Source: Acidimicrobiia bacterium
Lineage (GTDB): Bacteria > Actinomycetota > Acidimicrobiia > Spongiisociales > ZC4RG35
Reading direction: 5' to 3'
Assembly: GCA_965215185.1 (NCBI GenBank)
Contig: OZ244034.1
Coordinates: forward strand, 928,001 to 992,000
Length of the DNA: 64,000 nucleotides
Shown here: one piece after another, positions 1 to 64,000 of the stretch
How positions within the stretch are numbered: the first letter of the stretch is position 1
How the letters are laid out: the number at the start of each line of letters is the position of its first letter
Made by a program: the position numbers and the translations under genes
The notes under the pieces: generated by a model
Database searches by the model: none
The model's input: the letters and a program-made list of their open reading frames with translations, nothing else
What the model was told of the DNA's origin: nothing

Positions 1-3000
1 CCACGCTGGCACACCAAGCCGAGGAATGTCCCGGGCTCGCAGTTCTTCCGGTTCTATCCCGATGGCGGTGGCGAATCCCGATACTCCTACCGCGGCCCTG
101 GCAACACCTACCAAATTCTCGATGCGACCCGGCAAGCCCTCAGTGTGGTGAGATCGGTAGCGCCCCTCACACGCGCCGACGGCCACGATTTCCGGGTGCT
201 CGAGGACGGGAACTACATGTTGATGGCCTACCAGGACGCCGAACGTGACCTGTCCCATCTCACTTTTAACGATAGGGCGGGCCTGCTCTACGGGACTGAT
301 GTGTATGTGGAGGACTCGGCCATCCAGATCGTCACCCCGGGCGGGGCGGCGACGTTCAACTGGAACTCGTGGGACCACATGCCGCTGGAGGACTGCACGC
401 AGCACTTTTTCCCGCCCAATGACGGCGACTATGCGCATCTGAACTCGATCCAGATGGTGGACGGGCTCATCATCGCGTCGATGCGGGGGTGTTCAAGAAT
501 CCTGGCCATCGACGCCGACACCGGTGATGTGGTGTGGAGGGTGGGGCTGTCCAATCTGAGCGACGAGGAGTGGAGCGAGCGCGACATCGGGCCGCCGCCG
601 CTGGATATCGTAGGCGATGAGGAGGGGCAGTTCTGCGGACAGCACGGGTCGTCGCTTCTGCCCAACGGCAACCTGATCCTCTACGACAACGGCGTGCAGT
701 GCACCAGGAACCCTTGGACGCTTCAGAACCTTCTCCGAGCCAACGAAGAGTACAGCCGCGCCCTGGAGTACGCCCTGGATCTGGAGAACGGCGAGGCGGT
801 GTTCGTGCGGGACCATTCGCTGCACGGAACCGAGGACGAGGTAGGTTATCGCGGCGGGAACGTCGAGCCCTTGAGCAATGGCCATTGGCTGGTCAGCTGG
901 GGTGCTGCCCGCCCACGGAACTCTCCCACCCCGCCACCGACCGATGTGTTCACCCAGGTCGATCCAGACACCGGCGAGGAGTGGCTGTCTGTGGATGGAC
1001 TCCCTAGCTTCACGCGGGGCACTGTCATGCGCCCGGAGTTTCTGGCGGAGGCTCCTGCGGCGTTGGAGGCGCGGGTTTTGGCTGGCAGTTATACGTCGGT
1101 GATTCATTCGGGTGTGGGCGATGCTCCGCGGGTGGCGGTGGCGTTCAACCGGCCGGTAGCGGATTTTGCGGCCTCTACTGCGTCGTTGAGCGTTGTGGGT
1201 GCGACGGTGACGTCGGTGGCGCCTCTTTTGGTGGCGGGCGAGCCGGCCAATGCGTATTTGGTGACGTTGGCTCCTGAGGGTGTGGCTGCGATCACTGTGT
1301 CTGTGGTCGCTGGTAGGGGGTGCGACGTTGGCGGTATTTGCGCGGCTGACGGCACGATGTTGTCGAAGGTGCCCGCGGTGTTGGTGGTCGGTCCGCCGGT
1401 GACGGTGTCGTTTGGTGCCGCCTCGTTTAGCGTGGGCGAGGGCGCGACGCTGGAGGTGCCGGTGGTGTTGAGCAGAGCTCATGGCGGTGGGTTGGAGATT
1501 GAGGTGCTGGTCGTGGCGTCGGGTGTGAGTGCTTCTGGTGATGATTTTTCGGTGGCGGCTAGTGTCAGTTTCGCGGCTGGTGAGACCCGCAAGACGGTGT
1601 TGTTCGACGCTGCGGATGATGATTTGGTGGAGGGTTCGGAGACGGTGGAGTTGAGCTTCGGCGCGTTGGCGTCGGGGTTTTTGGCGGGTTCGACTGCTTT
1701 GACGACGGTCACGATCGGGGATGCCGACGCGGGCGCGTTCGAGTTCGGGGTTGTGAGCAGCGAGGTTTCTGAGGGTGGTGAGACTGTGTTGACGTTCGCG
1801 ATTACCAATGGTGTGACGTTCGCCGTGGATCAGGTTGTCAGCATTGTGGTGGGCGGGTCGGCCACCGCGGGCGACGATTTCGTGTTGGTGGATTCTCAGA
1901 ACCGGCCGCTGTCGGCGCCGTATTCGGTGACGTTGGCGGCGGGGGCGAGTTCGGTCACTGCTGTTTTGCGGGTGGTGAACGATTTGGTTGAAGAGTTGGC
2001 TGAGACGGTCTCGGTGAGCGCCACGCTGGTGTCGACTGGCACGCGTATCGGTTCGCGCACTGTCACCATTCCTGCCAGCGACTTGAACGTGCCGGAGGTC
2101 ACGATCACATCAGCGGGGACTGTGACCGAGGGCACCGACGCGGGGTTCATGCTGAGGCGCACCGCCACGCTGGGGACCCCGTTGACCCAGGCGCTGTCGG
2201 TGCGGGTCGGGGTGACGGCAACGGGTGGGGTCCTGAGCGGCGCTCGGGTGTCGACGGTGACGTTTCTGGCTGGTGACAGCACCGCTGAGCTGCTGGTGGC
2301 GACCACTAATGACGCGGTCGTGGAGGACGCGGCGACGGTGACCACCCTGGTGCGCGCCGACACTGCTAGTCAGCCGAGGTATGTGACCGGCTCGCCGAAC
2401 CGCGCCACGGTCACGGTGCGAGACGACGACGAGGCGAGCTTTGCCGTGTCGGCGGGCGCCGACGCGGTCGTGGAGGGCACCGAGGTGACGGTGACGGTGG
2501 CCACGGGCGGGGTCACGTTCGCGCAAGCCCAGACTCTGTCGGTGAATGTGGCGGGCAGCGCCACCCTCGGCGACGATTTCGTGTTGACCGACTCCAATGG
2601 CGATGGGTTGGTTGCGCCCTATGAGTTGACGTTGGCGGCTGGTGCCGGTTTGGTGAGTCTGAGGATCGCAGCGGCGGTTGATGTGGTGGAGGACGACGGA
2701 GAGACTGTGGTGCTGGTGGTCCTGCACGACGGAGGGTCCATCGGGACGGTGTCGGTCACGGTGACCGACACCAACGACCCGCCGGCGGTGAGCGGCGGCA
2801 GCCGGTTCCTGTTCGCGGAGAACACCATGACGGACGTGGCCGTGTTCACCGCCACCGACGCCGAGGGCGACCCGGTCACCTGGTCGGTCGACGGCTCCGA
2901 CGCCGCTTTGTTCCAGATGGTCGGCGGGACGCTGCGGTTCCGCGCGCCGCCGGATTTCGAGACACCAGCAGATGTCGGCACCAACAATATTTACGATGTC

Positions 3001-5280
3001 ACAGTGCTGGCCTCTGACAGTGAAGGCTCCACCAGCCACAACGTGACTGTGACCGTCACCGACGTCGACGAGGCCGCCACCATCAACAGCGTGCCCGGGT
3101 CTTTCGTGTACAGCTACGAAGAGAACGCCACCACGATGGTGGCTACTTTCACCGCGAACGATCCCGAGCGGGCCACCATCAGATGGACGCTGGGCGGCGC
3201 CGACGCCGCCGTCTTTGCGATAAGCGACCGCGGTGTGCTCACCTTTGTCCGTCCACCCGATTTCGAGCACCCGGTCGACGACAACCAGTATCTGGTGCAG
3301 GTGCAGGCTCGTGCCGGCGCCAACGACCCGGTCTTTGAGGACGTGACCGTCAATGTCTCCAATGTGGACGAGCCGGGCGTGGTGGTGCTGTCGTCGCCGC
3401 AGCCGCAGGTCGACACAGCCCTTGACGCCGAGGTCGCTGATCCCGACAGTGTGCTGGTGGTGCAGACATGGACCTGGCAACGCAAGCTGGGCGGAGGCCC
3501 CTGGGAGAACATCACAGGAGCCACGACCCGAAGCTACACACCAGCGGCCGCCGATGTGGGATATGACCTGCAAGTCGAGGCCACCTACCTCGACCGCGTC
3601 GGTACCGGCACCGACACCGCCGCTGTGGAACCCCCCTACCGCACCCGCGCCGCGCCCAGCACCAACAGCCCGCCGGACTTCGGCGACAGCCCCGGCGACG
3701 ACCCCCTCGGGCGCTCTGTCGCGGAGAACTCGGCTCCGGGCGCGGCTGTCGGCGCGGCGGTCAGAGCCACCGACACCGACCCCGGCGATGCCGCCCGACT
3801 GGCGTACACGCTGTCGGGCGCCGATGCGGGCCTGTATGACATCGACGGTTCCACAGGCCAGATCCGCGTCGGTTCAGGCACGCTGTTGGACTATGAGACC
3901 GCGGTCAGGTCTCACTCTGTCACGGTCACCGCCACCGACCCCTCAGGTGACAGCGACGACATCTCTGTCACCATCGAGATAACCGACGTGAACGAAGCGC
4001 CCATCGCCGGACACGACACCGCCACAGCTGCCGAGGACGGCCGGGTGGTCATCGCAGTGCTGCCCAATGACACCGACCCAGACGGCGACACACTCACTGT
4101 GGCGCTGCGCGACACCCCCCGGCACGGACGCGTCACAGTGCAACCCGACAAGACCCTCGCCTACACGCCCACAAGCGACTTCAACGGCAAAGACATCTTC
4201 ACCTACACAGCCTCCGACGGTCGCCTCCGCAACGAGGCGACCGTGACCGTGACCGTCAACCCGGTCAACGACCAGCCCAAGTTCCCAACAACCTCAACGA
4301 CACGCACCATCGCCGAAGGGGCCCCAGCCGCAACACCGGTGGGCCACCCGGTGACAGCCACCGACGTCGACGGTGATCCGCTCGAATACGGACTCTTCGA
4401 AATCGACGCTCCGTTGTTCACCATCGACCCGGACACGGGCCAGATCAGGGTGGCAGAAGGCACTGTCATAGACCGGTCGGCCCAGTCCAGGTACAGGCTA
4501 CGAGTCGAAGCGACCGACCCGGACGGCGCCAGAGTCAGCACCGCCGTCACCGTGACCGTGACCGCCCGAGGCACCACAACCACGACCACCACCACCACCG
4601 GAGGAGGCGGCGGAGGTGGAGGTGGAGGTGGAGGTTTAGATGAGGGAGGGGGTGATGATGAGCTGCCGCCCACAGCCTCTGAACTGTTCGAAGACATCGA
4701 CCCGGGAGCATGGTACGAACAAGCCGTGACGTGGATGATCCTTCACAAAGTCACCTCCGGATGTTCCACCACTATGTTCTGTCCCGACGCCAACCTCACC
4801 CGCCAACAATTCGTCACGTTCCTCTGGAGAGCAGCCGGCCGACCCACCCCCACCTACCAAGGATCAGAAGCCTTCACCGACGTAGAAGAAGGGGTCTACT
4901 CGGACCAGGCCATCGGCTGGGCGGTCTCCAACGAAATCACCGTGGGATGCACCCCAGGCGCCTTTAGTGATCCTGACTGGGAGTTTTGCCCAACGGATCA
5001 CGTCACCAGGGGACAAATGGCCACCCTCCTCTACCGGCACGTAGAAGCCGACTATGTTGGCACAACCCTCCCATACACCGACGTGCAACCAGACCGATAC
5101 TACGCGGAAAGCATCACCTGGCTCACCGACTTCCAAATAGTCCCCGGATGCGGACCAACCCTGTTTTGCCCCAACCGAGACGCCACCCGCGCCGAAGCCG
5201 CCCATTTCATCAACGGAATAGCCATCCGACCCCACACCTGGGGACCAGAAAACACCAGCTTCATACCCCAACCAAACTAA
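1..5280 (+). CDS. 5'-partial large surface protein: aryl-sulfate sulfotransferase-like domain, Calx-beta, cadherin/Ig-like repeats, Thr/Gly linker, C-terminal SLH domains
   Basis: Frame is open from base 1. Motifs: HDF, DYAHLNSI, FCGQH, YDNG (ASST-like); DDDLVEGSETV (Calx-beta); PDFETP/LDYET (cadherin); FTDV..G/VTRGQMA (SLH). Confidence 0.85.
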   Translation, partial: PRWHTKPRNVPGSQFFRFYPDGGGESRYSYRGPGNTYQILDATRQALSVVRSVAPLTRADGHDFRVLEDGNYMLMAYQDAERDLSHLTFNDRAGLLYGTDVYVEDSAIQIVTPGGAATFNWNSWDHMPLEDCTQHFFPPNDGDYAHLNSIQMVDGLIIASMRGCSRILAIDADTGDVVWRVGLSNLSDEEWSERDIGPPPLDIVGDEEGQFCGQHGSSLLPNGNLILYDNGVQCTRNPWTLQNLLRANEEYSRALEYALDLENGEAVFVRDHSLHGTEDEVGYRGGNVEPLSNGHWLVSWGAARPRNSPTPPPTDVFTQVDPDTGEEWLSVDGLPSFTRGTVMRPEFLAEAPAALEARVLAGSYTSVIHSGVGDAPRVAVAFNRPVADFAASTASLSVVGATVTSVAPLLVAGEPANAYLVTLAPEGVAAITVSVVAGRGCDVGGICAADGTMLSKVPAVLVVGPPVTVSFGAASFSVGEGATLEVPVVLSRAHGGGLEIEVLVVASGVSASGDDFSVAASVSFAAGETRKTVLFDAADDDLVEGSETVELSFGALASGFLAGSTALTTVTIGDADAGAFEFGVVSSEVSEGGETVLTFAITNGVTFAVDQVVSIVVGGSATAGDDFVLVDSQNRPLSAPYSVTLAAGASSVTAVLRVVNDLVEELAETVSVSATLVSTGTRIGSRTVTIPASDLNVPEVTITSAGTVTEGTDAGFMLRRTATLGTPLTQALSVRVGVTATGGVLSGARVSTVTFLAGDSTAELLVATTNDAVVEDAATVTTLVRADTASQPRYVTGSPNRATVTVRDDDEASFAVSAGADAVVEGTEVTVTVATGGVTFAQAQTLSVNVAGSATLGDDFVLTDSNGDGLVAPYELTLAAGAGLVSLRIAAAVDVVEDDGETVVLVVLHDGGSIGTVSVTVTDTNDPPAVSGGSRFLFAENTMTDVAVFTATDAEGDPVTWSVDGSDAALFQMVGGTLRFRAPPDFETPADVGTNNIYDVTVLASDSEGSTSHNVTVTVTDVDEAATINSVPGSFVYSYEENATTMVATFTANDPERATIRWTLGGADAAVFAISDRGVLTFVRPPDFEHPVDDNQYLVQVQARAGANDPVFEDVTVNVSNVDEPGVVVLSSPQPQVDTALDAEVADPDSVLVVQTWTWQRKLGGGPWENITGATTRSYTPAAADVGYDLQVEATYLDRVGTGTDTAAVEPPYRTRAAPSTNSPPDFGDSPGDDPLGRSVAENSAPGAAVGAAVRATDTDPGDAARLAYTLSGADAGLYDIDGSTGQIRVGSGTLLDYETAVRSHSVTVTATDPSGDSDDISVTIEITDVNEAPIAGHDTATAAEDGRVVIAVLPNDTDPDGDTLTVALRDTPRHGRVTVQPDKTLAYTPTSDFNGKDIFTYTASDGRLRNEATVTVTVNPVNDQPKFPTTSTTRTIAEGAPAATPVGHPVTATDVDGDPLEYGLFEIDAPLFTIDPDTGQIRVAEGTVIDRSAQSRYRLRVEATDPDGARVSTAVTVTVTARGTTTTTTTTTGGGGGGGGGGGGLDEGGGDDELPPTASELFEDIDPGAWYEQAVTWMILHKVTSGCSTTMFCPDANLTRQQFVTFLWRAAGRPTPTYQGSEAFTDVEEGVYSDQAIGWAVSNEITVGCTPGAFSDPDWEFCPTDHVTRGQMATLLYRHVEADYVGTTLPYTDVQPDRYYAESITWLTDFQIVPGCGPTLFCPNRDATRAEAAHFINGIAIRPHTWGPENTSFIPQPN

Positions 5281-5315
5281 AACTGAACAGCTCCCAGGAT
5301 TCCCGGTCCCCGTCA

Positions 5316-5341
5316 GCCTCTACTAAACGCGGCGCGATTCA
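5316..5341 (-). mobile_element. Orphan IS3-family (IS6110-like) terminal inverted repeat
   Basis: Minus strand TGAATCGCGCCGCGTTTAGTAGAGGC resembles the IR at 15580-15605. Confidence 0.6.
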
Positions 5342-5489
5342 ATGTGGTTGAGGGGGAACATTGTTTGTGTTCTCTTCTTGGCAAGGTTTAGCCGAACGCG
5401 AAGGATCCCCAAGCATTGCTCTTACGCCCGTACCGGTGCCCGCCACCAACGAATGAGGGGGCGAAGCTCGACCGTCTAGCTGTCGCTGG

Positions 5490-8400
5490 TCACCCAGCCC
5501 AGCGCACCCCGTCTGGCAGCTGCGGCCAGCAGACGATGGTGTCGTCGCTCTTGATGGCGCAGGTGCGATACTCGCCTAACGCAAGGGCTTTGTAGGTGCC
5601 TGCGGGCGGGTCGATCTGCCTGTTGCCGTTTTGTCCCCAGCAGGCGATGGTGTCGTCGGTCGCGATAGCGCAGGTGTGCTCGGCGCCCGCGGTGAGGGCT
5701 TTGTAGGTGCCTGCGGGCGGGTCGCTCTGCCCGCTGTCGTTGTATCCCCAGCAGGCGATGGTGTCGTCGGTCGCGATGGCGCAACTGTGGTTGTAGCCCA
5801 ACGCGAGGGCTTTGTAGGTGCCTGCGGGCGGGTCGCTCTGCCCGCTGTCGTTGTTGCCCCAGCAGGTGATGGTGTCGTCGGTCGCGATGGCGCAACTGTG
5901 CTGGGCGTGGAGAGCAAGTGTCTTGTAGGTGCCTGTGGGCGGGTCGCTCTGCCCGCTGTTGTTTAGCCCCCAGCAGGCGATGGTGTCGTCGGTCTTGATG
6001 GCGCAGGTGTGGTCTGTGCCCGTGGCGAGGGCTTTGTAGGTGCCTGTGGGCAGGTCGCTCTGCCCGTATAGGTTGTATCCCCAGCAGGCGATGGTGTCGT
6101 CGGTCGCGATGGCGCAGGTGTGCTCGTAGCCCGTGGTGAGGGCTTTGTAGGTGCCTGTGGGCGCGTCGGTCTGCCCGTATTGGTTGTATCCCCAGCAGGC
6201 GATGGTGTCGTCGGTCTTGATGGCGCAGGTGTGGTCGTAGCCCGTGGTGAGGGCTTTGTAGGTGCCTGCGGGGCCGTCCGTCTCTCCATACTCGTCGTAT
6301 CCCCAGCAGGCGATGGTGTCGTCGGTCTTGATGGCGCAGGTGTGGTCGTAGCCCGTGGTGAGGGCCTCGTAGGTGCCTGCTAGCGGGTCGGTCTGCCCGA
6401 GGTAGTGGTATCCCCAGCAGGCGACGGTGTCGTCCGTCGCGATGGCACAGGTGTTGTCCAGGTTCATGGTGAGGGCTTTGTAGGTGCCTGCGGGCGCGTC
6501 GCTCTGCCCGCTGTCGTTGCTGCCCCAGCAGGCGACGGTGTCGTCCGTCGCGATGGCACAACTGCGATGGGTGTCGACAGCGAGTGTCTTGTAGGTGCCT
6601 ACGGGCGGGTCGCTCTGCCCCCTGCTGTTGTATCCCCAGCAGGCGATGGTGTCGTCGGTTGCGATGGCACAGGTGTGATAGGAGCCCGCGTCGACGGCTT
6701 TGAAGGTGCCCGCGGGCGCTCTGGTCGCTCCGCGTCTCAGGTAGTTCACTCCCCAGCAGGCGATGGTGTCGTCGGATCTGATGGCGCAAGTGTGAACTTC
6801 GCCGGCGGCCAGGGCCTCGAAGGTGCCCCCCGGCGGCGACACCGACGGGGGGTATCCCCAGCAGGCGATGGTGCCGTCGGTTGCGATGGCGCACGTGTGC
6901 TCCCAGCCGATATCGAGAGCTTTGAAGGTGCCCGCGGGCGGGTCGCTCTGCCCGAAGGCGTCGTATCCCCAGCAGGCGATGGTGCCGTCGGTTGCGATGG
7001 CGCAGGCGTGACGGGATCCGGCGGTGAGGGTCTGGTAGGCACCCGCTGGCGGGTCGCTTTGTTCAATGTCGTTGCTGCCCCAGCAGGCGATGGTGTCGTC
7101 GCTCTTGATGGCGCACGTGTATCTGGCTCCCGCGTCGAGCAGCTTGTAGGTCTCCGCCGGGGGGTCGCCCCTGCCGTCGCCGTTGTTGCCCCAGCAGGTG
7201 ATCGTGTCGTCGGTTGCGATGGCGCAGGTGTGGTAAAAGGCGGCGGCGAGGGCCTTGTAGGTTCCACTCCGCGCGGCGACGGCCGACGTTGTCTCAATCG
7301 AAGGCTGTGACCACTGGGAGTAGCCTTCGCTGTTGTGGGCTCGGACACGGACGGTGTATTGGGTGTCGGCGCTCAGGGCGGTCAGGGTGGCGCTGTTGGT
7401 GATGTGGGTTGATGTCTGCCAGGGGTGGGTGCCGACCGCGGGTCGATGGCGCAGTTCGTAGGAGTCGATGTCGGGGCCGGTGTTGGCCGGCGGGTCCCAA
7501 AACCACTGCAGGCTGTCGGGGCCTCGCTGGGTCAGCGCCGGCGGGTCCAGCTGGGCTGGGGGCTCGGCGGAGTCGATGACAGTGACGAGGATGGTCTGGG
7601 TCTGCGAACGCTCCCTGGTACCGGTGCCGCTGCTTGCCGATACCTCGAACTCGTACTGGTTGTCGGAGCCGCTGTCGGCCGGGCGCTCGTAGTCGGGGGA
7701 CAGCACGAATCGCAGCTCGCCGGAGTTGGCAACGGTGAAATGCCGGGCGTCGGCTCCCCTAGAGATGAGGTATCGGGTGATTGAGTCCGACGGGTCGGGG
7801 TCGTTGGCTGTGACATAGCCGACAAGGGTCGTGTTCTCCTGCACGGTGTGCTGGCCCGAACTCGTGAAAGCCGGCGGATTATTGACCTCCCGGTCAGAGC
7901 CGCCGCCGCCTCCTCCTCCGCTTCCGCTTCCGCCGCTTCCGCCTCCTCCGCTTCCGCCGCCTCCTCCGCTTCCGCTTCCGCCTCCGCCTCCGCCGGAGTC
8001 TTCTTCTCCGCCGCTGGCGCCGGGGCTTTCTTCCGAGGGTTCCAATTCCAAGGCGCGTGCGAGGAACGTGGCCATCTCTGCTCTGGTAACAGCTTGGTCC
8101 GGGCAGAACATGGTGTCTTCGCATCCTTTGGTGATACCCGAAGCGGCGAGCTTGGCGACACTTGCCGCGTACCAAGCGTCGGAAGGCACGTCGCTGAAAC
8201 CAGGGTCGGGTCCTTCATCCAGACCGAAAGCCCGCGACAGGAAGGCAGCCATCTCGGCGCGGGTCGTAGTCCGATCGGGGCAGAAGACACTGCCGTCCCC
8301 GCATCCCTTGGTGACGCCAAGTACTGCCAGGCGCTCAACGAAAGCTACGTGAGGATGCGCCGCGTCCACGTCCCCAAAGCGCCTTGACGCAGCCGGCCAG

Positions 8401-8717
8401 GGGTCCGCTCCGTCCAGGACGCGAACAGTCCACACCGCCACCGTCGCGCGATCTATGTCATCCCCGGGGCAGAACCCCTCATCGCACTCAGTGCCCACAA
8501 ACACCCCGGCGGCGGCAAGAGTGCTGACCGGCTCCGCGTAGTAGGTGTCCGGGGGAACATCCGAATACGGCGCACCGTCCTGCGCCACGGCCACCGACGT
8601 TGCTGCCCCCAGTACCGCAGCCACCATGGCCACAACAGCCAACCCCCAAACCACCCCAACACGAACGCCACTCAACCACAACCGCACTAAAACGAACCCC
8701 CACCGAGGCCGACACAA
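5490..8717 (-). CDS. Secreted SLH-domain protein with Gly/Ser linker, cadherin, FN3 and 16 RCC1-like repeats (start uncertain)
   Basis: Signal-like N-terminus, three SLH motifs (TTRAEMA), PDYERP cadherin motif, FN3 (YTVRVRAHN), repeats of TYKAL...HTCAIxxDDTIACWG. Confidence 0.88.
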   Translation of the reverse strand: MCRPRWGFVLVRLWLSGVRVGVVWGLAVVAMVAAVLGAATSVAVAQDGAPYSDVPPDTYYAEPVSTLAAAGVFVGTECDEGFCPGDDIDRATVAVWTVRVLDGADPWPAASRRFGDVDAAHPHVAFVERLAVLGVTKGCGDGSVFCPDRTTTRAEMAAFLSRAFGLDEGPDPGFSDVPSDAWYAASVAKLAASGITKGCEDTMFCPDQAVTRAEMATFLARALELEPSEESPGASGGEEDSGGGGGGSGSGGGGGSGGGGSGGSGSGGGGGGGSDREVNNPPAFTSSGQHTVQENTTLVGYVTANDPDPSDSITRYLISRGADARHFTVANSGELRFVLSPDYERPADSGSDNQYEFEVSASSGTGTRERSQTQTILVTVIDSAEPPAQLDPPALTQRGPDSLQWFWDPPANTGPDIDSYELRHRPAVGTHPWQTSTHITNSATLTALSADTQYTVRVRAHNSEGYSQWSQPSIETTSAVAARSGTYKALAAAFYHTCAIATDDTITCWGNNGDGRGDPPAETYKLLDAGARYTCAIKSDDTIACWGSNDIEQSDPPAGAYQTLTAGSRHACAIATDGTIACWGYDAFGQSDPPAGTFKALDIGWEHTCAIATDGTIACWGYPPSVSPPGGTFEALAAGEVHTCAIRSDDTIACWGVNYLRRGATRAPAGTFKAVDAGSYHTCAIATDDTIACWGYNSRGQSDPPVGTYKTLAVDTHRSCAIATDDTVACWGSNDSGQSDAPAGTYKALTMNLDNTCAIATDDTVACWGYHYLGQTDPLAGTYEALTTGYDHTCAIKTDDTIACWGYDEYGETDGPAGTYKALTTGYDHTCAIKTDDTIACWGYNQYGQTDAPTGTYKALTTGYEHTCAIATDDTIACWGYNLYGQSDLPTGTYKALATGTDHTCAIKTDDTIACWGLNNSGQSDPPTGTYKTLALHAQHSCAIATDDTITCWGNNDSGQSDPPAGTYKALALGYNHSCAIATDDTIACWGYNDSGQSDPPAGTYKALTAGAEHTCAIATDDTIACWGQNGNRQIDPPAGTYKALALGEYRTCAIKSDDTIVCWPQLPDGVRWAG
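5520..7265 (-). repeat. Intragenic tandem repeat, about 111 bp (37 aa) x16
   Basis: Recurrent cagcaggcgatggtgtcgtcgg core on the + strand. Confidence 0.9.
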
Positions 8718-8874
8718 TTACTACAGATACAACTCATTTATAGAGCAGAAGTTAGCACTTTATACTCGGCGCTCTCATTTTTACCTCACAATCGCCTTAT
8801 AAATGTAACACAGCGGGGCAGCGTCCCATTGACGTGGTGGGAATGATCCTTACCGCAGGATTGGATGGTATCTC

Positions 8875-11277
8875 GTGAGGACCGTCATGCGTCGGCTGGC
8901 AAGACTGGTGTGCTGGGTTCTGCTGTGTTTCGTGTTAGCAGAAGGCGGTGCTGCGGCGGGGACTGCTGTTGGTGCAAGAGTGGCTTTATTCGCGGTTCCT
9001 TCAATGAACGTATGCGATCGCACACCAGCAGTTCGCGACACGATCGTCGCCGCGGTCGCCGGAATCGACGATTGCCAGGATGTGACCGAGGCGCACCTCT
9101 CCGGAATCGGAAGGTCTCTCATCCTGAGACGCATGGGCATCACGGCTCTTAGGGTTGGAGACTTCGACGGTCTGACCTCTCTGAGGAGATTGACGTTGCG
9201 AGACAACTCCCTAACTGTTCTACCGGCGGGAATATTCGACGGATTGGCGGCTTTGGACACACTGAGTTTGCTGAACAACCAACTTACCCATCTGCCGGAC
9301 GGGGTGTTCGCCGACCTTGTCGCTCTGATGACACTGGATTTGGAATACAACGATCTGGTTTCGCTGCCGCCGGGATTGTTCACCGGTCTCGACCTTGAGT
9401 TCCTGGGTCTGGAGGGCAACCAACTCACCTCGCTGGGACCAGAAGGGCAGGGAGTGTTCAGCGGTTTGAGAGTGGAAACTCTGGACCTGAGCGGGAATCG
9501 CTTCGAAACCGTGCCCGCGGGAGCGTTCGAGGGCACCGACCTGCACCTACTGGACTTGAGCGAGAATCAGTTGTGTGAACTGCCGGCGGGGATCTTTGAG
9601 GGGCACACCAGGCTTGCGTACCTGTGGCTGGACCAGAATCCAGGCGCCGCCTTTACCTTAACCGTGGTGTTGGAGCAGATCCCCGACACCAACAACGTTG
9701 TGGTCAGGATTGCCGAGGGTGCACCATTTGCCATGACCACTGCAATAGGCGTGACGGGAGGGACCCTGCCCCCCCTAGTGAACTCGGTCACGATCCCGCT
9801 AGGGCACACAACAAGCAACGAAATCACTATCACTCCCACTGAGACCAAGACCACGGTCACCCTGGGCGCTCCGCCGCCGGTTCCCGATTCGCCATTGTTC
9901 TACGGCGTGTCGAGCGCGGTAGGTGTCCCATTGATACTCAACAGCGACGGGCCGAACTTCGACAGCCGACGTTTGGCCCGCTCGATCGCGGAGAACCCGG
10001 TACCGGGAACAGCCGTCGGCTCACCGGTGACGGCAGACTCTCCCGGAGGAGACCCGCTCACTTACATGCTCTCCGGCCCGGGCCTGAATTTCTTTACCAT
10101 CGACCCTTCCACGGGTCAGATCCGGGTGAGGTCCGGCGCGGCGCTCGACCATGAGAGAAAACGCTGCCGCTCGGTAACGGTCACCGCTAGCGACTCCTCC
10201 CTCGCCCAAGAAGCGGTGATAGTCACCATCATGGTCGAAGACCAAGACGACCATGGAACAGTGACGCTCTCGACGGCAGAGCCACAAGTCGGTGAGAGCC
10301 TGACAGCCACCCTCACCGACGATGACGGCGTCGCCAACGCGGATTGGCTGTGGGAACGATCCCTCAACAGCGTCGGTAACTGGACACCGATCGACAACGC
10401 GAGTAGAAGCTACTACACGCCAACAGCAGCCGACAAAGGCCACTATCTGCGGGCTGCTGTCACCTACACCGACAATTACAGCTCAGCAGCTACCGCGCAA
10501 GCAGCCACCAACACACCCGTACGCGAGCCGCCTCCCCCTCCGCCACCTCCGCCACCTCCGCCACCTAAGAACCGTGGAGGCGGTGGAGGCGGTGGAGGCG
10601 GTGGAGGCGGTGGAGGCGGTGGAGGCGGTGGAGGTTTTGATGATGGGGGAGGTGATGAACTACCGGCCAAAGCTTCGGAACTGTTCGAGGACATCGACGC
10701 CGGGGTGTGGTACGAGTCGGCGGTATCGTGGATGATCCTTCACGATGTCACCTCAGGCTGTGCCCCAACCCTGTTTTGCCCCGACGCCAACCTCACCCGC
10801 CAGCAATTCGTTACTTTCCTCTGGAGAGCAGCCGGCCGACCCACCCCCACCTACCAAGGATCAGAAGCCTTCACCGACGTAGAAGAAGGGGTCTACTCGG
10901 ACCAGGCCATCGGCTGGGCAGTCTCCAACGAAATCACTGTGGGATGCACCCCAGGTGCTTTTAGTGATCCTGACTGGAAGTTTTGCCCAACGGATCACGT
11001 CACCAGAGGACAAATAGCCACCCTCCTATATCGACACGTACAAGCCGATTACATAGGAAAAGTCCCCTCCCACACCGACATTGTTCTTGATGAATATTAC
11101 GCGGTCAGCGTGTCCTGGCTCACCGACTTCCAAGTGGTTCCCGGATGCGGACCGACCCTGTTCTGCCCTAACCGAAAGGCCACCCGCGCCGAAGCAGCCT
11201 TATTCATCAACGGAGTAGCCATCCGACCCCACATCTGGGGAGAAGGAAACACCAGCTTCATACCCCAACCCCAATAA
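8875..11277 (+). CDS. Secreted leucine-rich-repeat protein with cadherin/Ig domains, poly-Pro/poly-Gly linker and C-terminal SLH domains
   Basis: LxxLxLxxNxLxxLPxGxF repeats of eukaryote-like LRR type; C-terminus nearly identical to that of the 1-5280 gene. Confidence 0.88.
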   Translation: MRTVMRRLARLVCWVLLCFVLAEGGAAAGTAVGARVALFAVPSMNVCDRTPAVRDTIVAAVAGIDDCQDVTEAHLSGIGRSLILRRMGITALRVGDFDGLTSLRRLTLRDNSLTVLPAGIFDGLAALDTLSLLNNQLTHLPDGVFADLVALMTLDLEYNDLVSLPPGLFTGLDLEFLGLEGNQLTSLGPEGQGVFSGLRVETLDLSGNRFETVPAGAFEGTDLHLLDLSENQLCELPAGIFEGHTRLAYLWLDQNPGAAFTLTVVLEQIPDTNNVVVRIAEGAPFAMTTAIGVTGGTLPPLVNSVTIPLGHTTSNEITITPTETKTTVTLGAPPPVPDSPLFYGVSSAVGVPLILNSDGPNFDSRRLARSIAENPVPGTAVGSPVTADSPGGDPLTYMLSGPGLNFFTIDPSTGQIRVRSGAALDHERKRCRSVTVTASDSSLAQEAVIVTIMVEDQDDHGTVTLSTAEPQVGESLTATLTDDDGVANADWLWERSLNSVGNWTPIDNASRSYYTPTAADKGHYLRAAVTYTDNYSSAATAQAATNTPVREPPPPPPPPPPPPPKNRGGGGGGGGGGGGGGGGGGGGFDDGGGDELPAKASELFEDIDAGVWYESAVSWMILHDVTSGCAPTLFCPDANLTRQQFVTFLWRAAGRPTPTYQGSEAFTDVEEGVYSDQAIGWAVSNEITVGCTPGAFSDPDWKFCPTDHVTRGQIATLLYRHVQADYIGKVPSHTDIVLDEYYAVSVSWLTDFQVVPGCGPTLFCPNRKATRAEAALFINGVAIRPHIWGEGNTSFIPQPQ
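10576..10629 (+). repeat. In-frame 9-bp microsatellite (GGAGGCGGT)x6 encoding the poly-Gly linker
   Basis: Directly visible; preceded by (CCTCCGCCA)n poly-Pro codons. Confidence 0.9.
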
Positions 11278-11305
11278 CCCAGCAGGTGATACCCCACTTT
11301 CATAG

Positions 11306-11355
11306 TGAACCGCCCCAGATGGTATGACTGACCCGAAAGGAGGGTCTTCATGCCG
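11306..11355 (+). mobile_element. IS3-family left-end remnant
   Basis: TGAACCGCCCC IR start followed by AAGGAGG and an ATG, then truncated. Confidence 0.45.
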
Positions 11356-11385
11356 TGTGTTGAGGTATCGGGTTCTGGGTGTTGG

Positions 11386-13830
11386 TTATGTGGGTGGTGT
11401 TGTTTGGGGGGTGGTGGGTTTGGGAGTGCGGTAGCCGATGTGGGGTACGGTGATGATGTATTTGGGGTTGTTGGCTTGGTCGTTGAGTTTGCGGCGTAGG
11501 TTTTTGATGGCGGTGCGTAGGGGTCGGGCGTCTCCGGTTTTTGTTGTGCCCCAGATTCTTTTTAGGAGTTGGTCGTGGGTTAGGGCGATGCCTGGGTTGG
11601 TTGACAGTTCGGCTAGTAGACGGTATTCGGTGGGGGTGAGGTCTACGGGGTGTCCGGCGATGGTGACGGCGCGTTGTGGGTAGTCGACGTGTAGGTCGCC
11701 CGATGTGTAGGTGTCTGATGGGGCGGCCTGTTTGCGTAGTGCGGCTTTGACTCTGGCGGCGAGTTCGGTGGGTGAGAACGGTTTGACTATGTAGTCGACG
11801 GCTCCCATCTCGAAGGCTCTGGTGATCACCTGGTTTTGGTCGTAGGCGGACAAGAAGATGATGGGGATGTCCTGGACGGAAAAGATGTCTCTCATCAGTT
11901 CGATTCCGTCGGTGCCGGGCAGCATCAGATCCAGTAGCACCACGTCGGGGTTGGTTTCTTTGATCAGTGGGATGGCCTGCTGGGGGTCGCCGGTCACGAC
12001 GGGCTGGTAGCCGGCGGCGGTGAGCGCGTCTCGGACGAGTTTGAGCGTTCTGGGGTCGTCGTCGATGGCGAGAACCCGGGTGTTCGTCTGGCGAGAGGAT
12101 GCCGGGGTATGTTTGGTGATTGGTCTGGTGGGGTGCTGGTCGGATGTTGGAAGGGTGAAGGTGAAACGGCTGCCCAAGCCTGGCCCGTCGCTCTCGACCC
12201 AGATGCGACCACCGTGGGCTTCCACGATCCCTTTGCAGATGGCGAGGCCTAGGCCCAGGTCGCGGCTGTGGTCAGATCCCTCTGGGTGGGAGAACTTGCG
12301 GAACAGGTGCGCTAGCCGTTCGGCGGGCACACCCTTGCCGCTGTCGGTGATGGAGACGGCGACATGGACACCCTCGTGGGTGGCGTCGACGCGGATCACC
12401 GATGTCTCGTGGGAGTTGCGCTCGGCGTTGGAGAGGAGGTTGTTGACCACCTGGACTATGCGCCGCCTGTCCGCCATTGCTGGCGGCAGGTCCGGTGCGC
12501 AGTTGATGCGGATGTTGTCACGGCCGCCTGCGCTCAAGAAGGTGTTGCGAGCTCCGTCCAACAGTCTGGGGACGTCGAGTGGTTCGAGGTTGACCGACAG
12601 CGTGCCTGTCTCGATGCGTACAATGTCGATGAGGTCTGCGATCAGGTCGCGCATATAGTCGGCTTGTTCGTTGATGATCCGGTGGTATTGGATGATCTCG
12701 GCGGGATCCAGCGAGGACTGGGCTTCCAGCAGGGTGGTAGCGGAACCCTTGATGCTGGTCAGCGGTGTGCGCAGTTCGTGGCTGACGATGCCCAAGAACT
12801 CGGCGCGCAGCCTCTCCAGTTCCTGCAGCGGTGTCATGTCCTGCACGGTCATGACCACCGAATCCATCTCACCCGTATCGGTGCGGATGGGTGTGGCGTT
12901 GACTACTGCGGTGACGCTGCGACCATCTGGGCCCTCAATGATGATCTCCTCGGCTCGTACCGTCTCGTTTGAGGTGAGAGCCCTGGCCAGAGGGAGAGCC
13001 TTGTTGGGGATTTGTTGGCCGTCGGCGCTTCGGTAAGTCGCGGTGTCCAGCAGTTCCTGCACCGACCCGCCCGGCAGGAGCAGATCGCGGGCGATACGCT
13101 GCGCCTCCCGATTAGCCGACGTCAGCGCCCTGGTGTCGGCGTTGAACACCAGCACACCCACCGGAGCCGTGTTCACCAACGTCTCCAGGTAGGCTCTGGC
13201 CCGCTGCTCGTCCCGGTATGTGCGGGCATTGGAGATCACCAAAGCAGCCTGGGACGCGAACATCACCAGCGACTCCTCGTCATCGGCGGAGAACCCCTCC
13301 CCGTCATCGGTGCCGGGTTTGGGTGCCATGGGATCGATGAGGGGCTCTTGGTCCACATCGCCCGCGGTGGGCTCCTCTTCCTTGTCGGCGAGGTAGATGA
13401 CGCCGAGGCGCTTGCCCCGGTAGCGGATCGGCGCTGACAAGAAAGGCATGATCGCACTGATGGGAAACGGCGGGCGGAACAGGGGAAGACCCTGAGCGCG
13501 AGTGTGACTCTGGAAGTCCCGCAGCCGCAAGGGCTCCTCGAAGTTGCATAGATACTTTTGGAACTTCATCCCGTCGGGCATCTTGAAGAACTGCTGAGCC
13601 TGATCAGGTGTCCCCCCCGAACTGACATAATCCACTATCCACCCGCGGTCGTCATAGAGCAGCATCATCCCGTAGCGGGTGCCCGTCAACGCCCGTGCGC
13701 TGTGCATCACCTCCTGCAACACCATCTCCAAATCCAGGCTCTCGTTGATACGCAAGCTGGCCTCGCTCAACCGCGACAGGCGCTCCCGCAACGCCGCCAC
13801 TTCTCCTCTCAACTCGTCAACCTGGTTCAC
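11386..13830 (-). CDS. Fused sensor kinase-response regulator (GAF-PAS-HisKA-HATPase-REC-OmpR winged helix)
   Basis: SHELRTPL H-box, NLLSNA N-box, GLGLAIC G-box, receiver AIDDD...LLDLMLP...KPF, C-terminal LTPTEYRLL...GYR. Confidence 0.92.
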   Translation of the reverse strand: MNQVDELRGEVAALRERLSRLSEASLRINESLDLEMVLQEVMHSARALTGTRYGMMLLYDDRGWIVDYVSSGGTPDQAQQFFKMPDGMKFQKYLCNFEEPLRLRDFQSHTRAQGLPLFRPPFPISAIMPFLSAPIRYRGKRLGVIYLADKEEEPTAGDVDQEPLIDPMAPKPGTDDGEGFSADDEESLVMFASQAALVISNARTYRDEQRARAYLETLVNTAPVGVLVFNADTRALTSANREAQRIARDLLLPGGSVQELLDTATYRSADGQQIPNKALPLARALTSNETVRAEEIIIEGPDGRSVTAVVNATPIRTDTGEMDSVVMTVQDMTPLQELERLRAEFLGIVSHELRTPLTSIKGSATTLLEAQSSLDPAEIIQYHRIINEQADYMRDLIADLIDIVRIETGTLSVNLEPLDVPRLLDGARNTFLSAGGRDNIRINCAPDLPPAMADRRRIVQVVNNLLSNAERNSHETSVIRVDATHEGVHVAVSITDSGKGVPAERLAHLFRKFSHPEGSDHSRDLGLGLAICKGIVEAHGGRIWVESDGPGLGSRFTFTLPTSDQHPTRPITKHTPASSRQTNTRVLAIDDDPRTLKLVRDALTAAGYQPVVTGDPQQAIPLIKETNPDVVLLDLMLPGTDGIELMRDIFSVQDIPIIFLSAYDQNQVITRAFEMGAVDYIVKPFSPTELAARVKAALRKQAAPSDTYTSGDLHVDYPQRAVTIAGHPVDLTPTEYRLLAELSTNPGIALTHDQLLKRIWGTTKTGDARPLRTAIKNLRRKLNDQANNPKYIITVPHIGYRTPKPTTPQTTPPT

Positions 13831-14217
13831 TCGGCCACCTCAAACAGGTTCGCCAACGCTGCTCCGTCGACACGTTTCCCAATCCACCGTTGTCTGTCAA
13901 TGCTCACACTTCGTTTCTAGTCTATACCACCCAAAACTCACAACCACCTCATACCAAAAGGCTCGGTCGTTCGCTCCAACCGAGCAGGCGTTCCAACCCA
14001 TCTCACCGAAACCGGCGCCCTCTGCACAGCAGACGGCCGGACGCTAACCACGAGCCTGGGCCATAGCATCCCCGGCCCCCGCAAGCACGACCGCCCCAAA
14101 CCCAGCAGGGGACTCCGAACTGGTGGCCGGGTTCTTAGGGGCCTCTGGGATTGATCCGTGCCGGGTGAGGTTGTTCCGTTTGAATGGACCCAGTCCCGTG
14201 TCAAACATTCTCATGGC

Positions 14218-15605
<1,388 letters not shown>

Positions 15606-15885
15606 ACTCCTGGCATGCGAACCGACCAGAAAATCAATTGGTTGAAGACTTGAAAAGATTAGGCACCATCTTGACAGCGCGTTCACGGGCATGGCTGTCG
15701 AAGCTGACAGCATGTGTCGGCCAAGCAGCCAACGACACCCCAAGGCGAGATCACCCCGGAGCCCTCTCCTCCAAAGGACAAAACCGTGCTACCTCGCCGG
15801 GCGAAACCAGCTTCCGCGGGCTACCAACCGAGGAAACGGAGACCGGACACTCCGAACCCGAACCACCAGACAACGGAATCACCCC

Positions 15886-15991
15886 GATGCTCCTATGTTT
15901 GTCATCAGAGCACTCAAACCTCGCATCTCAGACCGCATCCGGACCCACCTCCAACCACCCAAAGTCCACCTTCATTTGACAGAGGAGCTCA
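15886..15991. mobile_element. IS110 remnants: A-type right end (minus, ~15886-15904) and C-type 3' end (plus, ~15903-15991)
   Basis: Minus strand TGACAAACATAGGAGCATC; IRALKPRISDRIRTHLQPPK matches the C-terminus of 56066-57094; end TTTGACAGAGGAGCTCA. Confidence 0.8.
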
Positions 15992-16145
15992 CCTAGGTGC
16001 CGACGCTGAGCGCTATCTGGAGGCTGCCTTTATCGGGTAGGCTCCCGATAGCGTTTGCCTAGTAGGTAAACAGAAGGCGCCGAGCGCGCTCCGCGCTTCG
16101 GCCTGTGGGCGAATCCAAAGACCACGAGGGCGACGAAGAGGTACA

Positions 16146-17096
16146 GTGACCACGACAGGCACCGATGTTCTTGATGTAAGAGCGGCGGCGCGCCGAAATA
16201 GGCGGCGCCGCCTCGTTTCCTACGTCATCCATCTGTTTCTGGGGACACTGCTCTTTCTGCTGTTCTGGCAGTTGTTGGCCGCGCCCTTCTCGCCCCTTTT
16301 CTCTCTCATTCCGACGCCGATCGCCGCTGTCACCCACTTCGGGGAGAACCTCTTTTTCAGTGAGGCGATGATGGATCGGTTTGTTCACGCCTGTCCGGAC
16401 CTGTTGGATGAGTTGGAGTTTAAAAGGGGTAGGATGTCCGATCTTCCTGATCACTGTTTTGGGTACATTCTCCATCTGGTGCGGACCACCCGCAATATCC
16501 TGATCGCAGTTGCGCTGGGGACGTTCTTCGGCTTGGGGGTTGGACTGAGCAGTCTGCTCTTACCGTGGATTGCCGATGTGGTCACACCGGTAGCCGGTTT
16601 TTTTGGGACTACCCCTATTTTTATCGTGGCGCCTTTCTTCGTGATCTGGTTCGGGATCGAGTATCCCCTGTTGACCACCATCGGGGTTGTTGCCTTCTAC
16701 ACCACCCTTCTCATGTATTTCTTCACCCGCCGGGCGGCCGAAAATATACCGGTGGGGATCATTGAATCAGCCCTCACCCTGGGAGGAGACCGCCGCACTA
16801 TTTTCCGATGGGTTTATCTGCGGGGAACGATTCCGGAGATCGCGGGAGGTTTTCGGATCGCTTTGGGAGGAGCTTGGGGTTTGGGGACGCTGGTGGAGGT
16901 GCTGGGACCACAGATGGGAGGAGGATTTCTGATCCGCATGTGGAGCTACGTGATGGGCCACTCGGAGGGGCCGACCGCGGTGGTCTCTCTGATTCTTTTC
17001 TTCGGCGTGCTGGCTTTGGTAGTCGACGGGATCCTGGTACTGGTGATACGTTCCTTCACCAGTTGGTCCGAGGCCGGTCGCCGACTGGGTTTGTAG
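16146..17096 (+). CDS. ABC transporter permease, nitrate/sulfonate/taurine family
   Basis: Hydrophobic, with EAA-like loop IIESALTLGG. Confidence 0.85.
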   Translation: MTTTGTDVLDVRAAARRNRRRRLVSYVIHLFLGTLLFLLFWQLLAAPFSPLFSLIPTPIAAVTHFGENLFFSEAMMDRFVHACPDLLDELEFKRGRMSDLPDHCFGYILHLVRTTRNILIAVALGTFFGLGVGLSSLLLPWIADVVTPVAGFFGTTPIFIVAPFFVIWFGIEYPLLTTIGVVAFYTTLLMYFFTRRAAENIPVGIIESALTLGGDRRTIFRWVYLRGTIPEIAGGFRIALGGAWGLGTLVEVLGPQMGGGFLIRMWSYVMGHSEGPTAVVSLILFFGVLALVVDGILVLVIRSFTSWSEAGRRLGL

Positions 17097-17109
17097 GCAA
17101 GGAGAAACT

Positions 17110-17828
17110 ATGTCAACTGTTGTGAGCTTTGAGAACCTGTGGTGTGTGTTTGAGCACCGATCGGGGAATTTGGTGCATGCCCTCGAAGTTGTCGAATTTC
17201 ATGTGGAGCCGGGCGAGTGAGTGTGCGTGGTGGGGAGGTCCGAGCATGGCAAGACCACCCTGTTGAGGGTGTTGGCCGGTCTTCAGCCTCCTAACACCGG
17301 CGCGGTAAAGTTGGGAGACACGACGGTGATGGGGCCGGTTAGCGACCGGGCCATGGTTTTCCAGCAGGACACGGTGTTCCCCTGGTTGCGTGTCCGGGAT
17401 AACGTTGAGTTCGGTCTCAGGGCTACCAAGCTTCCCGAGGGCGATCGGAACGAGATCACCAATTATTGGTTATCGGCGGTTGGGTTGAGGAGTTCGCCGA
17501 TTCTTGGTCGCGGGAGTTGTCTGGGGGTATGAGAAAGCGGGTAGCTTTGGTGTCGCGATGGCGGTGGGTTCGGATGTTGTCTGAGGTTCTTTGGAACTTG
17601 TGGGTTGAGATCCAGAAGACCAGTATCTTCGTCACCCATGACATTGAGGAAGCACTGATTCTTGCCGACCGGGCGATCCTCCTGGCCGAATGCAAGCTGG
17701 TGAACGACATCGCGGTTACGCTCTCTCGTCCTCGCGACGAGGCTGTCCGGGCCAGCACCGAGGCGGTCGGTGTCTTCAAGATCCTGGCCCATTTGGGTAT
17801 AACCGAGGAGGAGGGGACGACGGTTTGA
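17110..17828 (+). pseudogene. ABC ATP-binding subunit (TauB/SsuB-like), disrupted
   Basis: In-frame TGA at 17218, altered Walker A GRSEHGKTT, frameshift near 17490, LSGGMRKRV and FVTHDIEEA present, Walker B region missing. Confidence 0.85.
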
Positions 17829-19015
17829 ATCAGCCTGGCCGCTTCCGAAGCCTTTATTGGATTGGATGGCTGATCTGGGCTGTCCTGATTCCGTGGTTGC
17901 TTATTCGGGTGCCTGAAAGCCTACCTTTCGTTACCTGGACACATGGTGAGGGTGCGATCAACGTCACATGGTCCTATATCGTTTCCGGGTTGGTGTTGTT
18001 CTGGGCCTGGCCGGTTGTGTCCCGCACGACCCGGGTCAAGGACCGGCTGATCAGGGCGGGACGGGGGATAGCGGCGGGGCCGCCGATGCTGTGGGCTGGT
18101 ATGCGCCGTAGCCCGCTTTTCTTCGTCTCTTGGGTGGTGTTGCTGGTGGCGTGGCAGGTGGCGTCTTATGTTGTGCCTCCGGGAACTCTCGAGCATCCCC
18201 TGGTTCCCGGATGGGACTACGTGTTCGGTGACACCTTCTTCGGAATGTCCAGGTTCTGGACCGTCCGCGTGTTAGACCTTGGGTTCGCGACCTTCAATCT
18301 CGACGGACTGGCGCCCCTTCCCATCTATGGTGGGGAGGCGACCTGGCCGGCCGTGTTCCTCGCAATCGCTTATCACTCCGGTACGACCCTTTTCAGGCTG
18401 TTGTGTGGCATGGTGGTCGGCATGACGTTCGGTCTCCTGACCGGTCTGGCCCTTCCCTACTGGCCGGCGGTGCGCAAGACCGCGTGGGCGCCCATGAACT
18501 TCCTGCGGATGATCCCCCTCCTAGTGGCGGTTCCCTGGTTGCAGTTGGTCGTGGGCTCCACCTTCTTTGGTATCACCATCTATATAGCCTTCGGAGTGTG
18601 GACGATCCTGGTGGTGGCCACCATGAATGCGGTCGCCAACGTGCCCGACCGGTACATCGAAAGTGCCCGTACCCTGGGCGCCTCCCGGCTGCACACCTAT
18701 TACAAAGTGATAGTGCCGGGGTCGATTCCAGAATTGCGCACCGCCATGCTGCTCTCCATGGGGGGGAGCTGGTCACTGGCGATCGCCGCCGAGTTCCTGG
18801 GTTTCTCCGCCGGGCTGGGGTACCTGGCCCACGCGGCGGTGCAGGAAACTAACACCGCCCGGCTGTTGATAGTGGCGTTTATCGTGGCTCTCTATTCTCT
18901 CACGACTTTCTTCTTGCTCAACGAGGGATTCAAGAAGGCGGTTAGTTGGATGCCACAACGAGCCACCGGCAAGACGGATATCAGAAAGATGGCCGGGGCG
19001 GCAGGAGGGGCCTGA
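17825..19015 (+). CDS. ABC transporter permease, nitrate/sulfonate/taurine family
   Basis: YIESARTLGAS EAA motif; TTG start overlaps the upstream stop. Confidence 0.85.
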   Translation: MNQPGRFRSLYWIGWLIWAVLIPWLLIRVPESLPFVTWTHGEGAINVTWSYIVSGLVLFWAWPVVSRTTRVKDRLIRAGRGIAAGPPMLWAGMRRSPLFFVSWVVLLVAWQVASYVVPPGTLEHPLVPGWDYVFGDTFFGMSRFWTVRVLDLGFATFNLDGLAPLPIYGGEATWPAVFLAIAYHSGTTLFRLLCGMVVGMTFGLLTGLALPYWPAVRKTAWAPMNFLRMIPLLVAVPWLQLVVGSTFFGITIYIAFGVWTILVVATMNAVANVPDRYIESARTLGASRLHTYYKVIVPGSIPELRTAMLLSMGGSWSLAIAAEFLGFSAGLGYLAHAAVQETNTARLLIVAFIVALYSLTTFFLLNEGFKKAVSWMPQRATGKTDIRKMAGAAGGA

Positions 19016-19273
19016 TCACCGAGCTCACCGGTCGAGGAAGCCCTTGCCCTACGAGATCTTGGGAGCATACCTCTCCACTCGTGCCGCGCGGGTCTTGGTT
19101 TTGATTGAGGACAGATGTCCAGATCTGACCGAAGCGCCCAAGGGCTTAGATTCCCGTCTCATCAGCCGCAAGCAGGTAAACCGGTTGCCGACAGATGTCC
19201 CTTGAACCGAATCAGCTATAGGACAGTATGTGGGGCGAACTGTCAAGACCGGTCACCTAGCTGGTGTTTTGCA

Positions 19274-19320
19274 GGGACTCACAATCTATTGGTTGCAGGT
19301 TCGAGTCCTGCCGGGGCCAC
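19274..19320 (+). mobile_element. tRNA 3'-half fragment (Ile2/Met CAT-like), att core
   Basis: GGGACTCACAATCTATTGGTT GCAGG TTCGAGT CCTGC CGGGGCCAC: T-arm intact, no 5' half; homologous to 57866-57909. Confidence 0.75.
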
Positions 19321-19798
19321 ACCGTTTCATCCGGTTTCGCGAAGTTTCAAACACCAATAAAAGCCCAAGCCAATAGCTATATATTGCACCATGGGGGAAG
19401 TCAAACACGCTCTTGTGGGGTTCCTTGACTTTCCAAGATGTTTCTGGTACAGCTAGTGCCCTGGCAGCGCCGACTCTTGGGCTGATCGCCGGTTCGTGGC
19501 AACGCCCCCTCAAACTAGTGGCCGGGACTTCCGCTCAAGATCTTGGGGGACTGCGGCTACGAAAAGACCGGACCTGGTGCTATCGACCTCCCCGGACGGA
19601 ATCCCGGTTACCCACCAGCACCTACCGGTAGGTCCTCGACGACGCGCCAAGGTGCGCCGAACCAGCGATGCTCGGAATCGTTCCCAGCCAGGTCCGGAAG
19701 GCTGAGACCGGATAGTGGGTTTGGTGTGTCCGACCAGACATCTGCAGTCGGTTCGATCCGATGCGGAGAGCATCCAATAGGGCCGGTGCCCTGCTGGA

Positions 19799-20746
19799 TC
19801 ACCGCCAGCGGTGATCCAGCACCATGTTCAACCCAGCCCCGGCGAGCAGGCCCATCGCCAGAAGATACAACCACAGCAGCAGGGTCAGAGCCCCACCCAG
19901 CAACCCGAACACCGCGTTCACACCGCTGGAGGCCAACTCGAGGTAGGAGCGGAAACCTGCCGACACAACCAGCCACCACACGGTTCCCACCACTGCTCCT
20001 GGCAACTCCCGTCGCCATGGCGCCCGCCTGCGGGACGCTATGTGGTAGACGGAGGTGGCCCACAAGACCACAACTGCGAACACCACAGGCCAGCGCAACC
20101 ACCCCCAGGCCGTGGTAAACGCGGAGCCGGCCCCCAGACGCTCGGCCACCTCCTCGCCGCCGCCCAGCAAGGGACCGACCACCACCAGCGCGGCCACCAG
20201 CGCGGCCACCAGAATCGTGGAAGCCGTCAGGCCCAAACCCAGAACCCGGGTGGACAGCCAGCTTCTGCGCTGTTCGTGGCCATATGCCACGTCCAGAGCG
20301 CGTACCACGGCGACGAAGCCCCGCGACGAGGCGTACATCGTCAAAACGATGCCAACCGTGATCAGTCCCGCATTCGACCGTTCGAAGAGCTCCGCGATGG
20401 TAGAGCGCAGCGTGTTGTCGGAGCCGAAGATCTCATGCACCTGGTTGAGTAGCCATTGCTCGGTGTCGGCAGCCGCGTCTTCGCCCATCACCACGTCAAG
20501 CGAACCAAGCGCGGCAGCGAATACCACCACAGCCGGGAACAGCCCGAGGAGCGCGAAGAAAGCGATCTCAGCCGACAGCCCACCCACCCGAGCCCTTGAC
20601 CAGTCGAGGCGAAGCTCCTCTGCGAACCGTACAACCTGACGTCCTGAGCTGCGGAGCTGCGGCTGTGTGAAACGGCCCATACCGGTCGATACTACGGTTG
20701 GCGACCGCGGACGGCTCGCCCATGAGGAGACCCCCCTAGACAGCAT
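19799..20746 (-). CDS. YihY/BrkB family membrane protein (start may be ~20680)
   Basis: SAEIAFFALLGLFP...ALDVAY...LLLWLYL pattern. Confidence 0.88.
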   Translation of the reverse strand: MLSRGVSSWASRPRSPTVVSTGMGRFTQPQLRSSGRQVVRFAEELRLDWSRARVGGLSAEIAFFALLGLFPAVVVFAAALGSLDVVMGEDAAADTEQWLLNQVHEIFGSDNTLRSTIAELFERSNAGLITVGIVLTMYASSRGFVAVVRALDVAYGHEQRRSWLSTRVLGLGLTASTILVAALVAALVVVGPLLGGGEEVAERLGAGSAFTTAWGWLRWPVVFAVVVLWATSVYHIASRRRAPWRRELPGAVVGTVWWLVVSAGFRSYLELASSGVNAVFGLLGGALTLLLWLYLLAMGLLAGAGLNMVLDHRWR

Positions 20747-20880
20747 GCGACTGGGGCTGATCGGGAACCTGTTGGCTCGGCTGGCAGGCTTCCGCGGCGA
20801 CCTCGCCTGTGCTTTCTCGCCGGGAGATCATCTACCGGCACCGGTTCGGCCGTGGCCCGGTTGACGAACCGGGACGCTAA

Positions 20881-23268
<2,388 letters not shown>

Positions 23269-23429
23269 GACCGTATGACATCCTCAGCGGGGCAGCCCTC
23301 CGTTACCCGGGGCTGACCGACCCCGGTAGCGGCGGCATCGGTTGGCGCGGGAAGTCGACCACCCGGATCCACTTGTGGTCTGCCAAAACGTGGCGGAGGC
23401 CGCCCCTGCCTGTAAGTCGGGTAGGGATC

Positions 23430-23600
23430 CGGTTATGCGGGCTTGGTGGCGTCGGATGCGTAGATTGTGGCCGTGGAGTGTTGGGGGCGGGTCGATGGGG
23501 TGGTAGACCTCTCGGGCGATGTGCCGTTTAAGACAGTGGATGATCTCTCGCCGGGTATTACCTTCGGTCTGGCGCCGTTGGTGTATTCGATCGTGCACTG
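23430..23600 (-). mobile_element. IS110 A-type transposase C-terminal remnant
   Basis: EGNTRREIIHCLKRHIAREVYH matches the C-terminus of 50496-51724. Confidence 0.8.
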
Positions 23601-23713
23601 GTCGTGGCGCACGCGGCCTCTAACAGTGGAGGAGTCGGCATCGATATGGCATCCTGTCCTTTGGGACCGGCTCTGTGTAGCGCTGGCGTCGAACCGCCTT
23701 GCAGCCTGTCTTT

Positions 23714-24793
23714 TCAGCCGGCGGCCAACAGAGTCTTCAGTTCATCGCAAAGACGGTCGGTGTCATCCTGATCCACTCCGATGTGTGTCACGATTCGTAT
23801 CCTCCGCTCGCCGAAGGCCCCAACCAAGAAACCTCGGGGAAGCAACCGGGTGACAAGTTCGGCCGCAGTGGGGCCGTCAGGGGATATGTCGAAGATCACG
23901 ATGTTGGTGTGTGCTGGCAGGACTCTTTCAACCAACCCCAGGTCTTTTAGCGTTGAGGCAATCTGAGCAGCCCGTCGATGATCGTCTGCCAGTCGTTCCA
24001 CGTTGTGGTCGAGGGCATACAGGCAAAGGGCCGCCATGAATCCGGATTGTCGCAAGCCTCCTCCGAGGAGCTGTCGAAAGCGCCAGGCTCGCTGGATGAA
24101 ATCCTCGGATCCGACGAGAAGGGCGCCAAAGGGACAGCCGAGGCCCTTGGTGAAACAGATCGTGACGGAATCGTACCCTTGTGCGTAATCCTTGGCCGAT
24201 ATCCCGGTCTTGACCACCGCGTTCAGCAGTCGAGCTCCATCCATGTGAGTCGCAACTGCGGCCTCGGCGGCGACTCTGGCGACATCCCTCAGACCCTCCA
24301 AAGGCCAAACCGCTCCACCCCCCATGTTGGCGGTTTGTTCAACAACCACGAGAGCGGTCTCTGGGATATACAGGTTGCCTTTGGGTCGGAGAGCGGCAGC
24401 AACCTGCTCGGGGCCGAACATGCCGTTGGCACCGTCCACCATATGGGTCTGCACTCCCGCCAGCAGCGCCGGGCCGCCGGCTTCGAAGGTGATTATGTGT
24501 GAGGACCTTTCGCATATCATTTCGTCGCCCGGGCGGCAATGCACCGCCACGGCGATCTCGTTGGCCATGGTTGCCGAGGGCATGAACAAGGCGTCTTCCT
24601 TGCCGAGTAGTTCGGCTACCCGGTTTAGCAGTTCGGTGGTGGTCGGGTCTTCACCCTTTTGCTCGTCGCCGAGGGGCGCGTCCACAGCCGCTTGGCGCAT
24701 CTCCCGGGAAGGTATCGATTTGGTGTCGCTGAAGAAGTCGGCGGTATCCGGCGGCAATGGGCCCGGCTTCTTTCCTCCGTATGTACCCGCCAT
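23714..24793 (-). CDS. ltaE: Low-specificity threonine aldolase family PLP enzyme, copy 1
   Basis: EDPT, PSATMAN, HMDGARL, CFTKGLG (PLP Lys), GGGLRQSG. Confidence 0.88.
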   Translation of the reverse strand: MAGTYGGKKPGPLPPDTADFFSDTKSIPSREMRQAAVDAPLGDEQKGEDPTTTELLNRVAELLGKEDALFMPSATMANEIAVAVHCRPGDEMICERSSHIITFEAGGPALLAGVQTHMVDGANGMFGPEQVAAALRPKGNLYIPETALVVVEQTANMGGGAVWPLEGLRDVARVAAEAAVATHMDGARLLNAVVKTGISAKDYAQGYDSVTICFTKGLGCPFGALLVGSEDFIQRAWRFRQLLGGGLRQSGFMAALCLYALDHNVERLADDHRRAAQIASTLKDLGLVERVLPAHTNIVIFDISPDGPTAAELVTRLLPRGFLVGAFGERRIRIVTHIGVDQDDTDRLCDELKTLLAAG

Positions 24794-24970
24794 TTCCTAT
24801 CCTCCTATTCGGAGTTGCCTTACCCGCATGATTTGCAATAGCAGGTTACCCCATTAGAAATCCCGGCACGGTTTGAACATGGATCACGCCGGACACGTCA
24901 CAGAAAAGGGGCTTATATACCTAAGTTGACAAAGTGTCTAGCGAAACGGTTCGGCTGCTTTGCTTTGCCG

Positions 24971-26893
24971 TCATTTCGCTTTTCGGCGCTGGCTGGACGG
25001 GGGCGTGTCGGGGTCTTCGTGCCGTACCTTTTGGTTGTTCAGATAGTACGGGTCCCACCCGCGGGGTGGTGTTCCGTCGGGGTATACCCATCGGAGACCG
25101 TCGAGCCTTTCGGCTATGCATTGGCTGGATTCCCGGATCGTTTCCAACGACCGGGCGAACCTTTCCGTGCTTGTATCTGTTTGCTGGGCATATTCAACTA
25201 TTTCTGTAACTAGGGCCTGGCAGGAGAGCATCGTTTCGAGGGTGGTTTCCCTAACGTTGGCTACTAGGGGCGGATCGAGGTGGTCTCCATTAGTGGGAGG
25301 GGAATACTCGGCGGTTTTCGGGGAGGTGGTCGGCTGGTAGCCCGGCGTTTCGTTCATCTCCGCCCGGGTTTTGTCTATTCCCTCTCGTAGATCAGCCATG
25401 CTTTTTTGGTGTTGGCGGAGCCGTTCAACAAGGGCGTCCCAGTATTCCCTCATATCGTCGCGTGTTACGCTGTCGGTTTCCCGAGGTCGGGGAGTGTAAC
25501 CATAGGCGGCCCGGCTCACCATCGAACTCGCCTTGCTCAACGCCTTGATGGTTCTTTCCACGCATACTTGTTCGTGGGGGAGGGGCTGGACTTGAACGGG
25601 TGGGGAGGTGATCCATGTTCCCGTCTGGGCGGCGTGATGTTCCCACGCCAGCGGATGGGCGGCGTTGTTCGCCCATGTCTGGGCGCCCACTATTCGTACT
25701 GGAATGACCAGTCCGGTGGCTTCCTCCACCACGTCCATGAGGCGTTTCCCCTCGGAGTGTCGAAGCAGGTGGGGCGTGTCGTCGCCTACGACAACCAAGT
25801 GAGACGACGACACGCCCTTCGGGATGTATTCAATAACGCCGGCGGGAAGGAGCTGCTCGGCGGCGCGGCGCACGGTTTCGGGGTCTGCTCGGAGGGAGAA
25901 CCATTGGGGGTCGGACCATCGGGGCAGCGCCAGTGTGCGCCGCAGGCGGTCCCGTCCCTCCGCGAAATGCCCCAACATCCAATCAAACAGTTCTCCCTCC
26001 CGGTCCTTGTTTCGCCTGACCTGCTGCGCTACCAGCCCCATCATGTCAACGGTGACGCATCCCAGTCGCCGTACCGTGTCCCTGGTGGGTTCACGGCGGA
26101 TGCGTTTCCAAAAGTGAAACAATTCCATGTGCTCCCTAGTGATGTTCCCACGGTCAAACTGGGCGGGAAGCAAATCGAACAGTTCCACGATGGTGGGTTC
26201 CCCGGCCGGGCGGTACGGAATGGAACACAGAACGAGACTGCCCATCAGGAAACAACGCAACGCGTCGAACAGTCGATCGTGGAGGGTTTTTAGGTGTTTT
26301 CGGTCGAAACCTTTGCGGGTATGGGCCGAAGCGTTCATTCCCCATAACACCATTTCGACCTTGTCCGCTCCCGGTTCAAGTACCCTAACCGCGGCGAAAC
26401 CGCGGGCGCTTTGCAAAGTGGACGGCCACCGCTCGTGGCCGAGGTCGACGCAATGCCGACAGGTTGCCTTTCCCTTCCCCTCATCGGCTATGCGATGTCG
26501 CCTCCGGGAGGGCTTGACAAGCCACCGGCCATGCGCAAAACATTCGTGTTCGAAAGTCCCAGCGACCCGCCGCAGGGACCACCATCGGTCCCAGTTGACC
26601 ATCCGCACTCGGACGTCCAAACCGGTTTGTTCAGAAACGACCCGGGCAAGCCAATCGCCTGTTCCCCACACCTGGCGGTCGTGGTGCGACAATCCCAGTT
26701 GTTTAGCGGCGTCGCGGTGGCTGTCAACCACGACCAGTACCCGCCATACTCCCGTTTCGTTGCCCGTTTCGCCGCAACTGCTCGGATGGTTAACAGTGTG
26801 GAACACCCGAACCGCGCCGGGCCATTCGACAGCGTTGTGCAATCCCTCCCAACCCGGCGATTGCGGGCCGTGGGGTTTCCCCGCCCTAATCAA
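24971..26893 (-). CDS. Hypothetical protein with two degenerate nucleotidyltransferase(MNT)-like segments and a HEPN-like helical segment
   Basis: 640-aa ORF with an internal repeat LVVV...VVxExTGLxxxVRxV...W...EH...GxW; fold assignment is inference. Confidence 0.55.
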   Translation of the reverse strand: MIRAGKPHGPQSPGWEGLHNAVEWPGAVRVFHTVNHPSSCGETGNETGVWRVLVVVDSHRDAAKQLGLSHHDRQVWGTGDWLARVVSEQTGLDVRVRMVNWDRWWSLRRVAGTFEHECFAHGRWLVKPSRRRHRIADEGKGKATCRHCVDLGHERWPSTLQSARGFAAVRVLEPGADKVEMVLWGMNASAHTRKGFDRKHLKTLHDRLFDALRCFLMGSLVLCSIPYRPAGEPTIVELFDLLPAQFDRGNITREHMELFHFWKRIRREPTRDTVRRLGCVTVDMMGLVAQQVRRNKDREGELFDWMLGHFAEGRDRLRRTLALPRWSDPQWFSLRADPETVRRAAEQLLPAGVIEYIPKGVSSSHLVVVGDDTPHLLRHSEGKRLMDVVEEATGLVIPVRIVGAQTWANNAAHPLAWEHHAAQTGTWITSPPVQVQPLPHEQVCVERTIKALSKASSMVSRAAYGYTPRPRETDSVTRDDMREYWDALVERLRQHQKSMADLREGIDKTRAEMNETPGYQPTTSPKTAEYSPPTNGDHLDPPLVANVRETTLETMLSCQALVTEIVEYAQQTDTSTERFARSLETIRESSQCIAERLDGLRWVYPDGTPPRGWDPYYLNNQKVRHEDPDTPPSSQRRKAK

Positions 26894-27062
26894 CCTTCCA
26901 AACCAGCGTTGAAAAACCCGCCAGTGTTGAATCGTGAAAGCGTCATTGTCTCCATCTTAGCAACCTGCCCCTGCGCCCGCCGTTTGCTTTGCGAGAGGAT
27001 GCGCGTGGCCGCAATTAGGGATGTTCCACTTGCACTCCTGTTTTGCTCTGTTGCGGTTCGGT

Positions 27063-27575
27063 TCATCGCCTGCGCTCTTCGTAGTATTTGAGGTTGCATT
27101 GACCTCCCCATGGGGCAACGCATCGGCAGTCGGCGTTGTATTCGATCCAGTATTCGAAATCGCCGCTGCGTAAAATGGCGAACTGGTGTTCATGCCCTGT
27201 GACCTTTCGGAGGCACTCGGCTACAGAGCCCGCGTCTTCTGTGCAATCCATGACCTCCGTCAACGCCTCGTCCGTGCCGAATCCCCACCCGCCGTTCACC
27301 AACTCGTCTAGCCACCGGCGAAGCAAAAACTGTTGAGAGATGGCCTCTTCTAGGGTTTTCCCGTCGGCCAGTTCCTCATGAACCATCTTTCTTTCGCTCC
27401 CGATCCACGTGTTGTGTTCCGTGGCTATGGCTTGACATCCCGCCATCCGCGCTTCTTCTAAAGTGCCATCGACGCCCTGTGCTATGAACCGTCGCGTCGG
27501 CCCGTCCACATAGTGGACAGCCCATCGGGTTTGGTTCGTGGACATGGACTGTTTCGCTGCCGACGAGTCAGGCAA
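27063..27575 (-). CDS. Hypothetical protein
   Basis: 170-aa ORF overlapping the upstream stop, operon-like. Confidence 0.55.
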   Translation of the reverse strand: MPDSSAAKQSMSTNQTRWAVHYVDGPTRRFIAQGVDGTLEEARMAGCQAIATEHNTWIGSERKMVHEELADGKTLEEAISQQFLLRRWLDELVNGGWGFGTDEALTEVMDCTEDAGSVAECLRKVTGHEHQFAILRSGDFEYWIEYNADCRCVAPWGGQCNLKYYEERRR

Positions 27576-28164
27576 ACCGCTGCGCCCGTTCTTGCGCTCC
27601 GTCCCACAACGCTCCGTGGTCCGCCATTATGTTCGCCAGGTCTTCCCGGAATCCGGCAAGGGAAAACCCTCCTTTAGAACCGTTCAATTCCAATGCCTCG
27701 TCTATGAGATCCTGGCACCTGCGACGCTCCGTGCTTGCGGTGTTCCGGTTGCACACTACGGCTAGTAGCACCTGCCCGGGACCGGCGATTTCCCGGCCCC
27801 GCCACCCGGTCTTGATAGAAGGCTCATAGCGCCTCAAGTCCATCTCGAATATCAGGTGGTCGGTGGTGGGGCACGCGTGGCGAAGGGATTCAGCAATTGT
27901 CTGCAGCGTGCCGGGAGCGGCGAGGGGGTGCATCGCTACTACGGTTTCGACGTCCCAGCAAACGCATCCGACATCGGCGGCGTCGGTGACCATCAAGTGA
28001 AGCCACTCGCTGGTAACAGATGGATTCGCCGCCATCGGTAAATGGGCTTCGTGCTCCCACACCAATTGTTGCAACGCCTCGGGCGGAGCGTTGGGGTTCC
28101 CACCGAGGCGTTCGATGAATACGTACAGGTCGGAATACGGCGTTTCCCACACGTCGTCTCGCAT
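27568..28164 (-). CDS. Hypothetical protein with LRV/HEAT-like repeats
   Basis: NPNAPPEALQQL, AANPSVT, VAMHPLAAPGTL repeats. Confidence 0.6.
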   Translation of the reverse strand: MRDDVWETPYSDLYVFIERLGGNPNAPPEALQQLVWEHEAHLPMAANPSVTSEWLHLMVTDAADVGCVCWDVETVVAMHPLAAPGTLQTIAESLRHACPTTDHLIFEMDLRRYEPSIKTGWRGREIAGPGQVLLAVVCNRNTASTERRRCQDLIDEALELNGSKGGFSLAGFREDLANIMADHGALWDGAQERAQRFA

Positions 28165-28508
28165 GCCGTTCCCGAGTTGACAGCCAGCCTCCGCCCCCTT
28201 TTGTCGCAGGAGGGAAATACACTTTGTGGTGATGGCTTCTTGGGTGCAGACGATCCGTTTGAAAGGGCATTGTTCCCGCTCGGCGTACCGCGTCATGACT
28301 CGGTACGGTATGCAAATCCTCTGCTGCAAGACACCAATCGGCTCCGCGGCTGGGCGATGCGGGCAAACACCGCAGAGCAGTATCGCCTAGATGCCCTGTC
28401 AACTTAGGTATATGAGTCCCACAGAAAACCCTTGCCATGGAGGGCACAAGAATGCCAAAAATGCAGGCAGAGGTACAGAACACCCACAGATGCCTTGAGC
28501 CCGTTCTG

Positions 28509-29588
28509 TCAAAGGGGAGTGAGAAGAGTCTCCAATGCTGCGCACAGGCGTTCGGTGTCATCCTGATCCACTCCGAGGTGGGTCACTATTCGTATCCGCC
28601 TCTCGCCGAAGGCGCCAACTGCGAAACCCCGGGAGAGCAACTCGGCGACCAGTTCGGCTGCAGTCGGGCCCTGTGGCGAAATGGTGAAGATCACGATGTT
28701 GGTGTCTGTGGGCAGAACGGCATCCACCCACTCCAGGCCTTCCAGGAATGATGCGATCTGAGAGGCGTGGCGATGATCGTCTGCCAGTCGCTCCACGTTG
28801 TGGTCGAGGGCATACAGGCAAAGGGCCGCCATGAATCCGGACTGTCGCAATCCCCCCCCGATGAGTTGTCTAAGGCGCCAGGCGCGCTGGATGAATTGCT
28901 CGGACCCGGCAAGTGCGGCCCCAAAGGGACTGCCGAGGCCTTTGGAGAAACAGAGCGTGACGGAGTCATAGCCCTCTGAGTAGTCCTTGGCTGATATCCC
29001 GGTCTTGACCACCGCGTTCATCAGCCGAGCTCCATCCAGGTGAGTCGCAACTGCGGCCTCGGCGGCTACTGCGGCCACTTCCCTCATTTGTTGCAGGGGC
29101 CAGACTGCGCCACCTCCCATGTTGGCGGTCTGCTCCACAGCCACCATGGCGCTTTCGGGGAGGTACAGGTTGCCTTTGGGTCGGAGAGCGGCAGCAACCT
29201 GCTCGGGGCCGAACATGCCGTTGGCGCCGTCCACCATATAGGTCTGCACTCCCGCCAGCAGCGCCGGGCCGCCGGCTTCGAAGGTGACTATGTGTGAGGA
29301 CCTTTCGCAAATGATTTCGTCGCCCGGCCGGCAATGCACCGCCACGGCGATCTCGTTGGCCATGGTTGCCGAGGGCATGAATAGGGCGTCTTCTTTGCCG
29401 AGCAGTTCGGCTACCCGGTTAAGGAGTTCGGTGGTGGTCGGGTCTTCACCCTTTTGCTCATCGCCGAGGGGCGCGTCCAGCGCTGCTTCCCGCATCTGGC
29501 GGGGAGGTATCGACTTGCCGTCACTGTAGAAATCGGCGGTGCCGGCGGGCAATGGGGTTGCCTTCGTTCCTCCGTAAGTGCCGACCAC
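28509..29588 (-). CDS. ltaE: Low-specificity threonine aldolase family PLP enzyme, copy 2
   Basis: Close paralog of 23714-24793 with CFSKGLG; start set by alignment. Confidence 0.88.
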   Translation of the reverse strand: MVGTYGGTKATPLPAGTADFYSDGKSIPPRQMREAALDAPLGDEQKGEDPTTTELLNRVAELLGKEDALFMPSATMANEIAVAVHCRPGDEIICERSSHIVTFEAGGPALLAGVQTYMVDGANGMFGPEQVAAALRPKGNLYLPESAMVAVEQTANMGGGAVWPLQQMREVAAVAAEAAVATHLDGARLMNAVVKTGISAKDYSEGYDSVTLCFSKGLGSPFGAALAGSEQFIQRAWRLRQLIGGGLRQSGFMAALCLYALDHNVERLADDHRHASQIASFLEGLEWVDAVLPTDTNIVIFTISPQGPTAAELVAELLSRGFAVGAFGERRIRIVTHLGVDQDDTERLCAALETLLTPL

Positions 29589-29867
29589 TTCTTGCCCGCC
29601 TTTCTCTGATAGGAGTCGTAACGGTTTATCTTGCAATAGGATCATACGGCCATTCCATGGTCGAGGTCCACACCCAAGTCGCTTATCGGGAAACCCTTGA
29701 CCCCCAAAGAGGGCAACCCGCACCAAATTCATGCTCCGACCCGTTCGCTGGTTCGCTGCCACCGATGCCGAATCGACGCATCAACAGGCTGGTAACCGGC
29801 CTCTTGGCGCGTCTGAATGGCACGCTTTTGGACCGTCGGCGCCTGAAGTCAAGCTCTCCACGGTCCC

Positions 29868-31226
29868 CTAGACAATCGGCCACCGTGATGGGAACCCGAC
29901 ACCAGTAACTCTTCGTATTCGTTTGCCGATCTCCTCGACCTGTTGTATCAGCCCCCACAGGTCATCCACGAACCGGGGTTTGCCCGCCTCCACCACCACC
30001 CTGCCTTCGACAATCACCGTATCCACTGATTCGCCGGTGCTCGAGTACACAAGATTTCGGACTGGATCTATTAAAGAACGCCACTCGGCGCGGCGGGTGT
30101 CGAAGAGAACCAAATCGCCCCTTCTTCCCACCTCTATGACGCCCAGCGAATTGCCAACCTGCAACGCAGCGGCGCCGGTTCGGGTCGCCAACTCGAGTGC
30201 TGTCTCCGCCGGGATAAGGCTCCTATCTCCCCGAACATCTTTGTAAACGGTTGCCGCCAGGTTCATACAACGCACCATGTCCGAGAAGTTGGAGCTGTTG
30301 ACGGAGTCTGTTCCCAGGGACACTGGTATACCGGCGTTCAATAACTCAGGAAGCCGTCCGCCTCTACCAGTGTTGCCTCCGGCCTTCATCACTGTGCTGG
30401 GACAAATCACCACCGCCGCGCCGGATCCGGCGATGATTTCTATTTCCCTATCGGTCAGGTCCATGCAATGAGAGAGCACCACGTTGGGACCGAGAATCCC
30501 CAGCTCCGCCAGTCGTTGGGTTGGCGCTGATCCCGGTGCTCGGGCGCCACCCGAGTGATGGAGTGTCATTGCGGTTCCGTAGTGGTCGGCGATCCTCTTG
30601 GCGCCGATCAGAAGCTCCGGGCTACAGAAGTCAAGCGAAAATGGCATGGCCCAGGCCCGCACCCGTCCCGAAAGACAACCGTCCAGTCCCGTGATAGAAG
30701 CCTCCAAACGTTTTAGCGCATCGGTGGTGTCATAGACCGCAAGATTCAACCCGTTCTCCAGATCCTGGACCTGCGCACCGATTACTACCCGGCATCCGGC
30801 TTCGTCGTAAGCAGCCAGGCACGCCTCCGGGTATTTGGTCGTGCCCGGATCCACGAAGGTCGTGGTACCCGTCCGAAGCAATTCCGCCAGACCGAGCAAG
30901 GTGGTCAGATATTCCTCCTCCTCGGTCATGACCGATTGCATGGCAAATACGTGTTGTAATCGGTTGGGAACGTCGTCGGGAAAGATGCCACGGACCGAAT
31001 GGGCGTAGCTGATGTGCATATGACCATTGACGAACCCGGGCGTCACAACCATGCCGGTGGCGTCGATTATCCGATCCGCCTCAATGTGGCGGAGATCGTC
31101 GGCTTTGCCAACGTGGGTTATCTGTCCAGCCCGCACCACAACCGAGCCGTCTTGGATAATCCTTCTTGTGTCATCGACCGTTATGAGGTATTGAGCTTTG
31201 TCGATCTTGATACTCGGGTTAGTCAC
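29868..31226 (-). CDS. Amidohydrolase family protein (MtaD/AtzA-like deaminase)
   Basis: PGFVNGHMH, GTTT, LSH, LGTD metal-binding motifs. Confidence 0.9.
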   Translation of the reverse strand: MTNPSIKIDKAQYLITVDDTRRIIQDGSVVVRAGQITHVGKADDLRHIEADRIIDATGMVVTPGFVNGHMHISYAHSVRGIFPDDVPNRLQHVFAMQSVMTEEEEYLTTLLGLAELLRTGTTTFVDPGTTKYPEACLAAYDEAGCRVVIGAQVQDLENGLNLAVYDTTDALKRLEASITGLDGCLSGRVRAWAMPFSLDFCSPELLIGAKRIADHYGTAMTLHHSGGARAPGSAPTQRLAELGILGPNVVLSHCMDLTDREIEIIAGSGAAVVICPSTVMKAGGNTGRGGRLPELLNAGIPVSLGTDSVNSSNFSDMVRCMNLAATVYKDVRGDRSLIPAETALELATRTGAAALQVGNSLGVIEVGRRGDLVLFDTRRAEWRSLIDPVRNLVYSSTGESVDTVIVEGRVVVEAGKPRFVDDLWGLIQQVEEIGKRIRRVTGVGFPSRWPIV

Positions 31227-31328
31227 CTTGGGCTCCTATCACTCTGGGCCGACAACCTATCTGAAGCCCAATGTGTGTTGGCGCCGGATGGATACGGCCC
31301 GCCATCAGTGTGTCGCCGTATCTCTTTT

Positions 31329-32681
31329 CTATGAGGTACTGGCTCCTTTCTTGGCCAACTCGCCAGTGTCCACCAGGTCTTGCGTCGCCAGATACTCGGG
31401 ATCCTCATAGCGGCTGAGAAGAAACGCCTTCGCAGACTCAGGGAGGTCGCTTCCGGTCAAATGGCAGCCAACGAGTTCGGCGGCGCCTGTGCAAATCATC
31501 ACCCCGTATCCCGACATCCCGGTCATGAGATAGAACCCCTCAGGGCCCGCCGGCCCGATCAGAGGGAGGTTCTCCGGAGTCTTCATGACGTACCCGCCAT
31601 CGACAACCGAGTAGGGCAGATGATCGCGGTACCGGGTCAGAGACGGCACCATGGTGGCCATTCCGCGCATGACCGCCTCGGGGAACATGAAGTCTGCTTC
31701 AGGCGCCGGCCAGGTTGGTCGATCTCGAACAACGGGCCGGTAGTTGCAGAGAGCTTCGAAAAACGGTGAATCGATGCCGCCTTCGGGCCGACCGAAGACC
31801 GGGGTCGTTATCTCACCCAGCAACTCATCGAACCCTTCCGCGGCCAGAGCGGATCTCTCTTCTTCGCTCCAGTCGATAGTTATAGGGTCGGTCCACAAGA
31901 GCATGGGAGCATCACGGGGAAACGCTCCTAGGTGATCTCTGAACGACACTTTGTGGTGAAGCGATGCGTGCATGGGTAGTTCAACTCCTACCAACCCCGC
32001 CAGTTGTTGCGACATTGGCCCGGCGGCGTTGACCACGGCTGGGGTGGAGATCCGCCCGCCCGACCTCAACATTGCGCTTGAGACGCCCCCTCCCACGATC
32101 TTGATATCAACTACCTCATCAACGATTACCTCCGCTCCGTGGTTGCTGGCCATTTCCAGCATCCAGGCCCCGAGCTGCTGGGCGCTGAACCATCCGCCTC
32201 GTCGGACGTACAGTCCACCGAGCGCTTCGCCGCTCAGATAGGGAAACCTGCCCAGGAGGGCTTCGGGATTCTGGTACACATCGAAGCCTGCCTTCTCTCT
32301 TGGGGCGCCGGCGTGCCGGTTGATTCGAACTGGGCCTGCGCCAAACCCCGAACTTGCCTGTGCCCCCCTCACTAAAGACGTCAACTGCTCAGGGTCACCG
32401 GTTACAAATAGGTATCCCCTCCGTGACATGTTGAAGAAGTCGTTCGATTGCTCCTTCATGACCTCCAGAATGTCAATGGAGCGGTTGGTCAAGTCAACCA
32501 TCGGCTTGTTGGGGAAGAAATTGCGATAGCACTCTGATGATTTGTCAGACGTGAGCGAAAGCGGTGGACGGGGGTCAACGACGATCACCTTTTCCACTCG
32601 CTGCCTCACTGCCAACTCAAAGCAAGTCGCGACACCCGCGATTCCGGCGCCAACCACGACCGCTCCTGCCTGCCGCGCCAT
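31329..32681 (-). CDS. FAD-dependent oxidoreductase (DAO/sarcosine oxidase beta-like)
   Basis: GAGIAG, VVNAAG, TPENLPLIG, GMSGYG. Confidence 0.9.
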   Translation of the reverse strand: MARQAGAVVVGAGIAGVATCFELAVRQRVEKVIVVDPRPPLSLTSDKSSECYRNFFPNKPMVDLTNRSIDILEVMKEQSNDFFNMSRRGYLFVTGDPEQLTSLVRGAQASSGFGAGPVRINRHAGAPREKAGFDVYQNPEALLGRFPYLSGEALGGLYVRRGGWFSAQQLGAWMLEMASNHGAEVIVDEVVDIKIVGGGVSSAMLRSGGRISTPAVVNAAGPMSQQLAGLVGVELPMHASLHHKVSFRDHLGAFPRDAPMLLWTDPITIDWSEEERSALAAEGFDELLGEITTPVFGRPEGGIDSPFFEALCNYRPVVRDRPTWPAPEADFMFPEAVMRGMATMVPSLTRYRDHLPYSVVDGGYVMKTPENLPLIGPAGPEGFYLMTGMSGYGVMICTGAAELVGCHLTGSDLPESAKAFLLSRYEDPEYLATQDLVDTGELAKKGASTS

Positions 32682-33198
32682 CTCAGTGCTCCAAGAAAGT
32701 CTCGGTTACGGCTGTCTGCGAAACTGAGGAGAGTTTTACTGGTCGATCGATCATTGGTCGGAACATCTATCTTGCCTTCCGAGACTTACCCGCTTGAACG
32801 ATAGTTGGCACCCTCCCCTGCAGGTGTCCGCAACTGCGGCCTTTGCCTGCACATCGGGTAGTCACTGTTGCCAGTCTTGGGGATGGGAAGGCCCGGGCGC
32901 CTCCCCATCGGGTATCTGGGAGCTGGGCGGCACTTTATCCGCTGGCGAGATTTGTTTGACCGCAACCCGCCCGGTGAACAAGTCCGGCGGGGAGGGACAC
33001 AATAGTTTTCCAAATCCTCAGCATTGGCGTCCTTGGCGAGGCAGCCATTGTGTGGCTCTTGCTATCGCTGGAGTTGCCCTGCTTTTGTGGGGTATCACCT
33101 CAGACGTCCACTAAAACGGGACCAACGCATCGCGATCAATTGCAGCAGCGATAAAGATCCCAATAAAGTAGTTGAAAAGAGATAAGAGGAGCAAGATC

Positions 33199-34815
33199 AT
33201 GAGCAGAGTCAAACGACAAAGCCGAAGGTGGATGGTGCTGGTAGCGGTGCTTGCGCTGATGCTGGCCGCGTGTGGGGGCGATGACGCCACCCCGACCACC
33301 GCCGCCCCGGCTACAACCGCCGCGCCGGCCACCACTGAGGCGCCGGCCACCACCGCCGCCCCAACCACGACCGCTGCCGAGGAGGCGCCGGAACCGGCAG
33401 GTGCCGCAATTGTGATCGGGTTGGGTACCGAGCCCGCATCACTCGACCCTCAAGCCGTTGACCAGTTCGCCATGTTCACCATCAATGACAACGTTTTCGA
33501 CAAGCTGGTGACGCGTAATGCCGCCGGCGACTTGGTGCCTGGTGTGGCCACTGACCTCGGCACCCCTGTGGACGACACGACCTGGCAATACACCGTGCAA
33601 GAAGGCGTCAGCTTCCACAACGGCGAGCCTCTCAATGCCGACGCGGTTGTACACAGCATCCTTCGGATAATCGATCCGGACTATCCGACACCGCTCAAGG
33701 ACAACCTTGGTACGGTGGTGGGTGCGGAGAAGGTAGATGAGTACACGGTGAACATTCTCACCAGCGGCCCTGATCCGCTGATCCCGACCAGGCTGACCTT
33801 GCTGTACCTGGTTCCGCCGCAAGCGTCTCAACGCGCGGACTTTGGCGAGAATCCGGTGGGTTCAGGTCCGTACAGGTTCGTTTCCTGGGACCGCGGCATT
33901 GCCGTCGAATTGGATGCGAATCCCGACTACCGGGGTGGTGTTTCGTCCGTTACGAGTGCGCGGTACACCTTCATTGAGGAATACGGGACGCGTCTAGCCG
34001 GCCTCTTAAACGATGAGATCGATCTCATGGTCGACTTGCTTCCTGAAGACGCTGGCAGGGTGGATCAATCCTGGAGGACTCCCACCGGGCTAAAGCAGTT
34101 CATCGTGTCACTAAACGCCCGCGCCGGCAGTCCCGTCGAGGACGTGCGCGTCCGGCAGGCTCTCAACTATGCGGTGGACAAGGAGGCAATCGCCGAGGGG
34201 CTGTTCTCGGGGATCGCCGAAGTCCTGCAAGGTCAGATGCTGAATCCCAACTGGTTCGGATTCAATCCCGACCTCGATCCGTATCCCTACGACCCCGACC
34301 GCGCCCGTGCGTTGCTTGAGGAAGCCGGCGCCACAGGGCTGGAAATCCAACTCGTCTCCCTAGTGGGCAATTCGCTGCTCGACCGCGAGACCACGGAAGC
34401 GGTTGCCGCATTCTGGGCTGAGGTGGGTGTGAATGCCGAGATATTCATACCCGAGTTCTCGGAGTACATTGACCGACTCATCGATCGCGAGAATCGTCCC
34501 GACGCCATCTTCGTGCCGCATGACAATATCCTGTTCGACGGTGACCGGACTCTGTCCGCCTACTACCACTCTCAGGGTTGCTGCGGTTCCATGGACCCGT
34601 CAGAAGCTGATGATTGGATTGTCGGAGCAAGAACGGAAATCGACCAGGCCGAACGGCTGCAGCTGTACCAAGCCGTCGGTCAGGCGGGACACGACGGGGT
34701 ATGGTACGTCTGGCTCGTCAGCATTCCCAATGTCGTCGCCGGGACAGACCGGATCGAGTGGTCTGCCCGCGCTGACGGTTTGATCCATCTGGTTGACATA
34801 GGAGTGTCTTCGTAG
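33199..34815 (+). CDS. ABC substrate-binding lipoprotein, family 5 (peptide/nickel)
   Basis: LAAC lipobox, Thr/Ala-rich linker, FHNGEP, GSGPY, VRQALNYAVD. Confidence 0.93.
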   Translation: MSRVKRQSRRWMVLVAVLALMLAACGGDDATPTTAAPATTAAPATTEAPATTAAPTTTAAEEAPEPAGAAIVIGLGTEPASLDPQAVDQFAMFTINDNVFDKLVTRNAAGDLVPGVATDLGTPVDDTTWQYTVQEGVSFHNGEPLNADAVVHSILRIIDPDYPTPLKDNLGTVVGAEKVDEYTVNILTSGPDPLIPTRLTLLYLVPPQASQRADFGENPVGSGPYRFVSWDRGIAVELDANPDYRGGVSSVTSARYTFIEEYGTRLAGLLNDEIDLMVDLLPEDAGRVDQSWRTPTGLKQFIVSLNARAGSPVEDVRVRQALNYAVDKEAIAEGLFSGIAEVLQGQMLNPNWFGFNPDLDPYPYDPDRARALLEEAGATGLEIQLVSLVGNSLLDRETTEAVAAFWAEVGVNAEIFIPEFSEYIDRLIDRENRPDAIFVPHDNILFDGDRTLSAYYHSQGCCGSMDPSEADDWIVGARTEIDQAERLQLYQAVGQAGHDGVWYVWLVSIPNVVAGTDRIEWSARADGLIHLVDIGVSS

Positions 34816-34827
34816 GACCACGACCCA

Positions 34828-34875
34828 TTCAACACCGGGCGTACCATCGGATCGGGTGGCGCGCCCGGTGTTGAA
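34828..34875 (+). terminator. Intercistronic stem-loop after the binding-protein gene (terminator or mRNA stabiliser)
   Basis: Perfect 14-bp stem TTCAACACCGGGCG/CGCCCGGTGTTGAA. Confidence 0.65.
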
Positions 34876-34896
34876 GCAAACTAGACGGGAGAAGCA

Positions 34897-35817
34897 ATGG
34901 GCCGGTACTTGCTAAAGCGCCTGTCCCAAGCGGTGCTCGTCGTGGTTTCGGTGATGGTGGTCGTGTTTGTGGTGACACGCCTCATCGGGGATCCGGTGGC
35001 GGTGATGCTGCCGCTGGAGGCCACGGAGGAGAATCGCTCAATTCTCGAAGCACAACTCGGTTTGGATAGACCGATCCTGGTTCAACTGGGCCATTACATG
35101 GTGGATGCCGTCCAGCTTGACCTCGGCGACTCCCTCTGGCAACGCCGCCCGGCGATCGACATCGTAATGGAACGGCTGCTCCCCACCATCGTTTTGGTTG
35201 CAGCCGGCTTTGGTCTGGGGGTTCTTTTTGGTGTTCTAATCGGAGTCGTGTCCGGGATGCGGCCCTGGGGATGGGTGGATCGAGCTGCCGTTACTCTCGG
35301 CTTGCTCGGAGTCTCGCTCCCACAGTTCTGGATCGGGTTGGTCTTTATCGTCTTCTTCAGTGTGGGGCTCGGTTGGTTCCCAACGTCCGGTTCGGGTGGA
35401 ATCGAGTACCTGGTGCTTCCGGCGGTCGTGCTCGCCTTACCGATCGTGGGACGCATCGCCTTGGTCACGAGATCTTCGATGATCGATGAATTGAACGCTC
35501 AGCACGTCAAGGACGCGGTTGCCCGAGGAGTATCTCGGGCCCGCATCGTGATGGCTCATGCTTTCAAGGGCGCCGGTATCGCCACCATCACCATCGCCGG
35601 CTGGGAGTTGATTGGCGCGCTGGCCGGGGGAGCGGTGGTGGTGGAGACGGTATACGCTTGGCCGGGGATCGGTTTTACCGCAATGCAGGCAATCGAGCGC
35701 CATGACATCATCCTCCTGCAAGCGGTGGTTTTCGTCATCGCGATCATGGTGGTCACGATCAACATCATCGTTGACGTCACCTATACGTTGCTCGATCCGC
35801 GAGTGAAGTTCGATTGA
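34897..35817 (+). CDS. Peptide/nickel ABC permease (DppB-like)
   Basis: GDP, LGLDRP, VVETVYAWPGIG, LDPRV. Confidence 0.92.
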   Translation: MGRYLLKRLSQAVLVVVSVMVVVFVVTRLIGDPVAVMLPLEATEENRSILEAQLGLDRPILVQLGHYMVDAVQLDLGDSLWQRRPAIDIVMERLLPTIVLVAAGFGLGVLFGVLIGVVSGMRPWGWVDRAAVTLGLLGVSLPQFWIGLVFIVFFSVGLGWFPTSGSGGIEYLVLPAVVLALPIVGRIALVTRSSMIDELNAQHVKDAVARGVSRARIVMAHAFKGAGIATITIAGWELIGALAGGAVVVETVYAWPGIGFTAMQAIERHDIILLQAVVFVIAIMVVTINIIVDVTYTLLDPRVKFD

Positions 35818-36761
35818 GCACCCTGAGTTCCGTCCCTCCCCCTGGTAGCGGTGCCGACCGCCCCCGATTGGCCGGTTGGCTCATAGGGATTCTCCGGGAT
35901 CCCACCGCCCTGTTCGGCATCCTCGTTCTGGCGCTGTTGGTCGCAGCCGCTCTCTTCGCTCCGATGATTGCCCCGTTGGACCCCAATAAACAGGATCTGG
36001 GCGCCCGGTTGCTTCCGCCCTTCTACGCGGAGGGCGGCTCTCTCGAACACGTCCTCGGCACGGATCAACTTGGCCGGGACGTGTTCTCCCGCCTCATCCA
36101 CGGCGCCAGGATATCCCTCACCATCCCCTTGGTAGCCGTGACCCTGGCGGGCGTCGTCGGGATTGCGGTCGGCCTGCTGGCCGGTTACCGGGGCGGACGG
36201 ACAGACTCGGTCATCATGCGCATTGTCGACACGCTGTTCTCTTTTCCCGGCCTCCTTTTGGCCCTGACCATTCTGGCGGTGGTGGGGCCAAGTTTCTGGA
36301 CTCTTGCCATCGTGCTGTCACTGCGGATCTGGATGGTATTCGCCCGAATGACCCGGGGACTCGTCCTGTCGGCGCGAGAGGCCGAATACGTGGAGGCGGC
36401 AGAGCTGATCGGCGCCTCACCGGTTCGCATAATGATCCGCCATATCGCTCCCAACCTCACGGCGCCGCTGCTGACCTTGGCAGTACTCGAGTCGGCCCAT
36501 GTGATTCTCTCCGAGGCCGCCCTCTCTTTCCTCGGGCTGGGAATCCAGCCACCACAGACTTCGTGGGGTCTGGAGGTGGCGATCGGTCGACAGTATGTCT
36601 TTTCCGCCCCCTGGTTGATAATCTTTCCCGGAGTCGCCATCGCGGTGGCGGTGTTGAGTATCAATCTTCTGGCCAGTTGGCTCAGGGTGGCGACCGATCC
36701 CACCGAAAGCGCCAAGCGGTTCGCAGCGGCGGCCGACGCCCCGGTTGGCTGGTCGGGATGA
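35814..36761 (+). CDS. Peptide/nickel ABC permease (DppC-like)
   Basis: LGTDQLGRD, EYVEAA, LSFLGLG. Confidence 0.92.
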   Translation: MSTLSSVPPPGSGADRPRLAGWLIGILRDPTALFGILVLALLVAAALFAPMIAPLDPNKQDLGARLLPPFYAEGGSLEHVLGTDQLGRDVFSRLIHGARISLTIPLVAVTLAGVVGIAVGLLAGYRGGRTDSVIMRIVDTLFSFPGLLLALTILAVVGPSFWTLAIVLSLRIWMVFARMTRGLVLSAREAEYVEAAELIGASPVRIMIRHIAPNLTAPLLTLAVLESAHVILSEAALSFLGLGIQPPQTSWGLEVAIGRQYVFSAPWLIIFPGVAIAVAVLSINLLASWLRVATDPTESAKRFAAAADAPVGWSG

Positions 36762-37768
36762 GCCGCCACCATCTCCTTGAGATTCGCAATCTCGAGGTGG
36801 TGTTCCCGGCTCGGGGAGGAACGGTCCAGGCTGTCCGAGAGGTCTCCTTCGCGGTAGATGCCGGCGAATCGTTGGGGATCGTCGGCGAGTCGGGGTCCGG
36901 CAAGAGCACCATTGCTCGGGCGGCCCTCGGGCTGATTGAGTTGCCGGGCAGGATTGTCGGCGGCGAGGTACTGTGGAAGGGTCAATCACTGCGGGACAAG
37001 AGGATCGCTCGGCGGATTCGCGGCCGGGAGATCAGTATGGTGTCCCAAGATCCTATGGCGTCGATGAACCCGATCCTCACGATTGGTACGCAGATGGCCG
37101 AGGTCATGACGCGACATCTCCATCTCGGCAGGAGGGAAGCCCTAACGAGAGCAGGGGACTTGTTGGAGAAGGTTGGGATTCCTGACCCCGGGCGCCGCCT
37201 CGGTCAATATCCGTTCGAGTTATCCGGCGGCATGCAGCAGCGAGTGGTCATTGCCACAGCGCTGTCATGTGGTCCCCTGATGCTGGTCGCTGACGAGCCG
37301 ACCACGGCTCTCGATGTGACCACCCAGGCGGAGATCCTCGCACTGATCTCCTCTCTCCAGAGAGACCTGAACCTGGCGTTGCTGCTGATCACCCACGACC
37401 TGGGGGTAGTGGCCGGGGCTTGTGACTTTCTCAAAGTACTGTACGCCGGCAAGATCGTCGAGTCGGGGACGGCCGATGAGTTGTTTCATAGCCCCCATCA
37501 TCCGTACACCGCTGCTCTCCTGGGCGCAACCCCTCGCCTCGATGTCAAGGCCGAACGTCTCATGGTAATTGACGGCCAGCCTCCAGATCTTCGCCATGTC
37601 AGCGCCGGTTGCAGCTTCGCTCCTCGCTGTCCCCACTCAACGACCCATTGTGAGACCGTGCCTCCGGTTCTGGAGCCGTCTTCGGAGGGCCGGGGGTTCG
37701 CCTGCTGGCATCCTTTGAATTATCGAAGAGATCTGACACCCGACCGCAGGAAGATCGGGCATGGCTAG
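36758..37768 (+). CDS. Peptide ABC ATPase (DppD-like)
   Basis: GESGSGKS, LSGGMQQR, ADEPTTALD, C-terminal CxFxxRC. Confidence 0.93.
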   Translation: MSRHHLLEIRNLEVVFPARGGTVQAVREVSFAVDAGESLGIVGESGSGKSTIARAALGLIELPGRIVGGEVLWKGQSLRDKRIARRIRGREISMVSQDPMASMNPILTIGTQMAEVMTRHLHLGRREALTRAGDLLEKVGIPDPGRRLGQYPFELSGGMQQRVVIATALSCGPLMLVADEPTTALDVTTQAEILALISSLQRDLNLALLLITHDLGVVAGACDFLKVLYAGKIVESGTADELFHSPHHPYTAALLGATPRLDVKAERLMVIDGQPPDLRHVSAGCSFAPRCPHSTTHCETVPPVLEPSSEGRGFACWHPLNYRRDLTPDRRKIGHG

Positions 37769-38738
37769 CCCACTGCTCGAAGTTCATGGCCTCACGGTCA
37801 CATACGACGTCGGTCGCCAGGGATTCTGGGGTCAACGCCGCACACATCTCAAGGCAGTTGACGACATCAGTTTCTCCATCCAGCGCGGTGAGACCTTCGG
37901 GCTCGTGGGGGAGTCGGGTTCGGGCAAGACCACTACCGGGCGCGCCATTCTCGGGAAAGTGCCCGTTATTTCCGGCCGCATCAGCTTCGCTGGGCGCGAC
38001 ATTACAGGTTTGCAGGGGCGGGAACTGCGATCCATTCGCCAGAACATGCAACTGATCCCTCAGAACCCGTACGGCAGCCTGAATCCCCGCATGAAAGTCC
38101 GAGAACTCATCGCCGAACCGCTGGTGGTGCACCGCCGGGTCAAGAGTGCCAAGCGAGCCACCGAACGAGTGGTTGAACTGCTGGAGTTGACAGGGATGAA
38201 CCCAGACGACATGCACAAATACCCGCATGCGTTCAGTGGCGGACAACGTCAAAGAGTCGCCATCGCCCGGGCCCTGGCTCTCAATCCCGATCTGATAATC
38301 GCCGATGAGCCGGTGTCGGCGTTGGACGTATCTATTCAGGCTCAGGTCGTCAACTTGCTGCACGATCTTCAAAAGCGCCTGAATCTGACCTACATCTTGA
38401 TCTCGCACGACCTGGCCGTTGTCCGTCACATCTCCCACCGCATCGGAATAATGTACGCGGGCAAGCTTGTCGAAGTGGCGAACGGTGAGAGGATCTATCG
38501 GACCCCGATCCATCCCTATACCGAAGCTCTTCTTTCTTCTGTTCCCATCCCGGATCCGAGGATCGAGCGGGGTCGGGCGGTGACAGTGATCCCGGGAGAG
38601 CCACCGGACCCGATACACCCCCCCACAGGTTGCCGTTTCCACCCGCGATGTCCTCTGGCCGAGGCGCGCTGCCGTGATGCGGCGCCTCCCCTGGAAGTCA
38701 AGACCCTTGAACACGAGGCGGCGTGTTGGTTGCGATAG
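37761..38738 (+). CDS. Peptide ABC ATPase (DppF-like)
   Basis: GESGSGKT, FSGGQRQR, DEPVSALD. Confidence 0.93.
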   Translation: MASPLLEVHGLTVTYDVGRQGFWGQRRTHLKAVDDISFSIQRGETFGLVGESGSGKTTTGRAILGKVPVISGRISFAGRDITGLQGRELRSIRQNMQLIPQNPYGSLNPRMKVRELIAEPLVVHRRVKSAKRATERVVELLELTGMNPDDMHKYPHAFSGGQRQRVAIARALALNPDLIIADEPVSALDVSIQAQVVNLLHDLQKRLNLTYILISHDLAVVRHISHRIGIMYAGKLVEVANGERIYRTPIHPYTEALLSSVPIPDPRIERGRAVTVIPGEPPDPIHPPTGCRFHPRCPLAEARCRDAAPPLEVKTLEHEAACWLR

Positions 38739-38805
38739 CCGCTGGGGTGCTTGGCGGCGGGCGTAGGGTCAATCGCAGTAGCGTTCAGCGCAACTCGGTT
38801 TTGCG

Positions 38806-40035
38806 ATGAGGCGGTTGGGCCCCTCCTACAACCGGCTCCTCTCCGCCTACACGATCTCCAATGTTGGCAACGGGGTTCTGATCGGGGCTCTCCCGTTGCT
38901 GGCGGCGAAAAGCACCCGGAACCCGCTGGCGATAAGTGGGCTCATGGTGGCCGCAGGGATTCCCTGGCTGCTGATCGGACCCCTCTCAGGAGCCATCGTG
39001 GATCGGTTTGAACGGCGGACAGTGATGGTTATGGCTGAAGCGGGCCGCGCGGCAGTCATGGGGGCCGCCACTGTATATGTGCTGATGGGCGGCAATTCGA
39101 TCGTCGCTTTCTATGCGCTGCTAGTTGTCATCGGGATAGGTGAGACCTTCTTCGATCCTGCCGGTCTTGCGTTGGTGCCTGGTCTGGTGGCGCCCGCCCA
39201 GCTGGACGCCGCCAACAGCCGGCTGTTTGGCGCCCAGACCTTGGCTCAACGGTTCGTTGGGCCGCCGCTCGCCGGGTGGCTCTTTGCTTTCACAGCTTGG
39301 GTGCCCCTTGGAATAGACGCAGTGAGCTTCTTGGTGACTGCACTGGTCATGCTGGGGCTTCCCAGAGGTTCGCCACCGACAGGGTGGGAACGTCCCTTCG
39401 CCGGGTTGCTGACTGAGACAGTCGAAGGTTTCCGGTGGGTGTGGCGGGATTCTGTGTTGCGCGCATTCGTCGTCGGTAGCGGGGCCCTTCACTTCGCAAC
39501 TGCGGCCGGCTTGTCGGTCTTCGTGTTGATTGCCCAGGACCGCTACAAACTGGCGGGTTTGGGCTTCGGGCTCATGCTTAGCGCGTATGCTCTCGGATAC
39601 TTCCTCGGATACCTCATCGCACCCTCTGTCGCCGCCAAGTATGCACGAGCGAGAATCTGCGTTGTTGCATTGCTTGGCGCAGCTATCGGATTGTCACTGG
39701 TGGCGCTGACGACACTTCCCCCGATCGGTGGGCTGGGATTGGCTCTGACCGGGTTTTCATCAGCTCAGGTGGATGTTGTGTCCATCTCCTATCGGCAGGC
39801 GGCGGTGCCTAACCGAATTCTTGGACGTGTGCTGGCGTGCTTTCTGTTCGTTGTCCATGGAGCGGTACCAGTCGGCGCCGTTGTGGGAGGATTGGTGGCT
39901 TCATGGGTCGGGATCAGATACACCTATCTGGCTTCCGCTCTCTCGGCGGCGGCCGTTGCTCCCGTCCTGTGGTTTGCCCTGAAAGGCGCGGAACTCGATC
40001 CTGGCAAAATCCGTCAGGAACCCCTGGACCCCTAG
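38806..40035 (+). CDS. MFS transporter
   Basis: About 12 hydrophobic segments; GAIVDRFERR motif A. Confidence 0.9.
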   Translation: MRRLGPSYNRLLSAYTISNVGNGVLIGALPLLAAKSTRNPLAISGLMVAAGIPWLLIGPLSGAIVDRFERRTVMVMAEAGRAAVMGAATVYVLMGGNSIVAFYALLVVIGIGETFFDPAGLALVPGLVAPAQLDAANSRLFGAQTLAQRFVGPPLAGWLFAFTAWVPLGIDAVSFLVTALVMLGLPRGSPPTGWERPFAGLLTETVEGFRWVWRDSVLRAFVVGSGALHFATAAGLSVFVLIAQDRYKLAGLGFGLMLSAYALGYFLGYLIAPSVAAKYARARICVVALLGAAIGLSLVALTTLPPIGGLGLALTGFSSAQVDVVSISYRQAAVPNRILGRVLACFLFVVHGAVPVGAVVGGLVASWVGIRYTYLASALSAAAVAPVLWFALKGAELDPGKIRQEPLDP

Positions 40036-40256
40036 CCTGGTCGATTCAGAGGCTAAAGAGGCGGGACCCCAGTTCCCGGCCCATGTCCATCCCTTTCATA
40101 TCTTGTATCTCCTCGTCTTTGTTTGGGATTGCCCAAGGTTGTAACCGAATGGGAACCTTTGGGCGGTGTAGCCGGCGCCCTTTTCCAGCCTTAAGGGGCG
40201 CTGTAGCGGCGGAGACCTTCGGAAAGGGACTCTGGGGTATCAACCGAGAACCACGA

Positions 40257-40273
40257 GCGGCCGTCACCTCCAC
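40257..40273 (+). repeat. 17-bp direct repeat copy 1 (putative att, tmRNA/tRNA 3'-end-like)
   Basis: GCGGCCGTCACCTCCAC vs GCGGACGTCACCTCCAC at 57550-57566. Confidence 0.55.
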
Positions 40274-40520
40274 CGGATTTGAGATGTTTCCCCAGGTCAG
40301 AGGCTTGGTGTCTTGGGGTTATCACTGTAGGTATTTTTTCTTGCTTGGTTGGTCTGGTTGTAGCGGATGGTTTGTTCTGCGCTCGCGGAGAACGGCCAGC
40401 GGGTTGGGTTTGTAAGAAATTGCTAGATGGATTCTACTTTAGGAGTCTGGACCGGGGTGGATTTGCACGTTGGAGGTGCTTCCGAACGGGCGGCGGATTG
40501 GTGTGGGGGTTGTACCGGTG

Positions 40521-41681
40521 TCAGATTGCTAAGTAGTCACCCCACTGTTGCATGACGGGAATCCTGTCATTGAATAGGCTGGTCCGGAGGTATGCGTCGT
40601 CTACTCCGTGAGCCAGGGCGTAATCTGCCACTGCGAATCTCACCTTGTGGTCGGCGGCCCAGTCCATGAAGGATGATCGCATCCCATGTACAGTGGCGTC
40701 TATTCCGTTGTCCCGGAGCAGTTTGAGGAGGCTGCCGGAGTGCATGACCTTTTCTCTGGGCGAGGGGAACACCAGTCCTGTGAGGTTTCCTGTGAGTTCT
40801 TTTGTGAGTTGGGCGGTTTCCTTGAGGACCTGCTTGGCTTGCTTGCTGAGCGGCACCAGATGCGATTGGTCACCCTTGGTGTTGTGGTCCGGTATGGTCC
40901 AAACAGCCTTTAGTAGGTCGATTTGGTCCCATGTGGCTTTTCGGACCTCGCCGCTGCGGGCTGCTGTCAGGGTGAGGAACTTCAGGGCGTTGACAGCTCT
41001 CGGGTAGGCCCCGGAGGCTTCAACGATTCTGATAGCGTCCCCGACCTGGCCGTGGGGAAGGGCTTTGTGGTGTTTCGTACTGTGTTTGATCTTTGGTAGG
41101 TAACTGACGGTTTTAGGGGTCGGGTCGGAATCGATGAAGCCGTTTCCTATCGCCCATTTCATGACGGCGCTGATCCGGTTCACTAGGTCTTGAGCTGTTG
41201 GATGTTTGGACACCCATATGCTGGCAAAGACTTCGAATAGGTCTTGGTGGGTGATATTGTCGATCGGCTTGTTCCCAATGTGGGGAAACACATGGTTTTC
41301 GAAGCTGTTTTCCCAGTCCTGGCGACTTCGGCTTCCCTCCCGCCAGAAGGGGGAGCGATACTCGATGTAGTCGGCGACTACTTTCCGAAAGATGGGCGGT
41401 CCCGCGGCTGCTGGGTCGCGGTCTTCTTGGACGGCCTGTTGGTAGGCGAGTGCCTTTCGGCGGGCTTCGGCCAGTGTGACTTTGGCGTAGCTGCCCAGCC
41501 CGCGGTTGGTGTATTTGCCGTTGATACGGAGGCGGACGCTCCACGTTTTTGATAGCAGGCCCGGGGTTTTGGTTTCTTTGACTAGGAGGCTCAAACCGTT
41601 ACCGCCCGGACCGTCTGAGTATCGGCCGGGTGGTAGGACGGTTCTTATGGACGTGTCAGCTATTCTTTTCGGTCTTGCCAT
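40521..41681 (-). CDS. P4-type tyrosine integrase, apparently intact
   Basis: Arm domain GLGSY..VTLAEAR; catalytic R(SGE), K, HGMR, LAH, AY. Confidence 0.92.
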   Translation of the reverse strand: MARPKRIADTSIRTVLPPGRYSDGPGGNGLSLLVKETKTPGLLSKTWSVRLRINGKYTNRGLGSYAKVTLAEARRKALAYQQAVQEDRDPAAAGPPIFRKVVADYIEYRSPFWREGSRSRQDWENSFENHVFPHIGNKPIDNITHQDLFEVFASIWVSKHPTAQDLVNRISAVMKWAIGNGFIDSDPTPKTVSYLPKIKHSTKHHKALPHGQVGDAIRIVEASGAYPRAVNALKFLTLTAARSGEVRKATWDQIDLLKAVWTIPDHNTKGDQSHLVPLSKQAKQVLKETAQLTKELTGNLTGLVFPSPREKVMHSGSLLKLLRDNGIDATVHGMRSSFMDWAADHKVRFAVADYALAHGVDDAYLRTSLFNDRIPVMQQWGDYLAI

Positions 41682-42396
41682 GGTTCTTGGTGAGGTTGCG
41701 CTGATTTCTGGGAGTGGGGGTCGAGGTCCTTGGTTGAGGGTTGAGGATTGGCTGAGTGGAATGGGTGGGCTGTGTGCATCGCCTATCCGAGGATGCCTCA
41801 ATGAGTGCTGATGTTATGCGGGTTGCAGTTGCGGGGTGTTCGTGTGACCGGTATGGTGGTCGACACTTTCACGGGGTTGGTGGTGGGGTGGTGCTGTCAA
41901 GGAGCTGTCCAAGTGCCCGGGTTGTGGGTGTGGTGTTGGCGGGTTCATGCCCGGCGCCGGAGGGAGTTCCGCCACGTGGAGGTCGGCGGCCGTCTGACAG
42001 TGTTGTTGTACCCAGCGGCGGCTAGTGTGCAGACAACTGCGGGAAGCGACACTTGGAGACCCGTTTCCGGTTCGAGGGGAGTGTGACCCGTGGCTTGGCG
42101 CGCGGTCTGGTCAATGGTGCCCGGGGTGATGTCTATCCGGTGGTTTCCGCCTCAGGATTAGTTTGGCATGGGTTCTGGTTGACGACTGGTCCGGGGTGTC
42201 ACAGGGTGCGCACAGTAGTTGCCAATGGTTCCCGCCTATACCGTGCCGCTTTCCAGCTTTGCCCTTCCCGAGCGTGTATGTCCTTGACCGGTTACATGTC
42301 GCCAGCAGGTTTCGCCCACGGGCTCACCATGCGAATATGGTGTTCTTGCTTCTCTGGGCACGGTCCATGGATCGCTTTGTCTGGGTGTTTACATGG

Positions 42397-43185
42397 TTAG
42401 TTGGGTTTTGTGGTTCTGGTCAGGTACACAGCCCATGCTTCCATGACTAGACGTCTTGCTTCTAGCATGTGGAACCGGGCACGGGCGGCTCCGGCTCTTC
42501 TGGGGGTGTACGCCCATAAATGTGTGTCGGTTTGTTGTGCCCATGTCGGGACACTGATGGCATCGACACTTGTGGGGGTGTGTTCCAATACCAGGTCGGC
42601 GACGTGGGTGGGCACCCCGGTCTTGGCGCACCAGTCACGAAACGAGGATCGCATACCGTGAGGGGTGCAGCCCACATTGTTCTCTTTGCACAGTTTTGAG
42701 AGGGTGCCGTCGGAGAGGTGCCGTCCGCTGCGGGAGGGGAACACCGGTCCGTTACCGCCGGTTTGCTCTCGGGCTTGATCCAATATGGCGAGGGCTGCTT
42801 GGCTGAGCGGAACCTGGTGGGGTGTCCCGGACTTCATTCGATCGGCTGGGATGGTCCAGGTTGCGGTGGCGTAATCGATTTCTTCCCACCGAGCCCCCCG
42901 GGCCTCACCGGGTCTGGTGGCGGTCAGAGTCTGGAACTTGAAAAGGGCGATGGTCGCCCAATGAGCTTTTGTTGAAGCTATGACCCGGAGAACCTCGGGT
43001 ACCTGACTGTGGCCCACCGATGGGTAGTGCTTGACCTTGGCCGGTCCGAGGGCGACGGAGACCAGTGGGGTTGGGTCGCTGTCACGATAGTTCTTGGCGA
43101 CCGCCTGTCCGATGACTGCTCGGATGTAGTAGAACAGATGCCGGGCGGTTTCCGGTTTGGTGTGCCATATGGGCTCCAAACACGC
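42397..43185 (-). pseudogene. P4-type integrase, N-terminally truncated by IS110 ends
   Basis: TATRPGEA, MKS, HGMRSSFRDW; homology stops at ~43185. Confidence 0.85.
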
Positions 43186-43233
43186 CTGTGAGTATGTAGG
43201 GGGTGCTCTCGATTTGACAACCATAGGAGCATC
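43186..43233 (+). mobile_element. 48-bp IS110 relic: B-like left end joined to A-type right end
   Basis: CTGTGAGTATGTAGGGGGTGC resembles the B left end; CTCGATTTGACAACCATAGGAGCATC is identical to the A right end. Confidence 0.7.
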
Positions 43234-43282
43234 GGTACGGTTCATAATTCTACCAACGTAATTACAACAGTGTCAACAGGCC

Positions 43283-44146
43283 CTAGCCGAGCTCGAACCA
43301 CGTCGGCTGGTGGTCCGATCCGGCCGCGTCATCGTCGATCCACGCCGACTTGACCAACGACGCCAGGCCAGGGGTCACGAATCCGTAGTCGAGCTTCAAG
43401 CCGACCTCGAACCCCTGGCTCTCGTCGTACCAGGTGATTCCCTCCTCGACAGGGTTGCCGGCCGCGGTCCACGTGTCCACCAGCCGGTCACCTGCGAGAG
43501 TACGGCCGTAGTAGTAGTCAGCCTCGCCGACGATGAGCGGGTACTCGGCCGACGTTGGAGTCAGGTTGAAGTCGCCCATCGCCACGAACTCAGCGGGCGC
43601 TGGGCTCTCGGCGATACCCAGCCATTCGATGCCGGTGACCGACACTCCGTCAAAGGGAACTCGAAACAGAAGCGGCAGCAGGTACTCGATCGCGGTTCGC
43701 CGTAGCCGGGGGTTGACCGCATCGAGATGGAGCGAGTAGCACCGAAGAGGCCCAGACGGGGCGTCGATGACTGCTTCAAGCGCGCCGAGTTGATATCCGT
43801 GGGCATTGATGACCCTGACTCTCGGCAACAGCAGATTCCGGCGCGACAGGATCGGCCAGCGGGAAAGGACCACGTTGCCGAACTGAAGTCGACGATGCTC
43901 GATTGGCCCACTGGCAGTTCTCGGGCTCGCGTCGAGATCGACGTTGGCTCCGTACACCCAGTGATGCTGAGTGAGCAACTCGCCCAGCTGGGCTGGTTGA
44001 TCTTTGTCAGGAACCGCGTCGACGTTGCGCACGACTTCCTGCAGTGCGATCACGTCGGCGCCACGGACCGCGTTGGCGATTCTCCCGAGGTCGAAGCGGC
44101 CGTCCTTTCCCTGTGAGTAGCGGATGTTGTATGACACGAACTTCAT
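43283..44146 (-). CDS. Endonuclease/exonuclease/phosphatase family protein
   Basis: SYNI, ALQEV, GDFN, LDY, SDH. Confidence 0.92.
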   Translation of the reverse strand: MKFVSYNIRYSQGKDGRFDLGRIANAVRGADVIALQEVVRNVDAVPDKDQPAQLGELLTQHHWVYGANVDLDASPRTASGPIEHRRLQFGNVVLSRWPILSRRNLLLPRVRVINAHGYQLGALEAVIDAPSGPLRCYSLHLDAVNPRLRRTAIEYLLPLLFRVPFDGVSVTGIEWLGIAESPAPAEFVAMGDFNLTPTSAEYPLIVGEADYYYGRTLAGDRLVDTWTAAGNPVEEGITWYDESQGFEVGLKLDYGFVTPGLASLVKSAWIDDDAAGSDHQPTWFELG

Positions 44147-44183
44147 CAGAGCGCCCTCGGAGGAGCCGGCAGGGCCGCGTCGG

Positions 44184-45317
44184 CTAGTTGATGGCCCATT
44201 GCTGGGGACGACGCGCTGAACTCACTGTCGCGCCCCCCTCCTCGCTGATCGGACGACGGGGCTTACCGACTATCGACGAGCCTTCCCGATCGGCTAGATG
44301 GCACGCAGCCCAATGGTTGGGGATGATCTCACGGAGCTCGGGCACCTCAGCACGGCAGCGGTCGACAACCAACGGGCAGCGCGTCGAGAACACGCACCCG
44401 GGCGGTGGCGCCGCGGGACTCGGAACCTCTCCGACGAGAGGGATGCGGGTCCGGCCGGACTCGATCATCGGATCTGGAACGGGAACCGCCGACAACAAGG
44501 CCTGCGTGTACGGGTGGAGCGTCGCCTCGAACAGAGACTCAGTCTCGGCGAGCTCGACGATGTGTCCGAGATACATCACCGCCACTCGGTCGGAGATGTG
44601 CTCCACCATCGAGAGGTCGTGGGCCACGAACAGGTAGGCGATTCCGAACTCGTCCTGAAGATCGGCCAGGAGGTTGATCGCCTGCGCTTGGATCGACACA
44701 TCGAGCGCAGAGATGGGCTCGTCGCAGACGATCAGGTCGGGGCTGAGGGCGAGCGCCCGGGCGATGTTGATGCGCTGGCGCTGACCCCCGGAGAACTCGT
44801 GGGGGTAGCGGGTGCGGTGAGCGGCCCGGAGGCCCACCAGGTCGAGAAGCTCGAGCACCCGGTCGAGGATCTGTTGCGGTGCCATCTCGGTGTGGACCCT
44901 CATCGGCTCGCCGATGATGCGGCCTACGGTGTGACGGGGATTCAGCGACGCGTACGAGTCTTGGAAGATCATCTGCATACGCGGTCGGAGCTTGCGCAGC
45001 TCCTTCTCGCCGAGGGTCGTGAGCTCGATGTCGCCCAGCCAGACCTGGCCGGAAGAAGGGCGATGGAGCTGCAGGACAGCCCGCCCGGTCGTGGACTTGC
45101 CGCACCCGCTCTCGCCGACCAGCCCGAGCGTCTCGCCCGCGAAGAGCTCGAAGCTCACACCATCGACCGCCTTGATCGGCATGTCGATCGACTTGCCCGG
45201 GAAGTACTTCGTCATGTTCACGACCCGGAGCACCGGCTCAGCAGGACTGCTGGCCGCGGCCACCGGCTCCGACCTGGCGACGGGCTCGACCGGCTCAGTG
45301 GAAGCGAGCTCAGTCAT
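44184..45317 (-). CDS. Peptide ABC ATPase (DppF-like)
   Basis: GESGCGKS, FSGGQRQR, DEPISALD. Confidence 0.93.
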   Translation of the reverse strand: MTELASTEPVEPVARSEPVAAASSPAEPVLRVVNMTKYFPGKSIDMPIKAVDGVSFELFAGETLGLVGESGCGKSTTGRAVLQLHRPSSGQVWLGDIELTTLGEKELRKLRPRMQMIFQDSYASLNPRHTVGRIIGEPMRVHTEMAPQQILDRVLELLDLVGLRAAHRTRYPHEFSGGQRQRINIARALALSPDLIVCDEPISALDVSIQAQAINLLADLQDEFGIAYLFVAHDLSMVEHISDRVAVMYLGHIVELAETESLFEATLHPYTQALLSAVPVPDPMIESGRTRIPLVGEVPSPAAPPPGCVFSTRCPLVVDRCRAEVPELREIIPNHWAACHLADREGSSIVGKPRRPISEEGGATVSSARRPQQWAIN

Positions 45318-46317
45318 GTCGGGGCGCTCCCGCCTCGACGTCGTAGAAACACGCGACGTGTCGGCCGCGGGTCGGCTCGAACAGCGGCGGCACCTCGCTT
45401 ATGCAGCGGTCGAACACATGGGGGCAGCGAGCCGCGAACGGGCAATGGGTTGGCTCGTCGATGAGATCGGGCGGCATACCGGGGATGCTGATCAACCGGT
45501 CGGCCCGGTTGGCCTTCTTGGGCAGAGCGTCTAGGAGCCCGATTGTGTACGGGTGCAGCGGCCGCTGGTATAGGCTGGCCACATCGGAGATCTCTACGAG
45601 CTGGCCGGCGTACATGACTGCTACTCGGTCGGCCAGACCAGCGACAACGCCGAGGTCGTGCGTGATCCAGATCAGGGCCAGCCCGAGCTCGTCGCGCAAG
45701 TCGTGCATAAGCTCCACGATTTGGGCCTGTATCGTCACGTCGAGCGCCGTCGTCGGCTCATCGGCAATCACCAGCTGGGGGTCGCAGGCCACTGCGACAG
45801 CGATCATGACGCGCTGTCGCATGCCTCCGGAGAACTCGTGAGGGTAGGCGTCGGCGCGTCCCACGGCGTCGGGTATCCCGACCCTCTCCAGCAGTTCGAT
45901 GGCGCGCTTGCGAGCCTGCCGCCTCGATAGACCGAGATGGGTGCGGATCACGTCGATGAGCTGGGTGGAGATTCGCACTGTTGGATTGAGGGAGCTCATG
46001 GGATCCTGGGAAACGAACCCGATCTCGGCCCCTCGAACCCGTCGCAGCCGGCGCTGGGACTCCTCAAGGAGGCTGATCGTTCCGTCCGCGGTTTCGAACG
46101 TCGCGGTGCCGTTGGATATCCGTGCCGGTGGCTCGGCGAGCAGCCGCAGCAGGGCGAGCATCGTGACAGACTTCCCGCTTCCGCTTTCGCCCACGATGGC
46201 CAGCGTCTCACCCTTGGCGACGGAGAGCGTCACTCCGTTGACCGCATGCACGGTTCCTTCCGGGATGTCGAACCGGACCTCAAGGTTCTTCACGTCGAGA
46301 AGTTTCGTTGTGTTCAC
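45310..46317 (-). CDS. Peptide ABC ATPase (DppD-like)
   Basis: GESGSGKS, FSGGMRQR, DEPTTALD; GTG start overlaps the dppC-like stop. Confidence 0.92.
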   Translation of the reverse strand: MNTTKLLDVKNLEVRFDIPEGTVHAVNGVTLSVAKGETLAIVGESGSGKSVTMLALLRLLAEPPARISNGTATFETADGTISLLEESQRRLRRVRGAEIGFVSQDPMSSLNPTVRISTQLIDVIRTHLGLSRRQARKRAIELLERVGIPDAVGRADAYPHEFSGGMRQRVMIAVAVACDPQLVIADEPTTALDVTIQAQIVELMHDLRDELGLALIWITHDLGVVAGLADRVAVMYAGQLVEISDVASLYQRPLHPYTIGLLDALPKKANRADRLISIPGMPPDLIDEPTHCPFAARCPHVFDRCISEVPPLFEPTRGRHVACFYDVEAGAPRHD

Positions 46318-47273
46318 TGTTTCACTCGTCGAGATCGGGGGTCGAGCGCGTCGCGCAACCAATCGCCGAACATGTTGAGCCCGAGCCCGGCAAGCAGAAT
46401 GGCGAAGCCCGGTGCGAGCGATATCCACGGACGGATCGCGAGCACGCCTCGACCGGCGTTGATCATGTTGCCCCAGCTCGGCGTGCTGGGCGGTACGGAC
46501 AGACCGAGGAATCCGAGGCCGGCCTCATAGAGGATCATGGCCGACATCTCGAACGTGGCCAGCGTGGCCAGCGGGCCGACAAGGTTGGGCAGCAGGTGCA
46601 GCCACAGGATCTGGCCCTCCGGTACGCCGACGTTCCTCGCTGCCTCGATGAACATGCTCTCCCGGAGCTTCAAGACCTCACCCCGCGTCACTCGGGCGAA
46701 CACCGGAATCGAAGTGAAACCGAAGATGAGGATCACGTTGATCAGGCTTCGCCCGACGACGGCGGCGAAGAAAACCACGAACAACAGGTAGGGCAGCGAC
46801 AGGATCAGGTTGATGAAGCCGACGATGGCGGCGTCGATCTTGCCGCCTCGGTACCCGGCGATAAGACCGATCGCCATCCCCAGCGTGATGGCGATTCCAA
46901 CGCCACCGAGAGCCACACCAAGCGAGACGCGGGTTCCGAAGATGATGCGGCTGAGAATGTCACGTCCGAGTGTGTCCGTGCCGACCAGGTAGTCGGTGGA
47001 GCCATCATAGGTCCAGAACGGCGGGGTATTGGCGTCACTCAGAGTCTGTTGGAGAGGATCATGGGGGGCGATCCACGGAGCGAACACCGCAACGATGAGC
47101 AACATGATGAAGACGAAGGCCCCGAACGTGCCGCCCTTGGACTGGCGAAGCAGCCTCAGGGCATCACGAATCCGGGCCCGGATTCGCAGGTCCTTCTCAA
47201 TATCGACTTGATGGCCGGTTTCGATCTCGCCGGCAGCAGAATCAGCGCCTGCCCGAGCGCTGTGATCAGTCAT
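46314..47273 (-). CDS. Peptide ABC permease (DppC-like)
   Basis: GTDTLGRD, FIEAA, LGFLGL. Confidence 0.92.
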   Translation of the reverse strand: MTDHSARAGADSAAGEIETGHQVDIEKDLRIRARIRDALRLLRQSKGGTFGAFVFIMLLIVAVFAPWIAPHDPLQQTLSDANTPPFWTYDGSTDYLVGTDTLGRDILSRIIFGTRVSLGVALGGVGIAITLGMAIGLIAGYRGGKIDAAIVGFINLILSLPYLLFVVFFAAVVGRSLINVILIFGFTSIPVFARVTRGEVLKLRESMFIEAARNVGVPEGQILWLHLLPNLVGPLATLATFEMSAMILYEAGLGFLGLSVPPSTPSWGNMINAGRGVLAIRPWISLAPGFAILLAGLGLNMFGDWLRDALDPRSRRVKQ

Positions 47274-48304
47274 GTGATCCCCTCTCCGTATGGCTTCGGC
47301 ATCGTCGCCGACGCATCGTCCGCAGTTCGTTTGCGCCGACGGTTCCCCGTCTGTCCCAGCTTGCCCACTCTGATTCGCGGGTCGGCGACTGTGTACAGCA
47401 CGTCAGCAAGAAGTGAGAAGAATATGACGAGGAGCGCGCCGAAGAAAGCTATTCCCTGCACAAGCTGGAAGTCGCGGTTGCTTACCGCCTCGGCCAACAA
47501 CCCTCCCGCTCCCGGCCAAGCAAAAACAGCTTCGATATACAGCGATCCACCCAGCAGCGCCCCGATCTGCAGGCTCATTACGCTGATGAGCGGGATGAGA
47601 GCGTTGCGCAGGATGTAGCGTCTGTAGATGACCAGCGCTCGGAGGCCTTTGCTGCGAGCGATGCGGACGTACTCCTCGTTGACGATCTCGAGCACTGACG
47701 ATCTCGTGAACCGCAGAAGCTGAGCCATCGGAAACAAGCCGAGCGCGACCGCCGGCAAGATGATCGACTTGTTAGGTATGGTGAAAAACCACATCGATAT
47801 CGTGCCGCGCCCGAACGACGGCAGCCACCTGAGCTGAACGGCGAACACCACGATGAAGACCAACGCCAGCCAGAAATTCGGAATCGTCTGGCCCAGCAGA
47901 CCGAGACCGCGCGCCGCACTATCCCAGCGGCCGCCCGCCTTGACACCCGCGAGGATGCCGAGCGGTACTCCGACCGCTACCGCTAAGGCCATCGCCGCGA
48001 GGCCGAGCTCGATCGTCGCCGGCATCCGGTCGAAGACCACTTCTCGTACCGGGACCTTGTAGCGAAGCGAACTACCGAAGTCGAGGCGGGCCGCGTCCGC
48101 CACGAAGTCGACAAACTGCTCAACAACGGTCTTGTCCAGGCCATACGCCTGCCGTGCCGCCTCTCTTTGCTCCTGGGTTGCCTCCCGGGGAACTAGCAGG
48201 TTGGTCGGGTCCCCTGACACTCGCAGCATCAAGAAGACGATCACCATCACGCCGAGCACCAGCAGCAGTGCCTGGCCTATGCGCCCGACTAGGTACCTCT
48301 TCAC
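47270..48304 (-). CDS. Peptide ABC permease (DppB-like)
   Basis: GDP, EYVRIARSKG, EAVFAWPG, DPRI. Confidence 0.92.
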   Translation of the reverse strand: MKRYLVGRIGQALLLVLGVMVIVFLMLRVSGDPTNLLVPREATQEQREAARQAYGLDKTVVEQFVDFVADAARLDFGSSLRYKVPVREVVFDRMPATIELGLAAMALAVAVGVPLGILAGVKAGGRWDSAARGLGLLGQTIPNFWLALVFIVVFAVQLRWLPSFGRGTISMWFFTIPNKSIILPAVALGLFPMAQLLRFTRSSVLEIVNEEYVRIARSKGLRALVIYRRYILRNALIPLISVMSLQIGALLGGSLYIEAVFAWPGAGGLLAEAVSNRDFQLVQGIAFFGALLVIFFSLLADVLYTVADPRIRVGKLGQTGNRRRKRTADDASATMPKPYGEGIT

Positions 48305-48405
48305 CGACTCTCTCCCTCTGCTCGGCCCTTTTCATCTTGATTGGTGGGACCGAGGCGCAACACCCCGGCCCCACCAATGGATGACAGCTCAGTAACCTGC
48401 GTCGA

Positions 48406-49944
48406 TCAGCCGGCCACCTCCAAGTCCCAAAGCCAGTACTCCTCGGCCGAACGCGGCTTGTAGTTGGCGACCCGATCACTCGTTGCTTCGAACGAGAACG
48501 GCACGTAGAGATAGATGAACGGTGGGTCGTCGTACATCTGCTGCTGCAATTGCCGGTACAGATCCGCACGAGCGTTGTCGTCGGGGGTCGCGAGTATCTC
48601 AAGGAGGAGGCTGTCAACCACCGGGTCGGACCATGCTGAGTAGCTCGCAGCTTGGCCGCCCATGGCCCCTTGCAGGCGGTCCCAGCCCTCGGGATTGGCG
48701 TTCGACCAACTGTCACCGAACAACGGCGGCAACTGCTTGTCCGCCTCCAGATCCCAGTACGCCCCGGACTCCATGATATCGAGCGACACGTTCACTCCTA
48801 CCTCGCCGAGCTGGGCCGCGACGGATTCGCACACCTGCTCGAAGTTGGTGTAGGCAGCTGACGGGCAGGCGAATCCGATGTCGAACCCCTCGGGATACCC
48901 GGCTTCGGCCAACAACTCCCGCGCCCGATCAGGGTCGTAGGAGAAGGGCGCGAGCGCATCGTTGTAACCGAAGTCGGCGGCCGTCATCAGCCCGGTGGCT
49001 CGGACGCCGTTGCCGTTGAACAGAGCGCCGATGACGCCATCGACGTCGACCGCATGGTTGAGGGCTTGGCGCACTCTGGGATCTTCGGTTGGTTGACCCA
49101 CACCGGAGGTGAGGTTGTTGAACGCGATGTAGTAGACCCGGTTGGTCGGATACTCAATGACGTTGACTCCGTCTACGCCCTCCAGCGATGCGGCTTCGTC
49201 GGGGCTGAGGCGGCTCACGATGTCGACTTCGCCCGTCTGGATCGCTGCGGCCCTGGTGGAGGACTCGGTGATCGGCCGGAAGATGATCCGGTCGAGCTTG
49301 GGGTAGCCCTTGCGCCAGTAGTTCGGGTTCCGGTCCAACACGATGCGGTCGCCCCGGACCCACTCGGTCAGCATGAACGGACCGGTGCCGATCGGCTCTT
49401 GGCCGAAGCCCGTCAGCCCGACCTCGGAGTAGTACTTGGGAGGAACGAAGAACCATATGGCGCCGGTGAGGCCGAGGAACAGTGCGTTGGGTTCCTGTGC
49501 GACTAGCTCGACGGTGTATTCGTCGATCTTGTTCACCTCGGCCGCTCGTTCGTAGTAGTTGAAGTAAGCGTTCTCCGGCTGCTTTTGCACTTCCCACGAG
49601 AACACCACGGCGTCCGCGTTGAACGGCTCGCCGTTGTGGAACATCACGTCCTCGCGCAGCTTGAACGTGTACCTGAGACCATCGTCGGACACTGTCCACG
49701 ACTCGGCGAGGGCCGGCTCGAACTCCAGGTCGTCGTTGATCCACACCAGCGGGTCGAATATCTGGTTGGACACGTTGCCCGCGTTTCGCTCGGCTGCGTT
49801 CGCACCGTCGAGCGCGTTGGGCTGCGTCGTGAGCGCGATCATCAGCTCGCCGCCCGGGGCTGTGCCACAAGCCGCCGCCATCAGAGCGAAGACGCCCACA
49901 AGCAAACACAATTTCCTCATTCTGGATATACGGTTATATGTCAT
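48406..49944 (-). CDS. ABC substrate-binding lipoprotein, family 5
   Basis: MAAAC lipobox, FHNGEP, GTGPF, VRQALN. Confidence 0.92.
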   Translation of the reverse strand: MTYNRISRMRKLCLLVGVFALMAAACGTAPGGELMIALTTQPNALDGANAAERNAGNVSNQIFDPLVWINDDLEFEPALAESWTVSDDGLRYTFKLREDVMFHNGEPFNADAVVFSWEVQKQPENAYFNYYERAAEVNKIDEYTVELVAQEPNALFLGLTGAIWFFVPPKYYSEVGLTGFGQEPIGTGPFMLTEWVRGDRIVLDRNPNYWRKGYPKLDRIIFRPITESSTRAAAIQTGEVDIVSRLSPDEAASLEGVDGVNVIEYPTNRVYYIAFNNLTSGVGQPTEDPRVRQALNHAVDVDGVIGALFNGNGVRATGLMTAADFGYNDALAPFSYDPDRARELLAEAGYPEGFDIGFACPSAAYTNFEQVCESVAAQLGEVGVNVSLDIMESGAYWDLEADKQLPPLFGDSWSNANPEGWDRLQGAMGGQAASYSAWSDPVVDSLLLEILATPDDNARADLYRQLQQQMYDDPPFIYLYVPFSFEATSDRVANYKPRSAEEYWLWDLEVAG

Positions 49945-50044
49945 GTTTTCGCCTCCTGGTTGTTGCTGAAACGCCCCGGGTATCCCGGAGTGTGTTTTAC
50001 TTGAGTCCAGCTCGCTGGACTCGCTTCTGTTAATCATGGTAGTT

Positions 50045-50180
50045 GGTCCGGAACTGGCTTCGAGGGTGCGGTGCCGTTGGCCATCGCGAACTTAGCTTTG
50101 GTGGTGTAACGGGTGGGGTCTCCCACTCCGGCAAGGATCTCGGCTGCGACCAGGGCACCGATGCCGTAAATGTGAGCCTG
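50045..50180 (-). mobile_element. IS110 C-type transposase internal fragment
   Basis: HIYGIGALVAAEILAGVGDPTRYTTKAKFAMANGTAP matches 56066-57094. Confidence 0.8.
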
Positions 50181-50478
50181 TATACATGTCTGTGTGAGGT
50201 GGGTTCTCTGAATCGCACCGATGCTCCTATTTTTGTCAAATTGATGCTTCTATGATCTCCAAATCGGGTTCGGGGGGTGGGTGGGCGTTTCGGTGGAGGG
50301 GTGGTTTCGGGGGTTGGTTGGTGGGTTTTCGAGGAGTCGGTAGAGCTGTCGGGCGATGTACCGTTTGAGACAGCGGCGGGTTTCGCGGGTGGTTTTGCCT
50401 TGGCTGGTGCGTTTGCCGATGTAGGCCCGGGTTTTGGGACAGTATCGGGAGCGGCTGATGGCGATGGTGTGGATGGCT

Positions 50479-51955
50479 TGATGCTCCTATGGTTGTCAAA
50501 TCGAGTTTTGGTGGGGTGTGAGGGTGGTGAGCCATTGGTGGTATTGGGTGGCGAGTTGATGGTTGTGGTAGATGCCTCGCTCGAGTTGTGAGAGGCGTAC
50601 TGGGTAGGTTTGTAGGGCTGTGGCGGCGTGGGTGAGGGTTGTTAGCGCGTTTTTGCGTAGACAGCGAAGATGGGCGCCGTTGGGAGTTTCGGGTGGATTG
50701 GTGAGCAGGTGGTAGATCTGGCGGGCGATGTGGCGTTTCAGGCAGCGGATGATCTCCCGGCGGTTTTTGCCTTCTGTTTGTCTTTTTTGGGCGTAGGCGA
50801 TGGTGGTCTGGTCGTAGCGCATGCGGGTGATGGCGATCCGCCACAGGGCATTGTTGGCTTGGCGGTTGCCGCCCCGGTTGAGCCGGTGGCGTATGGTCCG
50901 TCCCGACGACGCCTGGACGGGACTGGCGCCGCACAATGCTGCGAAGGACGCTTCCGATTGCATGCGTTCGGGGTTGTCACCGGCGGTGACCAACAGGGCA
51001 GCGGCGGTGTCGGCGCCGACTCTGGAGGCGGCTAACAGCGCCGGGTTGACCTGGGCGCAGAGATGGTTGATGTCGGTGGTGAGTTCTTCGATCTCGGCGG
51101 TGAGCGCCTGATATCGGCGGGCCAGGGAACGCAGCGCCTTTTTGGCGTAGGTGACGGTGATGGTGGCTGTTCGGGAACGGAAACCGGCGCAGGCCTTGAC
51201 GCGGGCTTTGGCCGGCAGTCTCTCTAGCTGGTGTTTGACCTGGTCGGGGGCGGTTACCACCAAAGCGTGCAGCTGGTTTATGGCCTGGGTGCGGGCTTTG
51301 GTCGCCGAACGGCGGGCCACCGAAAGCATCCGTATTGCTTCCACTCGACCGTTGCCGCTTTTGGGCACTGCGGTGGCCTGTCCGTTGAGAACCGCCCGTG
51401 CCGCTCCTTGGGCGTCGGTGGCGTCGGTCTTGCCCAACCGGCGGCGCAACTGCCGGTTGGGACGGTTCACCTCTGTCACCTGACACCGGCCTCGGTTAGA
51501 TAACGGGCCAGACCGGCGCCGTAACTGCCGGTGCCCTCTATACCGACCCGGACCACTCGACCGTGTGACCCCAACCAGTCGCCCAGTTGCTGATAACCGG
51601 CCGTGTCGGCCACGAAGGGGGCTGTTCCCAGGACCCGACCGGTGCTGTCCACCACCGCCGCCATGTGAACATCCCGGTGGGTGTCCACCCCACCGCACAC
51701 ATCTACCTGCTGACCTACTGACATGAACAATCCTCCTTGGATAGAATTCTGGCTAATCACCCAGACCCGGTGGCGGGTGGACAGACCACTCAGAATGAGG
51801 GAGAAGCAAAGCTCCTATCAGGTCACATCCGCCCACGGGTCGGGTGAACATCCCCCAGCCGGAAAACAGGCCGACAGATCAAGCCAAAGGCACAACGGCC
51901 AGGTTGAGTTTGGGTCAGACCTGCCCCGGCCTAGGGGCCCTTACAAGTATGAGTG
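50479..51955 (-). mobile_element. IS110 element A (recombinase 51724-50496, frameshift ~51480, C-terminal XRE-like HTH)
   Basis: GVDTH, GIEGTG, KTDATDA, SSG, HRLNRGGNR; CA core present at both junctions. Confidence 0.92.
51745..51935 (-). ncRNA. Predicted bridge RNA of IS110-A (ends approximate)
   Basis: Guides AACUCAACC (51910-51902), UGGCUUG (51886-51880), AUAGGAGC (51818-51811), UGAGUG (51792-51787) match the target flanks and element ends. Confidence 0.85.
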
Positions 51956-52859
51956 GTTGAGTTGGCGGTCGCCGCGTCGGTTCAGTCGGTGACGGGTGTG
52001 TTGTCCCGATGAGGCTTCGAGTGGTGCTACGCCGACTAGACGAGCGAAGGCGGCTTCGTTGCGGCAGCGGCGAGGATGAGACCAGGCAATGAACACTTGG
52101 GCGGCTGTGATAGGGCCGATCCCGGGTTGTTGGAGTAGCTGGGGAGCTACGGTTTGGACCAGTTCGGTGATAGTTGTTTTGAGTTCGGTTGCTTCGGTGG
52201 TGAGTGCGTGGATTCTCCGGGCTGCAGAACGCATCGCCTGTTTGGTGGCGGTGTGTTCGTTGGCCGGTGCTGATCTGAGTCGGAACTTGTGGCATTTGGT
52301 GACCAGGGCAGCAGTGCTCAGGTCACGCAGTTGGTCTCTGAGGTCAATGGGCGCGGTCACTAGGAGGGCTTTCAGTTCGTTGATCGCCGATGTTCTAGCT
52401 GTTATGGCACCACGGCGGGTAGTTTCCAGTACTCGTAGGGCTTCTCGTTCTCCCCTGGCCCGCGGTGTGGGAGGCCGGGAGCGGCCCAGCGCCTGGCGGG
52501 CGGCCCGGCGAGCGTCCAGTGCGTCGGTTTTGGCGCCGTCTCCGGTTGTTGGGTTGGGGTTGTTGAATTCTGTTACCCATTCACCTCGAGCGGCGAGATG
52601 GCTGGTCAGGCCTGCTTCATAGCTACCGGACCCTTCAACAGACCACACGCGACTGGCGGTCTGGGTGTGCTGGTCTGCCCATTTCAACAACCGGTCGTAT
52701 CCCACCCTGGTGGTCTCGAACATTGCGGATGCTTGTTCTCCGGTGGTGGCAGTGTCAACTACTGACGCGGTGACCCGATCACGGTCAGGATCGATTCCGA
52801 TCACATGCTCTACCGTTGTGGCCAACATCAGGACATCTCCCTTCTTCTTTGCGAACTGG

Positions 52860-53060
52860 GTTGTGCCCCGGCTGAGGCGCGATCCGCGAACGGCAGGACT
52901 GTGATGAGTCACACCCCTTTGGGGTGGACAGGCTTCTGATTAGGCCAGCGCGGTACGCCAGGTCGGCGCTGGTGGTCAATGTCGGACAGATCATAGGAAA
53001 GACACCAATCCGGGTCAGTCAAATTTAGGGTCACGACATCACTACCAGCACCGAGCCTGA
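52860..53060 (-). ncRNA. Predicted bridge RNA of IS110-B (ends approximate)
   Basis: Same scaffold as A (GACCC..guide..UG; UU..guide..AUCUGUC): AAAUUUGAC (53026-53018), UCCUAUG (52998-52992), AGAAGC (52937-52932), UCACAG (52904-52899). Confidence 0.8.
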
Positions 53061-53104
53061 GAACCTCCAAGAAGGGCACCCCCCCATATTCTCACAGTCA
53101 AATT

Positions 53105-53178
53105 GATGCTTTTATGATTTGGAAATCGCTTTTCGGGGGTGGGGGTTATTTGAGCTTTTTGGTGGGGGGTTTTCTAGT
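53105..53178 (-). mobile_element. Right end of a second B-type IS110 (B'), truncated by IS481
   Basis: LENPP...* followed by ATCATAAAAGCATC, like the B right end. Confidence 0.75.
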
Positions 53179-54110
53179 TGTCCTTCCCATGGACGTGGTT
53201 GACAGAATGCTTGGATGAGTGAGGGCCTCCTGGTTTGATTCGTGGGATAAGCAACAGTCCTCGAATCAAAAGGAGGCCCTCGTGAGAACCAACTGTAGAA
53301 AGTTGACACCGTTCGGGCGTAGGTTGTTGGTGGATCGGATCCTCGAGTTGGGTTGGCCGGCGGCTCGGGCCGCTGAATCGGTGGGAGTGTCTCGGCAGAC
53401 TGCCTATCGGTGGATGAGACGCTGGCGGGAGGAAGGAGAGGCCGGACTGGAGGATCGCTCCAGCAGGCCTCACCACAGTCCCAATCGGGTCTCTTCTGAG
53501 ATGGAAAAGCGGATCGTTTCGGATCGGATCACAGAGAAGGAAGGCCCCCATCTGATGGCCGGACGGCTGGGTGTACCGCGGTCGACCATCTACGGGGTGC
53601 TCGCCCGCCGGGGACTGTCCCGCCTCTCCGACTTGGACCGGACCACCGGCACACCGATCCGCTATGTGCGAGACTGCCCAGGTGAACTGGTCCACGTGGA
53701 CATCAAGAAACTGGGCAAAATACCTGATGGAGGCGGGTGGCGGGTCCTGGGCCGGTCTCGGGCTAATCCCCGTCAAAAGGTCGGATATGAGTATGTGCAC
53801 TCCATGGTCGATGACCACACCCCAATGGCCTACTCAGAAGCCCTCGACTCCCAGGACGGCCCAACCTGCGCCGGGTTCATGCTCCGCGCCGCCCACTGGT
53901 TCGCCACCTACGGGTATCGCATAGACCGAGTAATGACCGACAACGCCATGGCCTACCGCCGAAGCCGACCCTTCGCCGATGCCCTCGCCCAGATCGGCGC
54001 CGCTCACAAACTGATCCGACCCTACCGACCCCAAACCAACGGGAAAGTGGAACGCTTCCACCAAACCCTCCTCGGAGGATGGGCCTACAAACAACCCTAT
54101 ACCACCAACC
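53179..54110 (+). mobile_element. IS481-family element (transposase from GTG 53282), 3'-truncated by an IS110-A-type left end
   Basis: IR TGTCCTTCCCATGGACGTGGTTGACA; PGELVHVDIKKLG, TDNA, PQTNGKVERF; hairpin 53221-53281 covers the RBS. Confidence 0.9.
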
Positions 54111-54125
54111 ACTCATACTTGTAGG

Positions 54126-54215
54126 TGGAGTTCCCCCGTTATTAAGGACATCTATTCTGTGATCGTGAGGGGTGGTGTTGGTCTCTCGGGAAGGAGGTTT
54201 GAATGCCTGCTCCCT
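54126..54215 (+). mobile_element. IS3-family left-end remnant
   Basis: TGGAGTTCCCCCGTTATTAAGGACA IR-like, then GGAGG-ATG. Confidence 0.5.
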
Positions 54216-54262
54216 GCCAAGCCCAGAGATTGAACAGATTCTTTCGTGACTCGGTTGGGATA

Positions 54263-54430
54263 TCATTTGCCTAAGTAGCGGCTCCATTGTTCCATTATTT
54301 CGCGGCGTCGTTCCAGGAGGTCGGTTCGGGCGTTGGCCTTTTCTACCGCTTTTAGGATTTCGTGACCGAGGGCCTGTTCCGCCACTTCGCGGCTGATCCC
54401 TGTTTCACGACACCAATCCCGAAACGAGCT
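54263..54430 (-). pseudogene. P4-type integrase C-terminal remnant
   Basis: SSFRDWC...ALGH...ARTDLLERRR. Confidence 0.85.
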
Positions 54431-56065
54431 TACGCATGTGGCGGGCACCTCGTGGACGGACGGTTGATGTCCGATCTCACCGGGGGGAAGGTAGCGAGAG
54501 CCTTTTCGCTGTCAAGCGTTCCCCGACAATCCAGTTGGGCAACCCCGGCTACTACCGGCAAGACGAGAAGTTGCTGGTTTGGGATTTGAAAGGAGTGTGC
54601 CCTGGCTGACGAACCGCGGGTCGAGGAACGGCGGAATGGCCCGGCGGATCTAGGGAGGCAAAGGGGAAACGACACCGGAGAAGCCCACACACATCCTCTG
54701 CGGGGGGATAGGCGAAGTTGCCTACACAGGCGTATTCGTCAGAGAGAAGGTCCAGATTTTCTACCTCTACGGAGACAACTGCCTGATCTTCTGCGCAGCG
54801 ATAGCGCCCCGCAACTAGCCGACAGCCAACAACACCTACTCCATGTACCCGCCTGAATCGCGCCGGGTTTCAGTTTGTCCCAATCGGTGCCATGGAAAGG
54901 GTTTGCCCCTTCAGATGTGTAGGTAGCGGTTCCAGTGTTCCATTAGTTGGCGGCGTTGTTCTAGCAGGTCGGTTCGGGCGTAGGCTTTTTCTACAGCGTT
55001 TCGGATTTCGTGTCCGAGGGCCCGTTCGGCGACTTCCCGGTTTACGCCTGTTTCTCCGCACCAGTCTCGAAACGAGCTTCTCATCCCGTGTGGCACACAA
55101 CCCACCTGGTTCTCCTTGCAAAGTTTGCTCATAGTGGCATTGCTCATTGTCCGTCCGGTGGGGGATGGGAAGATCAAACCAGTGCTGGTTGATGTTTGGC
55201 GTGCGGTGAAGAGAACCTTTAGTGCCCCGGTGCTGAGCGGAACCCGGTGTTTTGTCCGGTTTTGGTGTGTTCTGGGGGGATTGTCCAGGTTGCTGTGGCA
55301 AGGTTAATCTCGTCCCATGTGGCGTTTCTGACCTCCCCGCTACGGGTGGCGGTGAGGGTGAGGAATGTGAAAGCGGCGATGGTAGCCCAGTGAGCGTCGG
55401 TGGTTTCGACAGTCCGTATTGCCGTGGCGACTTGGCTGTGGTGGAGGGCTTTCATGTGTTGGGGTCGTTGGGTGTTGGAGCCCAGGGCGGCGGTGATACG
55501 GTCGTCGGCTGGGTTGTTCTCTCGGAACCCCTGGGCGATGCACCATTTCATGACCGCGGCGATCCGTTGTTTGACGCGGCGGGCCGTTTCGGGTGTTGTG
55601 TGCCATATGGGGGTGAGGCAGGCCATGACATTGGCTGTGGTGATTTGGTCCACCCGTTTTTTCCCAAGGTGAGGATAGGCGTAGGTGTGGAGGGTTGACC
55701 GCCAGTGTTCTTCGGACCTGCCGCCAGGTTTCCATTTGGCGGCGTGAAGCTGGATTACTTGTTCGGTGGCCTGGCGAAAGGTGGGTGCTTTGCGGGGGCG
55801 GGGGTTGCGGCCTTCTGCGATGGCTTGGCGGTTTCGGAGAGCCCGCCGGCGGGCTTCGGCGAGGGTGACTGCTGGGTAGCTACCCAGGCCCAGGTTGGTG
55901 TATCTGCCGTTGATCTGGTTTCGTTGTGCCCAGGTTTTGGAGAGTCGCCCCTGGATTTTGGTTGGTTTGACCAACAGAGAAAGTCCATGGCCGCCTCGGC
56001 CGTCGCCATAGCGTCCGGGTTGGGTCACTGTTCTAACGAAAGATGCTGTGAGTGTTGGTGAGCTC

Positions 56066-57094
56066 CTATGTCAAAATCGGGGTTGGTTTTGGTGGTTGGA
56101 GGTGGGTCCAGATGCGGTCTGAGATTCGGCGTTTGAGGACGCGTATGGCGTCTCTGTGGGTCTTTCCTCGGGTGATGAGTTTCTGGTAGTAGCGGCGGCC
56201 TTCGCTGTCTGCGCGGGCGATCTGGGTCAAAGCGGCGGTGTGGATGGCCCGGTTTAGTTGGCGGTTCCCACCCCGGTTGAGTCGATGGCGTACTACTCGT
56301 CCGCTGCTGGCTTCGATGGGTGCGGTGCCGTTGGCCATGGCGAACTTGTCTTTGGTCGCATAGCGGTGTGGGTTGCCCACCTCCGAAAGGATGGTGGCAG
56401 CGACCAGTACACCCACCCCGTGAATGTCTAGTAGACGGGTTTCGGATTGGTCGACCAGTGTTTTGATCTCGGCGGTGAGTTGTTTGATCTCGGTGTCCAG
56501 TTGTCGCAGTCTTCGGATGCGTTGTTTGGCTACCCGCCCGTGGGGGGTGGTGTCCCGCCAACACAGTTTCATGGCCTGGTCGAGGGCTTTTCGGGTGGTG
56601 AGCCGGGGAATGTTCTGGTGGTAGCCTGGTCGGAGTTTCCCCAGGTCGGCGTGGAGCCGGTTGGCCTGGGCGGTGCGGTCTTCTACCAGTTCACGGCGGT
56701 ATGAGACCAGCACACGGAGGTCTTCGGTGTCCTCCCAAAACGTCGGCGGGGCGAGCGTGTTGTCTCGGAGAGCGACCCTGGCGATCACCCAAGCGTCGAC
56801 CTGGTCGGTTTTGGTCTGGGTACGGCCCCGGCGCCGGACCTGGGCGGTCAGCTGCGGTGGAACCTCCCGGATGTCCAGACCAGCGGCCATAGCGGCGACC
56901 GCGGCTGGGCGGCCGAACGTGCCGGACCCCTCGACCGCTACCCTGGCGGCGTTGGTGGTGTGAGCCCAATCTATGAGTTGACGGTGACCAGTAGGGGTGT
57001 TAGCGATGGTCCGGTACTCCAGGGCGGTGCCCAGGTGGTCTACCAAACAGGCAGAAAGGGTATCCTTGTGCGAGTCGATCCCGATAACGAACAT
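56066..57094 (-). CDS. IS110-family DEDD recombinase
   Basis: GIDSH, VEGSG, KTDQVDA, SSG, HRLNRGGNRQLN. Confidence 0.95.
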   Translation of the reverse strand: MFVIGIDSHKDTLSACLVDHLGTALEYRTIANTPTGHRQLIDWAHTTNAARVAVEGSGTFGRPAAVAAMAAGLDIREVPPQLTAQVRRRGRTQTKTDQVDAWVIARVALRDNTLAPPTFWEDTEDLRVLVSYRRELVEDRTAQANRLHADLGKLRPGYHQNIPRLTTRKALDQAMKLCWRDTTPHGRVAKQRIRRLRQLDTEIKQLTAEIKTLVDQSETRLLDIHGVGVLVAATILSEVGNPHRYATKDKFAMANGTAPIEASSGRVVRHRLNRGGNRQLNRAIHTAALTQIARADSEGRRYYQKLITRGKTHRDAIRVLKRRISDRIWTHLQPPKPTPILT

Positions 57095-57119
57095 GGTTCA
57101 ATCCTCCAATTTCGGGGGT

Positions 57120-57305
57120 TTGCGGGAGCGGCAGAAGGCTCGGCGAAGCGCATCCATGCGTCGAAACAACACCCCCACAGGGGGCAGATACAAGTCACGC
57201 TCCTATCAAGCGACAACACCGAGCGGGCAACCGGTGGGGAGACACTCACTAACTAAGCCACCACAATGGGGCAGGGTCGTTTGGAGTCATCCCCACCGGC
57301 ACTGC
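57120..57305 (-). ncRNA. Predicted bridge RNA of IS110-C (ends approximate)
   Basis: 10-bp stem CCGGUGGGGA/UCCCCACCGG encloses AAACGACC (57282-57275) and GUUAGUG (57253-57247); donor guides AUAGGAGC (57206-57199) and ACGCAUG (57161-57155). Confidence 0.85.
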
Positions 57306-57511
57306 CACACCCCAACATATAACACGCATGGTCGTTTCACCCCTGCTTCTCCCTGTCCGCCAATCCAGAGAAGGTCCGGTACCGCCGACTATTTCTAGTG
57401 TGGGTTACTTCGATAGTTATCAACATTGCAATGCGATTAGGTGCAACCCCGTGAGACTGTCTGGAACTACCTAGGACACCAATACCCTGTTGACCTGGGC
57501 AAATATGAACC

Positions 57512-57566
57512 ATATGGGACACTATGCGCCTATATGGGACACTAAACCCGCGGACGTCACCTCCAC
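57512..57566 (+). repeat. ATATGGGACACTA x2 (integrase arm-type sites) and 17-bp direct repeat copy 2
   Basis: 57512-57524 and 57532-57544 are identical; GCGGACGTCACCTCCAC at 57550-57566. Confidence 0.6.
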
Positions 57567-57865
57567 TGCACCCTCACCCGCCTGGAAACACCGTAGAAAA
57601 GCAGTGACAGCCTTCCCCTGACAGGACGGTGACTGTTTGGCGGTCTGCGACGAATGTGCCAGGCGGAATGTCTGAGTGCGGTAGAATACGTAATGTGCAG
57701 ATCGGAGTCCGAATTGCCTGTTTGGAGCAGAACAACCATGAACACCGCGCTCGGGGGGATTGGACCCGGCGGTCTGCCGTACCGTTCATCCTATCCCGGG
57801 AGAAGTGTGGGACGGATTGTGGGACGAATGGGCGAATTTGGCCATCTACCTGGTTAAAGACGGGG

Positions 57866-57909
57866 TCTCATAGTCCGTTGGTTGCAGGTTCGAGTCCTGC
57901 CGGGCCCAC
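57866..57909 (+). mobile_element. tRNA 3'-half fragment (CAT anticodon loop), att core
   Basis: TCTCATAGTCCGTTGGTT GCAGG TTCGAGT CCTGC CGGGCCCAC, preceded by TGTGGGACG x2. Confidence 0.78.
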
Positions 57910-58084
57910 ACCGTTCCACCTCGTTCCGTGGGGTTTCACGCATTGCTAAACGCCCAGGTCAGAGGCCCCATTTGCATTCACAGTGGCACTGACATCCCCC
58001 GCATATGGCGTTGCTGAATTCCCAAGTTGTTTCTGGTAGTTTCATCTCATTGTGGGGCAGCATGGAACAGAATAGGGGGCAGAA

Positions 58085-58237
58085 ATGCCGAAAATGACAG
58101 CAGTGGGTGTCCGCTCAGCCAAACCAGGTTCACATAGTGACGGCAACGGACTCATTCTGAGAGTCTCGCCTACCGGAGCAAAACGATGGATGTGGAGAGG
58201 GACAATCCAAGGAAAACGACGAGACTTGGGCCTCGGG
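58085..58237 (+). pseudogene. P4-type integrase N-terminal (arm-binding) remnant
   Basis: MPKMTAVGVRSAKPG..DGNGLILRV...KRW...GKRRDLGLG. Confidence 0.85.
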
Positions 58238-58379
58238 TTGTCAGCCCGTTGGCGACATTGGATGGGATGGCCGGGCGCGGAGTGGGGGTGGGTGGCTGTT
58301 CGCTGTCTAGTTAGTTTTCGTCGTTGTTGAAGTTGTTGGGTTGACGTAGGTTGTGCGCGATTAGCAGAGCGAGCAGTCT

Positions 58380-58929
58380 TGCCCCCTATCCCGGTGGCGT
58401 GAAACACAAGCACTTCGTAACCGCCGCTTTCCACCACTCCGCGGGTCCTTTTCGATGCACTCCGTCGTGTTGCCGAACATGGACGCGGTAACCAGGGGAC
58501 GCTCCTCGCCTGCCGGCGGCTGGTCCAGCTTGATCATGCCGGCGATTGCCCCGCCGCGTTGGAGAATATGGCGCGACTGATGGTGTTGATCCCGCCGACG
58601 TCGACGATGGACGGGACGAACACGATGTCCCTGGTGCCCGCGTAGGTGCTGACATCGCCGCCCGCCACCGTGGAAACCACCACCTTGGGCGCATCAACGG
58701 GCAGAACGCGCATTCCCGTCGTGGCAATGGAGGTACCGCCGGTGCCGCCCATCCCGATGATTCCGCCGAGCTTTCCCTCGTCGTGCAGCCGACGGACCGT
58801 TAGGCCATTTGCCATGGTCTGCATGGCCTCCTCTTTGTGGTCGCCAGAAGCGAAGTAGGAGATGTCGCCCCCTGCCGCCGCTGCGACCTCCTCTCTGGTG
58901 ACATCGGGCTCGAAATCGGGCGCGCCCAT
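58380..58929 (-). pseudogene. Tm-1-like ATP-binding (UPF0261) protein fragment, frameshifted
   Basis: GMGGTGGTS...PKVVVST...PSIVDVGGIN...FSNAA; GYEVLVFHATGIGG in another frame. Confidence 0.85.
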
Positions 58930-59169
58930 CGTCCTGAAGTATGCGGGTCAACTGCATATCATCTCCAGCCAGCCCGAGAGCAGCGTCCCCGCCAGTCAGG
59001 GATGAGACATACGCGTCCAGAATGCGAGACTGGGCTGGGTCACGCCGCCGTCCCACCCTCGTAAACTGATTAGTGTTCATTCCGTCGGTGGCCCTTTGGA
59101 CGCCTTTTCTCGAACATCGTTGACGGCAAGTCAAATATTCGAATACGCACACGAACTGAGAAAGTCGAC

Positions 59170-60021
59170 ATGCAACACAAACCGCTAAACGGAAAAGTCG
59201 CAATCGTTACCGGCGCCGGCAGCCCCATCGGCATGGGCCGCGCCATGACGTTTGCCCTGGTGCAGGCCGGGGCACGCGTCGCGATGCTGGACATCAACGA
59301 AGAGTGGCTGGAGCAGTCCGCAGGCGAGGTCCGAGCGGCCGGTGGGGACGAATGTGTCCTGGACTTGGTCTGCGATATCTCAGACCCCGAAAGCGTGGAG
59401 GACGCTGTCCGCAAGACGATAGCCGGGCTCGGTGGGCTCCACGTGCTGATCAACAACGCTGGAACGACCAACCTTGCGGACCTCGCCGGCGGCAATCTTC
59501 CCAAGTTCTGGGACATCGCTCCCGAGACATGGAGCAGGATCATCGCTGTCAATTCCAGCGGATCGTTCTTCATGGCCCGGGCGGCAGTGGGCCACATGCT
59601 CGACCAGGGATGGGGTCGGATAATAGGCGTCACGACCAGCGTCGACAGCATGTACCGGCCGGGCCTGTGCCCCTACGGTCCATCCAAGGCAAGCCACGAG
59701 GCGCTCGTCGCTCTCATGTCCCGTGAATTGGAGGGGACCGGAGTAACCGGCAACGTACTCGTCCCCGGCGGCCAGACCGACACCCACATCATTCCCGATG
59801 ACATCGCGGTGGGGCGGGCGATCCTCATGCGGCCGGAAGTGATGAACGGGCCCGCGGTGTGGCTCGCGTCCGAGGAGTCGGACGGGACCAACGGCATGCG
59901 CCTGATTGCCCACTACTGGGACGACAGCTTGCCCATAGAACAGCGGCTCGAAAAGGCCGCCGCGCCTGCCGCCTGGCCGCAACTTGGCAAGCAGGCTATA
60001 TTCGGGGGAGACGACTTGTGA
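59170..60021 (+). CDS. SDR family oxidoreductase
   Basis: VTGAGS.IGMG, INNAG, YGPSK. Confidence 0.92.
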   Translation: MQHKPLNGKVAIVTGAGSPIGMGRAMTFALVQAGARVAMLDINEEWLEQSAGEVRAAGGDECVLDLVCDISDPESVEDAVRKTIAGLGGLHVLINNAGTTNLADLAGGNLPKFWDIAPETWSRIIAVNSSGSFFMARAAVGHMLDQGWGRIIGVTTSVDSMYRPGLCPYGPSKASHEALVALMSRELEGTGVTGNVLVPGGQTDTHIIPDDIAVGRAILMRPEVMNGPAVWLASEESDGTNGMRLIAHYWDDSLPIEQRLEKAAAPAAWPQLGKQAIFGGDDL

Positions 60022-60198
60022 ATCGGTCGATCGCGAATACCGACGAAGCATTTTGACCCGCCCCCTTGTCGCCCCCATCCGCATATTCACGGCGCATTCT
60101 CACAACCTGCGCGGCGAGTGCCTGTAAGCTAACCATTGAAGCGAACATACGGTAACCCCGCGTTGGCCGCGGCACATAGGCGTACGAGGAGGCCAAAC

Positions 60199-60594
60199 TT
60201 GGCAACGAAGACTGATCTCAAGGTCCCGAAGGTGGTCCGCGGCACCCGGCCGCCAAGCGACACGGCACAGACTCCCGGCCTGGTCCGCCGTCCCGCAATC
60301 GACGGGTCATCGGTAGGCGCCAGCAAGATCTGGTTCGGCACCGTCACCTCAGAGCCCAATCACAAGGGTCCGCCCCACATGCACGGTGAGGCCGAGACCG
60401 CCGCGTACGTCATTTCCGGCCACGTCCGCGTCCACTATGGCGAGGACTTCAAGGAATGGGTAGAGGCCGGACCAGGCGACTATCTATTCGTGCCTGCCCA
60501 CATGTGGCACATCGAGGAAAATCCCTACGACGTACCGTCGGAACAGTTCCTGGCCCGCGGACCGGACAACATAGTTATAAACATGGAAGAGTAG
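60199..60594 (+). CDS. Cupin domain protein
   Basis: PHMHGEAE...GDYLFVPAHMWHIE; TTG start after AGGAGG. Confidence 0.88.
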   Translation: MATKTDLKVPKVVRGTRPPSDTAQTPGLVRRPAIDGSSVGASKIWFGTVTSEPNHKGPPHMHGEAETAAYVISGHVRVHYGEDFKEWVEAGPGDYLFVPAHMWHIEENPYDVPSEQFLARGPDNIVINMEE

Positions 60595-60817
60595 GGCCTC
60601 CGTCCTGCCGCGGTCCCATCTCTTTCGGGAGCCCCGGCACCACTCTCTCCTGTTTCCCACCGTTTCCTGATGTTTCAGGAAGTACCAAAAGTGCAGGTAG
60701 ATCACCGTTTTGCTCGGTCGTGTGAGCAGTAGGGGGCCAGCCCTGCTCCCGTTTCTCGACGTTTCAAGCTGTTCCTAGTCATCTCGTTTTCTGTGGGACG
60801 GAATTGGAGGGTGAGGG

Positions 60818-61012
60818 ATGCCGAAACTGACTGCTGCGGGTGTGCGCTCCGCCAATCCAGGATCACACCGCGACGGAAACGGACCTCATTCTGAGGGCCT
60901 TTCCCACGGGAGCAAACGGTGGGCATGGAGAGGAACCGTACGAGGAAGACGACGGGATTTTGGCCTTTGCTCTTATCCGACGGTTTCGCTCAATGGGGCC
61001 AGAACGAAGGCG
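60818..61012 (+). pseudogene. P4-type integrase N-terminal remnant
   Basis: MPKLTAAGVRSANPG...KRWAW...RRRDFGLCSYPTVSL. Confidence 0.8.
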
Positions 61013-61014
61013 TC

Positions 61015-61175
61015 GCCCCCCTGCTGCTCGGCGTCGATGCGGGAGAACTTCCGAAACAGGTGGGCAGTCTCTCCGTTGGGATGCCTCCGCCGTCGTCGGA
61101 GACGAAGACCGCCATGTGCAACTCCTGCCGTATGGCGTTCACCCGGATGGTGGACGACTCAGGCGAGTGCCTGGT
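61015..61175 (-). pseudogene. Histidine kinase HATPase fragment paralogous to 11386-13830
   Basis: ARHSPESSTIRVNA...AVFVSDDGGGIPTERLP/LFRKFSR. Confidence 0.7.
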
Positions 61176-61405
61176 CGTAGTCGCGACCGAGTTTGAGGGT
61201 CGGTCAGACCAAGGTCCTCAGAGCAATGGGTGCTACTATACGGTACCTATCCCATAAGGGTCTTTGCGAAAGAAGCCTTGATCCTCGGGAACTCTGGATA
61301 CCGTATCGACGGGTTCTGATGGCTCTCGGGTCTAGGACCAACTCGCCCGGCGAAGACGGCGACCGTTCACGAGAGTCCTGCGCTCTGCATTGAGGAGAGA
61401 CACCG

Positions 61406-62236
61406 GTGCCATACAGTTTTGAACCAGGCCAGATGTACAGGATGCCGACCCACTTCGGCCCGAGCTTAGGTCCCCGGCAGGGGGTAGATGGAAACCGGTA
61501 CACGAACACAAGCAGTCCCAACAAGACGATGTATTCGGTCAGATTTCGTACTGCGGCTGAAGCGTTGAACAAGTTACTTCCGCCCAGATTTGAACTCGAT
61601 GGTGAGCCGGTCGTCACCGTAACGGCGAGCTACATCACTAGCATTGAGTGGCTGGCGGGGCGCGGATACAACACGCTTGGGGTCACTTGTCCAGTTGTTT
61701 TTCGTGGTGAACGGACTAATACCTCGGGTTCTTTCCTCATGGTATTGTGGGAGAACTTAACCGACCCGATTATCACCGGCCGCGAGGAACTGGGATACCC
61801 GAAGATCTACGGGGAACTTCCTGAGCCGCGTCATTTGAACGGTACGATACTTTGTAGCGCGGGTTGGCTCGGACACCAGTTCATGTCGATGACGGTTCGT
61901 GAGCAAACCAAGTTGGGCAACGACGAGATGGCCGACTTAGCCATGGACCAACAGGGTACTCTTCTCTACAAGTACATGCCTCGGACCCACGACTGGGGGG
62001 AACATGATGTCGAGTACGTCACGTTTACGCCTCCTCCCGACCTGAGTCCCTATCTCAAAGAAGCCTGGACCGGGGAAGGGTCTGTGTCTTTTAATAAGTC
62101 GACGTGGGAGGACCTCCCGACGTTGTTCAACATTGTCAACGCGCTGGCGTCCTTGCCGATTCTTGAGACGCGATCCTCAAGAACTCTGATAACGGTTGGA
62201 GGCGCCGATTACAGTTCTCAACAGATCTTGGAATAG
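61406..62236 (+). CDS. Acetoacetate decarboxylase family protein
   Basis: MPTHFGP, LLPPRF, WLAGRGYN, GREELGYPK (Schiff-base Lys). Confidence 0.85.
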   Translation: MPYSFEPGQMYRMPTHFGPSLGPRQGVDGNRYTNTSSPNKTMYSVRFRTAAEALNKLLPPRFELDGEPVVTVTASYITSIEWLAGRGYNTLGVTCPVVFRGERTNTSGSFLMVLWENLTDPIITGREELGYPKIYGELPEPRHLNGTILCSAGWLGHQFMSMTVREQTKLGNDEMADLAMDQQGTLLYKYMPRTHDWGEHDVEYVTFTPPPDLSPYLKEAWTGEGSVSFNKSTWEDLPTLFNIVNALASLPILETRSSRTLITVGGADYSSQQILE

Positions 62237-62294
62237 CCGCTACCAGTTGCGGAACTGACACACCTTCAAACCCCGAGGCTCTCAGGGCTTGCTC

Positions 62295-62410
62295 GGCGCT
62301 TGTCTCAAAACGGTACTTCGCTCGACAACTCTGCCGACCCCTCGAAAACCCACCACCAACCACCCCAGAATCCGATTTGCAAGACATAGAAGCACAACCA
62401 TAGGAGCATC
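62295..62410 (+). mobile_element. IS110 B-type 3' remnant fused into an A-type right end
   Basis: Decayed CLKRYxARQL..LENPP; ...GACATAGAAGCA|CAACCATAGGAGCATC. Confidence 0.78.
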
Positions 62411-62419
62411 GATGAGCCA

Positions 62420-63289
62420 CTAAAGCGCTCTGAGTTTAGGATCCAGAAGGTCTCGAATGCGGTCACCGATCAGGTTAAAGGAAAGTACCACCAGGCCTAT
62501 CGCAGCTCCAGGGAATACGGAAATCCACCAGGCCGACCGGATCAGGTCACGCCCCTCGGCGACCATGCCACCCCACGTTGGCGTCGGTGGAGGAACACCG
62601 GCACCAAGAAAACTCAAGGTGCCTTCGACCGTGATAGCCCAACCGATCTGCAGGGTGGAAAGGACGATCACGCTGTTGAGCACGTTTGGCAGCAGGTGTG
62701 AAGCCATTATCCGCAGGGGTGATCCTCCCGCGACTCGCGCGAGCGCAATGAAGTCGCGCTCCTTCAAGCTAAGAACTTCCCCTCGTACCAGACGGGCATA
62801 GCGTGCCCATAGGATAAGCGCCATTACTGACACGACAACCGTAACACTTGGGCCGACAGTGACAGCAAAAACGAGGGCGATCAAGATTGCGGGAAAGGCA
62901 AGCCAACCATCGACCAGTCGCATGATCACCGTATCAACCCAACCTCCGAAGTAGCCGGCGATAGAACCGAGGGCCGTCCCGATAGACCCCGCGAGTAGGA
63001 CAGTGCCAGCGGCCACGGACATAGACACCTGAGCGCCCTTAATAATCCGACTTAGGATATCGCGGCCTAGGATATCAGTCCCCAGAGGAAACTCCCAGCT
63101 ACCTTCTTCTGAAAAGACCCATCCCTGACGGGCGTGCGCCAAGTTCAATTCGTCCGGTCCGTGGGGAGCGATGAAGTCCGCCAATAAGGCGGCCGCTACG
63201 GCCAACAAGACAACCAGAAGAGGAAACATGGGAAAGCTACGCCAGACTGTGCCCAATCCGATCCGTACCTTGCCAAAGAACTCAGACAC
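62420..63289 (-). CDS. Peptide ABC permease (DppC-like)
   Basis: LGTDILGRD, LSFLGAG, LDPK. Confidence 0.92.
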   Translation of the reverse strand: MSEFFGKVRIGLGTVWRSFPMFPLLVVLLAVAAALLADFIAPHGPDELNLAHARQGWVFSEEGSWEFPLGTDILGRDILSRIIKGAQVSMSVAAGTVLLAGSIGTALGSIAGYFGGWVDTVIMRLVDGWLAFPAILIALVFAVTVGPSVTVVVSVMALILWARYARLVRGEVLSLKERDFIALARVAGGSPLRIMASHLLPNVLNSVIVLSTLQIGWAITVEGTLSFLGAGVPPPTPTWGGMVAEGRDLIRSAWWISVFPGAAIGLVVLSFNLIGDRIRDLLDPKLRAL

Positions 63290-64000
63290 TAAGACGAATC
63301 CGCGGATCGATGACTGCATATGACAGGTCTACGAGAAGATTAGCAAAGACAATAAGCGCCGCCCACAAAATGACTACAGCCTGCAGCACGGGGAAGTCCC
63401 TCCATACAACTGCCTCAAAGGCAAGCCGACCCAAACCCGGCCACGCAAAGACGACTTCTGTCGTGACCGCAGCAGCTACGAGAACACCGTACATAAGTAC
63501 CACAAACGTTACGACCGGAATCAAGGCATTTCGGAAGGCGTGCCTCCACACAACCCTCATCTCGCTCGCACCCTTGATACGAGCAAGCTTGACGTACTCG
63601 CTGTCAAGCACTTCAAGCATGGCCGAGCGCATCAGTCGCGTGATCCCGGCTCCGGTAAATAGGCCCATCGTTGCTGCGGGAAGCAACAGATGCTGCCAGG
63701 TACCCGAACCCTGCGCTGGAAACACCTGCCATCTGACTGAGAACAGAATGATCGCTAGGATACCAGTGAAAAAGGGCGGAAGTGATTGACCCAGAACGGC
63801 TAGGCCCATTGCGGTACGATCTATGATCGTACCGCGCTTCACTGCCGCAAGGACACCGAGAGGAAGGCTGAATACGACCATGAAGAGGAGTGAAGCGCTG
63901 ACCAGCATGACCGAGTTCCCAAGGCGGTCCACAACGAGTTCAAGAACAGGTTGCTTGGTCCGTATCGATCTGCCAAAATCGCCCTGGATCACATTGCCTA
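63282..64000 (-). CDS. Peptide ABC permease (DppB-like), 5'-partial
   Basis: GDFGRS, EYVKLARIKG, EVVFAWPGLG, DPRI. Confidence 0.92.
   Translation of the reverse strand, partial: GNVIQGDFGRSIRTKQPVLELVVDRLGNSVMLVSASLLFMVVFSLPLGVLAAVKRGTIIDRTAMGLAVLGQSLPPFFTGILAIILFSVRWQVFPAQGSGTWQHLLLPAATMGLFTGAGITRLMRSAMLEVLDSEYVKLARIKGASEMRVVWRHAFRNALIPVVTFVVLMYGVLVAAAVTTEVVFAWPGLGRLAFEAVVWRDFPVLQAVVILWAALIVFANLLVDLSYAVIDPRIRLSV

What the first reader, a model, noticed from the sequence alone, without database searches (positions are those of the whole stretch)
15875..50232. A-type IS110 right ends abut IS3-family inverted repeats at the same nucleotide three times
Seen: after GGAGCAT the flanks read CGGTACGGTTCA (43233-43244, +), CGGTGCGATTCA (50220-50209, -) and CGGGGTGATTCC (15886-15875, -). 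Their reverse complements are TGAACCGTACCG, TGAATCGCACCG and GGAATCACCCCG, i.e. the first 12 nt of IS6110-like IRs such as TGAATCGCGCCG at 15605, 5341 and ~54855. Inference: a sister of A with the same donor end but different target guides specialises on IS3 IRs, analogous to IS4321/IS5075 in Tn21 IRs. This would be natural guide reprogramming within one family.
Basis: partly seen in the sequence, partly recalled or inferred. Interest (0 to 1): 0.7.

Follow-up and report, generated by a model that had tools for sequence, protein, structure and literature searches.

The report
IS110 elements inserted in IS3 ends
Three short scars in this window are the right ends of RNA-guided IS110-type jumping genes that had landed at one fixed position inside the terminal repeat of IS3-type jumping genes, a natural retargeting of a kind already described for related elements.

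Summary
ATAGGAGCAT is followed by a 12-mer of the form CGGnnnGnTTCn at all three cited places. Genome-wide there are 5 such junctions among about 29 IS110-type right ends.

The 12-mers of sites 1 and 2 are identical to the terminal 12 nt of intact IS3 copies elsewhere in the genome. Site 3 is degenerate.

The A family is an IS110-group, bridge-RNA element. Its left end folds into two internal-loop stem-loops. Its guide segments track the flanks: left guide 7.0/9 matches against 3.97 shuffled, right guide 4.1/5 against 1.6, with 0 of 5000 shuffles reaching either value.

A sister copy outside the window (genome 1097483-1098934, intact 404-aa transposase) carries the left guide TTATGAAAC and a right guide reading CGGCAC. 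Its two flanks together rebuild a complete IS3 inverted repeat split at nucleotide 12.

No IS3-targeting left end lies in the window itself. The three sites are right-end remnants of about 25-61 nt, left by nested insertions and deletions.

Other guide variants of the same family sit in ISL3 ends, IS110 right ends and an IS110 transposase gene.

Precedents exist: IS1383 in IS1384 repeats, IS4321/IS5075 in Tn21 repeats, and ISEc21 in IS3 transposase genes. This is therefore a new member of a known kind.

The parts
43173..43232 (+). Site 1: remnant of about 60 nt of an A-family IS110 right end, ending ...CGATTTGACAACCATAGGAGCAT. To its left lies an N-terminally truncated tyrosine-recombinase gene (42397..43245, minus).
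   Evidence: blastn against A copies gives 43173-43233. Alignment; Pfam.
43233..43244 (+). Site 1: CGGTACGGTTCA, the reverse complement of nt 1-12 of an IS3-family terminal inverted repeat. Beyond it lies unrelated flank (TAATTC...).
   Evidence: It is identical to the terminal 12 nt of the intact IS3 copy 1108879-1110201.
50221..50243 (-). Site 2: the last 23 nt of an A-family right end (CAATTTGACAAAAATAGGAGCAT). The rest was cut off by the B-type IS110 whose right end stops at 50244.
50209..50220 (-). Site 2: CGGTGCGATTCA, which is IS3 repeat nt 1-12. It is followed at 50208-50173 by the terminal 36 nt of yet another repeated element, which has 7 copies in the genome.
   Evidence: It is identical to the terminal 12 nt of the IS3 copy 1622742-1624040.
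15887..15913 (-). Site 3: about 27 nt resembling an A-family right end (GTGCTCTGATGACAAACATAGGAGCAT). It abuts a plus-oriented 3' fragment of a C-type IS110 (about 15899-15989).
15875..15886 (-). Site 3: CGGGGTGATTCC, a degenerate 12-mer resembling an IS3 repeat. It has 2 mismatches to the nearest genuine IS3 end in the genome.
50480..51956 (-). The window's full-length A-family IS110. Its left end with the bridge-RNA region is 51956-51725. Its transposase gene starts at ATG 51724 and is frameshifted after about 80 codons. Its right end stops at GGAGCAT 50481, with a shared C at 50480. It is inserted in the transposase gene of the B-type IS110.
51903..51911 (-). Left target guide of the window's A copy (AAACTCAAC). 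It equals its left flank CAACTCAAC.
51880..51885 (-). Right target guide of the window's A copy (GGCTTG). It is the reverse complement of its right flank CAAGCC.
51786..51819 (-). Donor-binding loop. GATAGGAGC has the sequence of the right end, and CTGAGTGG is the reverse complement of the start of the left end (CCACTCA).
50243..53097 (-). B-type IS110, interrupted at 50480-51956 by the A copy. Its transposase fragment is 52912..51941 and its right end ATAGAAGCAT is at 50253-50244.
62400..62418 (+). Fourth A-family right-end remnant, followed by CGATGAGCC. This is the terminal 9 nt of an ISL3-family end, not of an IS3 end.
14152..15606 (-). Resident IS3-family element with an intact terminal repeat (...CTCTACCAAACC|CGGCGCGATTCA ending at 15606). 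It served as the comparison for the 12-mers.
   Evidence: ALIL frameshift pseudoknot at 15147-15276. rve domain, IS3 NCBIfam match and repeat.

Best explanation

How the element works. Its roughly 230-nt left end encodes an RNA with two internal loops.
- The first loop holds a 9-nt left target guide, which has the same sequence as the left flank. It also holds a right target guide of about 6 nt, which is the reverse complement of the right flank.
- The second loop holds guides for the element's own joined ends. ATAGGAGC matches the right end, and (A/C)TGAGTGG is the reverse complement of the start of the left end.

How the IS3 repeat is hit. A lineage whose target loop reads TTATGAAAC and GTGCCG pairs with the IS3 repeat on both sides of nt 12. 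Recombination at that C/G leaves repeat nt 1-12 next to the right end. The rest of the repeat, with the IS3 body, stays next to the left end. This cuts the IS3 off from its own tip.

What happened in the window. Later events removed everything except 25-61 nt of right end plus the 12-mer. These events were insertion of other IS110 elements into the A right end, as the B type did at site 2, and deletions.

Shown versus inferred:
- Shown: the junction sequences, the guide-flank match, the RNA fold and the rebuilt IS3 repeat.
- Inferred: the RNA-guided mechanism itself, by homology to IS621.
- Inferred: the order of the nested events.
- Inferred: that the TTGACA in the right end is the -35 box of a promoter completed only in the excised circle.
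For: 1. Family membership. P0001 (the sister's transposase) scores 202 bits on NF033542 'IS110 family RNA-guided transposase' against a cut-off of 140. The window copy has the DEDD_Tnp_IS110 and Transposase_20 domains. P0001 matches the IS621 transposase structure 8wt6 at E 1.7e-14.

2. RNA fold. Nineteen left ends from this genome and from Acidimicrobiia MAGs fold into two stem-loops, each with a large internal loop closed by GAC/GUC. Of 39 predicted pairs, 12 show double changes that keep the pair.

3. Guide-flank covariation. The left guide matches its own flank at a mean of 7.0 of 9 positions (28 non-redundant elements). Shuffled pairings give 3.97, with a maximum of 4.93; 0 of 5000 shuffles reach the observed value. 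The right guide matches at 4.12 of 5 positions (17 elements) against 1.61 shuffled, again 0 of 5000.

4. The IS3-targeting sister. Its left flank is CTCTATGAAAC|CC and its left guide is TTATGAAAC. Its right guide reads CGGCAC. Its right end is interrupted 13 nt before its tip by another A copy (1095994-1097485). Beyond that copy come the rest of the right end and CGGCACGGTTCA. Left and right flanks together equal the intact end CTCTATGAAACCCGGCACGGTTCA of the IS3 copy 1544357-1545673.

5. IS3 identity of the left flank. The 240 nt left of the sister's left end encode ...FDNALAETTIGLYKTELI..., which matches the 3' parts of two other IS3-like copies.

6. Junction counts. There are 5 right-end/12-mer junctions in one register and 2 of 13 left ends on the complementary side of the repeat.

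7. Independence. The three window junctions differ in 12-mer, outer flank and right-end sequence.
Against: - No left end with IS3 guides lies in the window. The left partners of the three sites are lost, so their guides cannot be read.
- The only intact IS3-type right guide (CGGCAC) differs from the window's flanks CGGTAC, CGGTGC and CGGGGT at 1, 2 and 3 positions.
- The right guide of the solo left end at 1095840 (reading CGGGCA) fits IS3 ends poorly.
- Site 3 is short and degenerate. It overlaps sequence that can also be read as the C-terminal coding region of a C-type IS110 transposase.
- Three of 28 left ends (L006, L037 and one more) and 2 of 17 right guides do not fit their flanks.
- The junction pattern ATAGGAGCATCGGNNNGNTTC was found in 0 of 300 other genomes of the class. 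There is therefore no independent replication outside this genome, though repeats are often missing from MAGs.
- No expression or activity data were obtained.
Confidence: 0.85

Rival explanations
1. The direction is the reverse. IS3-family elements insert next to or into IS110 right ends, so the abutment reflects an IS3 target preference rather than IS110 targeting.
For: IS3 ends do sit inside A-family sequence elsewhere:
- An intact IS3 end at 1295634 lies directly against a truncated right end (ATTTGCAAAGGATAGGAGCAT).
- An IS3 copy ending at 1282357 truncates the left end of the A copy at 1282358-1283655.
- An IS3 tip at 1095972 lies inside the donor loop of the solo left end.
Against: - At the five junctions only 12 nt of the repeat are present, not a whole IS3.
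- The rest of the repeat lies on the far side of the IS110 at the sister copy, which is what an insertion into the repeat produces.
- The guide sequences inside the IS110 match both halves of the repeat.
Confidence: 0.04
2. The 12-mer is part of a variant right end of the element itself, that is, donor sequence rather than target DNA.
For: The 12-mer recurs in a fixed register after an identical ATAGGAGCAT.
Against: - Other copies with the same right end carry unrelated flanks (CAAGCC..., CGATGAGCC..., CGACAACG...), and these match their own right guides.
- Homology between copies stops at GGAGCATC.
- The 12-mers equal the tips of IS3 copies that have no IS110 nearby.
Confidence: 0.03
3. Retargeting is real, but there is no specialisation. 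Guides drift, insertions land widely, and only those in dead or selfish DNA (other IS elements) survive selection. IS3 ends would then be one of many tolerated landing sites.
For: - Within one genome the family carries guides for ISL3 ends, IS110 right ends, an IS110 transposase gene and several unique sites.
- Most copies are decayed and nested.
- Only 2 of 13 left ends carry IS3 guides.
Against: - The targets are not random places in IS elements. They are conserved, multi-copy sequences: repeat tips, the right-end -35 region and a conserved transposase motif.
- There are five junctions in the same register at IS3 tips of at least four different sequences. This points to repeated use of one site class.
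Confidence: 0.25

Closest known systems
IS621 and other IS110-group bridge-RNA elements (Durrant et al. 2024, PMC11208160; passages read)
   Same: - DEDD plus Tnp-domain recombinase.
- Long non-coding left end upstream of the gene.
- RNA with a target-binding loop and a donor-binding loop.
[quoted passage not shown]
- A -35 box lies in the right end.
- That paper already used natural covariation of guides and flanks.
   Different: - Only distant protein similarity (E 1.7e-14 to 8wt6).
- The nucleotide shared by both junctions is a single C preceded by a variable base, not a clear CT dinucleotide.
- The targets are tips of other mobile elements rather than REP sequences.
IS1383, which integrates into the inverted repeats of IS1384 (Muller, Lauf and Herrmann 2001; seen only as reference 13 of PMC11208160, paper not read)
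   Same: An IS110-family element whose specific target is the inverted repeat of another insertion sequence.
   Different: Different host (Pseudomonas putida) and different target IS. I could not compare the position in the repeat or the guide sequences, because the paper was not available to me.
IS4321/IS5075 in the 38-bp repeats of Tn21-family transposons (Partridge and Hall 2003; seen as a reference, paper not read)
   Same: Site- and orientation-specific insertion at one position inside the terminal repeat of another transposon.
   Different: Those elements belong to the IS1111 group, which has sub-terminal inverted repeats and a non-coding region downstream of the gene. The A family has its non-coding region upstream and no such repeats.
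ISEc21 (Siddiquee et al. 2024, PMC11187229; passages read)
   Same: An IS110-type element with an upstream non-coding region whose RNA-specified target lies inside IS3-family elements. The authors also report natural re-programming among relatives.
   Different: ISEc21 targets the codons around the second D of the IS3 transposase DDE motif. The A-family sister targets the terminal repeat at nt 12.

Membership tests
IS110 family, IS110 group (bridge-RNA elements) | Recombinase with a DEDD (RuvC-like) domain and a Transposase_20 domain | tested here: met
   The window copy hits PF01548 and PF02371. P0001 scores 202.2 bits on NF033542 against a cut-off of 140. P0001 matches the IS621 transposase 8wt6 at E 1.7e-14.
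IS110 family, IS110 group (bridge-RNA elements) | Long non-coding left end upstream of the gene, short right end, no long terminal inverted repeats | tested here: met
   The left end is about 232 nt (51956-51725). The right end runs about 15 nt past the stop codon.
IS110 family, IS110 group (bridge-RNA elements) | Left-end RNA folds into two stem-loops with internal loops | tested here: met
   RNAalifold on 19 left ends gave 39 pairs, 12 of them with compensatory changes. No Rfam family matched.
IS110 family, IS110 group (bridge-RNA elements) | Target-loop guides covary with the flanking target halves | tested here: met
   Permutation test: 7.0/9 against 3.97, and 4.12/5 against 1.61, with 0 of 5000 shuffles reaching either value.
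IS110 family, IS110 group (bridge-RNA elements) | Donor-loop guides match the element's own right and left ends | tested here: met
   ATAGGAGC in the loop equals the right end. (A/C)TGAGTGG is the reverse complement of CCACTCA(T) at the start of the left end.
IS110 family, IS110 group (bridge-RNA elements) | Conserved core dinucleotide shared by donor and target | tested here: inconclusive
   Only one C is common to both junctions. The base before it is T at the right junction and A/C/G/T at the left junction, where it tracks the left guide.
IS110 family, IS110 group (bridge-RNA elements) | Excised circle that rebuilds a promoter across the joined ends; RNA-dependent recombination | not testable with these tools
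   TTGACA lies 13 nt before the right tip and CATACT near the left tip. The spacing of 17-18 nt in a joined circle is my inference, and no circle was observed.
IS1111 group | Sub-terminal inverted repeats of 7-17 bp and a non-coding region downstream of the gene | tested here: not met
   The non-coding region is upstream, and only about 15 nt follow the stop codon.
IS3 family (the targets) | DDE (rve) transposase made by frameshifting, and terminal repeats starting TG | tested here: met
   For the resident copy 14152-15606: ALIL pseudoknot RF01497 at 56.9 bits, rve E 1.1e-8, and NF033516 at 84.9 bits, below its cut-off of 160 because the frame is broken. The repeat starts TGAATCGCGCCG.
IS3 family (the targets) | The 12-mers next to the IS110 right ends are tips of such repeats | tested here: met
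   Sites 1 and 2 are identical to the tips of rve-bearing copies. At the sister copy the other half of the repeat and an IS3 transposase 3' remnant lie beyond the left end. Site 3 has 2 mismatches to the nearest tip, so membership is not secure for that site.

The most novel reading that the evidence does not exclude
One IS110 lineage in this Acidimicrobiia genome has diversified its RNA guides to hit the conserved working parts of rival mobile elements. The targets are the tips of IS3 and ISL3 repeats, the -35 region in the right ends of other IS110 elements, and a conserved motif in an IS110 transposase gene. Bridge-RNA elements would then act as hyperparasites that disable competing insertion sequences while gaining harmless, multi-copy landing sites. 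In effect this would be an RNA-programmed contest among transposons inside one genome.
Probability: 0.25. Interest if true: 0.6.

Novelty: new member of a known kind. Interest (0 to 1): 0.4.

Why it matters
It gives a clean natural example of bridge-RNA retargeting within one closely related family in a single genome. The donor ends stay the same while the target loops differ, and both halves of each target can be read.

Insertion at nt 12 separates an IS3 from its own tip. Such elements can therefore silence other insertion sequences and build the nested IS 'Russian dolls' seen here.

For annotation, it explains short orphan motifs (right-end remnant plus 12-mer) that could otherwise be mistaken for regulatory sites.

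For engineering, the set of natural guide/target pairs from one scaffold (IS3 tip, ISL3 tip, IS110 end, coding motif) is a small ready-made table of tolerated reprogramming, including a variable base next to the shared C.

The principle itself is already published, so the value is as a documented case rather than a new mechanism.

Tried and rejected
- **Chance.** Rejected.
- **Promoter or operator reading of TTGACA...ATAGGAGCAT at the three sites.** Dropped once the motif proved to be the end of full IS110 copies.
- **Site 3 as pure coincidence inside a C-type IS110 transposase pseudogene.** tblastn gave a firm match only for IRALKPRISDRIRTHLQPPK. The match upstream of it is weak. The 27-nt likeness to the site 1 right end argues for a real remnant, so site 3 is left as uncertain.
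- **Search for IS3-targeting relatives in other genomes.** Thirty-eight loci came from genome contigs. None of the readable right flanks is IS3-like. L033:912 looked similar (guides ACGCTAAAC and CGGCGG), but its left flank is an ordinary 293-aa frame, not a transposase.
- **Junction pattern in other genomes.** Found in 0 of 300 other genomes of the class.
- **Rfam.** No family matched the left end.
- **Pfam on the short IS3 remnant beside the sister copy.** The frames I sent gave nothing (proteins 1-2). The remnant was identified by tblastn instead.
- **Public runs.** Only short contigs from metagenomes were laid. One joint, L001 1993->3484, skips 1490 nt, the size of the nested copy. It appeared in X5 (depth 19.9, side 21) and X8 (depth 2.8, side 18). 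It would be the un-nested right end lying directly on the IS3 12-mer. Sides under 30 at likeness 90 are unreliable by the tool's own warning, so I draw nothing from it. Depth and uncovered parts were not used.
- **The 9-nt direct repeat CAATTTGAC flanking the window's B-type element.** Not explained (note 3).
- **The exact core dinucleotide.** Could not be fixed from the sequences.
- **Unavailable sources.** Supplements of the two 2024 papers were not opened. Their target tables might already list elements that target IS3 repeats.

Full report
**Observation**

The three strings are in the sequence as described. ATAGGAGCATCGG with up to one mismatch occurs four times in the window against 0.08 expected, and no shuffle of 100 reached four. 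The fourth hit, at 62400, is followed by CGATGAGCC rather than an IS3-like 12-mer.

The window is G000:C1:928001-992000 of a 3.12-Mb, 60.7% G+C genome. Its nearest relatives in the genome collection are Acidimicrobiia MAGs.

Genome-wide, ATAG[GA]AGCAT occurs 35 times, and 29 of these carry the upstream signature of an IS110 right end. Four of the 29 are followed by CGG-N-R-Y-G-R-TTC-M. These are the three window sites and 1283645. A fifth junction of the same kind lies behind a nested element, at the position ending 1095994. That degenerate 12-mer occurs only 70 times on both strands of the genome, mostly as tips of IS3-type repeats. All five junctions have exactly 12 nt of repeat after GGAGCAT.

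**What the 'A type' is**

The window holds one full copy at 51956-50480 on the minus strand. It has the DEDD_Tnp_IS110 and Transposase_20 domains, but its gene is frameshifted after about 80 codons. It sits inside the transposase gene of a second IS110 type, B (52912..51941; right end at 50253-50244).

A profile of the first 142 columns of the left end finds 13 left ends in the genome and about 30 in 38 loci from related genomes.

Aligned left ends show two short hypervariable blocks in an otherwise conserved sequence. One is a 9-mer after CTGAC(C/T)C. The other is a 6-7-mer before ATCTGTCGG.

RNAalifold on 19 left ends predicts two stem-loops, each closed by GAC/GUC around a large internal loop. 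The two variable blocks lie on the 5' and 3' sides of the first loop. The second loop holds ATAGGAGC, which is the sequence of the right end. It also holds (A/C)TGAGTGG, the reverse complement of the start of the left end. This is the layout described for IS621 bridge RNA, where the 5' side pairs with the bottom strand over 8-9 nt and the 3' side with the top strand over 4-7 nt (PMC11208160, passages read).

**Guides track the flanks**

| Guide | Elements | Own flank | Shuffled mean | Shuffled maximum | Shuffles reaching observed |
|---|---|---|---|---|---|
| Left (9-mer) | 28 non-redundant | 7.0 of 9 | 3.97 | 4.93 | 0 of 5000 |
| Right (reverse complement, invariant first C left out) | 17 | 4.12 of 5 | 1.61 | not noted | 0 of 5000 |

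Exceptions exist: L006 and L037 do not fit their flanks.

For the window's A copy the guides are AAACTCAAC and GGCTTG. Its flanks are CAACTCAAC|C and CAAGCC, which together form a conserved stretch of the B-type transposase gene.

**The predicted sister exists**

The copy at genome 1097483-1098934 (minus strand; L001:3484-4935) has an intact 404-aa frame, P0001. P0001 scores above the NCBIfam cut-off for 'IS110 family RNA-guided transposase'.

Its left guide is TTATGAAAC and its left flank is ...CAACCCTCTATGAAAC|CC. Its right guide region TTGGTGCCG reads CGGCAC as reverse complement.

Its right end is interrupted at TTGACAA|AC by another A copy (1095994-1097485). That copy's own guides (CTTGACAAA and CATAGA) fit the interrupted site. 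Beyond the nested copy come the remaining CTAGGAGCAT and then CGGCACGGTTCA.

Left and right flanks together read CTCTATGAAACC+CGGCACGGTTCA. This is identical to the intact right end of the IS3 copy 1544357-1545673.

The 240 nt beyond the left flank encode an IS3-type transposase C-terminus. It matches two other IS3-like copies at 68.6% over 35 residues.

A solo 135-nt left end at 1095840 abuts ...AAGTCTCTACCAAAC|CC and carries the guide ATACCAAAC.

Repeat nucleotide 12 is present at both junctions. The crossover is therefore at that C/G.

**The three window sites**

- **Site 1.** About 60 nt of right end (43173-43232) and then the 12-mer. On the other side is a tyrosine-recombinase gene lacking its N-terminal third.
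- **Site 2.** Only the last 23 nt of a right end remain, because the B-type element lies directly against them. The 12-mer is followed by the terminal 36 nt of another repeated element (7 copies). That element in turn lies in a fragment of a C-type IS110 gene (family D9). This is a nest of at least five layers.
- **Site 3.** About 27 nt resembling the site 1 right end, followed by a 12-mer two changes away from a genuine IS3 tip. It abuts an oppositely oriented 3' fragment of a C-type IS110. I count it as probable, not certain.

The three sites differ in 12-mer, right-end sequence and outer flank, so they are separate events. The 12-mers of sites 1 and 2 equal the tips of rve-bearing IS3 copies at 1108879-1110201 and 1622742-1624040.

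No left end with IS3 guides lies in the window. The surviving CGGCAC guide differs from the three window flanks at 1, 2 and 3 positions.

**Wider pattern**

- **ISL3 ends.** The copies at 3012712 and 3102723 carry the guides AACTGAAAT and CGATGA. They lie directly after ISL3 transposase fragments. The uninterrupted target ACTGAAATCCGATGAGCC ends two ISL3 copies, at 2507889 and 2519242. Seven right ends, including the window's at 62400, are followed by C[GA]A[TA]GA[GA]CC.
- **IS110 right ends.** Three left ends (1097485, 909138, 2341232) sit in the TTG(A/C)(C/A)AA|AC part of other IS110 right ends.
- **An IS110 transposase gene.** Two left ends (the window's and 374094) sit in the B-type transposase gene.

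Most IS110 copies in this genome therefore lie in other mobile elements.

**Comparison with what is known**

RNA-guided target choice, natural covariation and natural re-programming in IS110 and IS1111 elements are published (PMC11208160 and PMC11187229; passages read). Three precedents for targets inside other mobile elements are on record:
- IS1383 in the repeats of IS1384 (title seen as a reference only).
- IS4321/IS5075 in Tn21-family repeats (title seen as a reference only).
- ISEc21 in a conserved coding stretch of IS3-family transposases (passage read).

I did not find an IS110 element described as targeting the IS3 terminal repeat. My searches were few (plus one failed search), and supplements were closed. 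I therefore claim only a new member of a known kind.

**Verdict**

The mechanism is inferred by homology and by guide-flank concordance; it has not been demonstrated.

Noticed in passing
window 62400-62418; genome 3012712, 3102723, 2507889, 2519242: A second guide variant of the same family targets the tip of ISL3-family elements. The uninterrupted target is ACTGAAATCCGATGAGCC, split about 9 nt from the end. Seven right ends in the genome are followed by C[GA]A[TA]GA[GA]CC, including the window's fourth right-end remnant.
   Followed up: partly
window 50480-51956 within 50243-53097: The window's A copy is inserted in a conserved coding stretch (CGCCAACTCAACCAAGCC) of the B-type IS110 transposase gene, and its guides match that stretch. 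A near-identical arrangement is at genome 374094.
   Followed up: partly
genome 1097485, 909138, 2341232 (L001:3486 for the first): Three A-family left ends carry guides (CTTGACAAA or TTTTGCAAA) for the TTGACAA/TTGCAAA part of other IS110 right ends. This is the presumed -35 box of the circle-junction promoter.
   Followed up: partly
window 53097-53143 and 50235-50253: The B-type IS110 is flanked on both sides by CAATTTGAC, with an older B-like right-end remnant to the left. Its right guide predicts CATAGGAG (the right end of C-type IS110, as seen at genome 1621762 and 1656985), not the flank it actually has. Unexplained.
   Followed up: partly
window 50173-50208: The terminal 36 nt of another repeated element (7 copies in the genome, all ending ...ATACAGGCTC[GA]) lie between the IS3 12-mer of site 2 and a C-type IS110 gene fragment. 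The family of this element was not determined.
   Followed up: no
window 5415-7268: Fourteen tandem copies of a 111-nt unit (60-86% identical) lie inside a long minus-strand frame (5490..8717). This suggests a repeat-domain protein. Short CCG/CCT-rich repeats follow at 7885-8024.
   Followed up: no
window 40521-41801, 42397-43245, 55219-56028 (all minus): There are three tyrosine-recombinase genes. One is full-length (426 aa, with arm-binding, central and catalytic domains). One lacks its N-terminal part and ends against the site 1 remnant. One lacks most of the catalytic domain.
   Followed up: no
L006:2250 and L037:2244: Two A-family copies in related MAGs have guides that do not fit their flanks (3/10 and 4/10 on the left, 3/9 and 2/9 on the right). 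L006 sits in the ISL3-type target while carrying guides of the window's type. This may reflect recombination between copies or off-target insertion.
   Followed up: no
genome 1295611-1295645, 1282346-1282357, 1095972-1095983: IS3-family elements in turn lie inside A-family sequence (a right end, a left end and a donor loop). The two families interrupt each other.
   Followed up: partly

Follow-up and report, generated by a model that had tools for sequence, protein, structure and literature searches.

Locus and element anatomy

The window analysed here, a 64,000-nucleotide stretch of genomic DNA, contains three IS110-family elements on the minus strand. An earlier note on this DNA had proposed these elements, and they proved real, with boundaries exact to the nucleotide including the flanking core bases. 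The elements and their recombinase genes are:

50479..51955, minus strand: element A, IS110-family, A-type, inside the B recombinase gene (from Pfam, junctions and uninterrupted B-type genes)
50496..51724, minus strand: A recombinase pseudogene, two overlapping frames with a break near 51481
50243..53097, minus strand: element B, IS110-family, B-type, in two pieces, 51956-53097 and 50243-50478, on either side of A
56059..57330, minus strand: element C, IS110-family, C-type, intact (from Pfam, copies and empty site)
56066..57094, minus strand: C recombinase gene, an open frame of 342 aa (Pfam DEDD_Tnp_IS110, E 6e-31; Transposase_20, E 2e-20)

The recombinase frames of A, B and C alike match the Pfam families DEDD_Tnp_IS110 and Transposase_20. 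The DEDD_Tnp_IS110 match in C (E 6e-31) spans profile positions 1-151 of 155, that in B has E 9e-15, and that in A (E 9e-10) is partial because of the frameshift; the C-terminal Transposase_20 matches (PF02371) range from E 2e-20 to 6e-16 across the three. Searched against the PDB, the C protein finds IS621 (8wt6, E 9e-20) and ISCro4 (9t56, E 3e-17), and a Ser-Ser-Gly stretch that aligns with the Glu-Ser-Gly-Ser region of IS621 is a candidate for the conserved serine. All three elements have a long non-coding left end upstream of the recombinase gene and lack terminal inverted repeats, with only a core of 1-2 nt repeated at the junctions, as in the IS110 group. The recombinase stop codon falls within a GATTTGA or CATAG of the right end. 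Assignment to the IS1111 group was rejected, given the long non-coding region upstream of the gene and recombinase ORFs that extend into the right end.

Only C looks intact: it is present in three genomic copies that are 100% identical over 1272 bp and differ in their flanks. A and B are inactive copies. An extra C after 51481 is found in contigs of 4 of 4 sequencing runs aligned to the A gene, whose type has at least 10 copies in the genome (72-100% identity), and the B recombinase gene is interrupted by A. Their guides are therefore fossils, and of the three bridge-RNA systems that the note had described in the window, one may still work and two are relics.

The elements are surrounded by pieces of other mobile DNA:

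50045..50171, minus strand: fragment of a C-like IS110 recombinase gene (Transposase_20 region; 76.7% to C positions 904-1032; Pfam match at genome 978061-978171)
50209..50219, minus strand: 11-nt IS3-type terminus (GGTGCGATTCA), adjoining the D right end
50220..50242, minus strand: remnant of an A-type ('D') right end, AATTTGACAAAAATAGGAGCATC, which flanks B on the right
53098..53143, minus strand: B0, the remnant of another B-type right end, which ends at 53105, plus AATTTGA; the left flank of B
53219..54124, plus strand: IS481-family transposase ORF between the B nest and the integrase (Pfam LZ_Tnp_IS481, rve)
54110..54125, plus strand: 16-nt A-type left-end stub (CACTCATACTTGTAGG) at the 3' end of the IS481-family ORF
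54870..56058, minus strand: body of a P4-type integrase gene, the target of C (Pfam Arm-DNA-bind_3, Phage_int_M, Phage_integrase), with a frameshift near 55240-55300
57331..57340, minus strand: first 10 nt (GTGAAACGAC) of the same integrase gene, separated from the body by C

The B0 remnant is 82.6% identical to the right end of B itself. A flank similar to the IS3-type terminus follows three other A-type right ends in the genome, one of which adjoins IS3-family orfA and orfB. The suggestion that A-type ends also occur in IS3 inverted repeats and in IS481 elements thus stands for the window only in a reduced form: the first as the 11-nt terminus at 50209-50219 beside an A-type right end, the second as the 16-nt left-end stub at 54110-54125.

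Empty sites fix the junctions. C splits the P4-type integrase gene at codon 4, and the uninterrupted start of a paralogous integrase gene in the same genome reads GTGAGACGAC-CA-CCAACACTC (...GACGAC-CA-CCAAC...); in addition, one metagenome contig (run X8, record 28) connects 56058 directly with 57329. The insertion site of A is read through uninterrupted in three B-type genes. C is flanked by a CA core on either side and A by C on the left and CA on the right, and A- and B-type copies have C flanks with a variable second core base at the right junction (CA, CG, CT or CC). The core of these elements thus differs from the CT of IS621: it is CA in C, and in A- and B-type copies it is a C followed by a base that varies. 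To our knowledge, a CT core is not required across the whole IS110 family.

Predicted bridge RNAs

The note's description of a non-coding left end of about 200-260 bp with four short segments holds for each element, at lengths of 231-269 nt:

51725..51955, minus strand: A left end, predicted bridge RNA gene, 231 nt (guides are variable blocks in a conserved scaffold)
52829..53097, minus strand: B left end, predicted bridge RNA gene, 269 nt (from guide matches and layout)
57095..57330, minus strand: C left end, predicted bridge RNA gene, 236 nt (LTG co-varies with the flank in C-type relatives)

In all three, two internal loops carry first a pair of target guides (LTG and RTG) and then a pair of donor guides (LDG and RDG), a layout that agrees with the IS110 bridge-RNA layout in the available part of PMC11208160, as had been claimed. 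The segments and their matches are:

A: LTG 51902-51911, 9/10 to the left flank plus C; RTG 51880-51886, 7/7; LDG 51811-51818, 8/8 to the A right end; RDG 51787-51792, 6/6 to C plus the left-end start
B: LTG 53018-53027, 9/10 to the left flank; RTG 52992-52998, 2/7 to the present flank and 7/7 to CATAGGA in the C right end; LDG 52932-52938, 6/6 (AGAAGC); RDG 52899-52904, 6/6
C: LTG 57275-57282, 8/8; RTG 57247-57253, 6/7; LDG 57199-57206, 8/8; RDG 57155-57161, 7/7

In each of the three elements, one side of the donor loop thus matches the right end and the other the left end, although LDG pairing in A and C ends three bases before the core unless wobble (G-U) pairs are counted. The one exception noted earlier, a right target guide of B that fits the end of C and not B's present flank, is borne out by the scores of 7/7 and 2/7. 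Although the sequences differ between the three types, each has a complementary lower helix in the target loop (CAGGTC/GGCCTG, 6/6 pairs in A; TGTCG/CGACA, 5/5 in B; GGTGGGGA/TCCCCACC, 8/8 in C), and GAC/GTC is also present in each. No bridge-RNA model matched in an Rfam search.

Guide covariation

If the blocks are guides, each copy's blocks should fit its own flanks better than those of other copies, and the guide-target covariation that the note had named as a check is found both in this genome and at loci in other genomes. At 16 left junctions of this genome, the LTG scores 8.3/10 against its own flank and 4.3/10 against other flanks (236 cross pairs); its register shifts by one base between A-type subgroups, and both registers were allowed in these tests. 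At 11 right junctions, the RTG scores 5.1/7 against its own flank and 2.5/7 against others, with a poor fit of 3/7 at the right junction of the B3 copy. The observed sums were attained by 0 of 100000 shuffles for the LTG and 1 of 100000 for the RTG, counts that overstate independence because the copies of one genome, and the genomes of one genus, are related by descent. Across 12 loci in other genomes of the order, the LTG scores 7.3 against its own flank and 3.7 across loci, and the RTG, read at 11 of the 12, scores 5.5 and 2.5. By these tests the guide matches exceed chance, and the scores and shuffles, with the two sides of the loop pairing with opposite target strands, fit a target-binding loop. 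The A-type copies of this one genome, at 72-100% identity, carry at least nine different LTGs.

Donor guides co-vary with element ends: a left end CACTCC is paired with an RDG GGAGTG at loci L025 and L026, a right end ATAGAAGC with an LDG ATAGAAGC at L034, and GTAGGAGC is common to right end and LDG at L030 and L033.

Insertion targets

The decoded targets had been placed in other mobile elements, and this holds well beyond the three elements of the window. Thirteen of 19 left junctions from this genome fall within IS110, ISL3 or IS256 sequence or at the start of an integrase gene. Mobile elements make up no more than about 5% of the genome even when counted generously, as 104 Pfam matches of 1.5 kb; this is the comparison with background that had been suggested. 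IS3 is also among the target classes here, through the IS3-type flanks of A-type right ends. A-type copies that are 98.7-100% identical interrupt the genes of B and B2 at the identical codon, although B and B2 are only 77% identical. B-type copies lie within A-type recombinase genes (B5 is one) and A-type left ends, A-type copies lie within A-type right ends, and A5 and A6 lie within ISL3 ends. The B-type copies B3 and B8 sit inverted within the RDG region of A-type left ends here, and B-type copies do so in genomes G400 and G010 as well. Relatives in other genomes are inserted in istB/IS21, in IS3 orfB, in DDE-transposase (rve) genes and in A-, B- and C-type IS110 sequence, including an A-type copy in a C-type recombinase gene (G348); a C-type relative lies at an rve_3 transposase motif.

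Parts of the earlier picture need revision. Insertion does not run one way down a hierarchy but forms a network of mutual hits (A in B, B in A, A in A, B in C), and host genes are not fully spared: two junctions of the 19-junction set lie in host-like genes, an A-type copy interrupting a PD40-repeat gene and a B-type copy a UvrD-like helicase gene. None of the own-genome insertion sites examined lies in IS21, and Pfam gives no clear IS21 element in this genome, only two weak IstB matches, which fits guides that follow the resident mobilome.

Discussion

From the element anatomy, the empty sites, the covariation of guides with flanks and with element ends, and the target classes that we observe, we consider it very probable that these are IS110-group elements whose bridge-RNA guides are aimed mostly at other mobile DNA, and that the nests formed by guided insertion. 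We propose that each element carries a gene for a DEDD/Ser recombinase and, ahead of it in the left end, a predicted gene for a bridge RNA, so that the left end would act as RNA. The target-binding loop would hold a 10-nt LTG with the sense of the left target and the core C, and a 7-nt RTG complementary to the core and the right target; the LDG and RDG of the donor-binding loop would read the junction of the element's own right and left ends. The element would move as a circle, recombining at the C(A) core with a site that fits both target guides, and the copies were probably moved by a mechanism of the IS621 type. In most copies of the three clades (A, B and C), which belong to one bacterial genus and its order, the guides appear set to conserved mobile-element sequences: motif-coding stretches of IS110, IS256, IS21 (istB), IS3 and IS481-type genes, integrase gene starts, ISL3 and IS3 terminal repeats, and the right ends and bridge-RNA genes of sister IS110 elements. 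In the window, B would have inserted beside older IS110 right ends, A then into the B recombinase gene, and C separately into an integrase start. Aim at mobile DNA may be favoured because such sites are multi-copy, neutral to the host and travel with the mobilome, and disabling of the target element may be a by-product.

The alternative that survives best, though we think it unlikely, is that the guides are real and the nests arose mainly by homologous recombination, gene conversion or recombination at half-matching sites and not by successive full-match insertions, in which case the order 'A into B into a C/A-type end' would be no record of targeting. B itself invites this explanation: its LTG fits the left flank 9/10 and its RTG the right flank only 2/7, and CAATTTGAC brackets it on both sides, beside another B-type right end. 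Likewise, an A-type copy at genome 371-374 kb is a mosaic (98.7% and then 95.4% to A) that lacks the stretch between two TCTGTC motifs and whose left and right flanks are different sites of an IS110 gene, and the available part of a 2026 preprint (10.64898/2026.08.31.748434) reports that IS621 recombines half-RNA-matching sites. Against it, the insertions of A into B, of C into the integrase, of B5 into an A-type gene and of A5 and A6 into ISL3 ends are simple, as are those at most loci from other genomes: the two guides agree with the two flanks, and reading frames or empty sites are contiguous.

It is considerably less probable that insertion is loose and that nesting says nothing about aiming, only copies in neutral DNA such as dead IS elements and prophage remnants having persisted. 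The region is indeed a heap of broken mobile DNA (frameshifted integrase, IS fragments, solo ends), 6 of the 19 left-junction contexts have no assignment, and purifying selection against insertions in host genes must also enrich survivors for mobile DNA. Survival would not, however, make the variable 10-nt and 7-nt blocks of each copy fit its own flanks or strike the identical nucleotide position in diverged hosts and other genomes; moreover, the sites are conserved motif-coding stretches and not random IS positions, and intact elements with intact empty sites exist. That the left-end blocks are protein-binding or promoter DNA with no RNA involved, matching flanks through DNA-DNA homology at the crossover because targets resemble the element's own ends, is highly improbable even though the A, B and C right ends are mutually similar and some targets are such ends. 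The blocks lie 45-75 nt inside the left end, away from the crossover, one sense and the other antisense to the target in a helix-bounded loop whose helix shows compensatory changes among the three types. Moreover, targets such as integrase starts, ISL3 ends and the istB and rve motifs are unlike element ends, and the recombinases are homologous to IS621 and ISCro4, solved as bridge-RNA complexes (PMC11208158, in the part available).

The known systems closest to these elements are the IS621/IS110-group bridge recombinases (Durrant et al. 2024, PMC11208160; Hiraizumi et al. 2024, PMC11208158). As described in the available parts of these papers, the two share a DEDD and Transposase_20 recombinase, a guide RNA gene in the left end upstream of it, and two loops whose 5' side has top-strand sense and whose 3' side is complementary, with the core within the pairing; the target guides are variable, and the donor guides follow the ends of the element. 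The strand rule given in the available text of PMC11208160, that the two target-loop sides pair with opposite strands of the left and right target, is the one followed here. The present elements differ from IS621 in their guides (LTG of 10 nt, RTG of 7 nt), in left ends that match no Rfam model, in recombinases that are only distantly similar (E 9e-20), and in natural targets that are other mobile elements instead of REP sequences. The REP-targeting IS110 elements ISPpu9, ISPpu10 and ISPa11, as far as the available sources describe them, similarly aim at a multi-copy, selectively neutral genomic repeat, but that repeat is host-encoded and immobile, and insertion disables nothing.

Tn21-family terminal repeats or integron attC sites are the targets of the IS4321/IS5075 and attC-targeting IS1111 elements. 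Partridge and Hall in 2003 and Post and Hall in 2009 reportedly dealt with these elements. These are likewise DEDD elements that use one fixed position in a conserved mobile sequence, but they belong to the IS1111 group, with a seekRNA region downstream of the gene, subterminal inverted repeats and a single target class per element. The literature searched contained no description of reciprocal targeting between DEDD elements, or of DEDD-element insertions in transposase coding motifs or in a rival's guide RNA gene.

A bolder reading, which we regard as doubtful, is that the IS110 clades of this bacterial order wage an RNA-guided conflict against the rest of the mobilome and one another, their sites selected to knock out competitors. 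Guides may have been selected for such disabling rather than for finding neutral multi-copy sites. If true, this would be a transposon analogue of CRISPR-type warfare between elements, in which target loops are retargeted repeatedly and the victim is disabled at chosen positions: codons for catalytic motifs in IS110, IS481/IS3-type and IS21 (istB) genes, codon 4 of integrases, or the donor-binding loop of a rival's bridge RNA.

Bridge RNAs are known as programmable guides, and their natural programming beyond REP sequences has been little discussed. The elements described here form a natural series of close relatives with a constant scaffold, in which both target blocks were rewritten on many occasions; most of the decoded targets are other transposons, integrases and sister IS110 elements. 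This is a ready data set for pairing rules (register, core tolerance, half-matches) in a clade distant from IS621. Nested IS110 copies also fragment transposase and integrase genes at predictable places, and thus carry a warning for annotation. More broadly, our analysis lets IS110 elements be viewed, in a way that can be tested, as mobilome parasites whose spread would be set by the other elements of the genome and which may curb them.

Results

Boundaries and state of the elements

Elements A, B and C, all IS110 members on the minus strand, lie in the window, bases 928001-992000 of one 3.12-Mb contig, with the following features.

50479-51955, minus strand: A (A-type); recombinase frame 50496-51698 (Pfam DEDD_Tnp_IS110 and Transposase_20)
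50243-53097, minus strand: B (B-type), split by A; 5' part of recombinase frame 51941-52912 (same Pfam pair)
56059-57330, minus strand: C (C-type), in the start of a P4-type integrase gene; intact recombinase frame of 342 aa, 56066-57094 (same Pfam pair)
53105-53143: another B-type right-end remnant, B's left neighbor, then AATTTGA
50220-50242: A-type right end, B's right neighbor
50209-50219: 11-nt IS3-type terminus adjoining that A-type right end

Shared ends, empty sites and uninterrupted genes bear out the coordinates first assigned to the three elements exactly, including the flanking core bases. The three copies of C in the genome (100% identity over 1272 bp) are alike from CATGCG... through ...GGAGCTCA, with different sequence on either side, and an uninterrupted paralogous integrase gene elsewhere in the genome reads GTGAGACGAC-CA-CCAACACTC; together these make C 1270 bp long with a CA core on either side. 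One metagenome contig (run X8, record 28) joins 56058 directly to 57329, and since it is only ~93% identical we take it as the empty C site of a relative. GDRQLNRALH reads unbroken across A's insertion point in three uninterrupted B-type genes, and contigs of all four runs omit 1475-1482 nt between 50471-50479 and 51954-51956, most simply because they represent B-type genes without A. The contig joints 51991->56301, 51995->56309, 50241->50526 and 50244->50522 were discounted as paralogue mapping, as were depth and missing cover.

A-type elements start C/ACTCATAC and finish ...ATAGGAGCAT/C, and B-type elements start C/TGTGAG and finish ...CATAGAAGCAT/C. The second core base varies, with right junctions of CA, CG, CT or CC. 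No single core model (CA, NC or C alone) abolishes a one-base register difference between subgroups of A-type junctions, and two registers were therefore allowed in the guide tests.

Among solved bridge recombinases, C's protein matches IS621 (8wt6, E 9e-20) and ISCro4 (9t56, E 3e-17). A's recombinase gene has a frame break near 51481, where contigs of all four public runs covering the region carry one extra C, and B's gene is severed into two by A; the window thus holds one possibly working element, C, and two relics. One tblastn query for B was an out-of-frame translation, and its matches serve as position markers only. A search of 40000-64000 found no tRNA genes.

Guide layout and covariation

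The left ends of A, B and C measure 231, 269 and 236 nt. Each contains an internal loop enclosed by a helix in which a T is bulged and GAC/GTC forms a clamp, and the helix strands (A, CAGGTC/GGCCTG; B, TGTCG/CGACA; C, GGTGGGGA/TCCCCACC) pair completely at every position despite their differing sequence. Thirteen A-type left ends, aligned across several genomes, have an almost invariant scaffold broken by two variable blocks: one of 10 nt that varies throughout, on the loop's 5' side, and one of 6-7 nt on its 3' side. Both blocks of a second loop downstream are nearly constant. The earlier note had recognized a four-segment bridge-RNA layout here, and the anatomy seen in these left ends agrees with the description in Durrant et al. 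2024 (PMC11208160). A search of 48000-60000 against Rfam for a bridge-RNA family gave no match at E up to 1 apart from a chance IRES match.

Predicted target guides (LTG, left; RTG, right) and donor guides (LDG, left; RDG, right), with matching positions
A LTG: AAACTCAACC against flank CAACTCAAC+C; 9/10
A RTG: TGGCTTG against CAAGCCA; 7/7
A LDG: ATAGGAGC against the right end; 8/8
A RDG: TGAGTG against C+ACTCA; 6/6
B LTG: TAAATTTGAC against TCAATTTGA+C; 9/10
B RTG: TCCTATG against the present flank; 2/7
B LDG: AGAAGC; 6/6
B RDG: TCACAG against C+TGTGA; 6/6
C LTG: AAACGACC; 8/8
C RTG: GTTAGTG; 6/7 at integrase sites, 7/7 at the third C copy
C LDG: ATAGGAGC; 8/8
C RDG: ACGCATG against CA+TGCGT; 7/7

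GTTAGTG was assigned as C's RTG because it is the homologous block in the loop alignment with A and B and fits the core-adjacent bases. The same alignment rejected GTGAGTGT, which is complementary to ACACTCAC, six bases past the core.

At least ten A-type and at least eight B-type left ends with differing variable blocks are present in the genome, and target guides track their own flanks both here and at 12 loci elsewhere, as expected under the covariation check proposed earlier. The LTG agrees with its own flank at a mean of 8.3 of 10 positions over 16 left junctions, versus 4.3 across 236 cross-element guide-flank pairs; for the RTG, the means at 11 right junctions are 5.1 of 7 versus 2.5. 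The observed sums were reached by 0 of 100000 flank reshufflings for the LTG, with two registers one base apart permitted, and by 1 of 100000 for the RTG.

An intact A-type protein found matches at E 1e-40 or better in 114 of 401 genomes of the order, among them all but one of the 11 others in the genus; the tally counts two genomes flagged unpublished (G004 and G196), of which no sequence was used. We read the left ends of related loci directly; a strict regular expression had caught 4 of 30. The left end could be read at 12 fetched loci, where LTG scores are 7.3 versus 3.7; for the 11 of these with an RTG read, RTG scores are 5.5 versus 2.5. Donor guides follow as well: the RDG is GGAGTG where the left end starts CACTCC (L025, L026), and the LDG carries the same ATAGAAGC as the right end in L034 and the same GTAGGAGC in L030 and L033. 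C-type relatives pair LTG AACTGAACC with flank AAGTGAAC+C in one genome (G348) and LTG AAACTAACG with flank AAACCAAC+G in another (G294). Because both the copies and the genomes are related, all these figures overstate independence; the pattern as such is beyond doubt.

Insertion sites in this genome

We placed 19 left junctions genome-wide, six of them without an assigned context. IS110 sequence is the context of eight, the 3' ends of ISL3 transposase genes of two, an IS256-family gene of one and integrase starts of two. Matches to seven mobile-element Pfam families number 104 in the genome and, at 1.5 kb each, a generous estimate, cover ~5% of the sequence; against that yardstick these contexts uphold the proposal that the guides aim at mobile DNA. 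Two further parts of that proposal are not supported as worded. Host genes are not fully spared, since host-like genes hold two left junctions, one in a PD40-repeat gene and one in a gene for a UvrD-like helicase. Nor is there a strict hierarchy: A (after ...RQLN in B's Transposase_20 domain) and the A-type copy A2 lie in B-type genes, B5 lies in an A-type gene at ...ANN/ALWRIA, and A-type right ends hold A4 and A13. B adjoins IS110 ends, and the B-type copies B3 and B8 sit inverted within A-type left ends, at the RDG. C is inserted in codon 4 of its integrase gene, the body of which (54870-56058) is also frameshifted.

Junctions with a right end only add B-type ends followed by a C-type right end (two cases) or by A-type right ends or A-type genes, and A-type ends followed by an IS3-type terminus (four cases, one adjoined by IS3 orfA and orfB). 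A two-mismatch search for that terminus gave 1739 matches, useless as a count, and its individual matches are leads only. Other A-type ends are followed by GATGAGCC or GAAGAGCC, which we read as ISL3-type termini. There is no clear IS21 in this genome, and none of its examined insertion sites lies in one.

A conserved start (GTGAAACGACCA.CAACAC...) is common to at least six P4-type integrase genes, for example at genome 21464, 896975, 921953 and 2504934, and the 29 Phage_integrase matches in the 3.1-Mb genome are a high load. One integrase start, equal to C's site save one guide-paired position, is still empty.

The right junction of B

B's RTG had been said to fit the end of C rather than B's present flank, and it does: it predicts C-ATAGGA, the crossover sequence of C-type right ends (TTTTGA-C-ATAGGAGCTCA, window 56064-56076). 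ATAGGAGCTCA directly follows two B-type right-end fragments elsewhere in the genome. B's actual right flank is AATTTGACAAAAATAGG..., and its left junction carries the same CAATTTGAC. We could not derive from a single full-match insertion the arrangement B0 end - CAATTTGA - C - B - C - AATTTGAC - AAAAATAGG..., where B0 is the B-type right-end remnant beside B. One possible origin is an insertion for which only the left half served as guide, and half-match events are reported for IS621 in a 2026 preprint (10.64898/2026.08.31.748434). Later recombination between IS110 ends is another; a mosaic, internally deleted A-type copy at genome 371-374 kb shows that copies do recombine with one another in this genome.

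Genome 370.9-375.2 kb (part of it locus L054) is an A-/B-type nest five or six levels deep, with a B-type copy in an A-type gene, three stacked right ends, and an A-type copy that splits a B-type gene at the codon where A sits in the window. The A-type copy in this nest has lost its donor-binding loop between two TCTGTC motifs.

Other mobile debris

Window 43186-43233 (plus strand, 48 nt) joins a B-type left-end start (CTGTGAGTATGTAGGGGGTGC) directly with the A-type right end TCTCGATTTGACAACCATAGGAGCATC, after which comes the IS3-type terminus GGTACGGTTCA; the structure could be a chimera formed by internal deletion, or a footprint. At 62372-62411 (plus strand), a B-type right end breaks off at CATAGAAGC and passes without a gap into the A-type right end ACAACCATAGGAGCATC and then GATGAGCC, a further stack of IS110 ends at what looks like an ISL3-type terminus. 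A 45-nt terminal repeat (...GGACTCAAGTAAAACAC...GGGGCGTTTCA) lies at 49967-50011 (minus strand), between a solute-binding-protein gene and the IS110 debris, and the same repeat type bounds a 2.1-kb IS30-like element (HTH_38 and weak rve) at genome 3010417-3012542; from its position, the pile may have begun inside such an element. A 36-nt sequence at 50166-50201 (minus strand) recurs exactly or near-exactly at seven other genome sites, three of them (415-606, 2340546-2340710, 2993749-2993940) with a Transposase_mut (IS256-family) match within ~160-360 bp, and is probably the end of another multi-copy IS.

The third C copy lies in a region (genome 1.59-1.67 Mb) with ~25 occurrences, at 70-83% identity, of a ~240-nt stretch of its right flank, a repeated gene or element family; an Abi_C-domain ORF is nearby. 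A tandem array of ~1.3-kb period (GTGACCGTCACCACTACCGTGCC...) at genome 7.5-12.7 kb looks like a large repetitive surface-protein gene.

Insertion sites in other genomes

A-type relatives lie within istB (L021), at IS21 ends (L026, L028, L030), in an IS3-family orfB (L032), at an IS3-type terminus (L031) and, in G348, in a C-type recombinase gene after RHRLN. In G400 and G010, B-type copies occupy A-type left ends in inverted orientation, at the position also used here, and a C-type relative with two copies in G294 splits ...PQTN/GKVERF... in the rve_3 region of a DDE transposase. A junction pattern search of 131 genomes of the family, with one mismatch allowed, gave two real matches in G000, two chance matches and, in G348, a real junction of A-type within C-type sequence plus an A-type left end that is unrelated, a tally that means little because a reversed control pattern matched 14 times.

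Discussion

By sequence, A, B and C are IS110-group members with predicted IS621-type bridge RNAs, and differ from IS621 in their core, in the lengths of their guides and in their natural targets. Conserved sequences of other elements are known targets of IS4321 and IS5075, IS1111-group elements that insert at Tn21-family ends, and of the attC-targeting group. REP repeats are known targets of IS621, ISPpu9, ISPpu10 and ISPa11. Searches of the open literature other than supplementary files returned no account of IS110 elements that target coding motifs of transposases or integrases, or each other's genes, ends or guide-RNA regions, and none of multi-level reciprocal nests; the supplementary tables of natural targets in PMC11208160 could hold such cases.

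Homology and anatomy suggest that the left end would be transcribed into a bridge RNA, and that the recombinase would bring the circle junction (right end - core - left end) to a target read by LTG and RTG, with strand exchange at a C(A) core that is tolerant at its second base. That these elements aim at mobile DNA holds. Their sites fall where the victim element is disabled, in catalytic-domain codons, in gene starts and in a rival's donor-binding loop, and there may be selection for knocking out the victim. Target blocks are often rewritten, and the copies that spread may be those whose blocks fit conserved, multi-copy, host-harmless sequences that travel with the mobilome.

Follow-up and report, generated by a model that had tools for sequence, protein, structure and literature searches.

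An IS110-group insertion sequence with a predicted bridge RNA matching codons of another IS110 recombinase gene

In an Acidimicrobiia bacterium (GenBank assembly GCA_965215185.1, contig OZ244034.1), an insertion sequence of the IS110 group, element A, lies inside the recombinase gene of another element of this group, B. This raises the question of what determined the position at which A entered gene B. We addressed it in a stretch of 64,000 nucleotides (the window; positions are counted from its first letter) and in related genomes. We consider it probable that the landing site of A is chosen by a bridge RNA encoded in its 231-nt left end, which leads A to home into B-type genes.

Anatomy of element A and its match to gene B

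Element A and its parts were located as follows.

50479..51955, minus strand: element A, IS110-group insertion sequence, 1477 bp with both junction CA dinucleotides counted; junctions read in the sequence
51725..51955, minus strand: non-coding left end of A encoding the predicted bridge RNA (alignment of 30 family left ends and RNAalifold consensus)
51476..51724, minus strand: A recombinase, N-terminal piece (DEDD/RuvC-like domain), from the ATG at 51724 to a premature stop past the frameshift; Pfam PF01548, E 2.3e-11
50496..51485, minus strand: A recombinase, C-terminal piece, in the other frame; Pfam PF01548 and PF02371
about 50845-50875, minus strand: A's own GGNRQANNAL motif, within the C-terminal recombinase piece
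50481..50502, minus strand: right end of A, GATTTGACAACCATAGGAGCAT, with TTGACA at 50499-50494; read in the sequence, with the family right ends listed

Full-length relatives of A are present in the same genome, and the ends CACTCAT... and ...ATAGGAGCATC are common to the family. Across the junctions, the minus strand reads B ...CGCCAACTCAAC-CA-CTCATAC...(A)...ATAGGAGCAT-CA-AGCCATCC, and the empty site rebuilt with a single CA is RRGDRQLNQAIHTIA. The two junctions have only CA in common, with no target duplication beyond this shared core, and no long terminal inverted repeats were seen in A (judged by eye only). The non-coding region upstream of the recombinase gene is long: 231 nt precede the ATG and about 17 nt follow the stop codon (50496-50498), the left end thus being longer than the right end. 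Pfam detected DEDD_Tnp_IS110 and Transposase_20 in A (in two frames), in B and in a third IS110 gene of the window, C. Compared to a 99%-identical copy, A', the recombinase gene of A has lost 1 nt near 51481, which breaks its reading frame, and the base missing from A is present in contigs of three of four runs. Being frameshifted, A would depend for its recombinase on one of the copies with long open frames (E2, E7, E10, E11).

A circle junction of A would place TTGACA 17 nt upstream of the left-end CATACT, and the joined ends may form a junction promoter. Contigs from four runs (four studies) join across A at the point predicted for the insertion, with 2 ambiguous letters. The sides of these joints are short (21-63 nt), and they may represent other strains or paralogues and not excision; stretches of low contig depth were left out of this reading.

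The interrupted gene B and gene C, which is intact, are described by the following features.

51956..52828, minus strand: IS110 recombinase gene B, 5' part as far as the RQLN codons; matches Pfam PF01548 and, truncated at position 65 of the 87-position profile, PF02371
50250..50478, minus strand: gene B, 3' part (QAIHTIAISR... to the stop codon), read in the sequence
51956..51963, minus strand: AACTCAAC, left half-site of the target, lying in the QLN codons of gene B; same sequence as the left guide
50474..50478, minus strand: AGCCA, right half-site of the target, lying in the QA codons of gene B; complement of the right guide
52829..53096, minus strand: left end of element B, including a bridge-RNA region of its own; left guide AAUUUGACU at 53025-53017
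56066..57094, minus strand: IS110 recombinase gene C, intact; equivalent site AACTAAACCGGGCCA starting at 56259

The 15-base target of A corresponds to the RQLN/QAI codons of gene B. A lies in the same orientation as B and cuts off its last 76 codons, as calculated from coordinates 50250-50478. The left guide of element B, AAUUUGACU, is in turn the same as B's own left flank, AATTTGACT, and AATTTGAC flanks element B on both sides (53097-53104 and 50235-50242). B-type left-end stubs of about 24 nt were also found directly before GATTTGAC in two A-type right ends (window 43185-43233 and the 1095994 region of genome G000).

The RNAalifold consensus of the 30 left ends consists of a long stem with an internal loop, the two sides of which are the only hypervariable segments, and compensatory changes occur in 13 of the 35 predicted pairs. 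The stem around the donor loop was not resolved by this consensus, and the whole structure is derived from the present alignment. A cmscan search of window positions 48000-55000 against Rfam (E up to 1) matched no family; Rfam 15 may hold no bridge-RNA model. Four guide segments were assigned.

51902..51910, minus strand: left target guide AACUCAACC (DNA AACTCAACC), 5' side of the target-binding loop; same sense as the left half-site plus core C, 9/9
51880..51886, minus strand: right target guide UGGCUUG (DNA TGGCTTG), 3' side of the target-binding loop; reverse complement of CAAGCCA, 7/7
51811..51818, minus strand: donor guide AUAGGAGC (DNA ATAGGAGC), identical to the A right end ATAGGAGCATC in the same sense; nearly invariant in the 30 left ends
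51787..51792, minus strand: donor guide UGAGUG (DNA TGAGTG), complement of the left-end start CACTCA; nearly invariant in the 30 left ends

The two target guides overlap at the core and together fit the split site AACTCAAC-C-AAGCCA at 15/15 positions. The left end is thus predicted to encode a bridge RNA which, if expressed as we infer, would pair through its target-binding loop with both strands of the 15-bp site and through its donor loop with A's own joined ends, ATAGGAGCAT-C-ACTCAT.

The equivalent C-type site, AACTAAACCGGGCCA, agrees with the guides of A at 12/15 positions and is present in three copies in the genome, none of which is occupied. A's own equivalent site, AAGCCAACAATGCCC, agrees at 10/15 and has an A at the position of the core C (counted by hand). 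An earlier, sequence-only reading of the locus had given the same counts for gene B (9/9 and 7/7), for C and for A itself, and had likewise matched the donor guides to the ends of the element; all of these numbers were recovered when the sequence was read again. Its range for A, 50474-51963, takes in both target half-sites and was narrowed here to the element proper. It had also proposed that A avoids itself. The mismatch is there, but it reflects a clade-wide protein difference (RQANNAL vs RQLNQAI) and need not be a dedicated avoidance device.

Covariation of guides with flanks and repeated, independent occupancy of one codon

In the genus, we found 59 unique left ends of the A family, 47 of them with a readable flank. 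The left guide matched the left flank at 7.85 of 9 positions on average in these 47 copies, compared to 4.84 after shuffling (maximum 5.57 in 200 shuffles). Similarly, the right guide matched the right flank at 5.05 of 7 positions in 22 elements, compared to 2.68 (maximum 3.41 in 500 shuffles). At least 7/9 positions of the own left flank were matched by 42 of the 47 copies and at most 6/9 by the remaining 5, counts that overstate the evidence in that copies in related genomes are not independent events. The loops of 13 left ends within the same genome also track their flanks. Since the loops covary with the flanks across the family, and since the exact 15-mer was present in just one of 401 genomes sampled across the class (there, too, in a B-type gene), the target guides of the A family are real and match beyond chance.

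Throughout the A clade, ends and donor loop stay conserved, whereas the two guide segments have been re-written repeatedly. At least 24 of the 47 copies lie within other insertion sequences, either in a transposase gene or in an end, and 20 of the 47 flanks could be assigned to no family. The targeted elements comprise IS110, ISL3, IS21 IstB, IS256, IS3 and TnpB genes; non-coding repeats and a PD40-repeat gene are targeted as well. For the most part, the guides are directed at conserved regions of other mobile elements, and B-clade elements aim back at genes, left ends and right ends of the A clade. Flank reading frames at the junctions were picked by hand and confirmed with Pfam; a GC3-based score was discarded, several frames having been mis-picked. 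Clustering of the flanks chained IS110 3' ends with IstB flanks and served solely to transfer labels among near-identical flanks (L048, L034 and E10/E11 of G000).

The left guide AACTCAACC is carried by four copies in the genus, and three of them occupy the same RQLN/RKLN codon of three different B-type IS110 genes. The first is A in B. The second is A' in B', where B and B' are 78% identical over 1044 nt and A and A' 99-100%. The third, from species G009, lies in a B-type gene reading RKLN/QALH, with both junctions at contig ends, and differs from A at 5 of the first 52 bases (counted by hand). The fourth, from G011, is located at the 3' end of an ISL3 transposase gene, where its own guide mismatches; this site is cognate to the guide of E10/E11. 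Two further candidates were set aside: one (L064) agrees with the G011 copy (L032) in left flank, left end and guide and was taken as the same copy, and a metagenome match to the guide pattern (L065) was a chance match in an unrelated gene with no insertion-sequence left end around it.

The exact 15-mer occurs in the genus at three unoccupied and two occupied sites, all in B-type genes. Because the site exists in the genus only there, A would home into the GDRQLNQAI codons of B-type recombinase genes, in the orientation of the gene. By this comparison, the DNA-level target of A does not extend beyond the B-type lineage of this genus to IS110 genes generally. The sequence-only reading had regarded the target as a conserved motif of rival IS110 genes and had looked to further copies in RQLN codons as the check, with same-guide copies mostly outside IS110 genes counting against it. 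Three of the four same-guide copies bear it out and one, in G011, lies outside. Its claim therefore stands for B-type genes; the site is restricted to these, and "rival" is an interpretation.

Alternative accounts of the insertion and of its target

An interrupted gene B could also have arisen once and been copied as a unit, in which case the repeated occupancy would say nothing about targeting. The near-identity of A and A' and their location in the same codon would fit such a history. The divergence of their hosts B and B', the different sequence and third host gene of the G009 copy, and the agreement of guides with flanks at many different sites do not, and we regard this account as very improbable. 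Slightly less probable still is that A was placed by the RNA of another copy and that its own loop matches the site through later conversion or by chance. Donor ends and donor loop are clade-wide, so the RNA of any member could in principle move any other, and the G011 copy indeed sits at a site cognate to E10/E11 and not to itself. Against this, A fits its site at 15/15 positions, and because 42 of the 47 copies match their own left flank at 7/9 or better, use of the guide in cis appears to be the rule. Homing of A by its own bridge RNA thus remains the preferred reading.

Why the guides point to other insertion sequences is a separate matter. They might have been selected to destroy competing elements, with the A and B clades locked in an arms race fought through their guides, each clade aiming at sequences that are hard for the other to alter. 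Strikes do run both ways. A-type elements are found in the RQLN codons of B-type genes, and the homologous GGNRQANNA codons of A-type genes hold B2-type elements in two genomes (G000 at 373085 and G007 at locus L078). The B2 guide matches A' at 8/10 positions on the left and fits on the right only when G-U pairs are counted, and was treated as near-cognate; the G007 copy fits its site better than B2 fits A'. B-type elements with ..CCACTCT guides lie inside A-type left ends, three at the donor-guide sequence (two in G000, and L036) and one near the left-end start (L042), and other A-type elements strike the TTGACA-bearing right end of relatives. In addition, both exact sites of G000 are occupied and its three unoccupied B-type genes each differ at 3/15 positions, whereas G002 and G004, which are without the A guide, retain three exact sites. 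Finally, none of the 22 elements checked matches its own predicted site at 13/15 or more. This last point does not discriminate, as a self-aimed element would be lost whichever hypothesis holds. Where the unoccupied G000 genes differ, amino acids are changed (QLNRAL vs QLNQAI), and these changes mark older sub-lineages, not demonstrated escape. Moreover, the benefit to the attacker is an assumption, and the same family also targets non-coding repeats and the PD40-repeat gene. We therefore regard selection for antagonism as possible but rather unlikely. The wider proposal, that two IS110 clades in one Acidimicrobiia genus fight via guides repeatedly re-written to strike what the opposing clade needs (the homologous G-x-RQ-x-N codons of the recombinase, the donor guide of the bridge RNA and the -35-bearing right end), is put forward just as tentatively.

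The selective reason that we favour is that other insertion sequences offer landing pads that are repeated, dispensable and transcribed, in which case the loss of the struck element would be a by-product. As ISL3, IS21, IS256, IS3 and TnpB genes are also targeted, together with non-coding repeats, a preference for dispensable repeated DNA accounts for the data at least as well as the killing of rivals.

Relation to known systems and implications

Inteins and group I/II introns home into conserved motifs of genes. Like them, A is selfish DNA directed to a stretch that the gene it enters can hardly afford to alter. Unlike them, it does not splice out, so that the struck gene is destroyed, and recognition would rely on a guide RNA and a recombinase instead of a homing endonuclease. 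A closer case is IS1383, which was reportedly shown by Muller, Lauf and Hermann in 2001 to integrate into the inverted repeats of IS1384. Both IS1383 and A are IS110/IS1111-family elements with a specific target in another mobile element, but IS1383 enters terminal repeats whereas A enters a recombinase reading frame. Furthermore, unlike in the IS1383 case, the guides of the whole A clade have diverged towards many transposase families, and the strikes go in both directions.

IS621 is an IS110-group element with a bridge RNA, the strand geometry of which has been described (Durrant et al. 2024, PMC11208160). IS621 and A share a recombinase with DEDD and Tnp domains, a long non-coding left end upstream of the gene, a second loop matching the element's ends and the same strand geometry (PMC11208160), and the recombination chemistry of A would by analogy follow that of IS621. 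The two differ in their natural target, a REP element for IS621 and a coding motif of another IS110 recombinase for A, and in their core, which is CT in IS621 (PMC11208160) and apparently C plus a variable base in the A family. Elements of the IS1111 group target attC sites or REP sequences with a seekRNA, and natural re-programming between close relatives has been reported (Siddiquee et al. 2024, PMC11187229). As predicted for A, the non-coding region encodes an RNA that corresponds to the two strands of a short target, but this RNA lies downstream of the gene in the IS1111 group and upstream in A (PMC11187229). The group is further characterized, in addition to the downstream non-coding RNA region, by sub-terminal inverted repeats of 7-17 bp (PMC11208160, PMC11187229). 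We considered placing A in this group and rejected it, its non-coding region being upstream of the gene.

The known natural targets of bridge and seek RNAs are REP elements, attC sites and transposon terminal repeats. Here, a natural guide is directed to a coding motif in the gene of a second recombinase from the same family. Across a whole clade, the two short guide segments have been re-written to fit many different transposase genes, with the remainder of the RNA kept constant. Our literature search, supplementary target tables of the 2024 papers aside, found no paper on IS110 guides aimed at transposase coding motifs. The 59 left ends with their sites represent a natural series of re-programmed guides that would be useful for learning the rules of target choice, and the A/B pair offers a testable case of transposon-against-transposon interaction. 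If the arms race were real, occupancy and sequence change at struck sites would record it, with a logic comparable to CRISPR interference. Overall, the targeting of the A family would provide a reason for the nested graveyards of insertion sequences in such genomes.

Element A and its predicted guides

On the minus strand, the IS110 recombinase gene B reads as far as ...RRGDRQLN and is then broken by the IS110-group element A, 3' of which it resumes as QAIHTIAISR... and ends at a stop codon at 50252-50250. Keeping one CA at the junctions instead of two restores the reading frame of B. The range given by the sequence-only reading, 50474-51963, contains A but also takes in both target half-sites; the element itself is shorter.

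Element A, its junctions and its guides
CGCCAACTCAAC/CA/CTCATACTTGTAAGGG ... CGATTTGACAACCATAGGAGCAT/CA/AGCCATCCACACC, minus strand: A/B junctions
50479-51955, minus strand: element A, comprising left end, recombinase gene and short right end
231 nt, minus strand: left end of A, non-coding
ATG at 51724, minus strand: recombinase gene of A, with a Shine-Dalgarno-like AAGGAGG upstream
51910-51902, minus strand: left target guide, AACTCAACC, equal to the left half-site plus C
51886-51880, minus strand: right target guide, TGGCTTG, reverse complement of CAAGCCA
51818-51811, minus strand: donor guide, ATAGGAGC, equal to the right end of A
51792-51787, minus strand: donor guide, TGAGTG, complement of the left-end start CACTCA

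Upon re-reading of the sequence, the guide coordinates and match counts proposed earlier for A proved correct, and at 15/15 A shows the cleanest guide-site match of its family. The strand geometry of the guides is the same as that described for IS621.

Both Pfam domains of the group, DEDD_Tnp_IS110 and Transposase_20, were matched in B, the latter being cut at profile position 65/87. They were also matched in A, divided between two frames by a 1-nt deletion relative to A', the sister copy of A in a second B-type gene, B', of the same genome (GTCGAGGTG vs GTCAGGTG). In three of four public sequencing runs (X1, X4 and X6), the sole contig covering 51481 has the missing base, placed after 51481 (plus strand) as in A', indicating that the frameshift is specific to this copy of A or to this assembly.

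Around 50-57 kb the window harbors a dense cluster of mobile genes, made up of B, A, an IS481 element, and the intact IS110 gene C with an integrase piece (55219-57094, minus strand). Gene C (56066-57094, minus strand) lies directly upstream of this tyrosine-integrase gene piece (55219-56028; Pfam Arm-DNA-bind_3, Phage_int_M and partial Phage_integrase).

Guides and flanks across the A family

The genome of the window contains 13 related left ends. Of 16 further genomes searched within the genus, 13 carry the family, as does 1 of 24 from outside it. We parsed 59 distinct left ends and aligned 30 of them, which revealed two short variable segments, nearly all else being conserved. RNAalifold predicts a long stem with a small hairpin cap, in which these segments form the two opposite sides of a single internal loop, with compensatory changes in 13 of the 35 predicted pairs; an Rfam scan gave no match to any RNA family, so the predicted structure rests on the left-end alignment. 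The left flank could be read for 47 copies, and in these the first segment matched it at a mean of 7.85 of 9 positions (9 in 17 copies, 8 in 16, 7 in 9, 6 in 3, 4 in 1 and 3 in 1); when the pairings were shuffled 200 times, the mean was 4.84 and the highest value 5.57. Similarly, in the 22 copies whose right end was located, the second segment, read as its reverse complement, agreed with C and the adjoining right flank at 5.05 of 7 positions (500 shuffles: mean 2.68, maximum 3.41). Since both segments track their flanks above the shuffled pairings, they act like programmable guides to the left and right halves of the target.

The left guide AACTCAACC was found in four copies: A in B, A', and one copy each in the genomes G009 and G011. 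A' (G000 374101) is 99-100% identical to A, carries an 84-nt internal deletion in its left end (A coordinates 92-175) and occupies in B' the codon that A occupies in B. However, B and B' are only 78% identical over 1044 nt, which makes the copying of a single B::A composite very unlikely and indicates separate insertions. For the G009 copy, the left junction opens one contig (...RRGDRKLN/CACTCAT...) and the right junction closes another (ATAGGAGCATC/AGGCCCTCCACACC, reading (Q)ALHTIAISR). Three of the four copies thus lie in the RQLN or RKLN codons of B-type genes, as the sequence-only reading would have it, and only the G011 copy lies outside IS110 genes. This copy (L103, G011:C10:2329000-2336000) is A-like, with 80% identity to A and a long recombinase frame that stays open for 437 codons. 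Its site, CTGAAATC/C/GATGAGCC, falls at the 3' terminus of an ISL3 transposase gene and is mismatched by its own guide; its right guide, TGGCTCG, is one base off that of A. Two A-family elements of the window's genome, E10 and E11, occupy this site there and carry guides that fit it. Because donor ends and donor loop are common to all members, the G011 insertion may reflect guidance in trans by the RNA of another member, or else recombination that exchanged left ends. A scan of public genome contigs gave one match, apparently this G011 copy once more, and a metagenome match to the guide pattern was a chance match.

The exact 15-bp target occurs twice in the window's genome, both times occupied, and no unoccupied site was found there at one mismatch or less. 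The three unoccupied B-type genes differ at 3 positions each, as do the three C-type copies, in keeping with the 12/15 reported earlier for C. Elsewhere in the genus, 16 genomes contain three exact copies, one in G004 and two in G002, all unoccupied and within B-type genes at GDRQLNQAIHTIA, as well as 14 one-mismatch matches, 2 in IS110 genes and 12 elsewhere. Among 401 genomes sampled evenly across the class, the G004 copy was the only exact one. The site is therefore specific to one IS110 lineage of the genus: the earlier description of a conserved motif holds for this B-type lineage but not for IS110 genes in general. Additionally, four public runs, each from a different study, yielded contigs that bridge A at the predicted point, skipping 1475-1476 nt with two letters at the joint that fit either side. 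They show that unoccupied sites are present in natural communities. Because the joined sides are short, the contigs may stem from other strains or paralogues.

Insertion sequences as targets of the A family and the B clade

To class the 47 left flanks, we used tblastn, Pfam and near-identity between flanks.

Left flanks of A-family copies
IS110 genes or ends: 8 copies, one of them called by eye alone
ISL3 transposase: 7 copies
IS21 IstB: 4 copies
IS256: 2 copies
DDE_Tnp_1_6: 1 copy
TnpB: 1 copy
IS3 orfA: 1 copy
HNH/DUF222 genes: 2 copies
PD40-repeat gene: 1 copy
No class assigned: 20 copies

Other insertion sequences hence hold at least 24 of the 47 copies, which are not independent events. 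The IS110 sites include RQLN, RHRLN and RCLK codons and the right end at ..GATTTGACAAA. Among the 20 unassigned flanks, TTAGCCTG(G/A)ATCC recurs in 6 and GAAATTCC in 4, which suggests from sequence that these are repeats. By our own count, A-family elements are co-oriented with the host gene in 16 of 18 distinct mobile-element-gene target types (G000, L032-L092) and reversed in 2 (L078, ISL3; L021, IS256); with co-orientation, transcription of the host gene could run through into the left end. Family members with the guide UUGACAAAC aim at the TTGACA right-end sequence of relatives (G000 1097488, 2341216 and 909136). In the window, an IS481-type transposase gene (53219-54124; Pfam LZ_Tnp_IS481, rve) has ...ACCACCAAC at its 3' end, followed by an 18-nt A-family left-end stub, CACTCATACTTGTAGGTG (54108-54125, plus strand); the flank of this stub resembles the ACACCAAC target type of other genomes.

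B-clade elements carry a loop of the same kind, and their left guides fit their own flanks. B itself has the left guide AAUUUGACU, sits at AATTTGACT and borders, on its right, the terminal 23 nt (50220-50242, AATTTGACAAAAATAGGAGCATC) of an A-type right end. On its left side (from 53097 to 53135) lies the remnant of a B-type right end and, after it, AATTTGAC; these 8 bases stand on both sides of B, which is not accounted for by a simple core-sharing insertion. Some A-type left ends are interrupted by oppositely oriented B-types with ..CCACTCT left guides, three of which lie at the donor-guide sequence GAGTGG (G000 2343808, G000 1324126 and L036, ~193) and a fourth near the left-end start (L042, ~1456). 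Elements of the B-clade type B2 occupy the GGNRQANNA codons of A-type genes, the position homologous to that of A in B, both inside A' (G000:C1:371690-373085) and in G007 (L078, ~2810). The left guide of the G007 element, CAACAACG, fits its flank; the G000 guide matches at 8/10. A ~24-nt stub like a B-type left end (TGTGAGTATGTAGGGGGTGCTCTC) was also seen directly 5' of GATTTGAC... of an A-type right end in two places (window 43185-43233, plus strand; G000:C1:1095994-1096045).

Probable mechanism and selective reading

By analogy with IS621, the excised circle would join right end to left end and set the right-end TTGACA (50494-50499) 17 nt upstream of the left-end CATACT (51941-51951), a plausible candidate junction promoter for RNA and recombinase. 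The RNA would then bridge donor and target, strands being exchanged at the shared C. Because A is co-oriented with B, transcription of B could also run on into A.

Bridge RNAs and seekRNAs are established (PMC11208160 and PMC11187229). In the main-text literature searched, including two 2026 preprints, neither guides directed at transposase coding motifs nor IS110 clades that target each other were found described, though supplementary tables may list such targets.

The sequence-only reading took A to target rival genes while avoiding itself. Its self-mismatch was borne out, the equivalent codons of A (AAGCCAACAATGCCC) matching at 10/15 with A in place of the core C. All A-family recombinases in which the motif was found read G-(G)-(N/D)-RQAN(N/Q)AL, whereas B-types read RQLNQAI, so the mismatch is a clade-level difference. 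None of 22 full elements matches its own predicted site at 13/15 or better (best 9-12). A self-aimed element would destroy itself, and every hypothesis therefore predicts this lack of self-match, which does not discriminate between them. An arms race between the A and B clades, in favor of which the reciprocity of their targeting speaks, seems to us the less likely reading. We favor the explanation that other insertion sequences serve as landing pads, being repeated, dispensable, transcribed and travelling with the host lineage; on this view B would be lost as a side effect.

Follow-up and report, generated by a model that had tools for sequence, protein, structure and literature searches.

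B is an IS110-group insertion sequence that measures about 1.38 kb when the nested element X is left out. The target loop of its bridge RNA is programmed to recognise the right end of other IS110s, with the cut placed inside the TTGACA box. The initial annotation had proposed such targeting of the -35 box. The proposal is supported by guides decoded and validated by covariation, by B-type copies that occupy C-type right ends in two related genomes (G011 and G004), and by right-end remnants that stand before the C tail in the genome under study (G000). We consider it probable that B was guided to an IS110 right end in this way and that its locus, within a window of 64,000 nt (the whole stretch of DNA analysed), is a nested pile-up of insertions and not an array that renews its own target. 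The tandem appearance of the locus can thus be explained without a self-renewing target.

Layout of the locus

B is encoded on the minus strand, starting with its left end (LE), TGTGAGAATATG at 53096, and finishing with its right end (RE), ...CATAGAAGCATC at 50243. The left end (52862-53096) encodes the bridge RNA. An RNAalifold consensus of 14 family members folds it with two internal loops and 46 pairs, 14 of which show compensatory changes; an Rfam search of the left ends returned no match at E<=1. The N-terminal 291 codons of the recombinase (51955-52828) match PF01548, the DEDD, RuvC-like N-terminal domain (E 6.2e-15, profile positions 1-151 of 155), and PF02371, Transposase_20 (E 4.2e-16, profile positions 3-66 of 87). 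The gene is broken by X after ...RRGDRQLN. The remainder of the PF02371 domain lies beyond that insertion, at 50479-50243, a segment that comprises the C-terminal part of the recombinase and the B right end (50243-50479, minus strand; ...CGATTTGGAGATCATAGAAGCATC). Picked by eye, candidate hexamers for a junction promoter of a circular intermediate are TTGGAG, at 14 nt from the tip of the RE, and GAGAAT, which begins 3 nt into the LE.

X (50480-51954, minus strand) is a complete IS110 of 1475 bp from a different lineage; it has a bridge RNA of its own and a frameshifted recombinase. It is inserted within the B recombinase gene, and the initial annotation was silent on it. The left target guide (LTG) of X, AAACTCAACC (51911-51902), and the reverse complement of its right target guide (RTG, 51889-51879), TCAAGCCAAAG, match both flanks of X within the B ORF.

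B is immediately followed, on the same strand, by the terminal 23 nt of an A-type IS110 RE, AATTTGACAAAAATAGGAGCATC (50220-50242). The earlier assignment of this segment to an A-type end holds: the right flank (50242-50220) is identical to the terminal 22-23 nt of A-type right ends at other places in the genome, including 22/22 nt of the A_1096k RE, and the A-type target GGTGCGATTCA comes after it. A composite B right end that includes AATTTGACAAAAATAGGAGCATC was rejected because other copies end in GCATC and typical A-type targets come after the 23-mer. The first 8 nt of the 23-mer are the right copy of a repeat, AATTTGAC, which flanks B on both sides as previously reported (53104-53097 and 50242-50235). 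Identity over 8 nt at both borders of one element has, by arithmetic, a chance probability of 4^-8. The left copy (53097-53104, minus strand) is the B left target (LT plus core) and is at the same time the first 8 nt of the A-type right-end 23-mer that remains downstream of a further element, B'.

B' (53105-53178, minus strand) is a 74-nt remnant of the right end of an IS110 from the B8 lineage. Its last letters are CATAAAAGCATC, and another IS truncates it at 53178. It lies directly upstream of the repeat, where the initial annotation had placed it. A 201-nt contig from run X1, which may represent the source sample, covers 53012-53212 with 0 differences, and a second contig, from run X5, covers 53024-53187. 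The B'/B junction is therefore not an assembly artefact.

Decoding of the guides

Guides were decoded by the convention given in the available part of PMC11208160, and their positions are fixed by covariation across 16 guide classes and 35 insertions. The LTG of B, TAAATTTGAC (53018-53027, minus strand), belongs to a segment that covaries with the left flank: matches average 5.58/7 within a class and 2.15/7 against other classes (16 classes, 35 insertions). The RTG, CTTTCCTATGA (52991-53001, minus strand), covaries with the right flank in the same manner (4.46/6 for the own class, 1.55/6 for others; 11 classes). For each guide, 0/5000 permutations reach the observed match. This set omits copies B3-B7 and B10 of G000 owing to pattern limits; a looser version has 47 junctions. 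The reverse complement of the B RTG is TC-ATAGGAAAG, and the B target loop reads AAATTTG-AC / TC-ATAGGA, which is the 15-mer AAATTTGACATAGGA that had been derived earlier. At the B left border, AATTTGAC with the preceding TC matches the LTG at 9/10 positions.

The donor-binding loop (52899-52938, minus strand) is nearly invariant across the B family. Its left donor guide (LDG), CAGAAGCCT (52938-52930), resembles the RE end TAGAAGCAT, in a register against the RE tip that is not resolvable to a single nucleotide. The right donor guide (RDG), TCATCACAG (52907-52899), is the reverse complement of the LE start, C-TGTGA.

At the junctions of family members, the left side retains the xC of the target, which can be AC, GC, TC or CC, and TC is always read on the right side; one C alone is consistently common to both. 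A CT core dinucleotide common to donor and target was not found in the B family. A CT core as in IS621 was considered and dropped on an empty-site comparison, B2 in an X-type ORF, which permits a duplication of <=1 nt. The same comparison led us to drop an IS bounded by GTGAG...GAAGC with a CT/AT core, in favour of xC/TC. Flanking repeats measure 0-1 nt in the 40 family elements for which both ends were found, a set that does not include B itself; B is the single exception, with 8 nt. Apart from these 8 nt, target duplication in the family does not exceed the core, and the element ends carry no inverted repeats. Among the joints listed for the sequencing runs, which are from contigs only, there is no RE-LE circle joint.

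Targeting of IS110 right ends

The predicted target of B is found at C-type right ends. The match counts given by the initial annotation for the 15-mer were reproduced: 13/15 at the C right end at 56078-56064 and 12/15 at a C-type right-end remnant, TCATTTGACAGAGGA(GCTCAC), at 15972-15986 (plus strand). The former belongs to an intact right end, GATTTTGAC^ATAGGAGCTC (56059-56078, minus strand), and would be an unoccupied target for B; the C-type IS110 is present in three identical copies in the genome. With <=2 mismatches, the 15-mer has four genome matches, three of which are C right ends. The enrichment is weak, since five shuffles gave 0-3 such sites.

Intact B-type copies in G011 and G004 occupy a C-type right end, in the arrangement ...CAATTTGAC^B^ATAGGAGCTC. 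Both junctions of the G011 copy fall in the C-type right end. Upstream of the B-type copy, the C-terminus of the C recombinase is 41 nt away in G011 (locus L089) and 8 nt away in G004 (locus L002). Two RE remnants in G000 are followed by the C tail ATAGGAGCTCAC, and in G001 the covarying LTG TTGTTTTGAC occurs after CCCGATTTTGAC. These sites suggest that B-type elements insert at ...(A/G)ATTT(T)G-AC^ATAGGAGC, inside the -35-like TTGACA box and 10-15 nt from the tip of the host element. In A/X right ends, two insertion sites can be told apart: right junctions of the form GCATC|AA(A)(A)ATAGGAGC occur in G003 (n=1) and G007 (n=2), and junctions of the form GCATC|(A/G)ATTTG... occur in G000 (n=2, plus B') and G002 (n=1). 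The fused B remnant reported earlier at 62295-62410 (plus strand) is present as well. It consists of a B-type RE remnant that extends to 62394 and a tail, CAACCATAGGAGCATC (62395-62410), which we assign to an X-type RE.

Other members of the family read other parts of IS110 elements. The B8 LTG, TCCAAAACCC, and the reverse complement of the B8 RTG, TCGATTTGAAG, match the B8 left flank, which is located in an A-type 3' end. B-family guides are also directed at other IS110 ORFs and left ends, and targeting can be reciprocal: the X guide is directed at the B ORF, and a B2-type element has inserted into the X ORF. In a separate observation, the right flank of the G008 element L078, TGTGATGAG..., resembles an abutting LE, but no recombinase gene was found within 2.2 kb downstream.

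Proposed history of the locus

We infer an order of events in which an A-type IS110 would first have inserted at its usual target, GGTGCGATTCA. B', of the B8 lineage (guide CCAAAAC-CC/TC-GATTTG), would then have entered 23 nt from the A-type tip, with AATTTGACAAAAATAGGAGCATC remaining downstream. The B guide would next have made the left junction on the AATTTG-AC left half-site, 8 nt further along, and X, with a guide that reads the B ORF, would have entered the B recombinase gene last. Within the A-type 23-mer, the sites targeted by the two B sub-lineages are separated by 8 nt. Given a B' insertion 23 nt from the tip and a B site 8 nt on, the two copies of AATTTGAC would be two starts of the A-type 23-mer. 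The right half of the A-type AC site, AAAAATAGG, fits the B RTG poorly, so the third step would need a match to the left half only.

The right junction of B (RE|AATTTGAC...) is of the B8 type and is mismatched to B's own right guide. It probably arose when two B-family right ends underwent exchange at the RE core, in what may have been a donor-half (LD-LD) or a homologous event. An equivalent route would be for a circle, excised between two right ends of this kind and carrying the 8-nt leader, to integrate. A reciprocal exchange product, GCATC|AAAAATAGGAGC, was not found in G000. The initial annotation had offered recombination between copies as its alternative. That suggestion comes closer to the present reading than its main proposal does, although the exchange is something we infer.

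The main proposal was that insertion at AATTTGAC^ itself recreates AATTTGAC downstream, by an 8-bp duplication or through a motif in the element's own end, so that copies stack. The perfect 8-nt repeat around B is the left half-site of B's guide and a B-family RE is located 8 nt upstream of the B LE, as this proposal would have it. A contig from run X6 lends it weak support. This contig joins 50241 to 53174, with only 22 nt on one side and repeats on both, and could be a B-free allele with contiguous flanks, in which case it would point to a local event with duplication of 8 nt. We nevertheless find self-renewal of the target quite unlikely. The REs of the 40 other elements end ...GCATC and continue into the sequence predicted by their RTG, without AATTTGAC, and none (0/40) has a flanking repeat >1 nt. 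The repeat does not belong to B's own end, as the RE ends ...CATAGAAGCATC in all copies, and the intact copies in G011 and G004 read LT|B|RT with no duplication. Head-to-tail arrays, which had also been suggested, did not emerge as a pattern: an RE-to-LE junction within 14 nt occurs once in 17 genomes of the genus, at this locus, in a search with a pattern loose enough to take in B', which reads ATAAAAGC. Furthermore, B' is of another lineage, and a regenerated site would still lack the ATAGGA half right after AC.

The relationship of B' to B also bears on a second alternative, in which the two are what is left of a single element that was duplicated in tandem through unequal sister exchange (homologous, or site-specific as LT|RD / LD-LD), the copies having later diverged and been truncated. 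The arrangement [RE-TC-AATTTGAC]x2 is indeed the expected product of unequal exchange with a unit of B+TCAATTTGAC. However, B' shares 93% identity with the B8 3' end and only 83% with the RE of B, the latter over 47 nt with no alignment further upstream. The next-best non-self match of B' is the G002 junction of the same type (89%). By these comparisons B' is not a copy of B and belongs to a different, B8-like sub-lineage. The guide of that sub-lineage is directed at another site of the A-type right end, 8 nt upstream of the one read by B. The duplicated element must, in addition, have occupied a site mismatched to its own guide. We regard a tandem duplication as very unlikely.

Alternatively, B could be a chimera produced by homologous recombination. 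A crossover between two loci, within nested X copies or within B bodies, would have supplied its 3' half from an element at the TC site, and the 5' half would have kept its own left junction. B3 resembles B in that its left flank fits its own LTG while its right flank, an X-type 23-mer, is unfit for its RTG; both elements carry X. The X copies are 95-99% identical, and the locus at 371-375 kb is visibly rearranged. These observations would suit a chimera, yet the B 3' part (50243-50479) is 87-90% identical to the 3' parts of elements in G004, G008 and G005, and its nearest relatives (G004, 87%; G008, 90%) are of the same lineage as those of the 5' part. A foreign 3' half is therefore not suggested, within the limits of a 236-nt segment that resolves lineages poorly, and a chimeric origin seems unlikely. 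As both parts of B are closest to the G004/G008 lineage, the discordance is located at the RE tip.

Implications

Natural guide programmes are directly readable in this family, and many aim at IS110 positions that are hard for those elements to change. With at least 16 target-loop classes on one scaffold, the family constitutes a natural data set of reprogrammed guides. Our data suggest that IS110s treat each other as rivals or as landing sites that are safe and present in many copies. One could envision, tentatively, that the target loops of IS110 sub-lineages have evolved against each other's constrained parts, in RNA-guided competition or hitch-hiking among selfish elements. Such parts might be the RE region around the -35 box, the portion of the left end that codes for the donor loop (targeted in antisense), and a conserved recombinase motif, a list we offer as conjecture. 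It is equally speculative that the odd right junction of B is the natural footprint of donor-half (RE-RE) bridge recombination. As a candidate case of natural half-site recombination, this junction bears on the off-target behaviour of bridge recombinases as genome editors.

Comparison with known systems

Bridge-RNA elements are programmable, with natural homing to REP-like repeats, attC sites or Tn21 ends. IS621 and other bridge-RNA elements of the IS110 group were reportedly described by Hiraizumi et al. in 2024. Searches of openly licensed papers and preprints, without supplements, listed none that describes IS110 guides directed at the ends of other IS110s; earlier cases may be present in the supplementary target tables of PMC11208160 and PMC11187229.

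Like certain IS1111-group elements, B is an insertion sequence with a DEDD transposase that has the end of another mobile element as its specific target. Those elements differ in having subterminal inverted repeats and a 3' seekRNA. They target the inverted repeat of the Tn3 family and not their own family, and no reciprocal targeting has been described for them.

Expanded IS110 loci, as presented in the accessible part of a preprint (10.64898/2026.08.14.744561), have LD-only boundaries and tandem modules, and insertion there does not regenerate the target. The locus of B resembles them in its repeated insertion into an occupied site and in its boundaries formed by left donor (RE) only. Tandem units in those loci are at least 95% identical, whereas here two diverged sub-lineages with different guides are stacked on a third element, in whose right end their sites are separated by 8 nt. 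Donor-only (half-match) recombination of IS621 in vitro, reported in the portion of a second preprint available (10.64898/2026.08.31.748434), offers a mechanism by which two right ends could be exchanged without a matching target. The IS621 case comes from in vitro work, whereas here such recombination would account for one natural junction.

The closest parallels are with IS621 and the IS110 group as described by Durrant et al. in 2024 (PMC11208160). They share a DEDD and Transposase_20 recombinase, a long non-coding left end with two loops, an LTG in the same sense as the left target, an RTG that is the reverse complement of the right target, a donor loop conserved within the family, and the absence of inverted repeats and target duplication. 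Unlike IS621, the B family has no Rfam model and resides in uncultured Acidimicrobiia. Its core is xC/TC, with only C at both junctions, whereas that of IS621 is CT (PMC11208160, same text); the absence of a CT core is a difference from IS621 and not a family-defining feature. Finally, IS621-type elements have REP-like chromosomal repeats as their natural target in that account, whereas the natural target of the B family is the right end, ORF or left end of other IS110s.

Anatomy of the locus

The structure at 50220-53178 (all on the minus strand) is real, and contigs of metagenome runs X5 and X1, which may be the source sample, span the junction between its first two elements without differences. 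It opens with B', the remaining 74 nt of a B-family right end (RE; 53178-53105, tip CATAAAAGCATC) that another IS cuts off at 53178. The left copy of AATTTGAC (53104-53097) precedes the left end (LE) of the IS110 element B, which begins at 53096 with TGTGAGAATATG. The B recombinase runs from an ATG at 52828 to 51955 (...RRGDRQLN), where a second IS110, X, interrupts it; this N-terminal part carries both IS110 Pfam domains, Transposase_20 being broken at profile position 66/87. X (51954-50480, 1475 bp) belongs to a different IS110 lineage and is complete: it has a non-coding LE of its own, its recombinase is frameshifted, and its RE ends ...CGATTTGACAACCATAGGAGCATC. The remainder of the B gene (QAIHTIAISR...) and the B RE (...CGATTTGGAGATCATAGAAGCATC, tip at 50243) are followed by the right copy of AATTTGAC (50242-50235), by AAAAATAGGAGCATC (50234-50220) and by GGTGCGATTCA. 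The 23 nt 3' of the B RE equal the final 22-23 nt of A-type IS110 right ends found elsewhere and are succeeded by GGTRCGGTTCA, as after other A-type ends.

Both target guides of X, the left (LTG) AAACTCAACC (51911-51902) and the reverse complement of the right (RTG, 51889-51879), TCAAGCCAAAG, match its flanks in the B reading frame, where it sits at ...RQLN^QAIH. Joints from 50474-50478 to 51954 in runs X1, X5 and X7 represent B copies without X, with sides of only 20-30 nt. A contig of run X6 links 50241 with 53174 and bypasses B', B and X; one of its sides is only 22 nt long, and it could reflect either an allele without B or an artefact of repeats. A copy 95-99% identical to X, X2, occupies the same place in the B-family copy B3 (genome 371-375 kb), and in the frameshifted X recombinase a single additional base follows 51481 in contigs of four runs.

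The surrounding genome is a single 3.12-Mb contig of 60.7% G+C, in which the IS110 DEDD domain matches 24 times and Transposase_20 23 times. An ALIL pseudoknot, the frameshift signal of IS3-family elements, lies at 15147-15276 (-) (Rfam, 56.9 bits, E 6.7e-12). Beside the B locus, a 36-nt repeat (...CCCACCTCACACAGACATGTATACAGGCTC, 50174-50209; eight occurrences in the genome) resembles the terminus of a further IS lineage. In two related genomes, B-family copies target the corresponding end (...CACACAGACGATTTGAC^AGGCCC): ten do so in G012 and four in G008, and at one G012 copy a D-type IS110 recombinase gene stops 8 nt upstream.

The bridge RNA of B addresses C-type right ends

The consensus of 14 diverse family LEs forms two stem-enclosed internal loops of 46 pairs, 14 of them with compensatory changes (RNAalifold); no Rfam model matched for the B-family bridge RNA. 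Guides were read after the IS621 convention as given in PMC11208160, in which the LTG reads in the sense of the left target with its core, and the reverse complement of the RTG gives the core followed by the right target. The LTG (10 nt from GTCGTGACCC to TGACC) varies among sub-lineages and tracks the left flank; the RTG (11 nt ahead of TATGTCCG) tracks the right. In a set that leaves out several copies of this genome, LTGs match 5.58 of 7 non-core positions in their own class versus 2.15 in other classes (35 distinct insertions, 16 classes), and RTGs 4.46 of 6 versus 1.55 (24 elements, 11 classes); 0 of 5000 permutations equalled either value, in trials that are not independent because related elements share labels. 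The donor loop is nearly invariant (left guide CAGAAGCCT, right TCATCACAG) and resembles the RE tip and LE start in approximate register. The two junctions have a single C in common, the left retaining target xC and the right always reading TC.

For B, the LTG TAAATTTGAC (53027-53018) and the RTG CTTTCCTATGA (53001-52991; reading TC-ATAGGAAAG) predict the target AAATTTG-AC-ATAGGA. The initial annotation had derived this same 15-mer and proposed IS110 right ends as the target class. Its decoding is right, as the guides anchored by covariation yield the same sequence, and so is the class, with B-type copies in C-type right ends of G011 and G004. Its sequence statements on the interval are all correct; nested X is absent from it. 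G011 has a B-type element that is uninterrupted, shares the RTG of B and has ...CCCCAATTTGAC and ATAGGAGCTCATC as its flanks; in G004, the closest relative of B is flanked by ...CCCCAATTTGAC and ATAGGAGCTCGCC. A C-type recombinase has its C-terminus 8 nt before the insertion in the G004 locus (L002) and 41 nt before it in the G011 locus (L089). An element in G001 has LTG TTGTTTTGAC and preceding flank CCCGATTTTGAC, and two B-type RE remnants in this genome are followed by ATAGGAGCTCAC.

The best four matches to the 15-mer in this genome (at most two mismatches) include three identical C-type right ends, GATTTTGAC^ATAGGAGCTC, a count that is weak by itself because five shuffled genomes yield 0-3. 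The right ends of these three C-type copies (343-aa frame; window 56059-57330 (-), genome 1647xxx and 2653xxx) are unoccupied. An intact B-type element with a C-matching guide was not found in this genome: X interrupts B, and the copy at 228671 is truncated. The top match, AGATTTGACATAGGA (one mismatch, genome 1753620 (-)), adjoins no detected IS110 gene and may be a solo right-end remnant. The predicted cut, between TTGAC and A, falls inside a -35-like hexamer, and on direct reading C-, A- and X-type ends carry such hexamers 11-14 nt from the tip; by analogy with the IS621 paradigm (PMC11208160), they could serve as junction promoters.

Guide programmes across the family

Another copy, B8 (LTG TCCAAAACCC, RTG reverse complement TCGATTTGAAG), sits in an A-type 3' end, and its guide target, the TC site, is 23 nt from the A-type tip. 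GCATC is joined to (A/G)ATTTG... at the right junctions of B, B3 and B' and at one in G002; AC-site right junctions in A-type ends (GCATC followed by AATATAGGAGC, AAACATAGGAGC or AAAATAGGAGC) number two in G007 and one in G003. The right-junction pattern search gave nine matches in 5 of 17 genomes. Family members also lie in A/X recombinase frames (B2, a remnant at 1613045, one G007 copy) and antisense in A/X left ends, at the host segment coding for the donor loop (B5, B7, a remnant at 909304). Junction flanks match A/X/C reference elements in 11 of 23 cases in this genome (blastn-short), and two more carry a C tail on direct reading. Over all loci, another IS110 recombinase gene lies within 700 nt upstream of 15 of 47 LE junctions (five at the RE position, three in the frame, seven antisense); the other 32 have none, many of those flanks being only 400 nt long.

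Several further observations concern these hosts. The sub-lineage with LTG GAGACCACTC and variants is antisense in A/X LEs at the host right-donor-guide stretch (GAGTGGTCTGTCC), at genome 2343754-2345153 (B5), 1324072 (B7) and 909304 and in loci L011, L013, L037, L057 and L058; other families share the programme, a Ca. Spongiisociaceae MAG among them. Two 47-nt mini-elements (window 43187-43233 (+), genome 1096004 (-)) occupy an A-type target (GGTACGGTTCA); each joins the opening 22-24 nt of a B8-type LE to the closing 23-25 nt of an A/X-type RE, and they look like TC-site insertions that lost almost the whole body. Additional 11-nt RE tails (ATAGGAGCGTC, CTAGGAGCATC, GTAGGAGCATC) after A-type right ends (genome 1612691 and 1096004; G002 1399467) suggest that A-type elements use a third insertion site in A/X REs, 11 nt away from the tip.

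The broader picture is one of IS110 lineages that carry guides aimed at each other. We found no description of such mutual targeting in the literature searched, a partial coverage with supplements outside it. It is of greater interest than the target renewal and array building that the initial annotation had proposed.

Neither of these proposals is supported. The RE terminus ...CATAGAAGCATC is followed directly by unrelated flank in B2, B4, B5 and 40 distinct elements of this and related genomes; AATTTGAC is therefore flank on both sides and outside B. A true 8-bp duplication at B is possible, given the two copies; flanking repeats do not exceed 1 nt in any of the 40 other B-family elements compared. 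A single head-to-tail junction (RE, 0-14 nt, LE) was found in 17 genomes of the genus, the one in this window. B' is 93% identical to the B8 3' end and 89% to the G002 TC-site junction, and only 83%, over 47 nt, to the B RE; on these identities, B' and B are assigned to different sub-lineages, stacked 8 nt apart at two sites of one A-type right end. An ancient tandem duplication is also possible for the right junction of B, to be weighed against this difference between B' and B.

Origin of the right junction of B

The left flank of B matches its own LTG at 9 of 10 positions. On the right, the flank reads TC-AATTTGAC, which is of B8 type and disagrees with the RTG of B (TC-ATAGGA); B3 has the same discordance. 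The closest lineage is G004/G008 for the 5' and 3' parts of B alike, and the break therefore seems to lie at the RE tip. This junction probably arose when two B-family right ends exchanged at the core or, equivalently, when a circle excised between two such ends, carrying the 8-nt leader, integrated. Homologous exchange through nested X copies is a possible alternative; B and B3 share both the discordance and a nested copy, and the seeming break is at the RE tip. Exchange between right ends agrees with two preprints: one describes expanded IS110 loci with LD-only boundaries and tandem modules, and insertion that does not regenerate the target (10.64898/2026.08.14.744561), and the other reports donor-only recombination (10.64898/2026.08.31.748434).
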